This document shows, piece after piece, positions 1 through 64,000 of a stretch of DNA of 64,000 nt; position 1 is the stretch's first letter; the number at the start of each line of letters is the position of its first letter. Source of the DNA: Chiloscyllium plagiosum (taxonomy: Eukaryota); assembly GCF_004010195.1 (NCBI RefSeq), contig NC_057718.1, positions 50,174,450 through 50,238,449 of the forward strand, read 5' to 3'. The position numbers were made by a program, and so were the translations under genes. The notes under the pieces were generated by a model that was given only the letters and a program-made list of their open reading frames with translations, had not been told where the DNA came from and searched no databases.

Positions 1-1816
1 GCACTTATATCTGTGTAGTAGAAACCTTTGGCAATAACTGCAAGATGTGCAGAAGTTTCTCCTTTGGTGGCAATTTTATTGAAAAGAAAAGATGGACATA
101 GATCAGTGCTGAAAATGTTAAACAAGCTTTGCTTGGGCTGAATTGTACAGAAATCAATCATGCTCAACTCTTGAGCTTTTAGGCCGGGAGGTATTGCTGT
201 TGCTGATTAGGTTATGTAAAATGTGTAGAATAACATTGTCTCAACAAATCTATCAAGCTGATTAGTAACTATGATGCTTCAGTGCCAGATGGTGACTAAT
301 TCTCATTAACATGCAAATTTTATGGGTAACAACTGTAATAATAAAATATGAATGCAACGCACAACTTAATGAGCTGAATTTATTAAGACGGCATTGCAAA
401 ATATAAGCTGAATCATTAAGATTAAATATTGTCATATTTTTTCTGATATACCTAGTTATGACTGCAACAAAAGTATAATTAATTACTTTACCCATTGAAT
501 ATCATGGAATTAATACATCTTTCAGAAACTTATTTTCCCCATTTTTGGTCTTCAAAGAAAGATAAGGGACTTTTTACAGGTTACCATTGATTCATTAACA
601 TATTTAGATCGGATTTGTATTCCCAGCAGATCTGATAAGGTTTATAAAACGGGATACTCAGTCAGTTCAATTAAACTCTTTATCATCTACTTTAAAAAAA
701 TTTAAACTGTGTTCTTCAGAAACAATAATCTCTCGCACTTCAATAATTTCTCTCTGTACTACTGTGATCGAACTTGACATTTCCTTCTGTGAGCTTTCTC
801 CAGGGATCTGAGAATACCAAAGAATAACCAAACCTTTTCTCTTGCTTAGTCACTTATTTCTAGAGTTGAATCCCTTCCACCTGCATATATCATATGTTAG
901 ACATAGAGTATTCCTCTATGTAAGATAAACCATATAAGATTTGCTGAGCACCCACTCAGATGCATTTTAAGGTTTGAGACTGAAACATGAATCATGACTT
1001 TTTATACCTGCAGTTGCAGTAATGCTGGAGACGAGAGGGGGTGTTTGGTCTCACATTGGTGATATTGGGTGGCTGGGAGTGTATTTGTGCAAATAGAAAG
1101 TGGGACCATATTAGTCCTGAGTTCTTGATATTTTACCTCACCTTCTTGTGACATCACTAATTCACAGCTACTGAATATCTTCATATGGTCAAATTAAATC
1201 TCATGCTGTAACATAGTTGTTTTGCTTGAGGATGAAATGTTGGGATCAATTCTCCTTTCTTTCACATACTTCATTTAAATTTGTTAACTCAGCTAATTAA
1301 ATTGGTGTGCAATGTTTGTTCATATTGGATGGGGAGCCAGAGGCACTTTGTTGGAATCGGGTGTTGTTGTGTTATCCAGGCTGCTGTAAAATTTAAATCT
1401 ATATAGTCACTTGAATCCAGAGGAGATTCTTCCAAGTTTTCACAAATTCTGATTTTATTTATTATTCGCATGTCTTTCAAAAGGCTGTACTAGCACTAAG
1501 GTATAAAAGTGGCCAAACTAAGAGAAAGTTGATTCAATGTTCAGACAATTTGATAAGCATCACATCATCGAACATCTGGCAAAGCTAATATGTTCATGTG
1601 TGAAAGGTAAGGGTTTTTGGGAGGAAACTTTATCCTGTGTGCCTCTCAGGGCATGCTTCTTTCCAGACAGTAGTCTCCCTTGTTTGAAAAGAGGTGGTGG
1701 TCAAACTCATATCAGCTGCAGAATCCATGGGCAGATGTGGAGAAGATAGTGTACTGAAGTAAACCTGGATACGAAAACACCAAACAGGACTATGTATCAG
1801 TTTAATGGTCCACAAT

Positions 1817-2640
1817 GGCAAGCGGGAGAACTAGCCATTTGGGTACAGAACTGGCTCAAAGGTAGAAGACAGAGGTTGTTGGTGGAGGGTTAGTTTTCAG
1901 ACTGGAGGCCTGTGACAGTGGAGTGCCACAAGGACCAGCGCTGGATCCATTATTTTTCATCCTTTATATAAATGATTTGGACGTGAGCGTAAGAGGTACA
2001 GTTAGTAAGTTTGCAGATGAGACCAAATTGGAGGTGTAGTGGACAGTGAAGAAGGTTATCTCAGATTACAACGGGATCTTGATCACAAGGGCCAATGGGC
2101 TGAGGAGTGGCAGATGGAGTTTAATTCAGATAAATGTGAGGTGCTGCATCTTGGAAAAGCAAATCTTAACAGGACTTATACACCTAATGGTAAGGTCCTA
2201 GATAGTGTTGCTGAGCAAAGAGACCTTGGAGAGCAGGTTCATAGCTCTTTGAAAGTAGAGTTGCAGGTAGATAGGATACTGAAGATGGCATTTGGTATGC
2301 TTTCCTTTATTGGTCAGAGTATTGAGTACAGGAGTTGGGAGATCATGTTGCAGCTGTACAGGATATTAGTTAGGCCACTGTTGGAATATTATGTGCAATT
2401 CTGGTCTTCTTCCTATCAGAAGGATGTTGTGAAACTTGAAAGGGTTCAGAAAAGATTTACAAGGTTGTTACAAGGATTGGAGGTTTTGAGATATAGGGAG
2501 AGGTTGAACAGGCTGGGGTGTTTTCCCTGGAGAGTCGGAGGTTGAGGGATGACCTTATCTAGCTTTATAAAATCACGAGAGGCATGGATATGATAAATAG
2601 ACAAATTCTTTTCCCGGGGTAGGGGAGTCTGGAACTAGAG
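1817..2640 (+). mobile_element. CR1 LINE, 5'-truncated RT fragment (left part; resumes at 6943-7201)
   Basis: ORF 2039-2545 gives the CR1 RT C-terminus (WQMEFNSDKCEVLH, RPLLEYYVQFWS). The sequence breaks at ...ggaactagag and resumes at gagggcataggtttagg. Confidence 0.9.
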
Positions 2641-2792
2641 TCCTCCATTTTGAACAGAGCAGCGAGGAGAGAGGGCGGAGAGAAGTGAGGGCTGCCGGGA
2701 AGTTTTTAAGTGGGTGAGATCTAAACCCAATCTACACCGTATGGCCTCCCTCCCATGCCCCTCCTCTAACCTTACTAAGGGTCTGTAAACCC

Positions 2793-3126
2793 TTGCGGAG
2801 CGTTTCAGAGAACACCTCTGGGACACCCGGACCAACCAACCCAACCACCCTGTGGCTCAACACTTCAACTCCCCCTCCCACTCCACCAAGGATATGCAGG
2901 TCTTTGGACTCCTCCATCGCCAGACCACAACAACACGACGGTTGGAGGAAGAGCGCCTCATCTTCCGCCTAGGAATCCTCCAACCACAAGGGATGAACTC
3001 GGATTTCACCAGTTTCCTCATTTCCCCACCCCCCACCTTGTCTCAGTCAAATCCATCGAACTCAGCACCGCCTTCCCAACCTGCCTGCCTGACCTGCTGC
3101 GCTTTTCCAGCAACACATTTTCAGCT
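2793..3126 (+). mobile_element. Penelope-like element 3' fragment (GIY-YIG endonuclease C-terminus plus terminal repeat piece) in the CR1 5'UTR
   Basis: Reads LAERFREHLWDTRTNQPNHPVAQHFNSPSHS...LEEERLIFRLGILQPQGMN, a typical PLE endonuclease end. Flanked by ctgtaaac at 2783 and 3127. Confidence 0.85.
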
Positions 3127-3207
3127 CTGTAAACTCAGTAAGCTTTCAGGTTCTCTCTTTTTTTTCTTTTCCTCTCTGCCTTGTTTAGTCCAGTGTGGCT
3201 TTCACAT

Positions 3208-4108
3208 TAGCGGGGTATAGCTGATAGGGCAGTTGCATGTTCCTCCTGCAGAATGTGGCAGGTGAGAGACACTTCACATGTTTCTACCGACCACATCTGC
3301 AGGAAGTGCGCCCAACTCCAGCTCCTCGAAAACCGAGTTAGAGAACTGGAGCTGGAGCTCGATGAACTGTGTTTCATCCGGGAGGCTGAGGGAGAGATTG
3401 AGAGGATGTACAGAGAGGTGGTCACTTCTCAGACACAGGATAAGGACAGCTGGGTTACAGTCAGGGGGAGGAAAAGGAACAGATGGTCAGAGCAGCAATA
3501 AGTATACCACTTTGAATACTGCTGGTGGGGACGGCGTACCGGGGAAAGCCATAGTTGTCAGGTCTCTGGCACTGAAGCTCAGAAGGGAAGGGGATAGAAA
3601 AGAAAAGTGCTTGTGGTAGGGGTCTCAATAGTTAGACGGATTGACAGAAGATTTTGTTGTCAGGAACAGGACTCCCGGAAGGTATGTTGTCTCCCCGGTG
3701 CCATGATCTGGGATGTCGCCGATCGGGTTTACAAGATTCTGAAGGGGGAGAGTGAGCAGCTAGAAATCGTGGTACATATTGGCAGCAATGATATAACCAG
3801 GAAAAGGATTGAGGATCTGAAAAGTGACTACAGAGAGCTAGGTTGGAAGCAGAAGAGCAGGATGAGTACAGTAGTGTTCTCAGGTTTGCTACCGGTGCCA
3901 CGAGATAATGAGGCAAGGAAAAGGCAGCGAGTGCAGCTTAACACTGCGCAGCTGGTGCAGGAGGGAGGGCCTAAGACACTTAGGCCATTGGGATGCCTTC
4001 TGGGGAAGGTGGGACTTGTACAGGAAGGACGGGTTGCACCTGAACTGGAAGGGCACAAATGTCCTCAGTGGGAGATTTGCTCGTGTGGTTCGGGAGGATG
4101 TAAACTAG
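3208..4108 (+). pseudogene. CR1 ORF1 remnant (CxxC-CxxC zinc finger, leucine zipper, SGNH-type esterase), frameshifted
   Basis: CSSCRMW...HICRKC, LQLLENRVRELELELDEL, GVSIVR, CCLPGA, VHIGSND and DGLHLN are spread over several ORF-track frames. Confidence 0.85.
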
Positions 4109-5404
4109 CTTGGCAGGGGGATGGGAACCAGAGCTACATATCTGAGAGGGGAGGTAGTTTGATATGAGAAAGTGACAGGATGTACTGAATTTATCAGGAA
4201 GGTTATTCATGTTAGAAAGAACGTTTAAAAACAGTGAGGGTGGAAAAAGAGAAGGGGGTGTAGCATTGCTAATCAGAGAGTGCATCACAGCTTCAGAAAC
4301 AAAGGTTGTTGAGGAAGGTTTGTCTACTAAGTCAGTATGGGTCGAAGTTAGGAGGAGCAAGGGAACAGCCACCCCATTGGGAGGCTTCTACACACCCCCT
4401 AATAGCAGAAGGGAGATGGAAGAACTCATAGGCCAGCAGAATTTGGAAAAATGCAGATGTAGCAGGGTTGTTGTTATGGGTGACTTCAACTTTCCCAATA
4501 TTGACTGGAACCTCCTTAGTGCGGATGGTTTGAATGGAACCATTTTTGTCAGGTTTGTTCAGGAGGGTTTCCTTACTCTGCATGAGGTCAGACCGACAAG
4601 GGGAGAGGCCATTTTGGGTTTGTGCTCGGCAATGAGCCAGGACAGGTGTCAGATCTCGCGGTGGGAGAACACTTTGGTGACAGTGACCACAACTGCCTCA
4701 CATTTACCATAGCCTTGGAAAGGGTCGGGAGCAGGTACCATGGGAAGATATTTAACTGGGGAAAGTTAAATTATGACATTATCAGACAGGAGCTGAGAAG
4801 TACAGATTGGGAGCAATTGTTTCACAGAAAGGGCACAACAGACATGTGGAGATTGTTTAAGGAGCAGTTGTTGTGAGTGATGCACAAATTTGCTCCTCTG
4901 AGACAAGCAAGAAGGGGTAAGATTAAGGAGCCTTGGATGACGAGAACAGAGGAGCTTCTCGTCAAAAGGAAGAAGGCAGCTTACGTAAGGTGGAGGAAGC
5001 AAAGATCTAGCACAGCTTTAGAGGATTACAGGCTTACTAGAAAGGAGCTCAGAATGGACTGAGGAAAGCCAGGAGGGGGCACGAAAAAGGCTTGGCAGGA
5101 AGGACTAGGGAGAACCAAAGGCATTTTACTCATACGTGAGGAATAAGAGAATGATCAGGGAAAAGGTAGGGCCAGTCAGGGATAGCACAGGAAAATTGTG
5201 CAAGGAATCTGAGCAGATAGGGAAAGCCCTAAATAAATTTTTGCTTCGGTTTTCACTAAGGAAAGGGACCTTGTTGTGAATGAGAACTTTGAGGAGCTGG
5301 GAAATGGACTTGAACAGATGAAGATTGATGAAGTTGATGTGCTGGAAATTTTGGCAAACATTAAGATTGATAAGTCTCCAGGGCCAGACCAGATTTATCC
5401 TTGA

Positions 5405-6838
5405 TTGCTCCGGGAAGCGAGAATGGAGGTTACTAAGCCACTGGCGAAAATCTTTGCTTCCTCACTCTCTACGGGTGTTGTACTGGAGGATTGGAGGGAG
5501 ACGAATGTTGTTCCTCTTTTCAACAAGGGGAATAGGGAAATCTCGGGCAATTACAGACCAGTCAGTCTTACGTCTGTGGTCAGCAAGGTTTTGGAAAGAA
5601 TTCTGAGGGATAGGATTTATGACTATTTAGAAAACCATAGCGTGATTAAAGACAGTCAGCATGGCTTTGTGAGGGGCAGGTCATGCCTCACAAATCTTAT
5701 TGAGTTCTTTGAGGAGGTGACGACACAGGTCGATGAAGGTCGAGTAGTGGATGTGGTGTATGTGGACTTCAGCAAGGCATTTGATAAGGTTATCCATGGT
5801 AGGCTCATTCATAAAGTCATGAGGTATGGGATACAGGGAGATTTGGCTGTCTGGATTCAGAACTGGTTGGCTGTCAGAAGGCAGAGAGTGGTTGTAGATA
5901 GAAAGTTTTCTACCCGGAGGTCAGTGGTGAGTCGTGTCCCACAGAGCTCTGTTCTTGGGCCTCTGCTCTTTGTAGTTTTTATAAATGACTTGGATGAGGA
6001 GGTTGAGGGGTGGGTTAGTAAATTTGCTGATGACACAAAGATTGGAGGTGCCATTGATAATATCGAGGGTTATTGCAGGCTTCAGCGTGACATAGACAGG
6101 ATGCAGAGCTGGGCTGAGAAATGGCAGATGGTGTTTAACCTGGATAAATGCAAAATGATGCATTTTGGAAGGCCGAACTTGAATGCTGAATATAGGATTA
6201 AAGACAGGATTCTTGACAGTGTGGAGGAACAGAGGGATCTTGGTGTTCAAGTGCATAGATCCCTCAAAGTTACCACCCAATTGAATAGAGTTGTTAAGAA
6301 AGCATATGGTGTTTTGACTTTAATTAACAGGGAGAACAAGTTTAAGAGCCACAAGGTTTTGCTGCAGATCTACAAGATCCTGATGAGACCACACTTGGAA
6401 TATTGTGTCCAGTTCTGGTTGCCTTATTATTGGAAAGGTATAGAAGCTTTGGAGAGGGTGCAAAGGAGGCTTATCAGGATGCTGCCTAGATTGGATGGCT
6501 TGTCTTACGAAGAGAGATCGACTAAGCTCGGACGTTTCTCACGGGAGAGAAAGTGGAAGAGAGGTGACCTGATCGACATCTACAAGGTAATGAGAGGCAT
6601 GGATAGAGTCGATAGCCAGAAACTTTTCCCCAGGGCAGGATTGGCTGGCACGAGGGGTCATAGTTTTAAGATATTAGGAGGAAGGTATAGAGGAGACGTC
6701 AGAGGAAGGTTCTTTATGCAGAGAGTTGGGAATGCATGGAATGCATTGCCAGCGATGGTGTTGGAAGCAGAGTCATTAGGGAAATTTAAGCAACTGCTGG
6801 ATATGCACATGAATAGCATTGAAATGAGGGGTGCGTAG
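5405..6838 (+). CDS. CR1 ORF2 reverse transcriptase region, uninterrupted 477 aa (C-terminal part of a broken ORF2)
   Basis: NYRPVSLTS, SQHGF, DFSKAFDKV, VPQSSVLGP, SKFADDTK and RPHLEYCVQFW motifs. Confidence 0.85.
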   Translation: MLREARMEVTKPLAKIFASSLSTGVVLEDWRETNVVPLFNKGNREISGNYRPVSLTSVVSKVLERILRDRIYDYLENHSVIKDSQHGFVRGRSCLTNLIEFFEEVTTQVDEGRVVDVVYVDFSKAFDKVIHGRLIHKVMRYGIQGDLAVWIQNWLAVRRQRVVVDRKFSTRRSVVSRVPQSSVLGPLLFVVFINDLDEEVEGWVSKFADDTKIGGAIDNIEGYCRLQRDIDRMQSWAEKWQMVFNLDKCKMMHFGRPNLNAEYRIKDRILDSVEEQRDLGVQVHRSLKVTTQLNRVVKKAYGVLTLINRENKFKSHKVLLQIYKILMRPHLEYCVQFWLPYYWKGIEALERVQRRLIRMLPRLDGLSYEERSTKLGRFSRERKWKRGDLIDIYKVMRGMDRVDSQKLFPRAGLAGTRGHSFKILGGRYRGDVRGRFFMQRVGNAWNALPAMVLEAESLGKFKQLLDMHMNSIEMRGA

Positions 6839-6942
6839 GTTAAGTTATTTTATTTTAGATTAGGAATAATCCTTGGCAGAACATCATGGGCCGAAAGGCC
6901 TGGTCTGTGTTGTACTTTTCTATGTTCCATGTTCAATGTTTG

Positions 6943-7201
6943 CGAGGGCATAGGTTTAGGGTGAGAAGGGAAAGAAATAAAAGAGACCTAATGGGTAACT
7001 TTTTCATGGAGAGGGTGGTACCTATGGAATGAGCTGCCAGAGGAAGTGGTGGCATCTGGATAGGTATATGAATTGGTAGGGTTTGGAGGGATATGGGCCA
7101 GGTGCTGGCAGGTGGGACGAGATTGGATTGGGATATCTGGTTGGCATGGACGAGTTGGATCGAAGGGTATGTTTCCATGCTGTACATCTCTATGACTCTA
7201 T
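6943..7201 (+). mobile_element. CR1 LINE 3' end (continuation of 1817-2640)
   Basis: gagggcataggtttagggtgaga...ctgtacatctctatgactctat tail, the same tail as at about 32270-32284. Confidence 0.85.
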
Positions 7202-8169
7202 GCTGCAGAGCAATTGTCAGTCAATACTTTCCACATTTACTTGTAAACCATGATATGGCCTCATTTAAAAAAAAAGAGGAAACAAACGTACATTTATTAA
7301 ATACCTTCCATATCGTCTTAAAGTGTCCAAATTGTCCACAGCCAAATACATATCTTTGCAGTGTAGTCACTGCCATAAAGTAAAAGATCAAACTTCTCAC
7401 CTAGCACTGAACTGGTTTGGTAACTTACACTATGTCGTCACATTGCTAGGAAAGATTGCTCTCCATGTTTGACCAGAATGGATGTTCGACCTGAAATTTA
7501 AAACTGAAAACCGCATCACACTGAAACCTTCCAAAGGTTTCACATCCAAACCATGAAATGCCAGATAAATCATTTGACTAAAAATATTCAAAAGGGCCAA
7601 AACAAACTATAAATTTTTCAAAAATGACTGTGGAACACCATACTATAAAGATTAACGATACATTTTAAAACCTTAGTCACCTTTGTTCCCTTTCCAAATG
7701 GATCTAGAAGCAAGTTAAAATCTGAGCATAATCATCATGCAGAGTTAGCTCTTCTGATGGTACCTCTCTTTCTCTCTAATGGTTTGAAATAATTTATTAA
7801 CAGAAAATGTTTTGAAAGGTAGTGTGGAAAATAAAAGGTTAGTCTAACATAATTAGTAATGACACTGTCATCACTCAACGTTGAACAGGAATACAGGGAA
7901 AACTTGCCCATTTTTTGAAGTCAACTATTTTGTACACTGAAAATATATATGCATTGTTACAAAAGGTTTGATTTTTTTCAATGTGGGATCAGGTATCCAA
8001 ACTTGAATATTTTCCAGGTCGTGGCTTTGCATGGCATCTGTATTGTTCATATAACAGAACCTCCAAATGTAATTGCTCTAATTGGGACAATGGTGTGCTC
8101 GACATAATTACTAGGGCTGAATGCGACTAGGAAGTTTGAATTGCCTGCAAAATATGTTAAAAGGCTACC

Positions 8170-9850
8170 TGATAGAATCTGGAAGCAGGAGTTGGCTATT
8201 TGGCCCTTTGAGCCTGCTCTGCCATTTGATAGGATAATGGCTGATTCTCCATCCCAACTCCATATTCCCACATTCTCTCCATATGCCTTGATGTTATTAA
8301 TATTTTTGAAAATATCAATCTGTTTCTTCAATGTACTCAGTGGCCGGATATCCAATACCATCCATGGCAGTGAATTCCACAGATTGACCATCTTCTGAGG
8401 AAAATAATATTTCCCCATCTCAGTCTTAAATAAACTACACTGTATCCTGAGACTGTAACCCCTAGTTGTAAATTCCCCATCCAGGAAGATAAATCTTCCC
8501 TGCATTAGTTTGCTCAGCTGGTTAGAATTTGATACATTTCAATCAGAGGAGCTCTCATTCTTCTAAACTCTGGTGAGTACAGGCCCAATCAAACCAAACT
8601 CTCCTCATAAGACAGTCCTGCTATTCCTGGTATGAGCCTAACGAACTCCCTCTCTGGCAAGTATATCCTTTCATAGGTAGGGAAATCAAAACTGCACACG
8701 ATACTCATATCACAGTCTTACCAAAGTCAAAACGTGCGGTGCTGGAAACGCACAGCCGGTCAGGCAGCATTCATGGAGCAGAAGATCTTCGACATTCCTG
8801 GTGAAGAGCTTATGCCCGAAACGTTGACTCTCTTGCTCCTCGGATGCTGCCAGACAAGCTGTGCTTTTCCAGCACCACATGTTTTGACTCTGATCTCCAG
8901 CATCTGTGGTCCTCACTTTCTCCACGGTCTTACAAATGTTTTGTTTTACTGTAGTAAAACAATCCTACATCTGAAATCAAATCCTCTTGCAATATAAATG
9001 AATATACCATTTCTCTTCCTAACTGCTACCGCACTTGCCTATCTCCTTTCATTGGCCGGTGTACAGGGACACCCAGATCCCATTATAAATTGACTTGTTC
9101 CAATATATCACCATGCATAGCTCGGGCCCAAGCACTGACCCCTGTGGTACACCATTTGTCACCATCTGCCACCCAGAAAAAAGAACATATTTATTTCCAC
9201 TCTCTATCTACCTCTGTACATTTATTTCCACACTCTGTCAAACAGTTCTCAAATTGTGACAGTATATTAACCTCAATTCCATATATTTTAATTTCTTTGT
9301 TCTCCATGATATAATTTGCCCCCATTTCTGCCAGTAGGGAACTTATGTTTCTCCTCACTAAGCTTTTCTCGCCACATAATTATAGAAGCTTTCGTAACCA
9401 GCTTTTATGTACTTACAAATTTACTTTCATACGCTCTTCTCCCCCTCTTGTCCTATTTGCTGAATTCTAAACTGCTCCTAGCCCTTAGGCTGTGTTACCT
9501 TTTCTGGTAAACTTCTATGTTTTCTATTTGGATCTAACACTGTCACTAATTTCTTGTGTTAGCCATGGTTAAGCCAATTTACCTGTTTTATTTTTGTACC
9601 AGATGAGAATGAATAATTGTTGTAATTCATGCATACATTCTTTAAATATTAGCCATTGCTAACCTACTGGTAACATTCCCCAATCCAACATTGCCAATTT
9701 GCACCTCATACCCCAATTGTCCCCTTTATTAAAGTCAGGACCCTGATTTTTGCATTCCATTTCTTCACTTCCTATCTTCATGAACATTTCTATAATTTTG
9801 TGGCCTTTCCTCCCCTATGGACCTTGCACGCCATCCATTTAATTTCATCG
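8170..9850 (-). mobile_element. Old, internally deleted CR1 LINE
   Basis: ORF 8047-8505(-) has TRGYSLRI...MVNLWNSLP (CR1 3' end). Decayed RT and endonuclease-like sequence continues to about 9850. Confidence 0.7.
8724..8921. mobile_element. Penelope-derived fold-back insert (family A)
   Basis: Inverted arms with a mutated hammerhead core ctggtga-agagcttatgccc-gaaa. Duplication cacagtcttacca/cacggtcttacaa (8711, 8922). Confidence 0.8.
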
Positions 9851-10841
9851 AATTTTTAATTTAATTAATTCTTTTGTATTGCATAATATTGACGTGTTGC
9901 CTTGCAAAATCAAGCAGAAAACATTGGAGGGTCAATAACCATAATGGGCACAAAAGAGTCTAAACAATCAACAAGAAGGTACTGCAGCCAATTCATAACA
10001 AAATTCCACTGCAGAAAAAACATCTTGTTGTTGAAGAACAAACCTAATTGCTGTGCATTTGCACAAGATTGTAGTGCTCTAACAGCATATAACATTTAAG
10101 TTTGGTATTTTCTAAATTAAAAATCATCTTCTGACTCTCCTTGACTCTTTAGCATTTTCTTCAAAACGCATTACAGGCCAATCCCAGGTGTGCAGCTTCC
10201 ATTCTCAACCCATGGTCACTTGCAAGCTCTGGCCAAAGACATGGGGATCAATTTTACACTTCCTCAGCTGGACATATTTGTGGGTGCAGGGTGCTCATTA
10301 AATCAACTAAAGGATTGGGATTTAATAACTGGCAGCAGAAGACACACCAAGTGATTAGTTGGAAAGGGGTTCCATTCAGGGGATAATGGTGGTGGAGGGT
10401 TTTCCCTCTTCAAATGACCCATCAAGCCTGATGGAGGGCCCCCACAATTCACCTCCACGGGAATCACTACTATTGTGATCCCTCAAACTCCAGCCTCTTA
10501 TCACCGAGCCCATGGCCCCTCACCAGGGCCTGCTATCTTGACACTTGGCAAACATCTGCATAATGAGCCAAATCATAATCCAATATCAGTTACTATGATC
10601 TTAAAGCACGATGCTGTGGGACTTTCTGAAATCTCCAATTAATCATGAATTAATTGGCTACAAAACTGCAGCCATTGTTTACTTGATGACTCTCCTTCAA
10701 CTTCATATCCAGGGGAATGGAAAGGTGGTAACAGATTCTGATGCCTTGTATAATTCTACCCACTAAAAGTGTTCCAATCCCCCATCACTCAGCAGATTTA
10801 GTGTTATAGTGATATCACACATAATGTCAATAACAGACATA

Positions 10842-11816
10842 TGCCTTATGAACAAAACCAGGAAGTGCTTGTAGGATCATGAAGAAATCCACATTTAGCA
10901 CAAAGAGGCCCACAATCAGTTTATTTGCAGGCCCTGATCCCACCTAAGGCAGCAATCTCTGGGAGTGTTCCAAGAAGCTATCTCCAGAAGAGGGATCTCA
11001 AGTAGCGATTGAAAAGAGCTAAACCAGGAGGAGCGTTCCAACAAGCCATCTCTGGAAGAATTCCAACAGTAGATATCAGCAACTATTTCCAACAGCTATC
11101 TCCAGAAAGGGGATCTCAACAGTAATTCCAAGAGCTAAAGATGCAGGCCTGTTCCAAACCCAGGGGAAACAATGGCTACTGACCATGGCCAGCAGAATTA
11201 AGAACTGACAAACTCTGTAAAAGCTTCAGACACATCCTGAAGTGAAAACTGGGCAGGTAAAACTCACCAGCAAATAAAGAAAATGAAGTACTTACCCAAT
11301 AGATCTATTACGCATCCTACCAGATCTGCAGACTCAATCTAGGCTGAAGGCCTATGTGGTCTGAAGTCTTCATCCAGACACCCAGTACGGCAAACGGGAG
11401 CATCTATTTGTACTTCAAAATTGTGTTTTTCTCAGTGGTGAGCTTAAGGTCCTGAGACCCCAAAGTTTCTGACCTAGATAGTAGGGAGGGTATGGCATGT
11501 GGTGACAGTACAGGGAACCCCAATAGTAGGATGCCTGATTAAAGTTTCTCTGATTAAATCCCTTCATATAACTTCTAATAGTGTTTAATCTAACTAATAG
11601 TGTATTTAGTAGTATTACTGTCCTCTGTACAACTAATTGTGTTAATTTCACTGTTGTTGCATTTACCTTTATTTCCTATATTATCTGTACCTTTTGTATT
11701 GTAAATAAACACAGAGATTCTTTTGCCTTGAAACACCTGACTACAGCCTTCTTCATTTCACCTTCCCTAAATAAGTCCAATGTCCAGAACCAGTGTTCTG
11801 GGGTTGATTCAAATCA
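10842..11816 (+). mobile_element. Probable solo LTR (about 975 bp)
   Basis: TG...CA ends with flanking CATA (10838-10841, 11817-11820), internal repeats ctatctccagaa..ggatctcaa (10978, 11096) and AATAAA near 11705. No second copy in the window. Confidence 0.5.
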
Positions 11817-12869
11817 CATAAAAATCAACAAATTACTGATTGTAAATCAGAACCTCACATTTTGGAGAAACCCAACAGGTCTGCAGCATGTGTGGAGACA
11901 GAAGCAGTGGTAACACTTTGGGTCCATTATGAATCTTTATCAATCCAATGAAGTTTGATGCAGCCTCAATAAAGATCAATATTGTAACTGCAGATTGGCT
12001 GGGTGCTGATCCATGAGTACATGTCCAGTGGAAAATTCATTACTAATTGAATGTACTGCATCACCAGTCAGTAGTATAGTGAACTTTTTTAATATCTTTG
12101 ACTCAGAGAGATTTGTTCTGGTCTGCGCTCTGAATTATTCTAATTACACTTGCTTTACTCCTGTTGCGATACTCAGCATTGATCAGAAGATCAATATAAT
12201 AATGGAGCTATGCATTATAAACCATTTAAAGAATGCTGCTGTGTGGGGGTCTGGAAGGGTTAATACTTGATTGCAAAACGTATCACCCACTGTGATGCCA
12301 TCATAAGGTTTTGGTGGGAGAGTAAAGGGGATCTCATGTGAGCTAGATCTAAGGCTCAGTCTTTCCTACATTAATTTTGGAATGTAGAGCTGACTTTTCA
12401 TAAGCATAACTAGTTACAGTGATGCAATAAACTACATCTTGTTTATCAACAAGACTCCTTTAGAGTAGATAGTATCTACTCTTGCACACACTGGACCACG
12501 TATGCCTCTAAAGGACTCTCATGCAATACAATGGCAGCGCACAAAACAAATACTTTGATGTCATCATTTGGCTATATGCAGAGGTTCTCTAAGGCAACAA
12601 TGTGTAATTGTTGTGTCTTCCTTCAGTTGAGGTTAATTGTTCTTAGACTGCTTTTTAAGTGAGCTAGAGCCAGACTATATTTTCTTAATAATGTGATGAC
12701 TGAAACAAATTAAAGGTCAGTTTGTTGTGGGAGCTATTTCTCTGCATGTTGAACAGTACATTTTTCTTTTCAAACAAAAACAAATTTTATGGGTGTATAT
12801 GTGGAATATTTGAATACTGTCTCAAGATTCTTCTTGAGTAGCATTGCCCAAGGTTAGTTGGAGATTATA

Positions 12870-13055
12870 GAGAAAGTGAGGACTGCAGATACTGGAGATC
12901 AGAGTTGAGAGTGTGGTGTTGGAAAAGCATAGCAGATCAGGCAGCAACCGAGGAGCAGGAGAATCCTGATGAAGGGCTTATGCCCGAAACGTCGATTCCC
13001 TTGCTCCTCGGATGTTGCCTGACCTGCTGTGCTTTTCCAGCACCACACTCTCGAA
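12870..13055. mobile_element. Penelope-derived fold-back insert (family A)
   Basis: Arms at about 12908-12965 and 12994-13052. Duplication gttggagattata/gttggagaatata (12857, 13058). Confidence 0.85.
12961..12998 (+). ncRNA. Minimal type I hammerhead ribozyme motif
   Basis: gaatc CTGATGA a gggc-ttat-gccc GAA acgt C gattc: intact core, 4-bp stem II, palindromic ACGT mini stem III, and GAATC/GATTC stem I. Confidence 0.7.
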
Positions 13056-13125
13056 GTGTTGGAGAATATATTTTGAATGTGCTGTCTGAAATGCGAACAA
13101 AAATGACAATGACATAAAATACATT

Positions 13126-13525
13126 GTTAAAAATCACACAACACCAGGTTATAGTCCAACAGGTTTAATTGGAAGCACACTAGCTTTCAGAGCGACGCTC
13201 CTTCATCAGGTGATAATGGAAGGCTCAATCCTAACACAGAATTTATAGCAAAAATTTCAAAGAAGTGAAACTATCAGTGAAACTATCACTGTATTCTAAC
13301 AGATGAAAGGCTTAACAATCAATTTTTCAATGTATAATTTCAGTTACATCACACTGTAAATTTTTGCTATAAATTCTGTGTTAAGATTGAGCCCTCCACT
13401 CTCCCCTGATGAAGGAGCGTCGCTCCGAAAGTTAGTGTGCTTCCAATTAAACCTGTTGGACCATAACCTGGTGTTGTGTGATTTTTAACTTTGTACACCC
13501 CAGTCCAACACCAGTATCTCCAACT
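13126..13525. mobile_element. Penelope-derived fold-back insert (family B) with hammerhead cores on both strands
   Basis: Arms of about 130 bp (13126-13258 and 13358-13490). CTGATGA-a-ggagc-gtc-gctcc-GAAA at 13406-13430 with its reverse complement at about 13181-13209. Exact duplication cataaaatacatt (13113, 13526). Confidence 0.85.
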
Positions 13526-13959
13526 CATAAAATACATTAGCTATTCAAGATTTTGAACACATTATAAATACATTAAATTCAAGATGAAACCCACCGTTAA
13601 ACATTGATCAAGACAGAATTCAAGGGGTGGTGAAACTGGAAACAATAATGAAACATGATCCAAATTAAATGATTATGATATTAGAATAGGGGTATACATA
13701 GCCATTCAGCACCATGAGTCTGCTCTCTCATCCAGCAAGACCATCACTTGTTTGATTGTGGCCTTAATTCACTTTCCTAATTGTGTTGCACCAACCCTTA
13801 CTGATCATAAATCTGTTTAACTCCGCCTGAAAAAATTCAGTGGTCAGACCTCCGCTACTCACTGATGAAGAGAATACCAAAATTAAAAGACCCTGTGAGA
13901 AAAAAGGTATTCCAACCTCATTTCTGCCTTAAATGAGTGACTCACCTCCTGAATCCTAA

Positions 13960-14522
13960 ACGCCTGTAGCCTCACTACAAGGTACAAATTAGAAGTGTGA
14001 TGTAATATCTAAAAGGCACAAATGTGACAAAATACTCCTCATTTGCCTGGATGAGTGCAGCTCCAATGATACTCAAGACATTTGACACTATCTGGGACAA
14101 AGCAACTTGCTTGATTGACACCACATCCACAAATATTCAGTCACTCCACCACCGGTGCTCACTATCAGCAGTGGGTACTATCTGCACTATGCACTGCTGA
14201 AATTCACCTTGGATAGCATCTTCCAAACCTACAACCACTGCCATTTAGAGGACAAGGGCAATAGATAAATGGGGAACAACACCACCTGCAATTCCTCTCC
14301 ATATCGTGAATGATCCATACTTGGAAACATAGGACTCTTTCTTCAATGTCTTTGCATACCAATCCTGGAATCACTCCCTAATGGTATTGTGAGTCAACCT
14401 ACATCATGTCAATTGCAGCAGTTTAGGAAAGCAGCTTCTCACCACATTTTCAAAGGCAACTAGGGATGGTCAATCCATTCTAGCCAGCCAGCAACACCCA
14501 CATCCCATGAGTGAATATAAAA
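13960..14522 (+). mobile_element. Old LINE 3' fragment (CR1/L2 group)
   Basis: Decayed YKVQIRSVM...AWMSAAPMILKTFDTIWDKA RT C-terminus and a ggcaactagggatgg...cccacatcccatga tail. The same family lies on the minus strand at about 46470-47660. Confidence 0.65.
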
Positions 14523-14984
14523 CAAAAGGTCTCTATGGAACTGACTATAGAAAGTTGCAAGCTTCTCAGTTCAAACATTGATATCCTCTCCCAACCTGCA
14601 CAAAATTTAACAGTTGCCAACAGCCTGTAGTATGGCTATCCCCCAAAATCCATGTCCGTGTGCATCTATATTGTCAGGTTCATTTCACTCCAACATTGCT
14701 CTTGTAGTTATTATGTGATCTTTCCTCATGCTAATTGAGGATCAGCTACAGATATCCTTCCTATTTTGTCGACACGAGCCACTATCAGAAGTGATAATGC
14801 CATCAATGCACTGGCCAGAGCTTTCACTACCATTCTCCCAGAAGTTCATTGCTCTTCCCTTGAATGAGGGCTGGACTGAGCATAAATCTTCTTTCTGTAT
14901 CTATACACTGCCTGCCTTGATGCCCACTTGTTTAGAATCATTAAGACATTCATGTCAGATTATTGACTTTGCTTCTTATCAGAA

Positions 14985-15185
14985 GTGTGCAAATGGTCAA
15001 TTAACAACTTTCTGCATTGGACCAAAGTTCTGCAAGCAACAAGAATGCATGTTGAGTTCTTTGGTGACCTTCTTTGCCGTCAGGTCTCTTTCTGCTGCAC
15101 CAGAAACAAAATGTTCTTCTTGACCTGCCCAATGTCAACTAGACTTCAGCAAGGCATTATTGAACCTTGAGGCTTCACCAAGATT
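14985..15185 (-). pseudogene. Myb/SANT-like ORF remnant of PIF/Harbinger type
   Basis: Frameshifted ASRFNNALL..., KKNILF and RTLVQCRK resemble the APRF..LE.LL / R.VLF / RT..QCRK pattern. Confidence 0.45.
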
Positions 15186-16394
15186 GATACCTTTAGATCT
15201 GAAATCCTGTCCTTTCAGGCCTAACACTCCATTATTATATCCTCTTTGAAAGTCGACAGGTGCCCTTTAAGTAGTGCTTTCCACTACGAGATCTCACCTT
15301 CTGGTTACATTCACCACCTCCTAATTGGACAGATATCATGGCAACCACCCTACATCGGTCATTTCCTCCAAAACACTGATGTGTAGGAAACTTGTACCCT
15401 GAATGGGGTCAGGATACAGAGATGGTCTTGACACAACAGAGTTTTTCAGTCAATTTAAAATTCAAAATAGAAGTTGAAATAAAGAGAGTGAATTAAAGGT
15501 TTGGTCAGGAAAGCATGATAAATACATAGGAAGAGAAAATAAAAAAAAAACTTTTTTTGTTCTCTTAAGGATAATTGATACCTGGAGGAAGGTATCAACA
15601 TTTTCATTATTCCTTATATTTCAATGCTGTCTCTGTGTGAGATATTGTTTTGATGCAGTTTCTGTAAGCGTAAGGTTTAACTCAGACAGCAGCTTCTGGA
15701 TGTCTACACTTCATTGCACATGTGCAATTGCTAGACTCTGCTGTCTGATTTACACTTTAATAATGGTGAGATCTGTTTACCTCACCTTTATTTCTACAGC
15801 AAAGTAAAGCTTACTGTTTCACAGAGTACAATAAAACTGGACAGCACCACAAGGTCCACTGGTGCGAGCCACAAATCCTGAAAGTAACGTGTTCACACAG
15901 ATCCCACAGGGGCCGAATCCCATGGTTTATTCTCTGATTCAAGCAGGTAGTGCAATATGTTCAGCAGGTTCATATCCCAGATTTCCTATCTATCCTCCAA
16001 CCTTCTCCTTCGCCCAGTTAACAATGGAACAGGGGCTGGTTTATCTGCCTCGCAGGCAGTCTGCATATCAATTAGATCAACTGCTGAGCAGGAAACAGAA
16101 GAGTAATATTGCAATGTAGTTTGGCAGGATCTCTATATTCCCAGCTGTGGGTTCATTGGCAGTTTCTGGTTCCCACTGCATCATCCCCACTTTACTGCCA
16201 TTATCAGAGCCATCAGATTTTATGTTTGATACCAAACAGAGCACAACAGCGTTATTTCTCGTCTCTTGAAATGTTCAACAATAAAGTTTGAGATCTATCT
16301 CGCAATATGATTGATTGCAACTGCAACGCTTGTTTTTCACACTGAAATAAATGCACATTGTACACTGTTTGTCAAATGCGAGAGCAGTCCTTAC

Positions 16395-16469
16395 ATGTAT
16401 CTGAGATGGGGAAGATTTCCAAACGCATGTTGATCAATATGCACCAGAAGCTGTGCTTTATCAATTATT
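16395..16469 (-). CDS. fshr: Internal coding exon (exon-4 equivalent) of the same FSHR-like glycoprotein hormone receptor
   Basis: Minus strand: ...cttttgcag|A ATA ATT GAT AAA GCA...AGA TAC AT|gtaagg. 75 nt, phase 2/2, translating to [24 protein letters not shown], in frame with the 59727-59801 exon. Matches FSHR [24 protein letters not shown] as recalled. Confidence 0.88.
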
Positions 16470-16753
16470 CTGCAAAAGCAATAACAAGAAAGAGTGATTC
16501 ATTATTCTCAATTCTGTAAAGTGCTTAACACAAACTGTTAACGTGGCAGACATAAAATGAAACTGACTATATTGTAAATTCTGTTGCACAGTGACAACTG
16601 CTTATAGCGATTATAAAGTATGAAAGAGAGTGATTATTATGCATCAGGTTTCAGAATCTAAATGGTTGAGATTGGAGAAAATCTATGGATGATTACTTTT
16701 TTTTTGACAGCTTTCCCAACCCTGAAGCACCATTGACAATTTTAAAGCACGAT

Positions 16754-17815
16754 GGGCTGGAATTTCCAATTGCCAGACAACCATTAGTCCAGCATTGAGG
16801 AAAGTTTGCACATAGGAATTCTGCAGATTTCCCAGTCTAGCACATCCTGAAGGAATTGCCCAGGAAAATAAATTATTGAAATGGAATTTTCCACTGGCCA
16901 GTTTCTCCACATCTGAAACCCTCTGAAATTCTTAGTTCAAACTGAAGACTCCAGGTCGTTCTGAAGAAAGTGAGTAAAACTTGGGACAAGTTATACTATA
17001 ATGCATAGTCTGACTCCTAAGTAAATATTAAATAGATCCCATGCTTACAGCTACACCATTTGCAGACCCCTTATACAACCTCCTCATCATCCCCCCAGTG
17101 AGTTCCTTCACTCCTTTATCCCCCAACAGACCTAACCCAACATCTTTTTGCCCTTCCCAGTGGATCCTATCCTACATGCCTTCAGCTCACCCTGCCTGAC
17201 TCTACCACCCATTTGGTGCACCTGAGTCCAGCCCGCACCCCATCACCAGACCCAACCTGACCCCGTCTCATAAGCTGCTGGACCCAACACTCGCCACCAA
17301 CAACACACCCAAATATCATTTAATTTGCACTCTGGCATGTTTTCACTGATCAGCTTACTAGTTTCTCACTTTGCATCTTACCCACCGACACTCTAACTCT
17401 TTACTCAACTGGCATTCTATGCTGGCACCCGAACCCTTCTCCAGATACAGCCTGTCTCAGCTGGCACCCTACCACCTGGTCACATATTCCCCACTTCTGA
17501 CCTGGCACCCTATTCTCCCAGCACCTAACATCACACTTTTATGCTTATGGGTTGACAGCGGTTGTTAAAGTTGCTGTCAAAACATTTACATTTCAGAACA
17601 TGGAAGTGAAATGCTTTAGAAAAGGTGGCGTTGTTTGCTTTCTTCTGACACTTCTATGCCACAGAAGAACTTTCAGAATGGAAGTACGCCTTCACATTCC
17701 TGAGGTATTCCTGAATGAAATTTCCACCCTGAATTGCAGAATTGCCTTTTCTCATATGAAAGAAGGGATGCAATGGCAATCTGTGTGAGTGCCACTCCTT
17801 GGAAAATTGGAGCCT
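16754..17815. mobile_element. Possible non-autonomous Harbinger-like element
   Basis: Imperfect terminal inverted repeats gggctggaatttcc and ggaaaattggagcc around a C-rich non-coding interior. Confidence 0.4.
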
Positions 17816-18202
17816 TTAGTCAGACAAAGACACAAAATTCCTAGTTTGTACCATGACACAGAAATGTTACAGGTGAACCATTGATACATATCTCCTTCTT
17901 TAGATGAATAAACCTTCATTCACTTGCCGCTGTTCGATTCATATGATGAAATATTTTTTCTGTGTCTATATGTTCTGCAAGTTGGCAGCTGTGAAATTGC
18001 AGTTAGACAACTGAAGACTGTTAAATTTGAAGCACTACATTTTCCAAGGATTATACATTTGATTCTGTCTAGGAACAGGAGCAGGACACTGTTGAAGATT
18101 TTATTAGGTCACATGGTCAGTTCAAGGGTCAGTGAACAGCAATTAGTGATTAGTCAGTTCGCCAGGAGCAGTCAAAGATGAAAGCACCATACAAGTGAAG
18201 TA

Positions 18203-18421
18203 CAGTTTGTTCTTATATAATGCAATAATTCCTTTACCATGCGATCCCGCTTTATAAGAAAATCACATAATAGCAGCACCATTTAGACTAGTGAGGCTGG
18301 AATTGCCTTATAGCCACTACAGGTAAGGAAAATTTGTGTTCTACAAATAATGGCATAAACCCTTCAATCACATTATAGCCAATTCACGTTCAAGAAACGT
18401 GCATTATAGCAGAACAGATTG
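18203..18421. mobile_element. Tc1/mariner/pogo-type MITE with TA target duplication
   Basis: TA-cagtttgttcttatataatgca at the left end and tgcattatagcagaacagattg-TA at the right end (about 22-bp imperfect TIRs). Confidence 0.75.
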
Positions 18422-19032
18422 TACTATTGTTAGCTCGAAGGAGCTGGGGGTTCAGTGAAGCTCTGGGAGTTATTTAGCAAGTCAGACCACTTGGGGGCCA
18501 GAGAAACCTTTTGGGAGCTGATAATAGGGTTGAAGTTTCTGTAAGTTCTGTTTGCTACTGATGGACAGTGGGGCTCAAGGTATCCCCGAGCACTTAAAAG
18601 TTCAGTGAAGCTGAAAGGATGCTTTCTGCCAGAGTGCTGGCAGGTGGGTAACTGAAAGCCTGTGTGTGGTTGTGTGTTCATGAAGTTGGTAGTTGGACAA
18701 AGGCCTGCCCATGTGTAGGGGTACTCCATTCACAGTAGCTAGGGAGCTTGAATTCCAACGGTGATCAGATGCTAGAGTGCAGCTTTGTGTATCCAGTTGC
18801 TTACAGTCTCAGAAAATATTGAGCAACTTGGAGGTTGAGCAAGAGTTTAAGCAGTCTGGGTCAGTGCAGTGTTCGAGTTTCATAGGGTTTTGTGGCTCAT
18901 TGATTTTTCAGTGGGTTGCTGAGAAATTTGCGGGATGTAGCTTGGTTGAACTTCTTATTAATGTGCTGTTGATGATGTGTTCTTCTTCAGTTTGCCTGTT
19001 AATTTATATTTACTTCATGTTGATTAGTAATA

Positions 19033-19237
19033 ATGTGGAGGAGCTGGTGTTGGACTGGGGTGGACAAAGTTAAAAATCACACAACACCAGGTTATGTCCA
19101 ACAGGTTTATTTGGAAGCACTAGCTTTTGGAGCACTGCTCCTTCATTATCATCAGGTGATGAAGGAGCAGCGCTCTGAAAGCTAGTGCTTCCAAATAAAC
19201 CTGTTGGACCATAACCTGATGTTGTATGATTTTTAAC
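19033..19237. mobile_element. Penelope-derived fold-back insert (family B)
   Basis: Arms 19069-19146 and 19159-19237 with a degenerate hammerhead core. Duplication catgttgattagtaat/catattgactagtcat. Confidence 0.8.
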
Positions 19238-19254
19238 CATATTGACTAGTCATG

Positions 19255-20288
19255 GAGGCATCGAGATGTACAGCAAGGAAACAGAAACGTTTCAATGCTG
19301 ATCAGATATCCTAATCTAGTCCTACTTGCCAGCATTTGGCCCATATCCATCTTAAACCCTTCCTATTCAAATAGCCATCCTGTTGCATTTTAAATGTTGT
19401 AATTGTACCTGCCTCCACCACTTCCCTGGCAGCTCATTCCATACATGCACCACTGTCTTTATGAAGAAGTTGCCCTTTATGTCTCTTTTAAATCTATTCC
19501 CTCTCACCCTAAACCTATGCCCTCAAGTTCTGGACTCCCCTACCCGGGAGGAAGACTTTGTGTATTCACCCTATCCATGCCCCTCATGATTTCATATTCC
19601 CTCTCACCCTAAACCTAGCCCTCTAGTTCTGGACTCCCCTACCCGGGAGGAAAACTTTGTGTATTCACCCTATCCATGCCCCTCATGATTTCACAAACCT
19701 CTGTAAGGTCACCCCTCAGCCATTGACGCTCCAAGGAAAACAGCCCGTCTATTCAGGCTCACAGTATAGCTCAAGCCCTCCAACCCAGACAACATCCTTG
19801 TAAATCTTTTCTGAACCCTTTCAAGTTTCACAACATCCTTCCTGTAACAGAGAGACCAGAATTGCACACAATATTCCAAAAGTGGCCTAACCAATGTCCT
19901 CTACAGCCGCTACATGACCTCCCAACTTCTATAAACAACACACTGACCCATAAAGGCCAGCATACCAAATGCCTTCTTCACTATCCTATCTACCTGCAAC
20001 TCCACTTTCAAGGAACTTTGTACCTGCACTCCAAGGTCTCTTTGTTCAGCAACACTCTCCAGGACCTTATCACTAAGTATATAAGTCCTGCCTTGATTTG
20101 CATTTCCAAAATGCTGCACCCCACTTTTATATAAGTTAAACTCCAGCTGCCATTCCTTGGCCCATTAGCCCATCTGATCAACATCCCATTGTACTGTGAG
20201 GGCACTTTCTTGGCTGTCTCACCACACTTCTAAACTTGGTGTCATCTGCAAACTTACTAACCATACCTCCTATGTACACATCCAAAGA
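19255..20288 (-). mobile_element. CR1 LINE 3' fragment with an internal 100-bp tandem duplication
   Basis: ORFs 19709-19894(-) and 19910-20119(-) give the CR1 RT C-terminus. 19495-19594 is repeated at 19595-19693. Confidence 0.9.
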
Positions 20289-20313
20289 TACTGGATGTTA
20301 CAGTGTAAAATCT

Positions 20314-23300
20314 AGATGTGCACCCAACTCCAGCTCCTCAGAAACTGTGTTAGGGAACTGGAGCTGGAGCTGGATGAACTTTGAATCATTCCTGAGGTGG
20401 AGGGGGTTATTGAGAGGAGTTACAGGGGGTTAATCACACCTCAGGTACAAGAAAAAGGCAGATGAGTTCAGTCAGGGCACAGAAAGAGAACAGGCAGAAA
20501 GTGCAGGGATCCCCTGTGACCATTTTCCTCAATAACAAGTATACCATTTTGGATACTGATGGGGAGGAGCGACTTACCAGGCGTAAGCCATGGGGTACAG
20601 GTGTCTGCCACAGAGTCTGTCCCTGTTGCTCTGAAGGGCAGGGGAGAGAAGAGCAGAGCAGAGCATTAGTCATTGGGGACTCCATTGTTAGGGGAACAGA
20701 TAGGAGATTCTATGGGAACGGGAGAGATTCGCGATTGGTGTGCTGCCTTCCAGGTCCCGGGGTCCGTGTTTTTGGGATCCTTGAGGTGAGGGGGAGAAGC
20801 CCCAAGTTGTTGTCCACATAGACATTAACGTCAAAGGTAGGAAAAGGGATGGGGATTTAAGGCAGAAATTCAGGGAGCTAGGGTGGAAGCTTAGAGCTAG
20901 AACGAACAGAGTTGTTATCTCTGGTTGGTTACCCATGCCACGTACTTGTGAGGCGAGGAATAGGGAGAGAAAGAGTAGTTGAACATGTGACTACAGGGAT
21001 AGTGCAGGAAGGAGGGATTCAATTACTTGGATAATTGAGGCTTATTCCGGGGTAGGTGGGACCTCTACAAACAGGATGATCTACACTTGAACCAGATGGG
21101 TACTAATAACCTGGGGGAGGGGGGAGGAATTTGCTAATGCTCTTCAGGAGGGTTTAAACTAATTCATTATGTGGATGGGAACCTAAATTGTAGTTCCATT
21201 GTCCAGGAGGTTGAGAGAAGTGAGGTCAGAAATAATGTTTCAAGGTTGCAAGACTGCACTGACAATCAGGAAGGCGGTTTGGAGTGTGTCTACTTCAACG
21301 CCAGGAGCACCTGGAATAAGGTGGGTGAACTGGCAACATGGGTCGGTACCTGGGACTTTGATGTTGTGGCTGTTTCAGAGACATGGATAGAGCAGGGACA
21401 GGAATGATTGTTGCAGGTTCCAGGATTTAGATGTTTCAGTAAGAACAGAGAAGATGGTAAAAGAGGGGGAAGTTTGGCATTGATACTCAAGGATAGGATT
21501 ATGGTGGCAGAAAGGACATTTGAGGACTCGTCTACCGAGGTGATATGGGCTAAGGTTAGAAACAGGAAAGGAGAGGTCACATTGTTGGGCCTCTGAATAC
21601 TTCCAGAGATGTAGAGGAAAGGATAGCAAAAATGATTCTCAATAGGAGGGAGAGCAATAAGATAGTTGTTATGGGGAACTTTAACTTCCTCAATATTGAT
21701 TGGAAGTACTATAGTTCGAGTACTTTAGATGGGTCAGTTTTTGTCCAATGTGTGCTTGAGGGTTTCTTGACACAGTATGTAGACAGGTTAACAAGAGGCT
21801 AGGCCACATTTGATTTGGTACTGGGTAATGAACAAGGGCAGGTGTTAGATTAGGAGGTAGGTGAGCACTTTGATGACAGGGACACCAATTCGGTTCTGTT
21901 TACTTTAGCGAAGGAAAGGGATAGGTATATACCACAGGGAAAGAGTTATAGCTGGGGGAAAGGCAATTATGATGAGATTAGGCAAGATTTAGGATGCAAA
22001 GGTTGGGGAAGGAAACTGCAGTGGATGGGCACAATTGAAATGCTGAGCTTATTCAAGGAACAGCTACTGCGAGTCCTTGATAAGTGTGTACCGGTTAGGT
22101 AGGAAGGAAGTGGTCAAGCGATGGAGCCAAGGTTTGAGATGCAATGTTTCAGTTAGGGTGCTTGAAAGTTACAAGTTAGCCAGGAAAGACCTAAAGAGAG
22201 AGGTAAGAAGAGTCAGGAGGGGACATGAGAAATCATTGGCAGATGGGATTAAGGAAAACCCTAAGCTTTCTATCGGTATATCAGGAATAAAAGAATGACT
22301 AGAGTAAGATTAGGGCTAATCAAGGACAGTAGTGGGAAGTTGTGAATGGAGTCTGAGGAGTTAGGAGACGTGCTAAATGAATATTTTTCATCAGTACTCA
22401 CGCTGAAAAAGACAATATTGTCAAAGAGAATATTGAGATACAGGCTACTAGACTAGTTGGGATTGAGGTTCACATGGAGGAGGTTTTAACAATTCTGGAA
22501 AGTGTGAAAATAGATAAGTCCCCTGGGCCAGATGGGATTCATCCTAGGATTCTCTGGGAAGTCAGGGAGGAGATTGCACAGCCTTTGGCTTTGATCTTTA
22601 TGTCATCATTGTCTACAGGAATAGTGCTAGAAGACTGGAGGACAGCAAATGTTGTCACCTTGTTCAAGAGGGGAGTTGAGACAATACTGGTAATTGTAGA
22701 CTAGTGAGCCTTCCTTCGGCTGTGGGTAAAGTGTTGGAAAAGGTTACAAGAGATACGACTTATAATAATCTAGAAAGGAATAAGTTGATTAGAGATAGTC
22801 AACACAATTTTGTGAAGGGTAAGTCATGCTTCATAAACCTTATTTAGTTCTTTGAGAAGGTGACCAAACAGGTCGATGAGGGGAATGCAGTTGATGTAGT
22901 GTATATGGATTTCAGTAAGACGTGTGATAAGGTTCCCCACGGTTGGCTATTGCACAAAATACAGAGGCATGGGATTGAAGGTGGTTTAGCAGTTTAGATC
23001 AGAAATTGGCTAGCTGAAAGAAGGCAGAGGGTGGTAGTTGATGGGAAATGTTCATCCTGGAGTTCAGTTACTAGTGGTGTACTGCAAGGATCTGTTTTGG
23101 GGCCACTGCTGTTTGTTATTTTTAAAAATTACCTGGATGAGTGTGAAGAAGAATGAGTTCATATATTTGCGAATGACATTAAGGTTGGTGGAATTGTGGA
23201 TAGTGCCGAAGGATGTTGCAGGTTACAAAGGGACATAGATAAGCTGCAGCCCTGGGCTGAGAAGTGTCAAATGGAATTTAATGCAGAAAAGTGTGAGTTG

Positions 23301-24065
23301 ATTCACTTTGGAAGGAGCAACAGAAATAAAGAGTTCTGGGCTAATGGTGAGATTCTTGGTAGTGTGGTTGAGCTGAGAGATCTCAGTGTCCAGGTACATA
23401 GTCCCTTGAAATTTGCCACTCAGGTTGATAGGGTTGTTAAGAAGGCATACTGTGGTTAGCTTTTATTGACAGAGGGATTGAGTTTTGGAGTCCTGAGGTC
23501 TGTTGCAGCTGTACAAAACTCTGGTGCAGCCATACTTGGATTATTGCATAGTCTGGTCACCGCATTACAGGGAAGGATGTGGAAGTGTTGGAAAGAGTTT
23601 AGAGGAGATTTACTAGGATGGGTTGCCTGGTATGGAGGGAAGATCTTATGAGGAAAGGCTGAGGGGCTTGAGGCTATTTTTGTTTGAGAGAAGAAGGTTG
23701 AGGTGTAATTTAATTGAGACATATAAGATTATCAGAGGGTTAGATAGGGTGGACAGTGAGAGCCTTTTTCCTCAGATGGTAATGGTAAGGGGACATAGCT
23801 TTAAATTAAAGGGTGATGAATATAGGACAGATGTCAGAGGTAGTTTCTCTACACAGAGGGTAGTAGGGCCATGGAACACCCTGCCTGCAACAGTAGTAGA
23901 CTCGCCAACGTTAAGGGCACTTAAATGGTCACTGGATAAATATATGGATGAAAATGGAATAGTGTAGGCTATATGGGCTTCAGATTGGTTTCACAGGTCG
24001 GCACAACATCGAGGGCTGAAGGGCCTGTACTGCGCTGTAATGTTCTATGTTCTCCATATTCTATA
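20314..24065 (+). mobile_element. CR1 LINE, near full length (mid-ORF1 to 3' tail), multiply inactivated
   Basis: LVIGDSIVRGTDRRF, CVYFNARS, VSETW, KSPGPDGIHPR, RT pieces and a gttctatgttc tail; many stops and frameshifts. Confidence 0.92.
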
Positions 24066-26163
24066 ATATATTTGTGATTGTTTATCAGTCTGTTTTCTTC
24101 CACTTGTTTCAAAATTGTGGAAAAGTATGACATTATTCTTTTAGTAATTATTTAGTACAGTTTGACCATAAATAGTTCATGTCAATATAGTTCTTCTGGG
24201 TTGCTATCTCATTAGCATGAATTAAATTCTGTCTTCCAAATATATGAGGATAATGTTGTACAATGTAATAGCAACATGTCAAACTAATTCAACATAAAAA
24301 CAAAACAAAACAAAAATTCCAAAATATTTTATGTTGAAGAAATGCAAGTGAATATTGTAAATGTATGCTTAGGTCCTGTCACATTAAAATTACTATTCCA
24401 GATCACAGAGCAGACGCATAAATTATGTACGATAAGCATACAATACCTACCTATTGGTGCAAATCTGATACCACTTGCTTCATATATTTATTTAACATCT
24501 TCAGTGATTAAACATACAGAAGATGTTTCACAGAGATATGAGTAAAAGAAACAATGAGGCTGAGTCATCAGGTGAAACAAAGGGATGGGTGAAAGAGAAA
24601 CAATCAGAGGAATAACACAGGTAATGTGTGAAGGCAGTTATCAGAATCATTGTTAAATGGTAAGAATCTTTAAAAATAATATTTTTGGAATGCATCAATT
24701 GCATTATTTGCTGGTTAAAATAGCACAAGATAAAATGTAGTCACCTCAGACCACTGCACAAGGACAACTGAATAGAATCTTGGAGCTGAATCTTACATTT
24801 ATTTTTGCCGAGGTGTCAGTTGCATTGGGTTTTCTGAAGGTATTTTCACAATTAGTTTTCGAATGATCTCTGGCCATATCTTACCAGACTTCATTGTTAA
24901 CTGTCTACCCTATCCATATAGTATTGACTCGTCCAAACTCGCCCAACATTACCACATCATTCCTGGAACACTCGCCACTCCTCAAGCTATCTGCCCAAAG
25001 ACTGGCATCTTTGGTACCTATGCCATCTTTAAAAGGCTGCTGTGCATCCTGACAAGTATGGTAATGTGCTGCTGCCCCTCACCAGCAATATAATCACATA
25101 GCAGCCACGAAGCCACACTGCTCTCAGCACATGGCTGACACTACCTCGCACACTCAACCCCATTCTCTCATCCTCGTCACTGTTTAAGCCAGGCTGCATA
25201 GTTTATCTATTCTGAGTTATGTCCCATTGAAACACCCTCTCTAAGTCACCATTACTTTCTCACCAATGCCCACGGAAGACCCACATTATGTTATCGTCCA
25301 GTAGGGGAACGTCATATCTCGGCAAGCAGGTGGATAATTCCAACTATGAGCTTTATTTACAGCAACCAAAGAAACAAAACTAACAGAGGCTGCAGTCTGT
25401 CTTCGAAATGCAAGCCAAATGCATTCATCATGAGCAATAACTATTCTATATTCTCTCATAGTTTGTAACGTCCAGTTCTGATCAACTGGAACTGGGTATC
25501 AATCAGGTCCAGTCTGAGTTGCAGCACCCACCGCAGCTGAGCTTTGTCAGACACAAGGAAAGATTCCTTCTCCTCAATATCCTCATCACCATCCTCCTCA
25601 GAATACTGTTCCCATTCTCCCAGTTCCTCAGCATCCAGCACCTTGTCTTATTGTCTGCTCCGGTTGTACAGAGCACAGCATGTTCGGATGATGCAGCACA
25701 TTCTGTCTGGATTAAAATGCAGTGTGACCCCAGGCTGCTCCAAATGTGGAACCACAGCTTCCGGATTCCTATTGTCTGCTCTATCATTGTTCTGGTCAAA
25801 AGTATGCTAATTGAGTGAGCATGACATTACATCAAGAAAGGACTACATGCTGCACTTTGACCCCACTTCCCACCCCAGACCCACGTCACCAAGTCAATTT
25901 ATCACTGAGTTCAGTACAGTCCACTTACTTACAAGACCTGCAATGGAGTTTGTCCCCTCATCACAGAGCAGCCTTGAAAGTTAGCATGTGCTTCCTTTAA
26001 AGTAATTGCTGCTAACATCTCCAACACTGAAATGTAAATGTTTGATTTGCCAACACCAATGGCATGGTATAGATTGTCCTTGAGCTTTAAGCATATTCAC
26101 TCTGCATGCATTACAAATGGGTGAAGACATGTTTGGAAATTAAATGTAGCTGCAGTTTGTAAA

Positions 26164-26256
26164 GTTATAAAGTGTGGCACTGGAAAAAACACAGCAGGTC
26201 AGGCAGCATCTGAGGAGCAAGAGACTCGACATTTCGAGGAGGGCCCTTCCTCGGGA
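26164..26256. mobile_element. Penelope terminal-repeat fragment (single arm)
   Basis: cagcaggtcaggcagcatctgaggagc motif with an exact duplication ctgcagtttgtaaa (26150, 26257). Confidence 0.75.
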
Positions 26257-27129
26257 CTGCAGTTTGTAAACACGTTCCATGTCTTCTCCCCTAACATTCA
26301 GCACGTGGTTTCCCACAATTCTGCCCACCAAACTGACACTGACTGCACCAAATAAAAAACAAAAGAATGCTGGAAATCAGAATCAAAAGCATAAGCTGTT
26401 GGAAAAACTCAGCAGGTCTGGCAGCATCTGTGCAGGGAAATCAGAGTTAGCGTTTTAGATTGAGTGACCCTTCCTCCCTTTCAAGAGTGACACACTGGAC
26501 ACCATCAGCACCAAATTGTGCTTTGTCACCAGGTACTCTCCCACAGCCTCCATATACCCTTTTACTTTGCACCAGCCTGACAGCTGATGCTGACCCATCC
26601 ATTATATAGAGATTTGCCACACTGAATTTTGCAATCAACAATCGTCTCTGCCTCCTGAGCCCAGCATTACACCTCAATGATTCCCACTCTGGTCCTTTGT
26701 ACTCCCCTATTGAGACCAATGTGTGGTGACTCCAAAGAAATCCCCTCCTTCAATCTATCATGCCCACCAATGTTGTTTCCCTCACCACACTATGCTTTAA
26801 GTTTCACTTTCATACTAACCTTAACATAATTCTCTTTAGCCCAGCCTTTGCCACCTCACCCCATGTTGCCCTTGGAGATTCCACTTTTTATCTTCCTAAA
26901 TGATCAACATACAGACCACCAGCATTATATATGCCCGATACCTCTGGGCAATGTTGACAAAAGCCCCTATGCATGACTGATCAGACCTTGACCTCTGTGT
27001 TTGCAGCTCCCTGAAGAATTATCTCCACGAAGTTACATGGCTTCCATGATAGCTCACGATGGCCCTGTAGGACTAACCACTGCCTTGACTGTGTGTCTGG
27101 ACAGAGAGCATGTCAATAAGATAGCAATG

Positions 27130-27335
27130 GGGAGAAAGTGAGGACTGCAGATGCTGCAGATCAGAGCTGATAATGTGTTGCTGGAAAAGCGCAGCAGGTC
27201 AGGCAGCATCCAAGGAGCAGGAGANNNNNNNNNNNNNNNNNNNNNNNNNNNNNNNNNNNNNNNNNNNNNNNNNTCTCCTGCTCCTTGGATGCTGCCTGAC
27301 CTGCTGCGCTTTTCCAGCAACACATTTTCAGCTTG
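27130..27335. mobile_element. Young Penelope-derived fold-back insert (family A) with an N-gap in the loop
   Basis: Arms are near-perfect reverse complements either side of Ns 27225-27273. Exact duplication aataagatagcaatg (27115, 27336). Confidence 0.85.
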
Positions 27336-28126
27336 AATAAGATAGCAATGACAGCCTTTAAATTCTGAGTGAAATGCCAACATGCTAACAGGCTTGGTAT
27401 ACTGTGGTAAGACAAAGCAAGGCAAGACATGGACGCTGTGAAGATTCAGGTAGGTGCTCAGTCAACGAGTACTAAGAGAGCAACTAAGTGGCAGATGTAG
27501 CCTGGTCCAATTCACAAGCTGGATACATGACCATGCAAATAAACTGGTTTTGCAGCAGTCTCCAAAGCAGTTGCTGCATGTCCTGTCCTACAGATCTACG
27601 TTTCCTAAGCGTCCTGCAAGTAGACTGGAGAGGTGCCGTGAGGATCATGATGGGTTGGCAAATCTTGAAAGCCAATGTCTACAGAAAGGTAAGGGGCCCC
27701 TCAAAAAGCACTTCTAACTGGCAACTCGTCGCTGCCTAGTAAGAAGCTCACCTTAATGTCTGACGCATGAAAGATGCAGTGAGTTGCACCTGATATCAAG
27801 ATAGAAGCCACAGGACGTCTTATGCTGGAATTTTGCTACAGCCCACATCATTCAGGCTTCTAAGATTCCACCCAAAAGAATCATAAACTGATCACAATGT
27901 TAACAGAGGCCCATTGCCAGCTATCTGGAAGACTAAGTCAACCAATAACCCTCCCAGCCATTTCTTCAAAACCCTACAACATTTTTCCCTTCTCTTTTAA
28001 AAATTGTGATTGAGTCAACCTCCAGCACACTCTCAGCAAAGCATTCCAGATGCTAAGCATTTATTGCATTAAAAAGGTTTTCCATATTTCTCCATTGCTT
28101 CTTTTGCTAATCACCTTAAAATGGTA

Positions 28127-28274
28127 AGGAGAAAGTGAGGATTGCAAATGCTGGAAAGTCAGAGTCAGAAAGTGAGGTGCCATTCCTGATTAAGCGCTTA
28201 TGCCCGAAATGTTGACTCTCCTGTTCCTCGGATGCTGTCTGGCCTGCTGTGCTTTTCCTGTGTCATACTTTTCA
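28127..28274. mobile_element. Penelope-derived insert (family A, decayed)
   Basis: ggagaaagtgaggattgc...cctgattaagcgcttatgcccgaaa with an exact duplication accttaaaatggta (28113, 28275). Confidence 0.8.
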
Positions 28275-28458
28275 ACCTTAAAATGGTAGCCCAAGTATTC
28301 AACCCTTCCATTGTTGGGAACAGTTTCTCCCTGTTCAACTATCATGACACCTCACAATGTTGAATACATCCACCACACCTTTTGTCATCCTTCTCTTCAA
28401 GGAACACGTCCCAACATCTTCAATCTATCTATGTGACTGTAACCATCTGTCTACACTC

Positions 28459-31400
28459 TGCCATGAAGGTGTAGGTGTGTACTGTACCTTTAAGAGAGCC
28501 TGGAAGCTGGTCCAGACTTAGAAAGGCACAGAGTGTGCTGAAAGAATTTAAAACGTAACATTTGACTGTGAAACCAACGGGGTAGATGAATTGCCATGAT
28601 ACAAAACAAATTCAAATTCAGCAAGTCAGTTGAAATTGTGCCCCAATACCAAAATCCAATCAAATTTGAATTTAGTATTTTGACAACATCAAACCAAGAA
28701 CATGATCCGATACTTTGGGGTATAAAACCAGACACTGGAACAGTAAGGGAGGGAATTACCAAGAACGCCAACAAGTATGCCGGTGGATTCTGGGTAATCC
28801 AAGATGAAGGATAGGAAAATTTCTGGCTGTAACAGCTGCTCCTTTTTGGAAGTAGTTTAGGTGCTGGAGTTGATTTCTTTGAATTCCAGGATCAGCAATT
28901 ACTGTTTTATATGCTGTTGCATTGTTTTGGAACATTGGAAAAAGAAAGTCAAAACAACAGCAGTTTTAAAAGGGAGAAGAACAGACAAAGGAAGCACATG
29001 GTGAGGTCAGTGCAGGAGACAAGAAAGAGAGAAAGAAACTGACACGACCTTTGCTGTTTAAATTCATGGATCACTGGACATCGGAGTGCATCTGGGAAAA
29101 TGAACAAACAGTGAAATTCACAACTGATCTTGGACAAACTGTTGGGCGAAGTTCACAGCACAGAATCAGATAAGTTAATCATTGTTTTAAATGTGGCTTA
29201 CAGAAAGTCCGAAGTAGTGAGTCGAGTGGGTTCTTTCTTGATTATATGTTTTTGGAGTTATGTCTCTTGATTAAACTGAAAATATAAGTCATAAATATTA
29301 ATTTAACCTGGGGCAGTGTTTGTAGAGGAAGAAGACGGTGGTATTTTCTGGGTCTGTAGATTGTGAAGGAGAAAAAATAGCCTTTAGTAGAGAGATATGT
29401 ACTTCTTGTCAGATGTGAGAGTTTAAAGAGAGTTTAAGGGTTACTGCAGATTATATCTGCTATAAATGCATTTGGTTGCGAATCTTATCAGATCAAATGG
29501 ATCGATTGGAGAGACAGTTAGAAGCAATGAGGAATTTGCAACAGCAACAGTGTGTGATGGATGGCAGTTATAGGAACGGGGCAAGTCTCAGATACAGTCA
29601 CATAGATGGGTTAACTCCAGGAAAGGTAAGAGAGGTAGGCAGCTAGTGCAGGAGACTTTTGTGGCTATACCCATTTCAAACAGGTATGCTGTTTTGGAAA
29701 ATGTAGGGGGTGATGGATTTTCAGAGGAACGTAGCACGAACAGCCATGTTTCTGGTATTGAGACTGGCTCTAATGCAATGAGGGGTACGTTGGGTTCCAA
29801 GAGATCAGTTGTGTTAGGGGACTCTCTACCAGAGTTACAGAAAGACATTTCTGTGGCCAGCAGAGAAAAAGCAGAATGGTGAGTTGTTTCCCTGGTTCCA
29901 GGATCAAGGATCTCAGAGAGGGTGCAGAATGTTCTCACAGGGGTGGGGCCAGCAGTAGGTCATTGTCCACATTGGAACCAACGACATAGGAAGGGAAAGG
30001 CTTGAGATTCTGAAGGAAGATTACAGAGAGTTAGGCAGGAATTTAAAAAAGGAGATCCTCGAGATTAGTAATATCTGGAATACTCCTGTTGCTACAAGCT
30101 AGTGAGGGCAGGAATAGGAGGATAAAGCAGATGAATGCATGGCTGAGGAGCTGGTTTATGGGAGAAGGATTCACATCTTTGGATCATTGGAATCTCTTTT
30201 GGGGTAGAAGTAACCTGTACAAGAAGGACGGATTGCACCTAAATTGGAAAGGTACTAATNNNNNNNNNNNNNNNNNNNNNNNNNNNNNNNNNNNNNNNNN
30301 NNNNNNNNNNNNNNNNNNNNNNNNNNNNNNNNNNNNNNNNNNNNNNNNNNNNNNNNNNNNNNNNNNNNNNNNNNNNNNNNNNNNNNNNNNNNNNNNNNNN
30401 NNNNNNNNNNNNGGGGACATGAGATAGCTTTGGCAAATAAATTAAGGAGAATCCAAAGGGTTTTTACAAATATATTAAGGACAAAAGGGTAACTAGGGAG
30501 AGAATAGGGCCTCTCAAAGATCAGCAAGGTGGCCTTTGTGTGGAGCCACAGAAAATGGGGGAGATACTAAATGAATATTTTGTATCAGTATTTACAGTGG
30601 AAAAGGATATGGAAGATATAGACTGTAGACAAATAGATGATGACACCATGCAAAATGTCCATATTGCAGAGGACATATTACAGATGTCTTGAAACGTGTA
30701 AAGGTGGACAAATCCCCAGGACCTGATCAGGTGTATCCTAGAGCTCTGTGGGAAGCTACAGAAGTGATTGCTGGGCCTCTTGCTAAGATATTTGTATCAT
30801 CGATAGTCACAGGTGAGGTGCCGGAAGACTGGAGGTTGGCTCACGTGGTGCCACTGTTTAAGAAGGGCAGTAAGGACAAGCCAGGGATCCATAGACCAGT
30901 GAGCTTGATATCGGTGGTGGGCAATTTGTTGGAGGGAATCCTGAGGGACAGGATATACATGTATTTGGAAAGGTAAGGACTGATTAGGGAAAGTCGACAT
31001 GGCTTTGTGCGTGGGAAATCATGTCTCACAAACTTGATTGAATTTTTTGAAGTAACAAAGAGGATTGATGAGGGCAGAACAGTAGATGTGATCTATATGG
31101 ACTTCAGTAAGGCGTTCGACAAGATTCTCAATGGGAGACTGATTAGCAAGGTTAGATCTCATGGAATACAGGGAGAATTAGCCATTTGGATACAGAACTG
31201 GATCAAAGGTAGAAGACAGAGGGTGGTGTTGGAGAGTTGTTTTTCAGACTGGAGGCCTGCGACCAGTGGAGTGTCATAAGAATCGGTGCTGGGTCCTCCA
31301 ATTTTTGTCATTTACATAAATGATTTGGATGCGAGCATAAGATGCACAGTTAGTAAGTTTGCAGATGACACGAAAATTGCAGATGTAGCAGACAGCGAAG

Positions 31401-32664
31401 AGGGTTACCTCAGATTACAACAGGATCTTGATCCGATGGGTCAATGGGCTGAGAAGTGGCAGATGGAGTTTAATTCAGATAAATGCGAAAGCATGCATTT
31501 TGGGAAAGCAAATCTTAGCAGGACTTGTACACTTAATGATAAGGTCCAAGGGAGTGCAGGTTCATAGCTCCTTGAAAGTGGAGTTGCAGGTAGATAGGAC
31601 AGTGAAGAAGGCATTTGGTATGCTTTGTTTTATTTGTCAGAGTATTGAGTACAGGTGTTGGGAGGTCATGTTGCATATGTACAGGACATTGGTTAGGCCA
31701 CTGTTGGAATATTGCATGCAATTCTGGTCTCCTTCCTATCAGAACAATGTTATGAAACTTGAAAGGGTTCAGAAAAGGTTGACAATGATGTTGCCTGGGT
31801 TGGAGGATTTGAGCTATAGGGAGAGGCTGATAAGGCTGGGGCTGTTTTTCCTGGAGCGGCGGAGGTTGAGGGCTGACGCTATAGAGGTTTAAAAAATTAA
31901 GACGGGGAAAGATGGGGTGAATAGACAAAGTCTTTTCTCTGGTGTCGGGGAGTCCAGAAGTAGAGGGCATAGGTTTAGGGAGAGAGGGGAAAGATACAAA
32001 AGAGACCTAAGGGGCAACTTTTTCACACAGAGTGTGGTATGAGCATGGAATGAGCTGCCCAGAGAAAGTGTTGGAAGCTGGTACAATTGCAATATTTTAG
32101 AGGCATTTGGATGGGTGTATGAATAGGAAGGGTTTGGAGGGATATGGGACTAGAGTGAGTTGGACAGATATCAGATTAGAGGGATATATGGCAGGTGGGA
32201 CTAGATTGGGTTGGGATATCTGGTCGGCATGGACGGATTGGACTGAAGGGTCTGTTTCAATTCTGTACATCTCTATGACTCTATAGACTGCTCACCAAAG
32301 AGCTCTCTAAAAAGTACCTGTCCATAAGAAATTTGTGCAGCAGAACATCGAAGCCAACCTAGAGAAAAATCTACTGAGGAAGATACAAAGAGTAGATTCA
32401 ACAACTGGCTTGTTTTGAAATTTGAATTTTTTTGGTAAATCTTAATCGGGGTTTTTAGCGGACCAGTATGGTAGATGTAAAAAATAGATTTAAGAGAAAG
32501 GAGTTGTAACTAATTGTTAAGAAATAAAATTGTTAATTTTTACTTTAAATAGTGACCTCTGGAGTAGTTCTTTGCCTGTTGAAATTTAACAGATTCTGGC
32601 ATGTGGTGAGCTTCTCTGTGTGTCGGCTTTAAGTTAGCAGAGGGATTTACCCCGTGATGTAACA
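28459..32664 (+). mobile_element. Solo LTR (28459-28790 plus 32285-32664) split by a CR1 insertion
   Basis: TG...TGTAACA ends and 4-bp TSD ACTC (28455, 32665). The joined halves match the reverse complement of 57419-58146. Confidence 0.85.
28791..32284 (+). mobile_element. CR1 LINE with long 5'UTR, ORF1, N-gap, RT and 3' tail
   Basis: IPISNRYAVL, VLGDS and DGLHLNWKGTN before the gap; KSPGPDQVYPR, DFSKAFDK and SKFADDTK after it. The endonuclease domain is missing at gap 30260-30412. Confidence 0.88.
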
Positions 32665-33708
32665 ACTCCCTCTAATATTTTCGCAATTTCCAAAAGTGTG
32701 GTAGCTAGAATTGGATGTAACGTTCCAGTGGAGTCCAAAACTAAATCTTGTACAGTTTTCTCAAATTTCCTCATTTTCTACTCAGCTACTTTCAATGATT
32801 TTTGCACAAATAATCATCCTGAAGTCCCACTGTTCCAGTCAACCCTTAGAATTATGCACTTTATATCACATTGTCTCTCCTTAGTCCTTTTACCAAAATT
32901 TATCACTTCTCACCTTTCGGCATTAAATTTCATCTGCCTCTTGTCAACCCATTTCATCAACTGGTCCTCTTGATGTTTATCACTTATCCTCTAAACTCAT
33001 AATATCATAAGTTGTTTTTTTTATCATTTACAAATCTTGTCTTTGTACCCAAATCTAGATAATTAATATGTATGAGGTGAAGTAGAGGTCCTAGCCCTGG
33101 CCCCTGGGGAGCGCCATCATTTATCTTCTTCCAGTCTAAAAAAAAATTTTCATTATTGCTCCTTCTTGTCGCTTGGCCAATTTTATATCCATGTTGCTAC
33201 TGTTCCATTGTTCCATAGCCACTAAATTTGCCAACAAGCTTGTTATTTGGAAATCCACATCCCCCTCATTACTTTCATCAATCCTTCTATCAAAAAACTG
33301 AACCCAGGGAGTTGAACATGATTTGGCCATAATAAACCTTTGCTGGCTTTCCTTAATTAATCTCCAATTGTCCTGGTAACTGTTTTGTCCAAAATTATTG
33401 CTTCATAAATTTTCTGCGACTGTGATCAAGTTGACTGGCTGTAGTTGCTGAGCTCATGCTTGTACCTCTTCTTGGATAACATTAACAGGCACAATTCTCT
33501 CGTCCTCTCACACTACCTTTGTAAGTAAGAAGGATTTGAAAATTATGCTCACCAATGCCATAATTTTCACCTTTATTTCTTTTATATCCTTAAATATATT
33601 TCATTCAGTCCTGGGTCATATTTTAACTTTAAATACAGTCAGCCTATCAAATGTTGTCAATTTTATGAGACCATCAAATTCTCAATTACCTTTTCTTTCC
33701 TGTTGACT

Positions 33709-34335
33709 TGTGTTGGACTAGGCCAGATCACTCAAAACATTCTTAAGCAGGCAGCTCAGATCATAACTTTGCAAATTGTTGAGGAAAGTGTACAGTGAAA
33801 ATTACCCAGAGTAAGTCAGCTTGGTCGAATACGACAAAACAGACAAAAATTTATTCATAAATGAAACACAAAGAACAGAATAAAGAGCCCCTACAGAACT
33901 CATTCTATCCAAACTAGACTGAATTATGCTGTTCCAAATATACACAACAGCCCCAATAAGCAAACTCCCTTTAAAACCCAGTATAAATGGAACACCTGCT
34001 TACAGGTTAAAGTTGAAGGGCAGAAAAGAGAGAGAGTTTCTACACAACTCCCTGTTGAACTCCTTACCAGTTCAAGACTGAACTAAACTGCTCAGCTAGA
34101 GAGCTGACCACATCCCTTTCATTATACAGGTCACTTCTAAACATGATCACTTCGGCCTGAAGTCTCATCTGTTTACATACAAACAAAAGTCCTCTCAAAA
34201 TCCTTTTCATCTCTGTACCAAACCAGACTGATTAGAGCCCAGCCCGGTTTAATAACCTTCTGAAAAAAATCAAGGACAGAGTCTCCTTGAACCAAGGAAC
34301 AGCTTTTAGAGAAAAAAAGGACTAGCTTTATATCT
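33709..34335 (-). repeat. 3' LTR of the Gmr1-like element
   Basis: Direct repeat of 39569-40180, preceded on the minus strand by a purine run aaggggcgag. Confidence 0.9.
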
Positions 34336-34721
34336 CGCCCCTTAAAGATAAACATCAATACCAAAAGGTGGCTTCATTTTAACCCTTCAAAACCCGGTTA
34401 GTAGTCTAAACACACATATACACTATACTAACTATAAACATGCAGACATGCACAATCCCATACAAATTCAGGCTGGGTACACCCACCACCGAATGCCTCT
34501 ATTTCTCATTTGGGTCTCGATAACACATCGGCTATAACATTTTCGCAACATGCACAATTGTCAAATTAAATGGCTGCAACAACAAGCTCCATCTAAACAG
34601 TCTGGCATTTTTGTCCTGAAATTTTTCCACAAATGTCAATGGGCTGTGATAATGTATATGATTGTCTCAGATGTATTGCTGGTAATAGAAACACTGAAAT
34701 GTTGTAATACAAACACCCAGC

Positions 34722-37700
34722 TTAAAGTCTTTTTCGACACCATTGAATATTTCTGCTGTTCAACTTCCTGGAAAAATACCTGATGGGTCTTTTTATCCCT
34801 TCATCATCCTCCTGCAGGAGCACTGCACTGACACCAACATCACTGGCATCAATAGCCACCTTGAAAGGCTTTGTGTAATCAGGTGTGGCTAATATTGGGG
34901 CAATGGTTAACACAGTTTTTAGGCTGTCAAATGCTGTTGACAGTCTGCTGTCCACTGAAGCTTTTTGCCCTTTTTTTAACAATTTGGTGAGTGGAGCAGC
35001 CACACTGCTGAAGTTTGGTACAGCCTTTCAGTAAAATTCACTCAATTCCAGGAAATCTTGTACCGCTTTTATTGTCAACAGTGTGGGAAATTCCCCAATT
35101 ACTTTCATTTTCACACCCTGTGGGGCCATTTGTCCATGTCCAATAACATGGTCCAGGAAGGTGACTTGGGCTTTGGCAAAGTCACTTTTAATTAGCTTTA
35201 CTACCAAGCTTGCTTTCCGAAGTCGATCAAACAAACTTGATAAATGCTGTAAATGTTCCTTTCATGAGTGACTAAAAATCACCAGAACATCAACTTACAC
35301 CATACAGTTGGGTAATCCAGCAATGACCTTGAAATGTGTCTCTGAAATGTGGCTGGAGCGTTTTTGGCATGACTTTGAACTGATTTAGTCCATTTGGTGT
35401 TACGAAAGCCGAAAGTGCCTTTGCCGTCTCTGACAGAGGTACTTGGCAGTAGCCTCTGAGCAAGTCCAATTTAGAAATGTAAGTTGCTTGTCCCACCTTT
35501 TCAACACAGTCCTCCAACCATCAAATTGGATATGCATCAGTCTTTTTAACAGTGTTGACTTTGCGATAGTCCAGATATAACCGTTGGGTACCATCTGGCT
35601 TTGGCACCATAACTATAGGTGTGCTCCAGTCACTGTAACTCACTTTGATTATGCCATCTTGGAGCATGCGCTCTATGTCCTTCTGAACCTGTGCCAACTT
35701 TAGAGGGTTATGCCTATAAGGATGTTGCTTCATCAGAACACCATCTCCTATATCTACATCATGCACAATTAGGTTAGTACTTCCCAGGTTATTTCCGCAT
35801 ATCTCCCCATGTGATCGTAATAACTCTTCCAGGTCATTTCGATTTTCTTGTGGAAGGTAATTCAATAATTTATCCCAATTTTTGACAACTTCCTCATTGT
35901 CCAATTTGATTTGAGGAATGTCCAATTCAGAATCCTCTGAACTTGGTTCTTCCTTCTATTCTGTAATCATTCACTCCTCCTCCTCTTGCTTTCCTTCCCT
36001 ATCAAAATATCTTTTGAGCATATTCACATGACACACTTGGTGAGATTTCTTCCTGTCTGGAGTCTTTATCAAGTATTCACCTCACTCAATTTCTTCTCAC
36101 TTTGGTAAGGTTCCATTAAACTTTGCTTTTAAAGGCTCATCTGTTACTGGAAGTAACAATAATACCTTATCTTCGATTGCAAAATTGTGAATTTGTGATT
36201 TTTTTAATCTGTTACTTGTTTCATTGTATGCTACGATACTTTTAAATGCTGTCTAGCCACCTCTCCAGCTCTATTTAATCATTCTCTAAAATTTGACACA
36301 TAGCCCAAATGAATGGTCTCTGAATTCTGATTTATTAATTTCTCCTTAATCAATTTTAACAGTCCTCTTATTTCCTGCCCCAAAATTTATTCAAATGGAC
36401 TGAATTTGGTCGATTCATTTGGTGCATCTCTGATTGCAAAAAGTAGAAATGGAACTTCCTTATCCCAATCATCTGGATAACTCTGACCACAAGCTCTCAG
36501 CATGGTCTTTAGCATTTGATGCCATCTCTCTAGTAGATTTCAATTGCTTTATTCCCAAGTTATCCATAACTTCCTTGAAAAGGTTTGGACGTGAAGTCTG
36601 AACCTTGATCCGACTGGATCTCTATTGGTAGTCCGTATCTAGTTAAAAAAAAGTAATTCTTTTTCAGTCCTTTTAGCTGCCCTGTTGAGTAATGGGATTA
36701 CCTCTGGAAATCTTGTCAACTTATTCATTATTGTTAATAAATACTTATTCCCACTTTTTGTTTGAGGTAGGGGACCTACATAATCAATTAAGACTCTTGT
36801 GAAAGGTTCCAAAAATGCTGGAATAGGTATTAAAGGAGCAGGTTTTATTACTGCCTGGTTTTCCAATTAGCTGACATGTATGACACATCTGGCAAAATTT
36901 AACTACATTCTTGTGTAGTCCAGGCCAGTAAAAATGTCTTTGCATTTCAACCTGTATTTTCCTTGCCTCTAAATGACCTCCAAGTGGTAGCTCATGCGCT
37001 ACTTGCAACACCCCCTTTCTATAACCTACTGGCAAAACAACTTGATGAATCTCTGCCCATTTCTCATCTGCTTGAATTTCCTCATTAAGACATCACGTAT
37101 TAAATAATAACACACAGGAATGCACTAACTTTCTTTCTCTGTAAATGCCTTTTGACATAACTGCTTTAAGTACTCCTTAATCTCCTTAATGGTGCAGCAC
37201 GGTGGCTCAGTGGTTAGCACTGCTGCCTCACACTGCCAGAAACCCGGATTCAATTTCCACCTTGGGCAACTGTCTGTGTGAAGTTTACACATTTTCCCCA
37301 TGTCTGCATGGGTTTCCTCTGGATGCTCTGGTTTTCTCCAACTGTCCAAAGATGTTCAGGTTAGGTGAATTGGCCGTGCTAAATTGCCCATAGTGTGAGG
37401 TGCATTAGGGGAAACGTGGGGAATGGGTCTGGGTGGGTTGATCTTCGGAGGGTCGGTATGGACTTGTTGGGCCGAAGGTCCTGTTTCCACATTGTAGGGA
37501 ATCTAATTTAATCTTTCTGCTGTAATTCAAACAACTTAGCAGAGCTAAAGATACAGACATGTTTACCTATTTGTTCCTTCTCTGTTCCACTTATCTGATT
37601 GAAAAAGGTATTGGATAATGCTATGGCAGTTTCCTTATCTGTGCCTTTTCATCCCTCCTGCTTCAGCTTGTGATCACACAATCAGGGAAACTTCCTGGAT

Positions 37701-38097
37701 AAACATTCTTCATGTCTTCAGTTACCTGCGTCTCCACTGGCTTTTCAACTAGAGTAGGCAGCACGTCTATCGGTGAATCAACTGTATTAATTGCAAGGAC
37801 AAATTGTATTCCTGGAGCTGAGAGTTTGTCCAGTATTCCTACCACAATTTCCCCACTTCTTTGGATTCTCTAGTCTCACTTTACATTTGTCTCACCATGA
37901 ATTCCTGTTACCAGTACCTTTACTGGCAATAGTCCCTCTGGTGTACATATCTCCTCATCCTTCAGTGTTACAGGCTGAGAGAACCCTGTGTCCCTTAATA
38001 TTGTAACCCCCTTCCCTACTACTCCTGACCTATGTGAATAAACTTTACCCTTCCATGTATATTTTTTAAACATATCTGGCACTTCCTCCTTAATCAA
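34722..38097 (-). pseudogene. Gmr1-like pol remnant with integrase upstream of RT
   Basis: Protease 37876-38097; integrase about 36000-37035 (HELPLGGHL, CQMC, IDYVGPLP); RT 35028-35925 (WSTPIVMVPKPDG, LDLLRGY); RNase H 34722-35003. Confidence 0.88.
37191..37507 (+). mobile_element. HE1-type tRNA-derived V-SINE inserted in the Gmr1-like pol
   Basis: A box tggctcagtgg, B box gattcaattt, V-domain gtctgcatgggtttcctc, CR1-derived tail gggccgaagg..ctgtttccac. Confidence 0.88.
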
Positions 38098-38156
38098 CCT
38101 CTGATCATCTTGTACACTCTAAAGCAGTTGTCTAACTTCCCTTGTGCTTTTTGTTA

Positions 38157-39290
38157 CTAGTCCAACAAACTTCCAGTCTTCTCTGGTTTTCCTACATCTG
38201 GCTTTCTCCTAGCCCACCAACACTGTGATTTTGTGTGGCCCACTTTATTACAATGAAAACACCAGAGCTTTTTAACTTCTTTGTCCCCCTCAAGGGTTTC
38301 TTTTTTATCCTGTGGTAAGTTCTCCTTATGATCTTCACTGAGAACTACCTTTCCCTTGCCACGTGAGGATTTCTTTTTGCCCCAATTTCTATCCCTCATG
38401 ACTGAAATTGATTCTGGAAGTCAAACCATGTTTTATGGACAAGCTCATAATCATCAACCACTTCAGCTGCTAACCTTGCTGTTTTAACTCTCTGCTCTTC
38501 CACCTGAGTTCGTACTACTTCAGGCACTGAATTTTTGAATTCCTCCAAAATAATTACCTCTCTAAGAGCATCATAGGTTTGTTTGATTTTTAAAGTTCTT
38601 ATCCATCTTTCGAAATTACTCTGTTTGATCCTTTCAAATTCAGTATAGGTTTGACCAGGATCCTGTCTTAGATTCCTGAAACGTTGCCTATAGGTTTCTG
38701 GTACAAGCTCATATGCACTTAAAATGGCTTTTTTCACCTCCTCATACTCCCCAGATACCTCCTCTGATAGTGATGCAAATAACTCATTTGCACTACCTAC
38801 AAGTTTTGTTTGGATCAACAAAACCTACATTGCCATTGGCCACTGCATTTGTTTAGCCACCTTTTCAAATGGGATGAAAAAGTTTTCCATATTCTCATCA
38901 AATTTAGGCAATGCTTGAACATACTTAAACAGTTTCTCATTAAGTTTCTGACTACCAGGGGCTTGTTCCTCTTCACTCTCATCCTCACTAAGTCTATCCT
39001 CAGCCTTTATCTCCAGCTTTTTAAGCTGCAGTTCCTTTATAAGTGTCAGTTTTGAAGTTCAAAAGCTCTCTCCTTTTCTTTCTTTCCTTTATAAGTGTCA
39101 GTTTTTGAAGTTCAAAAGCTCTCTCCTTTTCTTTCTCTGCTCTCTCTTTTTCCCTCTTTTCTGCTTTTAATTGTAACTCAAACTGTTTCATTTCTGCTGC
39201 CCTTTCCTTATCTCTCGCCTCTGGCTCAAGCTGCTTCATTTGCAATTGAATTCTTGCCATCTCTACAGATTCTGATGGTTTCTCCAGCAA
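38157..39290 (-). pseudogene. Gmr1-like gag remnant (coiled coil, SCAN-like capsid region, CCHC knuckle)
   Basis: ORFs 39021-39290, 38396-38821 (YELVPETYRQRFR...IILEEF...AAEVVDDY) and 38157-38399. Confidence 0.85.
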
Positions 39291-39548
39291 GTTTAAACGC
39301 TAAGCTACTGCTGTAATTATCTTTGCTTTCCTCACAGAAGCACACAGTTCCAATTCCAGCTTCTCGCTAATTCTTGCTACCCGGTCTTATTCACTTTTTG
39401 CAAAACTTCCAAAGTTACCGCATCCACATCCAAAAAACTTGTGGATTTTTGGTGAGTGAAAGAGCCATTCCTATTTCAAGCTTTGTCGAACCAACCAAAC
39501 CAACACCCAAAATAAAGACACGAGCACCTACCACTCACTGTGTAAAAT

Positions 39549-39566
39549 TCCACAAAGAGCCCCCAG
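39549..39566 (-). promoter_or_regulatory. Primer binding site, tRNA-Pro-like (degenerate)
   Basis: TGGGGGCTC three bases after the 5' LTR matches the start of the canonical tRNA-Pro PBS TGGGGGCTCGTCCGGGAT. Confidence 0.65.
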
Positions 39567-39568
39567 TC

Positions 39569-40180
39569 TGTTATGGACTAGGCCAGACCACTCAAAATAT
39601 TCTTAAGCAGGCAGCCCCAGAGCATAACATTGCAATTTGTTTCAGTATGTGTACAGTGAAAGTTACCTGGAGTAAGTTAGCTAGGTTGATTACTAGATTT
39701 TAAAACAGACAAAAAATTATTCACAAACTTACACAATGAAATACAAAGAACAGAATAAAGAACCCCTACAGAACTCAGTCTATCCAAACTGGACTTAATT
39801 ATGCTTTTCCGAATATACACAACAGTTCCAATAATCAAACTCCCTTTAAAACCAATATAAATGGAACTCATGAGAGACAGTTTCCACGCAGCTCACTGTT
39901 GAATTTCCAACCAGTTCAAGACTGAACTAAACTGCTCAGCTCAGCTAGCTTGAGAGCTGACCACTCCTCTTTCATTATACAGGTCACTTCTAAAGCATGA
40001 CCACTTTGGCCTGAAGTCTCATCTGTTAACATATAAACAAAAGGCCTCTCAAAATCTCTGTACCATTCCAGACTGATCAGAGTCCGGACCAGTTTATTAC
40101 TCCTCTGAAAAAAATCAAGGTCAGAATATCCTTGAGCCAAGGAACAGCTTTCAGGAAAAAAAGGAACTAGCTTTGTGACA
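39569..40180 (-). repeat. 5' LTR of the Gmr1-like element
   Basis: TG...CA ends; direct repeat of 33709-34335. Confidence 0.9.
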
Positions 40181-43100
40181 GACTTCAAAAGCATCTTATT
40201 CTTTGGCAATGACTGATGTCCTCATTTCATACCCAAGCCATTCCCCAAATTGCCTGGATAGGTCTCTTTTTAGATCCTCAATCAGCCCCAGTCCTTTTTT
40301 TTTTAGCAGTCATTTCGTATTTATACACCTATAGAAGACCTTGGATTTAATTTTATGTTAGCTGTAAATCTTTCTTTCATATTTACTGTACTGTCCTTAG
40401 TTGTTTTTATCATTTAACCTCAAAATCTTCTATATTTGGTTTGATTATCAATGGTATCCATTTGACATTTGTCTTAAGCACATTTCTCCTTTTCTATCTT
40501 AATCTATATCTCTTTCACCATCCAAGGAGCCCTTAGTTTGTTTGCCCCATCTTCCCATTTTGTGGAAAAATATCTTGGCTGAGTCCAAACTATCCCCTGT
40601 TAAAAATCAGCCCATTGTTTAATTTCTAAAACTTTGAGTCCAAATTTTCTGTCCCAGCTCCATTCTTTTCCCAGTCCAATTAGATTTTCCCCAGTCCAAT
40701 TACTCTTGCTCTGAATTTTTGATTCATTTTGCATTTATAAATAAAGATTTAACAACCTTTGAAGTCCATGTGAGATATCAGATTGAAGAGTAAAATATTG
40801 TCTTCCTTTATCGTGGAAGCATTCTATTTATCCTAATGAGGTCTAATAATTACTGGAATACTGTTCCTAAGTTCTTCTGGGATCATTACTTTCTTATATT
40901 TCAAGTATCTCAGCAAATAGCCTTGAAGAATACCAAAGTCCCACAACACACTTTTCCTCATATTCCACAAATATCCACTTTTTTTCTCCCCTACAGTCCA
41001 AAAGCTTAATTAATAGGCCTCTGGACCAGTTTAGTGAGCAAACAACCTCATTTTTAACCATTTCATAATTTGAAGATTGCTTTTCCAAAAGACTTAAAAA
41101 AACTTTAATTGTATTATACACCGAGACACTTGTAAAATCATAATCCATGACTCCTTGGGCCTTTGTAACTATGTAGCATACATCTCAAATGAGGGAAAAT
41201 AGCTTTCAAGCTATTCTTCAGTAAATTTAGTCACTTGCCAAATCACAACTTGGAACTGAGTTCAAATAACCTTCCAAACCATCAGATCTTTCTTCATTGT
41301 AGAAATAAAGCATTTCATTTCACAAGGCCAACTATCTCTCTTCCCTTTCAATTTGAGGTTGTAATTTAAGCTTTATTTTTAAGTTCCATTTGTTGACTTC
41401 CTTCCTCCTTCTATCTTTTTTTTCTATTATAAGCTGCTTTCTTATCAACTGACCCCAACCACTTCAATCTCTGCTAGCCCTGGATCAGCCTTCTATTTTA
41501 TCAATTCCAAATTCTGCACTATGGCTTGCTTTCTCACCCCGTGATTTTACCCATAAATTCACTTCTCCTAATAATTCTATTCAGCTAATCCTGCTTAGTT
41601 GTTACAAATAAAACAGGGGGAAGACTTCTTTCTTCACAGACATTTCAACAACTGATAAAGCATTCTGCTGTTCACCTCATCTCATAAAATTCAGCTTTTA
41701 TTCATGTTACCTTAACTTCAGTCATTATCCTTGCACAAATCTCATGATCTGTGAGTTTATAATTCTGCCACAGCATCCAGCTGTTATGATTTCAGCTATA
41801 ACTAATAGCATGCTCAATTTTTTCTGGAATCTGAAGATCCAGATATTTACTAAAATCCAGATGTTTATTAAAATAATAAGAGTACACGTTCATGGTTTGA
41901 AAAAAAAGAATTTTAAAAATTGCCTACGAATAGCTATTTTCTTTCTTAAATAGTCACTTAGGTTAAAGATTTTAAAAGCACAATGAATGGAATTATTTAT
42001 AATCTAAACCAAACATATTATTTCCAGCCATTTGGCTTACATTCCTAATAATTCCAAGACATATATCTATCAGAAATTAGAAAAATAATCATTTAAGCAC
42101 TGTTTCAAATATTTGTAAAATGGTGATGATTACTTAGCTCACTTACTGATGAGTAAGATTGTTCCTTCAAACCTCGATGTGCCCCATAGCTATAGATTCC
42201 ATATTCACTACAAGTGTTGATAAAGTCTGAATCGTAGACATGTTCAGTAAAAATTACTTTGACTGTAATATTCTTTTACAATGAAGATTTGCAGCTAAAA
42301 TTCTTTATCACTCTCTTCCCAGCTTGGCTATGTAGAAGTTCAACTCACTGTCAGAAGTCCTTCAGTTAACAAAAGTTTAATTGTTTTAGCCAATGCATAG
42401 AAATTCAACTAAATCCAGCTAAAAATAAATGTTTCTTGCAGCAAGATCATTCTAATAGCTAAAACCCTGCTTGAAACAAAATCACATATACATCTACTCA
42501 TTCATGTTATTAATTTTGTGCAGTTAATCTCCTATGCAATTTGATCACCTGGTGAGTGACTGGCATCAAGGGCTTTATTAGAAATCATCTCTGAGAGGAA
42601 AACAAATGGTTTTTATTGGGACCATCGTCACAACATAAAATATGTTTATTTTCCCCTCCCCCTAAATCATATAAGCCATTACAGTAATAAGGAACAATTC
42701 CTGCAGATTTTAAATAAGATTTTTGGAACTGGATTGGCATACTTTGAAGAAAGATTCAAAGAGGTACTGAAGGTGTCTGAAAGAGATCCAGTGACAATCC
42801 ATCACATTGGATCACACAACATAAGGATAAATAAGAAGATCACTCTCAAAAAAGCATAGTCGTTGGCATTCAAAGTTTCAGTACAAAGAAATAACCCTCT
42901 GCATTTCAAAATTTGTGCAAAAGGCCTAAGGCTTATTTTTAATATATAAAGATTTTTAAAAATTGGCTAAGATCAGTAACACAACAGTTCTCTGAGGTTG
43001 ATAACGTATGCTCATTCCTGCTTTGAGATATATTTTGATTCATGCTGGTTAAGAGTAGTGTTGGTTCATGGTGAGGAAAGGAGCATTAACTAGGAACCAG

Positions 43101-43322
43101 TTACCATCTGTCCTTGCGGATGGTTAAAATGACTTATAAAACGCAGAAATAATTTCAATTCTCAGCCACAGGAAAATCAACTTCTTATAAATGTTGCTTC
43201 CTGTTGCATTTATACAGAACCATTCACAACCTCAGAAGGTATCAAAGCACTTTATAGGCAATTGAGACTATGAGAAACATAGAGACGGTATGCTGCACAA
43301 AATGTTAACAAATGTAAATGTG

Positions 43323-43762
43323 ACACGGTGGCTCACAGCACCAGGGAACCGGATTCGATTCCAGCCTCAGGCAACTGTCTGTGTGGAGTTTGCACTTTCT
43401 CCCTGTGTCTGTGTGGATTTCCTCCAGATGCTCCGGTTTCCTCACACAATACAAAGATGTGCAGGTTAGGTGAATTGCCCATAGTGTTCAGGGATATGTA
43501 AGTTAGGTGCAAGAGTTGGGGTAAATGTAGAGGAATGGGTTTGGGTGGGATACTCTTCAGAGGATCGGTGTGGGGTGAAGGGCCTGTTTCCATCTGTAGG
43601 GATTCTATAATTTTATGGTTGAAGTGAAGTCATTGTTGGGAAACTTGGCAGATGACTGCTGCACAATAAACTCAAATTGGGTGGGTTGCTCTTCGGAGGA
43701 TCGGTGTGGACTTGTTGGGCCGAAGGGCCTGTTTCCACACTGTGAGTAATCTAATCTAATCA
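43323..43762 (+). mobile_element. HE1-type SINE (43323-43606) plus a second 3' tail fragment (43678-43762)
   Basis: Same body as 37191-37507 with small deletions; taatctaatctaatc tail. Confidence 0.85.
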
Positions 43763-43883
43763 TGGCCAGTTTAGTGATACTGATTGGGGAGAGTGTGGGG
43801 CATGAGATAATCCCCTGCTCTTCTTCAAAATAAAGCATGGAATCTTTTACATTAACCTGACAGGGCAAATGCAGCTGAAAAGT

Positions 43884-44642
43884 TGTATTGATTATAATGA
43901 GGTCTGCCAGATAGATCTTTTGAATAAGAGTTCCCTGATTGAGGCTATTAACCTGGTCCAATCAGAGAATCCTGACTGACAGATATAAACAGGAGTGTCT
44001 TAGGTGGTAGTGTGGGGGTTAAAAGAAAAAAAATATAAAAAAAAAATAAAAAAATAAACAGGAGTAGTGGAGTGCATCATTTCTCCCTCCAATTCTATTT
44101 TGATTTAGTCCCTACCCTCCCCCTCACTGTTTTTGATCACACAGCAAAAAAAAAAATTAACAAGGAATTCACTGTCTTGTCATATGTGGAACTGGGATTT
44201 GAGGTTCGTCCTCCTCTCCCTGTAAAATGGTTGAACGGTAGGGTTCGGGGCCTAGCTTTGCTGCTCCTCTCCCTTGTAAAATTGCTGTCTCTTGTGTACA
44301 GCTGTTAATGTTTTTTTGTAAACTGTTTTGTAATTTGTTTAATAAAAAAAAAATTAACAGGGGAATAGTGGAGTGTATTATTTCCCCCACCAACTCTATT
44401 TTGATTTAGTCCCTACCCTCCCCCTCACTGTTTTTGATCACACAGCACTGCCCTTTGATGTGAAGGGCAGTGTTTGTCACTGGCCACCCGGGTGTGAGAA
44501 AAAAATAAATAAATAAATAGGAGTGTCAGAGGCTCTGTTCACTCTGAGAGCTGACTCTGAGGGAACTGGATCAGTGTCAAGTATAATGCATGTTTAAATA
44601 AAGGGTAACTTAGTGATGGGATGCCAGCCTCTGTGGACTTAG
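43884..44642 (+). mobile_element. Short solo LTR (about 240 bp) interrupted at its TATA-like site
   Basis: 43884-43999 plus 44528-44642 match the reverse complement of 59041-59278. Confidence 0.85.
44000..44513 (+). mobile_element. Four stacked poly(A)-tailed retro-inserts, two resembling L1/Tx1-type 3' ends
   Basis: Units at about 44000-44054, 44061-44157, 44170-44353 and 44360-44513, each ending in an A-run. Units 2 and 4 share the ORF end VECIISP(S/T)NSILI*. Confidence 0.7.
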
Positions 44643-46189
44643 GGGTGCTCAGCTTAATGACTTTTCTGAAAGATAGTGGTTTTGACAATGTAACTCACGG
44701 AGTGTCACACTGCACTATTTCAGCATGGGCTGATATCCGTGTTAGAACAATATACAGGTCTTCAAGTAAGTTAGTCAAAACCCACATCAGGGTATTGCCC
44801 ATCAATTTCACAACTTATTCAACAGAATATGCATTTTAAAATGAAAATAAGGAACAACAAGTAGAATCGCTGCATCTGAAGCTGAATATTAGAAATCACA
44901 CCTTTCAAACAATGCAACAACAACCTCTTAAATGTTTCAGTATCTCAGTGATGCTCAGAATTTCTACCTCACCAACTTTCCTCATCTAAATCTAGCACTG
45001 TGCCCCTCTATTCCCTCCCCAGTCATATCAATACCTAGCTTATTCATAAATGCATCCACACTATTCACTTCACCCTCTTTGGTAATAATGTTTTCTTTTG
45101 AATTCCCTAACCCTATTGCATCCAATTATTTAATATTGATGGCCTGCATCTATACTCTTCCTCACAAGGGAAACATTCTTTCAATATCCACTTTCCTAAA
45201 TTCTTTCAGTATTTAAGACACATCTATTATGTCACCTCTCAGCTTTACTTTTTCAAGAGAAACAGACTCATCCGGTATGTCTTTTTTTTGATACATTTGT
45301 GCACACACTTTTCATATCATTCCTGTAAGGCTGCATTCATTTTATAAAATGGTGACCAGAAATTGCACACAATATTCTAAGTGTGGTCTAATCAAAGCTC
45401 GATGTAGTTTGGCTTACTTTCCAATTCAATTAAGCCGACAAGGTCTCAGGGCTCGGCTTGCTTTTTTGTGGCCTTGCTAAGCTGAGACAAACGTTTTAGT
45501 ATCATTAATATTAAAATCAATGTTACAATGTTTGGCCAATTCTGAAGATCTATATCTCAGGCATTGTGGAAAGTATCATGCTGTATATATCAAAGCATGT
45601 CATCCATTATCACAGTCTCAAGCAGTGTATTTATTGATAACATTCAAGAAAAATCATTATAGTATTTGTCTTCAGGTCATAAGTACCAAGCTCTATATGT
45701 ACAAACACAAAATCTGTTTGCAATCTTGTGCTTATAAACGTTCACAAACATTGCTGTGTGTAGTGTTAGTTGGTTAGAGGTGGGAATTTCTCCCTCCAGA
45801 GAAAGTCCCATCTCAGCATCCGACTGGGCAATAAATAGTTAAAGGCGAAAGGGAATGACTAAGGGGCATGCAAACAGTGTTTCCCTACCCACTACCACAA
45901 CTTGCTCCATACCAACCCAGGAAGCTAAAGTTGCTGGGATTTCCAACTGATATGGATCTCCCCTTGCTGCAGTGGGTTGAGGTCCTTATCTGAGAATTTA
46001 TTGCTCACCAGCTTCAAAAGGCCCAATGGTGGGTGGGCTGCTGAACAGTTCTCCTATCCCCCACTGATTTGCTGTGATGTAGTTAGCAGGTGTAAATGTT
46101 CCTCACCTTCAAAGCCACCAGTGGATAGACATGTAATACATCACAGAGTTTCAAAGCATTTCATCAGTACAGGCTAGAATACAAACTAG

Positions 46190-46397
46190 GAGAAGTGAGG
46201 GCTGCAGATGCTGGAGATCAGAGCTGAAAATGTGTTGCTGGAAAAGCGCAGCAGGTCAGGCAGCATCCAAGGAACAGGAGAATCGACGTTTCGGACATAA
46301 GCCGATTCCTGAAGAAGGGCTTATGCCCGAAACGTCGATTCTCCCTGTTCCTTGGATGCTGCCTGACCTGCTGCGTTTTTCCAGCAACACATTTTCA
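46190..46397. mobile_element. Young Penelope-derived fold-back insert (family A) with an intact hammerhead core
   Basis: CTGAAGA-a-gggcttatgccc-GAAA-cgtc at 46309-46336. Exact 17-bp duplication gctagaatacaaactag (46173, 46398). Confidence 0.9.
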
Positions 46398-46469
46398 GCT
46401 AGAATACAAACTAGAATGGACCTGGTAAGGCACAGTCAATGGGAGATTTTTACCCTAATATTTTTTATG

Positions 46470-47660
46470 CACTTGTGAGAAGTGGGCACTGCTATCACGG
46501 CGAGAGCTTTTTGCCTATCCCTAGTTGCTCTTGAGAAGATGGTGGTAAGCTTCCTTTGTGATCCCCTGCATCAATGTCTGCTGTAGGTACATCCACAATG
46601 CCACGAGGAAAGGAATTCCAGGATTTTGATGCAAAGACACTGAAGGAATAGCAATGTATGTACAAACCAGGGTGGTGCGTCTTGTAGGGAAATTGCAGGT
46701 AGTGCTCTTCCCACGTATCTGCTTCTTCAAGATGGAAGTGATCATGGGATTGAAGACTGCTGTCCAAGAAGCCTTAGTGAATTTCTGCAGTGAATTTTGT
46801 AGATGGATCACACTGCTGCTACAGAACATTGGTGGTGGAGTGAATGTGGATATGATGCCATTCAATCAGTCTACTTTCTCCTGGATGGTATCAAGATTCT
46901 TAAATGTTTTTGCAGCTGCACCCATCCAGGTAAGTGGAGTGTATTTCATTACACTCCTGACTTGTGCAGTGTAGATGGTGGACAGGTTTTGGAACATGAG
47001 GATGTGAGTTCAGTCAGATGTGGCCTTGATGTCAAGGGCTGTCCCTCTCAGCTCCCCTCTGGAATCCAGCTCTTTTGCCTATGTTTGAACGAAGGCTGTA
47101 ATGAGGTCAGGAGCTGAGTAGCCCTGGCAGACCCAAACTAGATGTCATTGAGCAGGTTATTACTGAGCAGGTGCTGCTTTATAGTACCATTAATATCCTA
47201 CATCAGATTGTAAGGTTGCTCGCTAAGCTGCTCAGTGAGCAAACTTACAACTTGATTCCCAGATCTTCTCCAAAATCGCAAATCTTCCATCATTTTACTG
47301 ATGATCGAGGGTAGACTGAGAGGAAGGTGATTGGCTGGATTAGATTTGCCCTGCTTTTTTTTTCTGTACTGGATATACCTGGAAAACTTCCAGATTGTTA
47401 AGTAGATGGAAGTGTTACACCTGTACTGGGTCACCTTGGCTGGGGCTAGAGCAAGTTCTGGAGGACAAGCCTTCAGTGCTGTTGTCAAAATCTGGTCAGG
47501 GCCCATAGCTTTTCCCGTATCTATTGCCTCCAACATTCACATGCAGTTCACATGATCCGAATTAGCTGAAGACTTGCACCTGTGATGCTCGGGACCTCTG
47601 GAGGAGGCTGGGATATATTATGTATTTGGTACTTTTTGCTAAAGTTGGCAGCAAATGTTT
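46470..47660 (-). mobile_element. Old LINE fragment (same family as 13960-14522)
   Basis: ORF 47198-47536(-) KAMGPDQILTTALK...NPANHLPLSLPSIISKMME; shared 3' tail. Confidence 0.75.
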
Positions 47661-48284
47661 CAACCTTATCTTTTGCTCTTGTCAATCTATAGGATGGTGG
47701 GCAGCAATGGACTTACACTGTGGCTTGTGTTACCACTCATGGATCCTATCAGTTTCCTCAGAGGGAGATTACATAAAAATTCTGTCAGACTTTTGTATTT
47801 GTTCAATTTGAGTTTTTAAGGTATTTGTGTAAACTTTAAGAAATTTGAAAGAAATTACTGTAACAAACTATTTAAAAATAAATAAACATAGATAAGTGAC
47901 ATTTTGTAAATAAGAACATTTCCTCAGTTTACTTTACAATCAGAACCATTCATTTGAACTATAGACCTACATGGATGAGCAAGATTTAACCAACATTCTT
48001 CAGGCAAATGTGAACCAGACAACAAAAGGAAAGTCAGTCTATTTGCTTGGATTTTGTCTCCTCTTTTTGCATTGCAATCAGTCAACCTCAGTGCTGCTGG
48101 CACAAGGGATTGCTGAACTTTATACATGAATTGAAGTCTGCACAGCCCTTTGTTGCCTTAGCTTTTAAAGTTTTTGTGCTGAAAGCAGGGCTTGTCCACA
48201 GAAATTGGTTACGCTCCTAGGTCAAATGGATCATAACTGGTACTGCCTGATAACTGTACTTGTTTGCAGGCCATTGAGAAGAGT

Positions 48285-48500
48285 ATAAAATCCATCTGGC
48301 TCATTAATATTCTTTGGGGAAGGAAAACTGACATTTTACCTGGTATGGCCTATATGTAACCCCAGACTCCATGATACAGTTATCTTTTTACTGTCCTTAG
48401 AAATTGTCTTGCAGGCCAATTAGTTCAAGGGCAATTAGGAATAGACAGTAAATGCAGGCCTTGCCAGAGATGCCCACATTCCATGAAAGAATGAAGAAAA
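48285..48500 (+). mobile_element. Old SINE 3' part sharing its tail with the 13960/46470 LINE family
   Basis: gggcaattagg...gccagagatgcccacattccatgaaagaat tail on a non-coding body. Confidence 0.55.
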
Positions 48501-49369
48501 CAAATGAATAGGTGCAATCTCTTGTGTGCAAGGACACAAGTAAGCATATTTTAAAAACTTTACTAAGAATATTTACTAAGAATTTGTTAACTATATACTA
48601 GGAAATGGTTTGCTGCACCTTTTAAAGGTCATTTTAGATTATTTAAATGTGTGTTTATCACAGGTAATGAATTGATATTGTGCTTAAAATTAACGTTTAC
48701 TGTAACATTAATTTATTACTCAAACTGTGCAGTATCCATTTTTATACTCATCAAGGTATGTTATTTTAGGCAAATTATTTTCCTGAAAAATCACATTTCA
48801 CCCAAGTCAGAAACTCCTCCCTAACCTCTCACAGCTGTTTATCATTTTGCTTGTGATGTTGTGAAATATTCAATTCACTTTTTGATCAATGTCAAAGTCG
48901 AGTATATTGTTTGCTAAGTGTCTCTGCCTATGATTCCAAATATTTCTATGTCGAAATAATTTTGAGCCTGTTTGGGAATCTTTAATAGATATGGTCAGGT
49001 TGGTTTTCAGTTAAAACAATGCCATTGCTACAACTTTGGAAACTTCCAAGATGTTCAGAAAAGTTAGTAAACATTACTTCAAAACAAAACTGTAGTGACG
49101 GTATGTATCATTCATGAAGAAAAAAAAACTGTTTTTTGGATTGCTTCTGTTATAAGAGAGTCAAATAGTTGAATCATTTAATAAATGAATGGGTACTTTT
49201 CAACAGATTCCAGATTATATTTGATCATCTGAAGCTTACTTCCTCTGTATCCTTTCTGCATATTCTCAAAGAAACAAAATCCATGCGTGGTTCATCATTG
49301 TAAATTTTCTCTTCATATTTCCTTGTAAAATCTAGTTGTAGTAACTTTTAAAAAAAATGACAATCTTAT

Positions 49370-49810
49370 TTTTTCTCTGGAGCATAGGAGGTTGACGGCT
49401 GAAGTTACTGAGGTTTTATAGCATTATGTGGGACATACATAAGATGAATGACAAAGGTCTTTTCCTGAAGGCGTGGAAGTTTAAAACTAGGGGGCATATA
49501 TTTAAAGTGAGAGGAGAATGATTTAAAAAGGACATGAGGGGCAAATTTCTTTTACACAGAGAGTGGTTTGCATGTAGAATAAGCTGCCAGAGAAAGTGGT
49601 AGATAGAGGCACAATCATAACGTTTTGAAGACATTTGGGTAAGTTCACAAATAGGAAAGATTTGGAGGGATATGTATTAAATGCAGCAATAAAGCTTAAA
49701 CGTAAATCTAAAATCTAAAAATGCAGGCAGATGGGGCCAGTTTGTTTTTGGTGGGCATGGACTGCTTGGACTGAAGAGTCTGTTTCCGTGCTGTCTGACC
49801 CTATGGCTTA
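49370..49810 (+). mobile_element. CR1 LINE 3' fragment
   Basis: aaaactagggggcatatatttaaagtgagagg...gactgaagagtctgtttccgtgctgt. Confidence 0.8.
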
Positions 49811-50806
49811 ATGGGAGAATGGCAGAGAACATTGGAACTCATGGGCAAAAAATGACTCATGGCAGTCGCATTAATGTGTGAGTATTATGCAAAAATGCTC
49901 GAGCAAAACATAAAATTCCATGATTTGGGGTTTGAAGTATACGCCATGTAAAAATGACACTCAAAAATACAAAACGACACATACAGGAGGAACACACATT
50001 TGTAGATACAGAAAACAGATTCTTCAATACACTGTAGAGTAAAATACAGCAAATTATCTTCTAAAACTAAACAAATATGACTGAAATTGTCATTGAATGT
50101 GAAAATTTAGACTTATTTAGAGAACTCAAAATCTGGAGGTTAGAATTTATTTTGATATTTTCTAATCAACCGGTTTAGAAATGTTATTACATATCTCTAG
50201 AGCAGGTAGGACCTGAATGTTATTCTCCTGGGTCAGAGGTAGGGACATCACCACTATGCCACAAAAGCCTGTTACAATTTATGTTATAACCGCAACAAAC
50301 GGCCTGCAACTGACATCATTCACTTGACAATGTAAGTTGCGGACCTGAAACTTACAAAGCAGATTCTATATGCTGTAGCCTATTTTGCTAAAACAACTGT
50401 TATCCACACACAAAAAAACTTGCTTATGCAAAGTCAAACATCAATCTGGCAAAAGGCAAATACCAGAGTCACCAAAATGGTTTAAGTCCAGAACTTCCAG
50501 TTTCCTTGCTCTTATTCTCACAATCTGTGCAGAGGTTAGACATGGATGTGTTGGTATTTTTTGTATATGGTCCTTATAAACCACATACAGCAACAGTTTC
50601 AGGGCTGATCCCCATTCTATACTGAACTAATTTCATCCAAGCAAATGGTACTACATGGGCCCTCAGCACACTGAGATTAGAAGGGAATAGTAGGCAGGAT
50701 ATATTCACTGCCTTGTGACTTGTGTAAAAAGGGGATTCAAGAAAAGGGATGGATGGAATGTGACTATGTTGTTATCAAAGGATGAATATTAGCAACTCAC
50801 AAGGTA

Positions 50807-50940
50807 CTGGATTAGTGGTGCTGGAAGAACACAGCAGTTCAGGCAGTATCCAAGGAGCTTCCTGAACTGCTGTGCTCTTCCAGCACCACTAATCCAGAAT
50901 CTGGTTTCCAGCATCTGCAGTCATTGTTTTTACCTCGTTG
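50807..50940. mobile_element. Penelope-derived fold-back insert (family C)
   Basis: ctggattagtggtgctggaagaacacagcagttcagg followed by its reverse complement. Exact duplication actcacaaggta (50795, 50941). Confidence 0.8.
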
Positions 50941-51729
50941 ACTCACAAGGTAGACAGTGGAACTTATACCATCAGCTTTTTGAACAGAAATTAAATATTT
51001 ATGAACAGCAGAGTAGAGGTTAATGAAAATCAAGATAAAGAGAACTGGAATGTCTTTAAGGCAGGAAGCACTTGAAACATAAAAACAAAGACAAAGAAAT
51101 CACTCACGATAAATAGTGGGAAGGTTGAAAGTTGCTTTATCATGTGATTTACATTATTACTGTCACCAGCACAATTAAATAACGGTCCTTAGTAACGCAG
51201 GCTTTGGGTGTCTATACGTGCTCCTTCTGAGGCTGTTTGCTCCTTATCTTTACAAAAAAAATTTCTACTCCTGACGTATTGTCACACTGCTTTATTTACA
51301 TCTCCACATTGCACAAGGGAACTGAATTTGATCACTTGCAATATACCCTTCTCTTTACATGCTTTTTCTTGTTTGATGCCTTCTCTCAATCCCTCTTACT
51401 GATTCTAGAGCCACGTCATCAGTTACATCATCACTCATTTGTATAATTATACTACCTCCCCCTTCAAAGTTTTTTTCTACTTGGTTTACATTATTTTTAT
51501 TCAACTTAAAAATTCTTTGTAATTATTTACATCACCATGAACAATATTATTATCACCTTCCATCTCAACATCCTAATTTCATTGGTCAAGGCTATCTAGA
51601 AATCAGACTAGAAATCCTGACTTGGTCATTTGATTTCAACATGGAGGTGATTATTCTGGAAGTGTTGTTTAACATGGTGCTCTACCTGATGTAGTTTAGG
51701 TACATCCATCCCATATCCCTATGATAATC

Positions 51730-52282
51730 ACACAGTTTTGGGCTGTATCTCAGGTAGGATGTACTGACCCTGGAATGTGTTCAGAGGAAGTTCACAAGAA
51801 TGGTTCCAGGAATGAAGAGCTTAACATATGACAAACATTTGCAGACTCTGGGTCTATACTCATTGGAGTTTAGAAGCATGAGGGGGGATCAAACTGAAAA
51901 TTACAGAATACTGAATGGCCTTGACAGAGTGGATGTTAGGAAGATGTTTCCATTGGTAGGAGAAACTCGTACTCCAGGGCACAGCCTTAGAGTAAAGGGA
52001 AGACCTTTTAGAATGGAGAAAAGGAGACATTTTTTCAGACCGAGAGTGGTAAATCTATGGAATTCATTGCCATAGAAGGCAATGGATGCTAGGTCATTGA
52101 GTATATTTAAGACAGAGATAGGTAGGTTCTTAATTGTCAAGGGGATCAAGGGTTATGGGGAGAAAGCGGGAGAATGGGGTTGAGACATTTATCAGCCATG
52201 ATTGAATAGCGAAGCAGACTTGATGGGCTGAATGGCCTAATTTCTGCTCTCATGTCTGATGGTCTTATGATCTTATGGTCTT
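51730..52282 (+). mobile_element. CR1 LINE 3' fragment
   Basis: ORF 51800-52075 LGLYSLEFR...GHSLRVKG...RVVNLWNSLP; (ggtcttat)n tail. Confidence 0.85.
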
Positions 52283-52559
52283 ACTCCTTGCCTTGAGAAA
52301 AATCATACATTCCTGTTTCTCCTGAATTTTCCTTTAGCCGCTCTAACAATATACGATTTTCATTTATTGGTTTCTCTGATGACGGTGGCTTCTACCTTCT
52401 TGCCCCTTAACCAAAATTTCTGATGTGACTTTTCGGTTGTCAACTCTATGTCGAGAGCTGTACCCCCTCTGCAATGCTGTTTCTCCATTTGTTCTACCTT
52501 CTTATGGTCTTCAGAGGTTATGTTTAGCTTGAGGTTCCAGACCAAAATGGGACATCCAT

Positions 52560-54160
52560 TTTTTTTTATGCCTTCCAATTAATAATTTCTCTGGTGAGTA
52601 TCCAACATTCAATGATATTTCTCTGTAATGAAGTAGAGCTAGTTCTCAGTCTGGAATCTGTAACTCCATGGTTTTGACTGCCCCCTCTGCATCTCTGCTG
52701 ATAACTATTTCCATCATGACTTTCCTGAAATCCTCATTCACAAATTGAGGTCCATTGTTCGATACTTAACCTGCGAAACTGCATATTACTAAGATTCATT
52801 TCAATGCTCTGATAACTGAGTCAGCTGTGGTTACAAGATGATTTTTTAATTCAGTTATGCAACTTACTAATGCACCTTCCTCTTGAAATCAAACAAATCT
52901 GTTGTTAGCCTTTCTCATGGCTTGTTCAAAAATCTTGATAAAATAATTGGCTCTATACTGTATATGGCATGCATGTTGAAATGTAATCCTGTACATCTTT
53001 GAAATGCCTTGTCAGTAAATTGCTGGTTGTGTTATTGCTCTGTGCTCCATAATATCTAGATATTCTCTAAAGAGTTTCTGTTTCTGGAGAATTTTTCTTC
53101 ACATTGACTGCGGTATAAATATTCCATGGCCAAAAACCAATAAAACTTCCAATGTTGGCAACTGTTATGTCTGCTTATGCTTTCTTTTTCAGCGCACTGC
53201 CAACTGGACTATACTTCAACCACCCTTGCACACACAGTTGTTTGACCTCTGCTCATTCCTGATTAGATTTTGAGCTGCACAAATTTCTCCATCAGTTGCC
53301 AGTGTATTAATTATGAACATGGAATAAAACATTATGTTTTCTTCAAGAATAAAATCCTCTTTTACTGCTTGATCTATTATTGTACTTGAGAGAGTATTGG
53401 ACATTACTTGTGCCTTGCTTAGAAACATAAACAATGATATTGTTATATTTCATTTGTCTAAGCCTGAATTTTTGTATTCATTCAGGCATTTTTGAGATTT
53501 ATTTTAATTCCAATAATATTACAAAAAACTTATGATCTATCTTGATTCCTAGAATTTCAATTCTGTGAAAGAGTTTGCAGACTTTTATCATCATCATGAA
53601 ATATTACCATTGACCTTTCTATGGTTGGATATCTCTGTTCAGTCTCTGTTAAAGCTTTTGATATAAAATAAACACATTTTTGTATTCAATTCATTTTCAT
53701 TTAGATAAGCCCTGCTTCTAAACAGATAGAGGATACATTTACAGCTATAATAGTGAACAAAACATGAATGCAATGTGCCAGGACATTAGTTGAAAGTAAC
53801 TTCTGCTTCTCAGCTGCCGTCTGTTCCTAAATCTATGACCATTGCTGGGCTTCCTTAAAAAACCCTGTTAATGGTTGAATAAGACTGGCTAAGTTGCAGA
53901 TAAACTTTCCTATTTAATTCACAATGTCCAAAAATTATTGTACATCGTTTATGCACATCAGTGCCAGTAAATCTCTGGTGGCCTTTCAATTCCTTGAATG
54001 CACCATAATGCCTTGTTCTTGGATTATGTGTCCAAGAAATATAATCATTCTAGAGAATTAATATTTCACCTTTAGTGTGCATTCTTGAATTGTGTAGTGC
54101 CCTTAGCATATCCCTGATACCCTGGCCATGTTCCTCTTTCATGCACTTGAATGCTATCCA
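52560..54160 (-). pseudogene. Highly decayed conventional Gypsy pol fossil (RT then integrase)
   Basis: IFLGHIIQEQGI and FLDIVN*IGKFICNLASLIQPLT (RT end, about 53850-54045); VSNNGPQFVNEDF (integrase core, about 52725-52765). Confidence 0.6.
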
Positions 54161-55072
54161 CAGGCTGATTGGGTGTAACTGCTCCTTCGTATATGAGCCT
54201 GAAGATGTTTTATATTCCTGAAAGTACTGCTTCCAGCGCTCCCACTTCTGGCCTCAGTGTAGTGTAATGGATTACATAGTTTTCCTTTTTGAACTCTAAA
54301 CTGGAATAGTTCAGTGCTGCTCCGTAGCTCAAATACCAAAAGAGTTTTGGAACTTGGAAAAAAATCAAGTGGTGCACAACTTTTAGTTTTTTTTGGCGAA
54401 GTGCCAGTTACATTGAGTTTTTTGAAGGGTTTCCCTGTGTCAGACCTGGTAAGAGTTTTCACTGGATCTTACAAAATCTGTCTCATTATCTACCTATCAC
54501 AAACCAGTGACACTCCCTTTAATCTCATTCTCGTCCACTTTAATAAGTACCTTTCATGAAACCACTCTCCAGAGCGCAGATATCCCAGAACTGACCAACA
54601 TCGCTGGTGCTATCTTAGAAGCCTGTTGTACACCTGGATAAGCACTATTAGTCTGGAGCTGCCCTGCACAGGTCCTGACATTTGCCTCAGTTATGGCACA
54701 CAAGGGAAACTGGCTGCCCCATCTTGTGGCCATGGATCTGGAGCCCCTGCTGGACAGGATGGCATGAAGCAGGGATGTTGCCTCCTTCCAGGACCAAAGG
54801 ATGCCAGAACAACAGATCATGCTAAGCTGGTTTGAAGTATACACTTAGGGCAGTGTTCTCTCAGCTGTCTGGAGGAATACAGACAATGTTGGAAGACTGC
54901 CAGTGATCTTCTCCACTTTTCCAACTTTCATGAACTAGAACGTTATCCATAGGCTGATGCGGTGTAACTGCTCCTTCATATATGAGCCTGAAGCTGTTTT
55001 ATATCCCCGAAAGTACTGCCCTCAGTGCTCCCATTTCTGGTCTCAGTGTAGTGTAAGGGATTACATAGTTTT
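54136..55072 (+). repeat. Pair of about 148-bp direct repeats (54136-54283 and 54925-55072)
   Basis: ctttcatg...tatcca.aggctgat..ggtgtaactgctccttc.tatatgagcctgaag...gattacatagtttt occurs twice with scattered mismatches. Confidence 0.85.
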
Positions 55073-55387
55073 ACATAGGATTATATAGTCACTATCTTCT
55101 CGGTAAGACCTCACATTTACACTATCTCTGCTGCCTTATCCACTTCCCACCAAGGCTCAAGCTCTACCATTCTCACAACTGTCTGTACCATCTTCCCTCC
55201 CTCACTCTTATCCACCACAAGCTCCCAACATCACTAATTCTGCATGTCCTCTGTACTGCCTACCCATTCACCCAGAGCACTGCTCTACCTGCACCAAGTA
55301 TTATCCATTTTTATCTTCCTTCATACTTGACTCCCTTTCATTCCAGGACAAGAAAGGTGCCCGTAATAAGGCAAAAAGAATCACATT

Positions 55388-55705
55388 TTGTTTGGATTAG
55401 ATTCCCCACAGCATGAAACTGGCCCCTTCGGCCCAATAAGTCCACAACAACCTTCTGAAGAGGAACCCACTCAGGCCCATTTCCCTCTGAATAATGCATC
55501 TAACACTACGGGCAATTTAGAATGTCCAATTCACCTGACCTGCACATCTTTGGACTGTGGGAGGAAGGTGGAGCACTCAGAGGAAACCCACACAGACACA
55601 GGGAGAATATGCAAACTCCACAAAGACAGTCGCCCAAGGTTGGAATCAAACCTAGGTCCCTGGTGCTGTGAGGCAGCAGTGCTAACCACTGAGCCACAGT
55701 GGGCT
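55388..55705 (-). mobile_element. HE1-type SINE
   Basis: Reverse complement of the HE1 head, V-domain and tail. Confidence 0.88.
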
Positions 55706-56850
55706 GCCTGACATTCTCCCATTATGTGGACAACATCCTGACACTGAACACCATCGACTGTGTCCAAACCCCTGGACTGTTGTCAGAGGCTGCCCTTGAT
55801 TCACAGTGCCAAGATCTGTGAGTGAAGGCTATCTCCCTTTGCAAGGACAGCTGCCATGAATAACAAGCTTCCTTCCTTAGTGCCTGTGCTAAACTGCACA
55901 GCAGTATAGCAGTACTGTGAACCTAGTATTGCTGGTTAAGGGGGGGCAAGCAGAAAGGTAAGTCAAGGCAATGCAAAGCAGGGATGCAGGGAGCATGCAG
56001 GAAGGCACAGAGTGAGTGAGCACAGTGACAGCAAGTGGAAAGGTAGCCTGGTCCAGGCCATGAGCTGAGTCCATGCCCCTGAGCACACAGTGTTCTTGCA
56101 GCAGCATTTCAATGACAGTTGCAATTGCACCCTGAGATGCAGCATTGTAATGCGCTGTAAATGAATTGGAGATGTGCCATGAGAGTTCTTAAATGCTGCC
56201 ACATGTCAGATACCAATGTACCTTTGGGTACAGGAGCATGCCCTGAGTTGACAGTACCTGGTGTCCTACATAGAGATACTTTAGGAGCAAGCAACAAGCT
56301 GAGGTTATCAAGTACCTGCTCTTGTCAAAAATTCTCAATGTCTACATTGGCACATTTGGTAAGATGGAAAGCTGAATATTAATGATGTGAGTTGTGCAAT
56401 TAATAGGGTGAGTAACAAGCAATCATCCCTGTCATTTGGCAACTTGCCTCTGCCTGCTGAGAAATTCACCTCACCACTCAGCAAATACAAAAGAGATGCT
56501 GCAGATTGATTAGATTAGATTACTAATTAGATGCTGCAGATTGCTCCCAATGCAAGATAGGTCTTCCTCATACTGACTCCCTTACTCTCTTTGAACCCCT
56601 CAACATTCAACTAACCCCTGACTCCACAATTAACCATGAATCCCTGACTACCCTCTAACCTGACTACCCCACCTGACCCTTCAACTACCCTCACATGACA
56701 ACTGCCGAAAATGACCTGGTTAGTTGTTATCCTAGCCTTATCATACTCCAAAACACCTACCCAGTTCACAAATCTGCCACCCTGCCTGCATCACCAGTCT
56801 GCCATCCTGCCACCTGCAATCCTACTTACAATTGATTCATCCACCAATCT

Positions 56851-57125
56851 GGAAATGTGTTGCTGGAAAAGTGCAGCAGGTCAGGCAGCATCCAGGGAAC
56901 AGGAGAATCGACGTTTCGGGCATAAGCCCTTCTTCAGGAATCGGCTTATGCCCGAAACGAGAAGCTCTTCAGCCACATTCTCAAACAGACTCGCTACCAC
57001 AGCCACATCTCCTTCCTCAGCACCTGCCTACATTCCTGAAGAAGGGCTTATGCCCGAAACGTCTATTCTCCTGTTCCCTGGATGCTGCCTGACCTGCAGC
57101 GCTTTTCCAGCAACACATTTCCAGC
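56851..57125. mobile_element. Penelope-derived fold-back insert (family A) with an ORF fragment in the loop
   Basis: Hammerhead cores on both strands (about 56910-56937 minus, 57036-57063 plus). Exact duplication tcatccaccaatct (56837, 57126). Confidence 0.88.
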
Positions 57126-57418
57126 TCATCCACCAATCTACCAGTTACTAAGCTGCCACGCCACTACTTAACTTATCAGCGAGCCTGCCTATCTATCACT
57201 CTAACCCCACCCCCATCATCCAATCTACTGTTACACATGTGCTACCCAAACCTCCTACCCATCTAACACCCTTGCGACCCTACTCTCTTACCTTCCCTCT
57301 AGCTTTCCAAAGAAACTTTGGAACATTCAAACACTTTGGCAGGCATTGGTATGTTTTGAAAGGTTCTCCACAAGAGGAATTGATCAGAATGATTGGAAGC
57401 AGGTCAGTGTGTGGCTTT

Positions 57419-58146
57419 TGTTACAACATAGGGTAAGCCATTCTGCTAATTTAAACCAAACACACAGAAAAGTTCACCTCGGCTCATAGTCTGTAAAAGT
57501 ATGAGTAACAAAGAACAACCAAATCCCACTATTTAAAGAAAAAAAACAATTTGTTTTTTAACTCCAAGAAAAAAAGAAAACATTAACAACTATCTACACT
57601 GTAAACCTCCTTTGTCTTAACAATTTATCTACATCCCACCCTACAATACTATACTGATCCGATAAAACCTCTGATTAAGCTTTACAAAAAAATTCAAATT
57701 TCAAATTTCAGTTGTGTCGATTGACCTCTGCATCTTCCTCTGTAGATTCTTATGGGTCTTTTCTTCAGTCTTCTGCTGCACAGATTTTATATAAACAGAT
57801 ACCTTTCAGACAGCGGTTCTGCAAGCAGTCTGCGTTTATTGGTGCTCTTTGCCACTCTGGCTAACTTTTCAAAATGCCCCATATTTACATCCAAAAACAT
57901 TGGATTGTCTCATTGGTTTAATGTTGTCAAGACAGTAAAATTCAAATTCGATTGGACTTTTGTATCTTGGGGCTAATTTAAACTGATCAGCCAAATTCAA
58001 ATTTGTTGTGCACTATAGCAACAGCACAGCTATTTGTTTCACAGCCAAATGTTACATTTTTAATTTTTTTCAGCACACACTCTGTGTTTGTTAAGCCAGC
58101 TTTCACACTCTCTTAAAGGTACAGTACATGCCTACACCTTCATAAA
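57419..58146 (-). mobile_element. Solo LTR, same family as 28459-32664
   Basis: Reverse-complement match to the split LTR; 4-bp TSD CTTT (57415, 58147). Confidence 0.85.
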
Positions 58147-59040
58147 CTTTTGTTTGAACAAGATGAAAGATGGAGAGTGCAATTTTCTGGGAGGCAGGCA
58201 ATAAGACAAGTTTCCCTAAAGTGATTAAACTTTCGCTGGTAAGTTCATAGAACTTTTCAGGTGGGTTAAACTTTTATTTCATTCATGAACATGTCATGAA
58301 CATTTAGTAACAGTACACATCCTAGTGGAATTATGTTCAGGGTTGTAATTTTGTTAGCCAATAATTTGAAAGATGTCAGTTCACAAGCAGACTACACATA
58401 TGCATGTATTTGATTCTCCAGTGAGTACAAACATCTTCTGTTACTTGCCTCCTTCAAAACTGAGTCACTTCCTTATGTAAATGTTTACAGTGTGGGAGTG
58501 AAGCCCTTCAACGTTGATCAACTCTTGAGAAGTCCCAGTCATATGTAGTATGGCTTGTGGTTTCTAAAAACACTTGCAGTGTGAGAAGTGAAGTCTGACT
58601 TGGCCAACAAGCCCACCCAAGAGAGACAGATACATTGGCTGATGCCAGCAAACCTGACCAGGGAAAGCAAGCGAGACTGAACTCAAAAAACCATCTTTGT
58701 CCCATGCAAGCTGCTGGTGAAAAGATATCAGAGCTCTACATCCTCCTGGTTGTGATGAAAGATCAGAAACTTAATGGTGCTTGAGTTGCTGAATGTTGTA
58801 GCTCCTTTAATGTTTTACTTGTGATCATTTGTAGGTGTTTGAAAGGCAGTATCACTATGGTACCAGTAGTGCTATATTGGTAGGTTTAACAAGGTTACAG
58901 AAATAACTTGCCCATGAGGTATCTGAGGGAGATGCCTGGCACCCTATCTCCCCCGAAGTTTTGCAGTGCTGCACGTTTGCAACCTTACAATGTTAACTCA
59001 ATCTTATAGGAGCATGAAACATTCACTAGAAAATGGCATG

Positions 59041-59278
59041 TGAAATTACTCCACAGATACTGATATCCTGTCACCAAGTCACTCCTCATTTACATGTAGA
59101 GAGTCCTTGACACTGGTCTAGTTCCCTCAGAGCCAGCTCTCAGAGAGAACAGCATGTCTGGCACTCCAGTTTATACCTGTACCAGCCAGGGCTCCCTAAC
59201 TGGACCAGGTTAACAGCCCCAATCAGGGAACTCATATTCTATGGGGTCCACTTAGCTGACCTTGTTACAATCACCACA
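59041..59278 (-). mobile_element. Short solo LTR (238 bp)
   Basis: TG...CA ends, 5-bp TSD GCATG (59036, 59279); second copy at 43884-44642. Confidence 0.88.
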
Positions 59279-59726
59279 GCATGTACTCTGGAAAAGCACA
59301 GCTTGGTTTCTGTCATCTCTTGGGCTGAATGGGGATGATGAGCAGAGGCCGAATGATTCTCCTGAGCTGCTGAGAGTGCAGTGCTATCCGGGTGCCTTTT
59401 AAATATGGCATCCAAATGTTGGCACCCGGAATTATGTGTCCGTAAAATTTGACATTTTACCCACACATGAATATGTATTGAATTGGGAAAATTGTAATTG
59501 TGTGGGGAAACTCACCCTTCCCACCAAACTCCTCACCTCCATCCCAACAGAAGTCCCTCCCACCTTTTGGGCCCACGATGATGCCCAGCCTCAGAAGAGA
59601 AAATTCTGCGCAGGGTTTCTGACTCTGATTGAAAGATCATAAGCAAATGAACAAACATTAACAGTGAATGAAAAAAGAAACACATTCTTTTTCTCAAACA
59701 AAAGATTGCAAAGTTAATTTACTCAC

Positions 59727-59801
59727 ATTTCATTAAGACTGGGTAGATTGACAAAGGTATTTTCTTCAATATTCTCCAGAATATCATTCTGTAGTAGCCA
59801 A
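59727..59801 (-). CDS. fshr: Internal coding exon (exon-3 equivalent) of a glycoprotein hormone receptor, FSHR-like LRR ectodomain
   Basis: Minus strand: ...tttttgcaattgccag|T TGG CTA CTA CAG AAT GAT...AAT GAA AT|gtgagt. 75 nt, phase 2/2, translating to [24 protein letters not shown](I). Matches human FSHR [25 protein letters not shown] as recalled. The exon is well supported; the orthology (symbol) is tentative. Confidence 0.88.
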
Positions 59802-60179
59802 CTGGCAATTGCAAAAACAGAAGTTAAATGAGATTACAAATCAAACCAATACAAATAGGAACAATCACTGTTTTTAAAGGCTTTACTTGCCATAAAGCTA
59901 TAAGCATTACAGTATCATAAAATCACAGTTATTACAATGCAGAGGGAGGCTCTTCAATCCATCCTGGCACTCCAAAGAAAGACTGTTCATAATTATCATT
60001 TAACTGTTATCTCTACAATTTAAATTCGAAAGGTCATGAACTTCAGCAGGGAATTAACAAGATTTCCTCTTGAAGAGCAGTTCTACTCAGTTAATTGTGA
60101 AAGCAGCTGAAACTGATACTGCTGTATTGGGTCAGCCAGGCCTTTTGCATTCATAGCATATGATACAAACAGCAGGGTT

Positions 60180-60290
60180 GCTGTTGTGCTGCAGTGGTAG
60201 TGTCCCTACTGATGGACTGGGAAGCCACGGTTCAAGTCTCATTTGCTCCAGACGTGTGTAAATGAACATCTCTGAAAGGTTCATTAGGAA
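60180..60290 (+). mobile_element. Short tRNA-derived SINE-like element (second copy on the minus strand at about 50162-50268)
   Basis: A-box-like tgctgcagtgg and B-box-like ggttcaagtct; two related copies in the window. Confidence 0.55.
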
Positions 60291-60386
60291 AGTAGGTTAA
60301 ATAATTTTTTAAAACACAAATAACCAATTTGGTGTGACTTAAAAACTTGAGTGCTAAGAGCTGGGTGATTAAGGGGCTTGGGAGAA

Positions 60387-60707
60387 GGGGCAGCATGGTG
60401 GCTCAGTGGTTAGCCACTGCAGCCTCACAGTGCTGGGGACACAGGTTTGATTCAAGCCTCAGGTGACTGTCTGTGTGGAGTTTGCACATTCTCCCTTTGT
60501 CTGCATGGGTTTCCTTCGTGTGCTCCAGTTTCCTCCCACAATCCAAAGATGTGCAGGTCAGGTAAATTGGCTATGCTAAATTGCCCATGGTGTTAGGTGC
60601 ATTAGTCAGAGGGAAATGGGTCTGGGTGGGGTTACCTTTTGGAGGGTTGGTGTGGACTTATTGGGCCGAAGGGCCTGTTTCCTCACTGTAGGGAATCTAA
60701 TCTAATC
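60387..60707 (+). mobile_element. HE1-type SINE
   Basis: Full head, V-domain and aatctaatctaatc tail. Confidence 0.9.
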
Positions 60708-60719
60708 AGAAGCAGGAAA

Positions 60720-62560
60720 GAGGTGTTCCTTTGTTCTTCATTTATCTAACATTTTCAGCCTCCACAAATTGGTTCTTAGTTACGGGAGAAGATATTAAAT
60801 ATTTGGTGTGTATCTGGTGAATGGTTTATTCTGAGGTTAAGGTTAATTACTTAATTGAATACAATAATTAGGTACTAAATTAGAGCACATTAATGATAGC
60901 AGGAAGAGTGATGTTTCCCAGCTGCAGCATGAGAGAGCTCCTGGATGGCAGTAAGATCCAAGTCAGCTGCAAGTGCTTGAAGTTTGAACAGTGCTTTTGG
61001 GCTGGTGGCTGAACTATCAATATCAGGAGAAAGACTGCTACCTGCATTCATTGTACCTGCAGACTTTCCCACCTCTTAAGATAGACTCTTTTGATCTTGT
61101 CAGTGTTTGGGAACAAAGGAATGAAACTGCAAATGGGGCAAGTAAGGGAGCCCAGGTGGTAGGGGCACAAGAACCTCTGCCTTTGCAATTGTCCAACAGG
61201 TTTAAAGGTCTTTAAGGTGTTTGCATGAGTAGGACCTACAGAGTGGATGAGCTTACTGACGATGGCACTATGGTCCAGGAAGTTGCTCAAAAGAGAGAGT
61301 AAAATGGAATATCAAGGCCTTAAGGAGTAGTACATGCAGAGGGATAGACACCATTCTCAGCAGCAAACACCTGGAATTCCAATAACTATTGTCTGCCTGG
61401 GGCTAGGGTCTGAGGGGGGGGGTCCTGTTCAGAACTGAAGGGAATGGATTCAGTCATTGTGATCCATGTAGGTACCAATTACATAGAGGACAAGAAGGTG
61501 CTTGAAATGATCAGTATGAAGACCTACAGAAATTAAGAAAGAGAATATTGAAGACCAAAATCTCTGGATATCATCTGTACAATTTGCAAATTGGCATACG
61601 GCAAATCAGATTAGGGTGGTGAACATATCGGTCAAAGATTGGTGTTTGAGAAATAGCATTGGCACCCATACAAGGGACACTTGAACTGTGCTGGGACCTA
61701 TGTTTTTGAAAATTGCCTAAATAGAGACTAGAGAGGATTTTAAACTAAATAGTGTGGGCAAGGGATCAAATTTGTGAAGATGTCATAATCAAAGAGTAGA
61801 GATAAGGCAAATCCTTAGGGCTGAAGAGAAGTGGTAAGTTAGGTGTTGATATCTTGATAATTTTACAAAACTCTATAGATACTGAGCAGGTACTATTAGA
61901 TTGGAAAATAGCAAAAATAATACTTTTTTTCAAAAAGGGAGGGAGACAGAAAGCAAAACAGGCCAACTAGTTTAATATCTGTGAATTGGGAAATGTTTTA
62001 CAGAAGTTATAACAAGGCACTTAGATAAGTTCAAGGTAATTATCAAAGGGAAATGATGTTTAAACAATCTATTGGAAGTCTTTGAGGAAGAAATATATGA
62101 TGTGGATAAAGGGAAACAGTGGATGTACTTAGATTTACAAAAAAACATTTGTTGTAGTGCCATATTAAAGGTTATTGTAGAAAATGAAAATTAATGGTAT
62201 AGTGAGTGATTTGTTAACATGATCAGATTGTCTCCTCTTAAGTAGCCAGAAGATATGTAAAACTTGGTCAATGTGTCAACCTGAATCAAATCAGTGTGCT
62301 GCAGGGACCAGTGCTCAAGCCTCAAATGTTACAATTGATATAAATGACTTAGATGAAGGCATGGAATGTATAGTTGTCAAATTTGTTGATGGCACGCAGG
62401 TAGGAAAGGTGTATAGAAAACCTTAGAAGATGACAAATTATAGAACAAGTCAGGAGAATCTGGCAAATTGGGTATAATGTGAGAAAACATGAAATTGTCC
62501 ATTTTGGGAGGAATAATAAAGATATTTAGTTAAATGATGAGAATGCAGTTCAGGGATGTG
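60720..62560 (+). mobile_element. Old, deleted CR1 LINE (ORF1 and RT remnants), followed by an HE1 3' fragment at about 62566-62690
   Basis: PLQLSNRF, CLPGARV, IHVGTN and DWKIAKIILFFKKG remnants. Confidence 0.65.
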
Positions 62561-62754
62561 TAGGTTAAGTGCATTGGTCAGGGGTAAACATAGGATAGTA
62601 CGGGAATGGGTCACTGTTTGGAGGGATAGTGTGGACTTGTTGGGCCAAAGGGCCTGTGTCCACACTGTAGGGATTCTAAGTTCTAAGTTCATAAATTGCA
62701 AAGGATCTAGATTTACTGCGCACAAATCATGAGCAAAAGTGGGCACGACACTAG

Positions 62755-64000
62755 TTATAGATAGATAGAATATTACATTGCAGTGCAGGCCCTTCGGCCC
62801 TCGATGTTGCACTGACCTGTGAAACGAATCTGAAGCAAATCTAACCTACACTATTCCATTCTTGTCCATATGTTGATCCAATGACCATTTAAATGCCCTT
62901 AAAGTGGGTGAGTCTACTACTATTGCAGGCAGTACATTCCACACCCTACTGCTCTCTGAGTAAAGAAACTACCTCTGACGTCTGTCCTACATCTATCACC
63001 CTTCAATTCAAAGCTATGTCCTATCGTGCTAGTCATCACCATCTGAGGAAAAAGGCTCTCACTGTCCACCCTATCTAACCTTCTGATTATCTTCTATGTC
63101 TCAATTAAGTCACCTCTCAACCTTCTTCTCTCTAACGAAAACAGCCTCAAGTCCTTCAGCCTTTCTTCATAAGACCTTCCCTCCAGACTAGGCAACATCC
63201 TTTCGAAAGCTTCCACATCCTTCCTATAATGCTGTGACCAGAACTGTATGTAATATCCCACGTGCAGCCACAACACAGTTTTGCAAAGCTGCAGCATGAT
63301 CTCATGGTTCCGAAACTCAATCCCTCTACCAATAAAAGTTAACACACTGTATGCCTTCTTAACAACTTTATCAACCTGGGTGGTAACTTTCAAGGATCCA
63401 TGTGCGTGGACACAGATCTCCTGCTCATCTGCACTACCAAGAATCTTACCATTAGCCCAATACTGTGCATTCCTGTTATTCCTTCCAAAGTGAATCACCT
63501 CACACTTTTGCACATTAAACGTCATTTGCCAGCCCAGCTCTGCAGCTTATCTATGTTCCTCTGTAACCAACAACATCCCTCAGCAATATCCAGAACTCTA
63601 CCGACCTTACTGTCATCTGCAAATTTACTAACTTATCCTTCTATACCCTCATCCAGGTCATTTATAAAAATGACGAACAGCAGTGACCCCAAATCAGATC
63701 CTTGCAGTACACCACTAGTAACTGAACTCCAGGATGAATATTTCCCATCAACAACCACCTTCTGTCTTCTTTCGGCTAGCCAATTTCTGACCTAAATCAC
63801 TCTCAATCCCATGCCTCCATATTTTGTGCAATTGTCTTACTGAAATCCATATGCACCACATCAACCACTTTACCTTCATCCACCTGTCTGATCATCTTTG
63901 CACAGAATTCAACAAGGTTTGTGAGGCATGACGTACTCTTCACAAAACCATATTGACTATCCCTAATCAACTTATTCCTTTCTAGATGATTATAAATTCT
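62755..64000 (-). mobile_element. CR1 LINE 3' part, running off the window
   Basis: ORF 63094-63525(-) FNVQKCEVIHFGR...LFSLERRRLRGDLIET; SKFADD near 63612-63630. Confidence 0.9.

Follow-up and report, generated by a model that had tools for sequence, protein, structure and literature searches.

FSH (alpha/FSH-beta) binds the concave leucine-rich repeat (LRR) face of its receptor, FSHR; the hinge relays the signal, and the 7TM domain raises cAMP via Gs in gonadal somatic cells. FSHR has ten coding exons and LHR (LHCGR) has eleven. In the elephant shark (Callorhinchus milii) the fshr orthologue comprises 10 exons, and a single fshr was identified by genome search in two chondrichthyans (PMC4536197). 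A preprint (bioRxiv 10.64898/2026.04.10.717848) describes a CRE response of cloudy catshark FSHR when exposed to extract of the pituitary ventral lobe; recombinant FSH was also produced for the catshark FSHR assay. A passage of PMC13052469 places the expression of S. canicula fshr in spermatogonia and Sertoli cells.

The window, which is the whole 64,000 nt stretch of Chiloscyllium plagiosum DNA analysed here, almost certainly falls within the fshr gene, probably single-copy, of the Chiloscyllium bamboo shark, which encodes a receptor of 740 aa that has a 7TM domain of the rhodopsin type. On the minus strand it contains two 75-nt AG/GT-bounded exons, phase 2 at both ends, which join in frame to give a 49-residue peptide, as the first-pass annotation had described. 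The features are as follows.

59802..64000, minus strand: 3′ part of intron 2, with exons 1 and 2 outside the window (tblastn)
59727..59801, minus strand: coding exon 3 of fshr, 75 nt and phase 2 at both ends, covering XP_072436953.1 residues 79-102 and split-codon parts
16470..59726, minus strand: fshr intron 3 (43,257 nt, GT..AG), transposon-rich, spliced out exactly in the contigs of runs X1 and X3
16395..16469, minus strand: coding exon 4 of fshr, 75 nt and phase 2 at both ends, covering XP_072436953.1 residues 104-127
1..16394, minus strand: 5′ part of intron 4, with exon 5 outside the window (contig 3′ loose ends)

The number given to exon 3 is taken from the 75-nt third exon of elephant shark fshr (PMC4536197 S1 Table), in which exon 4 is likewise 75 nt. 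Intron 3 is ~7.6 kb in the elephant shark, whereas it is 43.3 kb in the Chiloscyllium window, where 28% of it consists of repeats that are also present elsewhere in the window.

The 49-residue peptide is identical throughout (49/49) to residues 79-127 of the C. punctatum RefSeq 'FSHR-like' protein XP_072436953.1. The start of exon 5 in the contigs also matches this gene (XP_072436953.1 to XP_072436961.1; older model GCC26740.1), and no protein-level difference was found over the compared stretch. Among 11 Chiloscyllium FSHR-like models, eight contain both exons, one contains exon 3 only, and two begin at exon 5; the C. plagiosum RefSeq model XP_043551842.1 begins at exon 5. The exons had been called hidden, which is true of the open reading frame track only, since RefSeq models both of them in C. 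punctatum. On the XP_072436953.1-type RefSeq protein, Pfam matches to LRR_8, GnHR_trans, and 7tm_1 are above the cut-off, and this identical protein has the LRR ectodomain, hinge, and rhodopsin-type 7TM domain of the family; the window itself contains the two LRR exons only, joined to the 7TM exon by the RefSeq model alone. At 75 nt each and phase 2/2, they are typical of the short LRR exons of glycoprotein hormone receptors (69-81 nt, one repeat each), and encode two consecutive repeats of the hormone-binding ectodomain. The earlier assignment to the glycoprotein hormone receptors, as an FSHR-type member with an LRR in each exon, was right. These are exons 3 and 4 of an already annotated, ordinary fshr, not of a new receptor. 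As a discovery the locus has little value, the gene being annotated and its catshark and elephant shark orthologues having already been studied.

Orthology, copy number, and linkage with lhcgr

A bootstrapped tree of 30 proteins (a subset of 51 rows; LG+G4, rooted on TSHR, with lamprey and invertebrate sequences absent) placed seven chondrichthyan FSHR-like and eight bony FSHR proteins in one clade (100/98), mirrored by a clade of five shark or ray and seven bony LHRs (100/99). The gene groups with the elephant shark and catshark FSHRs (100/100), sister to bony-vertebrate FSHR, and a mixture-model quick tree of the 51 rows agrees on the FSHR grouping (SH-aLRT 98). A 100/100 branch separates the TSHR rows from the rest, and 17-19 of the 49 residues are identical to TSHR. 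AU tests, the alternatives for which were chosen after the tree was known, rejected both an LHR grouping (p 0.004) and placement outside FSHR+LHR (p 0.009). The gene thus sits with bony FSHR and groups with neither LHR nor TSHR. Whole-length BLAST identity barely discriminates, at 58% for FSHR (the bat sequence has this value) against 55-56% for LHR; identity is 89% to S. torazame FSHR and 75% to Callorhinchus FSHR.

Protein searches, in which the best 120 of 215, of 837, and of 550 matches were considered, gave one FSHR-type locus per species among the matches listed. Among these matches, FSHR-type and LHR-type proteins are on sequences of identical length in all 15 elasmobranch species that have both on chromosome-scale records, including C. 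punctatum, where both are on the sequence of length 117,090,713, and TSHR is on a sequence of another length in 5/5 species. Equal length indicates the same chromosome, from which adjacency does not follow; fshr and lhcgr appear to be on one chromosome in 15 elasmobranch species. This co-location bears on the age of the linkage, a question left open in PMC4536197.

A history of duplication and loss inside the FSHR lineage would be compatible with the tree but is purely hypothetical. It is very improbable that the gene is a fourth, chondrichthyan-only glycoprotein hormone receptor with its own ligand, such as TSH2 or thyrostimulin, the true FSHR being elsewhere or lost. Such a paralog would fit the stem of the chondrichthyan FSHR group, which at 0.34 exceeds the stems of the other three gonadotropin-receptor groups (shark LHR 0.26, bony FSHR 0.13), as well as the change of all five mammalian specificity residues discussed below. 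Cartilaginous fish also retain TSH2 as an additional beta subunit but have no second TSHR, according to PMC8522476, and a further shark gene could exist beyond the matches listed. However, the clade with bony FSHR and the AU rejection of the basal position argue against it, as do the lack of a second FSHR-type locus in any species among the matches listed and the single fshr of the two chondrichthyan genome searches. Likewise, elephant shark TSH2 activated TSHR in PMC8522476. The first-pass annotation had considered a paralog distinct from FSHR and with another ligand; this is not supported, and the gene is an FSHR orthologue by the tree and the AU test, with LHR on an equally long sequence.

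The probability that the gene is instead the shark LHR is smaller still. Some RefSeq isoforms are named 'LHCGR-like' (in C. punctatum, Carcharodon, S. canicula, Stegostoma, Pristiophorus, and skates), and Y55 is shared with mammalian LHR, but a separate LHR exists in C. punctatum (XP_072436261.1; 55% identical overall, 24/49 over the stretch), the older model of which groups in the LHR clade, and LHR grouping fails the AU test. The tree and the existence of that LHR gene already rule this reading out.

Exon borders and splicing

The acceptors of both exons are CAG, and the donors are GTGAGT or GTAAGG. As a chance control, both strands of the window were scanned for open symmetric phase-2 AG..GT segments; 27 were found, five of them of 63-81 nt, and of these five only exons 3 and 4 are LRR-like. 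When the exons were queried singly against the PDB, FSHR was the best match for each, in consecutive register (1xwd_C 62-83 and 86-108), with weak E-values of 0.045 and 0.031. In Pfam, exon 4 matched LRR_8 below the cut-off (E 0.014). No further fshr exon was found in the window by a strict exon scan, motif scans, and tblastn of the 11 Chiloscyllium FSHR-like models.

Two other borders were considered. One was an AG lying 12-13 nt into exon 3, which as the true acceptor would delete W-L-L-Q; it was rejected because the frame would shift and orthologues retain W-L-L-Q. The intron stretch 59636-59547 was rejected as an exon, as it has no preceding AG.

The junction of exons 3 and 4, which the first-pass annotation had proposed seeking in RNA-seq reads, is present exactly in contigs from two of three contig runs (X1 and X3; these and X5 are classed as RNA by guess only). 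The X1 and X3 contigs span exactly 16394-16469 with no differences and then run into 59727-59756 (30/30 letters), for which the next best placement has 10 mismatches. A contig that lacks 43 kb at exact AG/GT borders is a spliced product. The X5 contig ends at 16466, before the joint. In all three runs the 3′ loose ends read as the beginning of the RefSeq model's exon 5; they have no match within the window (best place 10/30 mismatches). It is confirmed that the two exons are real and that they are spliced together and on to exon 5.

That the segments resemble exons by chance, or are what is left of a pseudogene, is extremely unlikely. The weak single-exon scores against PDB and Pfam could be cited for it, as could the absence of reads on the exons in the single-cell raw-read run X10, although the ~2% of that run that was read is too little to serve as a test. 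Against it, the full-length models are open, 38-46 of the 49 residues are retained in the other 15 fully covered elasmobranch species, and the junction contigs already refute it.

Residues on the hormone-binding face

Over the stretch, 26 of the 49 residues are identical to mammalian FSHR (PDB 1xwd, 4ay9, 8i2g), counted by hand on the alignment to a PDB chain that is presumably human; the same count had been given in the first-pass annotation. Shark FSHR retains K104, D153, D224, and the hinge tyrosine 335, and differs from the mammalian receptor by L55Y, E76W, S78L, R101I, E103D, K179N, and I222V. W76 and L78 (mammalian FSHR numbering) are encoded by exon 3, and I101 and D103 by exon 4, so the reported differences at positions 76, 78, 101, and 103 are correct. 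Of those given in the first-pass annotation as contact or specificity residues, E76 and R101 are named in a passage of the review PMC6281744, and E103 is absent from that passage. All five mammalian specificity residues given there (L55, E76, R101, K179, and I222) differ, leaving none of the mammalian-type binding face (0/5) retained.

The substitutions are common to nearly all of the sharks and rays examined. Among 18 chondrichthyan species, 17 have W76 and all have L78, whereas S or T occupies position 78 in 37 of 40 other receptor rows. Both S. torazame and S. canicula have W76/L78/I101/D103; Callorhinchus FSHR differs, with M76, L101, and F55. Novelty falls, because the peptide matches an annotated FSHR, orthology holds, and the substitutions are clade-wide. 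It had been allowed that a single FSHR orthologue next to LHCGR, with substitutions shared by other sharks, would remove it, and the findings agree with this, the single locus being so among the matches listed and direct adjacency to lhcgr excepted.

The binding surface had also been called remodelled. It does differ from that of mammals, but the direction of change was partly wrong, as R101 is confined to five lobe-finned or tetrapod FSHR rows among the 58 rows examined. Neither E76 nor R101 is present in any of seven ray-finned fish FSHRs, so it is the human state that is restricted to a lineage. Ray-finned FSHRs have K54 and T126 in several rows and V222 in 7/7 in common with sharks, whereas they retain S/T78 and K/R179; their hinge is shorter, according to part of PMC6826172. 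L55, E76, R101, K179, and I222 thus define the mammalian surface rather than FSHR.

What remains is a predicted clade-wide hydrophobic binding face of Y55, W76, L78, I101, and N179. The value of the alignment is in giving hormone-facing residues that are fixed in sharks and rays, and in showing that R101 occurs, within the examined rows, in lobe-finned fish and tetrapods only. These would be old, fixed differences suited to shark FSH, with no sign of a new ligand. A possible but rather doubtful extension is that the fixed, more hydrophobic shark and ray face (Y55, W76, L78, I101, R152, and the TSHR-like N179), as opposed to drift, sets a different or broader ligand range, of which the reported activation of catshark FSHR by single-chain thyrostimulin would be an example. 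If that were so, selectivity based on E76 and R101 would be a lobe-finned specialisation.

Splicing of fshr exons 3 and 4

Two short exons of fshr lie on the minus strand of the window:

59801-59727, minus strand: fshr exon 3, 75 nt, CAG acceptor, GTGAGT donor, phase 2 at both ends
16469-16395, minus strand: fshr exon 4, 75 nt, CAG acceptor, GTAAGG donor, phase 2 at both ends

This exon pair and its in-frame join of 49 residues were called in the first-pass annotation and are supported here, as is the identity to FSHR at 26 of the 49 residues (hand count, PDB FSHR alignment). A both-strand scan of the window identified 27 open symmetric phase-2 candidates with reasonable splice signals, five of which are 63-81 nt; among these five, only exons 3 and 4 are LRR-like. 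When each exon was searched alone against the PDB, FSHR was the best match, at 1xwd_C 62-83 for exon 3 (E 0.045) and 86-108 for exon 4 (E 0.031), in consecutive register. A search of the exon-3 stretch against 1.84 billion representatives returned six matches, the first and third being RefSeq 'FSHR-like' proteins of Chiloscyllium punctatum and Rhincodon typus; the remaining four have 33-48 % identity, and the one inspected is a multi-LRR protein. The 49 residues exactly match residues 79-127 of XP_072436953.1 (P0264), the full-length C. punctatum isoform of 740 aa, which contains LRR_8, GnHR_trans, and 7tm_1 domains.

Both exons are present in eight of 11 Chiloscyllium FSHR-like models, one has exon 3 only, and two start at exon 5; the C. 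plagiosum RefSeq model is without exons 3 and 4. No further fshr exons were mapped when these 11 models were compared with the window. In the elephant shark, fshr exons 3 and 4 are likewise 75 nt (PMC4536197 S1 Table). The models and these exon lengths therefore place the whole window inside a single gene, running in gene order from the last part of intron 2 through exon 3, intron 3, and exon 4 into the first part of intron 4. The protein identity suggests a Chiloscyllium shark, or a near relative, as the source.

Four of the 21 listed runs were compared with window positions 16100-16800. Runs X1, X3, and X5, assembled contigs presumed to be RNA and bearing an organism code unlike that of the DNA runs, each have one contig that spans the exon 4 region with no differences and no flanking intron. 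The X1 and X3 contigs continue into 30 letters that exactly match window positions 59727-59756 (the next best place has 10 mismatches), so intron 3, 43,257 nt long, has been spliced out at the expected boundaries. The X5 contig stops at 16466, with the exon 3-exon 4 joint outside its reach. At their other end, all three contigs run into sequence that the window lacks; translated, it gives the beginning of the RefSeq model's next exon. From X10, a raw single-cell run, no reads were placed in the approximately 2 % sampled, which is too little to count as a test.

Orthology and linkage to lhcgr

Three protein searches (best 120 of 215, 837, and 550 matches) supplied bony-vertebrate references and the FSHR-like, LHR, and TSHR proteins of sharks and rays. 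A quick mixture-model tree search over 51 rows placed the 13 chondrichthyan FSHR-like proteins as the sister group of 11 bony FSHRs (SH-aLRT 98). In a 30-row subset tree with bootstraps and a TSHR root, the chondrichthyan and bony FSHR clade has support of 100/98, mirrored by a clade of shark and bony LHR (100/99). AU tests rejected placement of the gene with LHR (p 0.004) or outside both FSHR and LHR (p 0.009); these alternatives were chosen after the tree was seen, and the rows cover receptors of cartilaginous fish and bony vertebrates. The FSHR clade includes Callorhinchus FSHR, at 741 aa the length reported by Maugars and Dufour (PMC4536197), where elephant shark and little skate are each given one fshr and one lhcgr. 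The gene is a spliced, conserved FSHR orthologue. A separate receptor paralog, raised in the first-pass annotation as a possible novelty, is highly improbable; the exon call was correct and careful, and the gene was already annotated and studied.

For C. punctatum, a distinct LHR (XP_072436261.1) is recorded on a 117,090,713-nt sequence, equal in length to the one carrying its FSHR-like gene. Equal sequence lengths for FSHR and LHR recur in every one of the 15 elasmobranch species whose chromosome-scale records include both proteins (C. punctatum, C. plagiosum, Hemiscyllium, Mustelus, Cetorhinus, Carcharodon, S. torazame, Heterodontus, Heptranchias, Pristis, Hemitrygon, Narcine, Rhinoraja, Leucoraja, and Amblyraja), equal length being a proxy for the same chromosome that is silent on adjacency, and some proteins being assigned via cluster or search rank rather than tree. 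TSHR is on a sequence of different length in 5/5 species. The two genes are on separate scaffolds in an older fragmented C. punctatum assembly and also in the elephant-shark assembly (PMC4536197). The equal-length sequences in 15 species suggest that the linkage is older than the split between cartilaginous and bony fish, a question that PMC4536197 does not settle.

Hormone-facing residues and ligand range

Residues were numbered via a 695-aa bat FSHR bearing L55, E76, R101, K179, and I222, the specificity determinants named in a passage of PMC6281744. Of the four positions given in the first-pass annotation as contact or specificity residues (E76, S78, R101, and E103), E76 and R101 are among those named, and E103 is absent from that passage. 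Across the 18 chondrichthyan species aligned, L78 is universal, W76 (M in Callorhinchus), D103, Y55, and N179 are each present in 17, and I101 in 16. All exceptions besides Callorhinchus come from a truncated whale-shark model, and the alignment leaves out five models without these exons (Hemiscyllium, Heptranchias, Pristis, Mobula birostris, and C. plagiosum). The changes are therefore clade-wide, which, direct adjacency to lhcgr apart, refutes the novelty on the terms set in the first-pass annotation; the binding surface proposed there as remodelled is shared across chondrichthyans.

Neither E76 nor R101 is found in ray-finned FSHRs (0/7 for each; the Echeneis row is unsure, with an extra repeat), and both are present in all five lobe-finned and tetrapod FSHR rows. 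Because R101 is confined to these five of 58 rows, I101 would not represent the loss of an ancestral arginine. Peculiar to chondrichthyan FSHR are W76, L78, Y55, R152, and N179; position 78 is S/T in 37 of 40 other rows, and position 179 is K or R in 12/12 bony FSHRs and N in 4/4 TSHRs. K104, D153, D224, and the hinge tyrosine are conserved in chondrichthyan FSHR.

In glycoprotein hormone receptors, the concave LRR face binds the hormone, and the signal passes through the hinge to the 7TM domain, which is coupled to Gs and cAMP. Pituitary ventral-lobe extract is reported to elicit a CRE response through cloudy-catshark FSHR, with higher doses needed than for LHR (bioRxiv 10.64898/2026.04.10.717848), and expression of fshr in S. 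canicula is reported from spermatogonia and Sertoli cells (PMC13052469). According to a review, the elephant-shark GPA2/GPB5 dimer binds none of its receptors (PMC8522476). Permissiveness is frequent in fish gonadotropin receptors (PMC6826172). The shark binding face would be the product of coevolution with shark FSH, and its selectivity may be lower. That its fixed hydrophobic character alters the ligand range is possible, and rather unlikely.

Gene models and repeats

In RefSeq, several sharks and skates have isoforms of this FSHR gene labelled 'LHCGR-like', and exons 1-4 are lacking from a number of models, among them those of C. plagiosum, Heptranchias, and Mobula birostris; name-based surveys would therefore miscount shark receptors. 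RefSeq models (P0011, P0263, P0020, and others) also skip single LRR exons in-frame, as symmetric phase-2 exons permit in these predicted isoforms: exon 2 in C. punctatum isoform X2, and exon 4 in C. punctatum isoform X3 and a Mobula isoform.

Approximately 90 nt inside intron 3 (59636-59547, minus strand), 24/30 residues match the last exon of XP_048457276.1 (P0003), a truncated whale-shark model. There is no AG acceptor here and there are no repeat copies in the window. Rhincodon has another model, of 558 aa, on a sequence equal in length to that bearing XP_048457276.1. This is probably orthologous intron sequence taken up by a split whale-shark gene model.

Runs of N at 27225-27273 and 30260-30412 (202 bases in total) are within intron 3 and leave the exons untouched. 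Neither exon 3 nor exon 4 overlaps a repeat with copies elsewhere in the window. Mobile-element remnants and repeats of the window are as follows:

3598-6838, plus strand: broken LINE element whose endonuclease and reverse transcriptase occupy different open frames
34722-38824, minus strand: intron 3, decayed element resembling an LTR retrotransposon (SCAN, integrase zinc-binding, and RNase H-like domains)
39032-39136: 53-nt tandem, two near-perfect copies, near the LTR-like element
19495-19693: 99-nt-unit tandem, two copies, 97 % matches
13120-13495 and 12907-13052: inverted repeats in intron 4

The LINE element, presumably CR1-type, has an OSK-like domain below the cut-off (E 9.5e-6), and similar RT-like fragments were seen by eye near 2021-2545, 22381-23967, 30644-31892, 51758-52075, and 63094-63546. 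One intron 4 inverted repeat has 138-nt arms that are 93 % complementary and stand 100 nt apart; the other has 59-nt arms, 88 % complementary, that resemble a short interspersed repeat recurring in the window.
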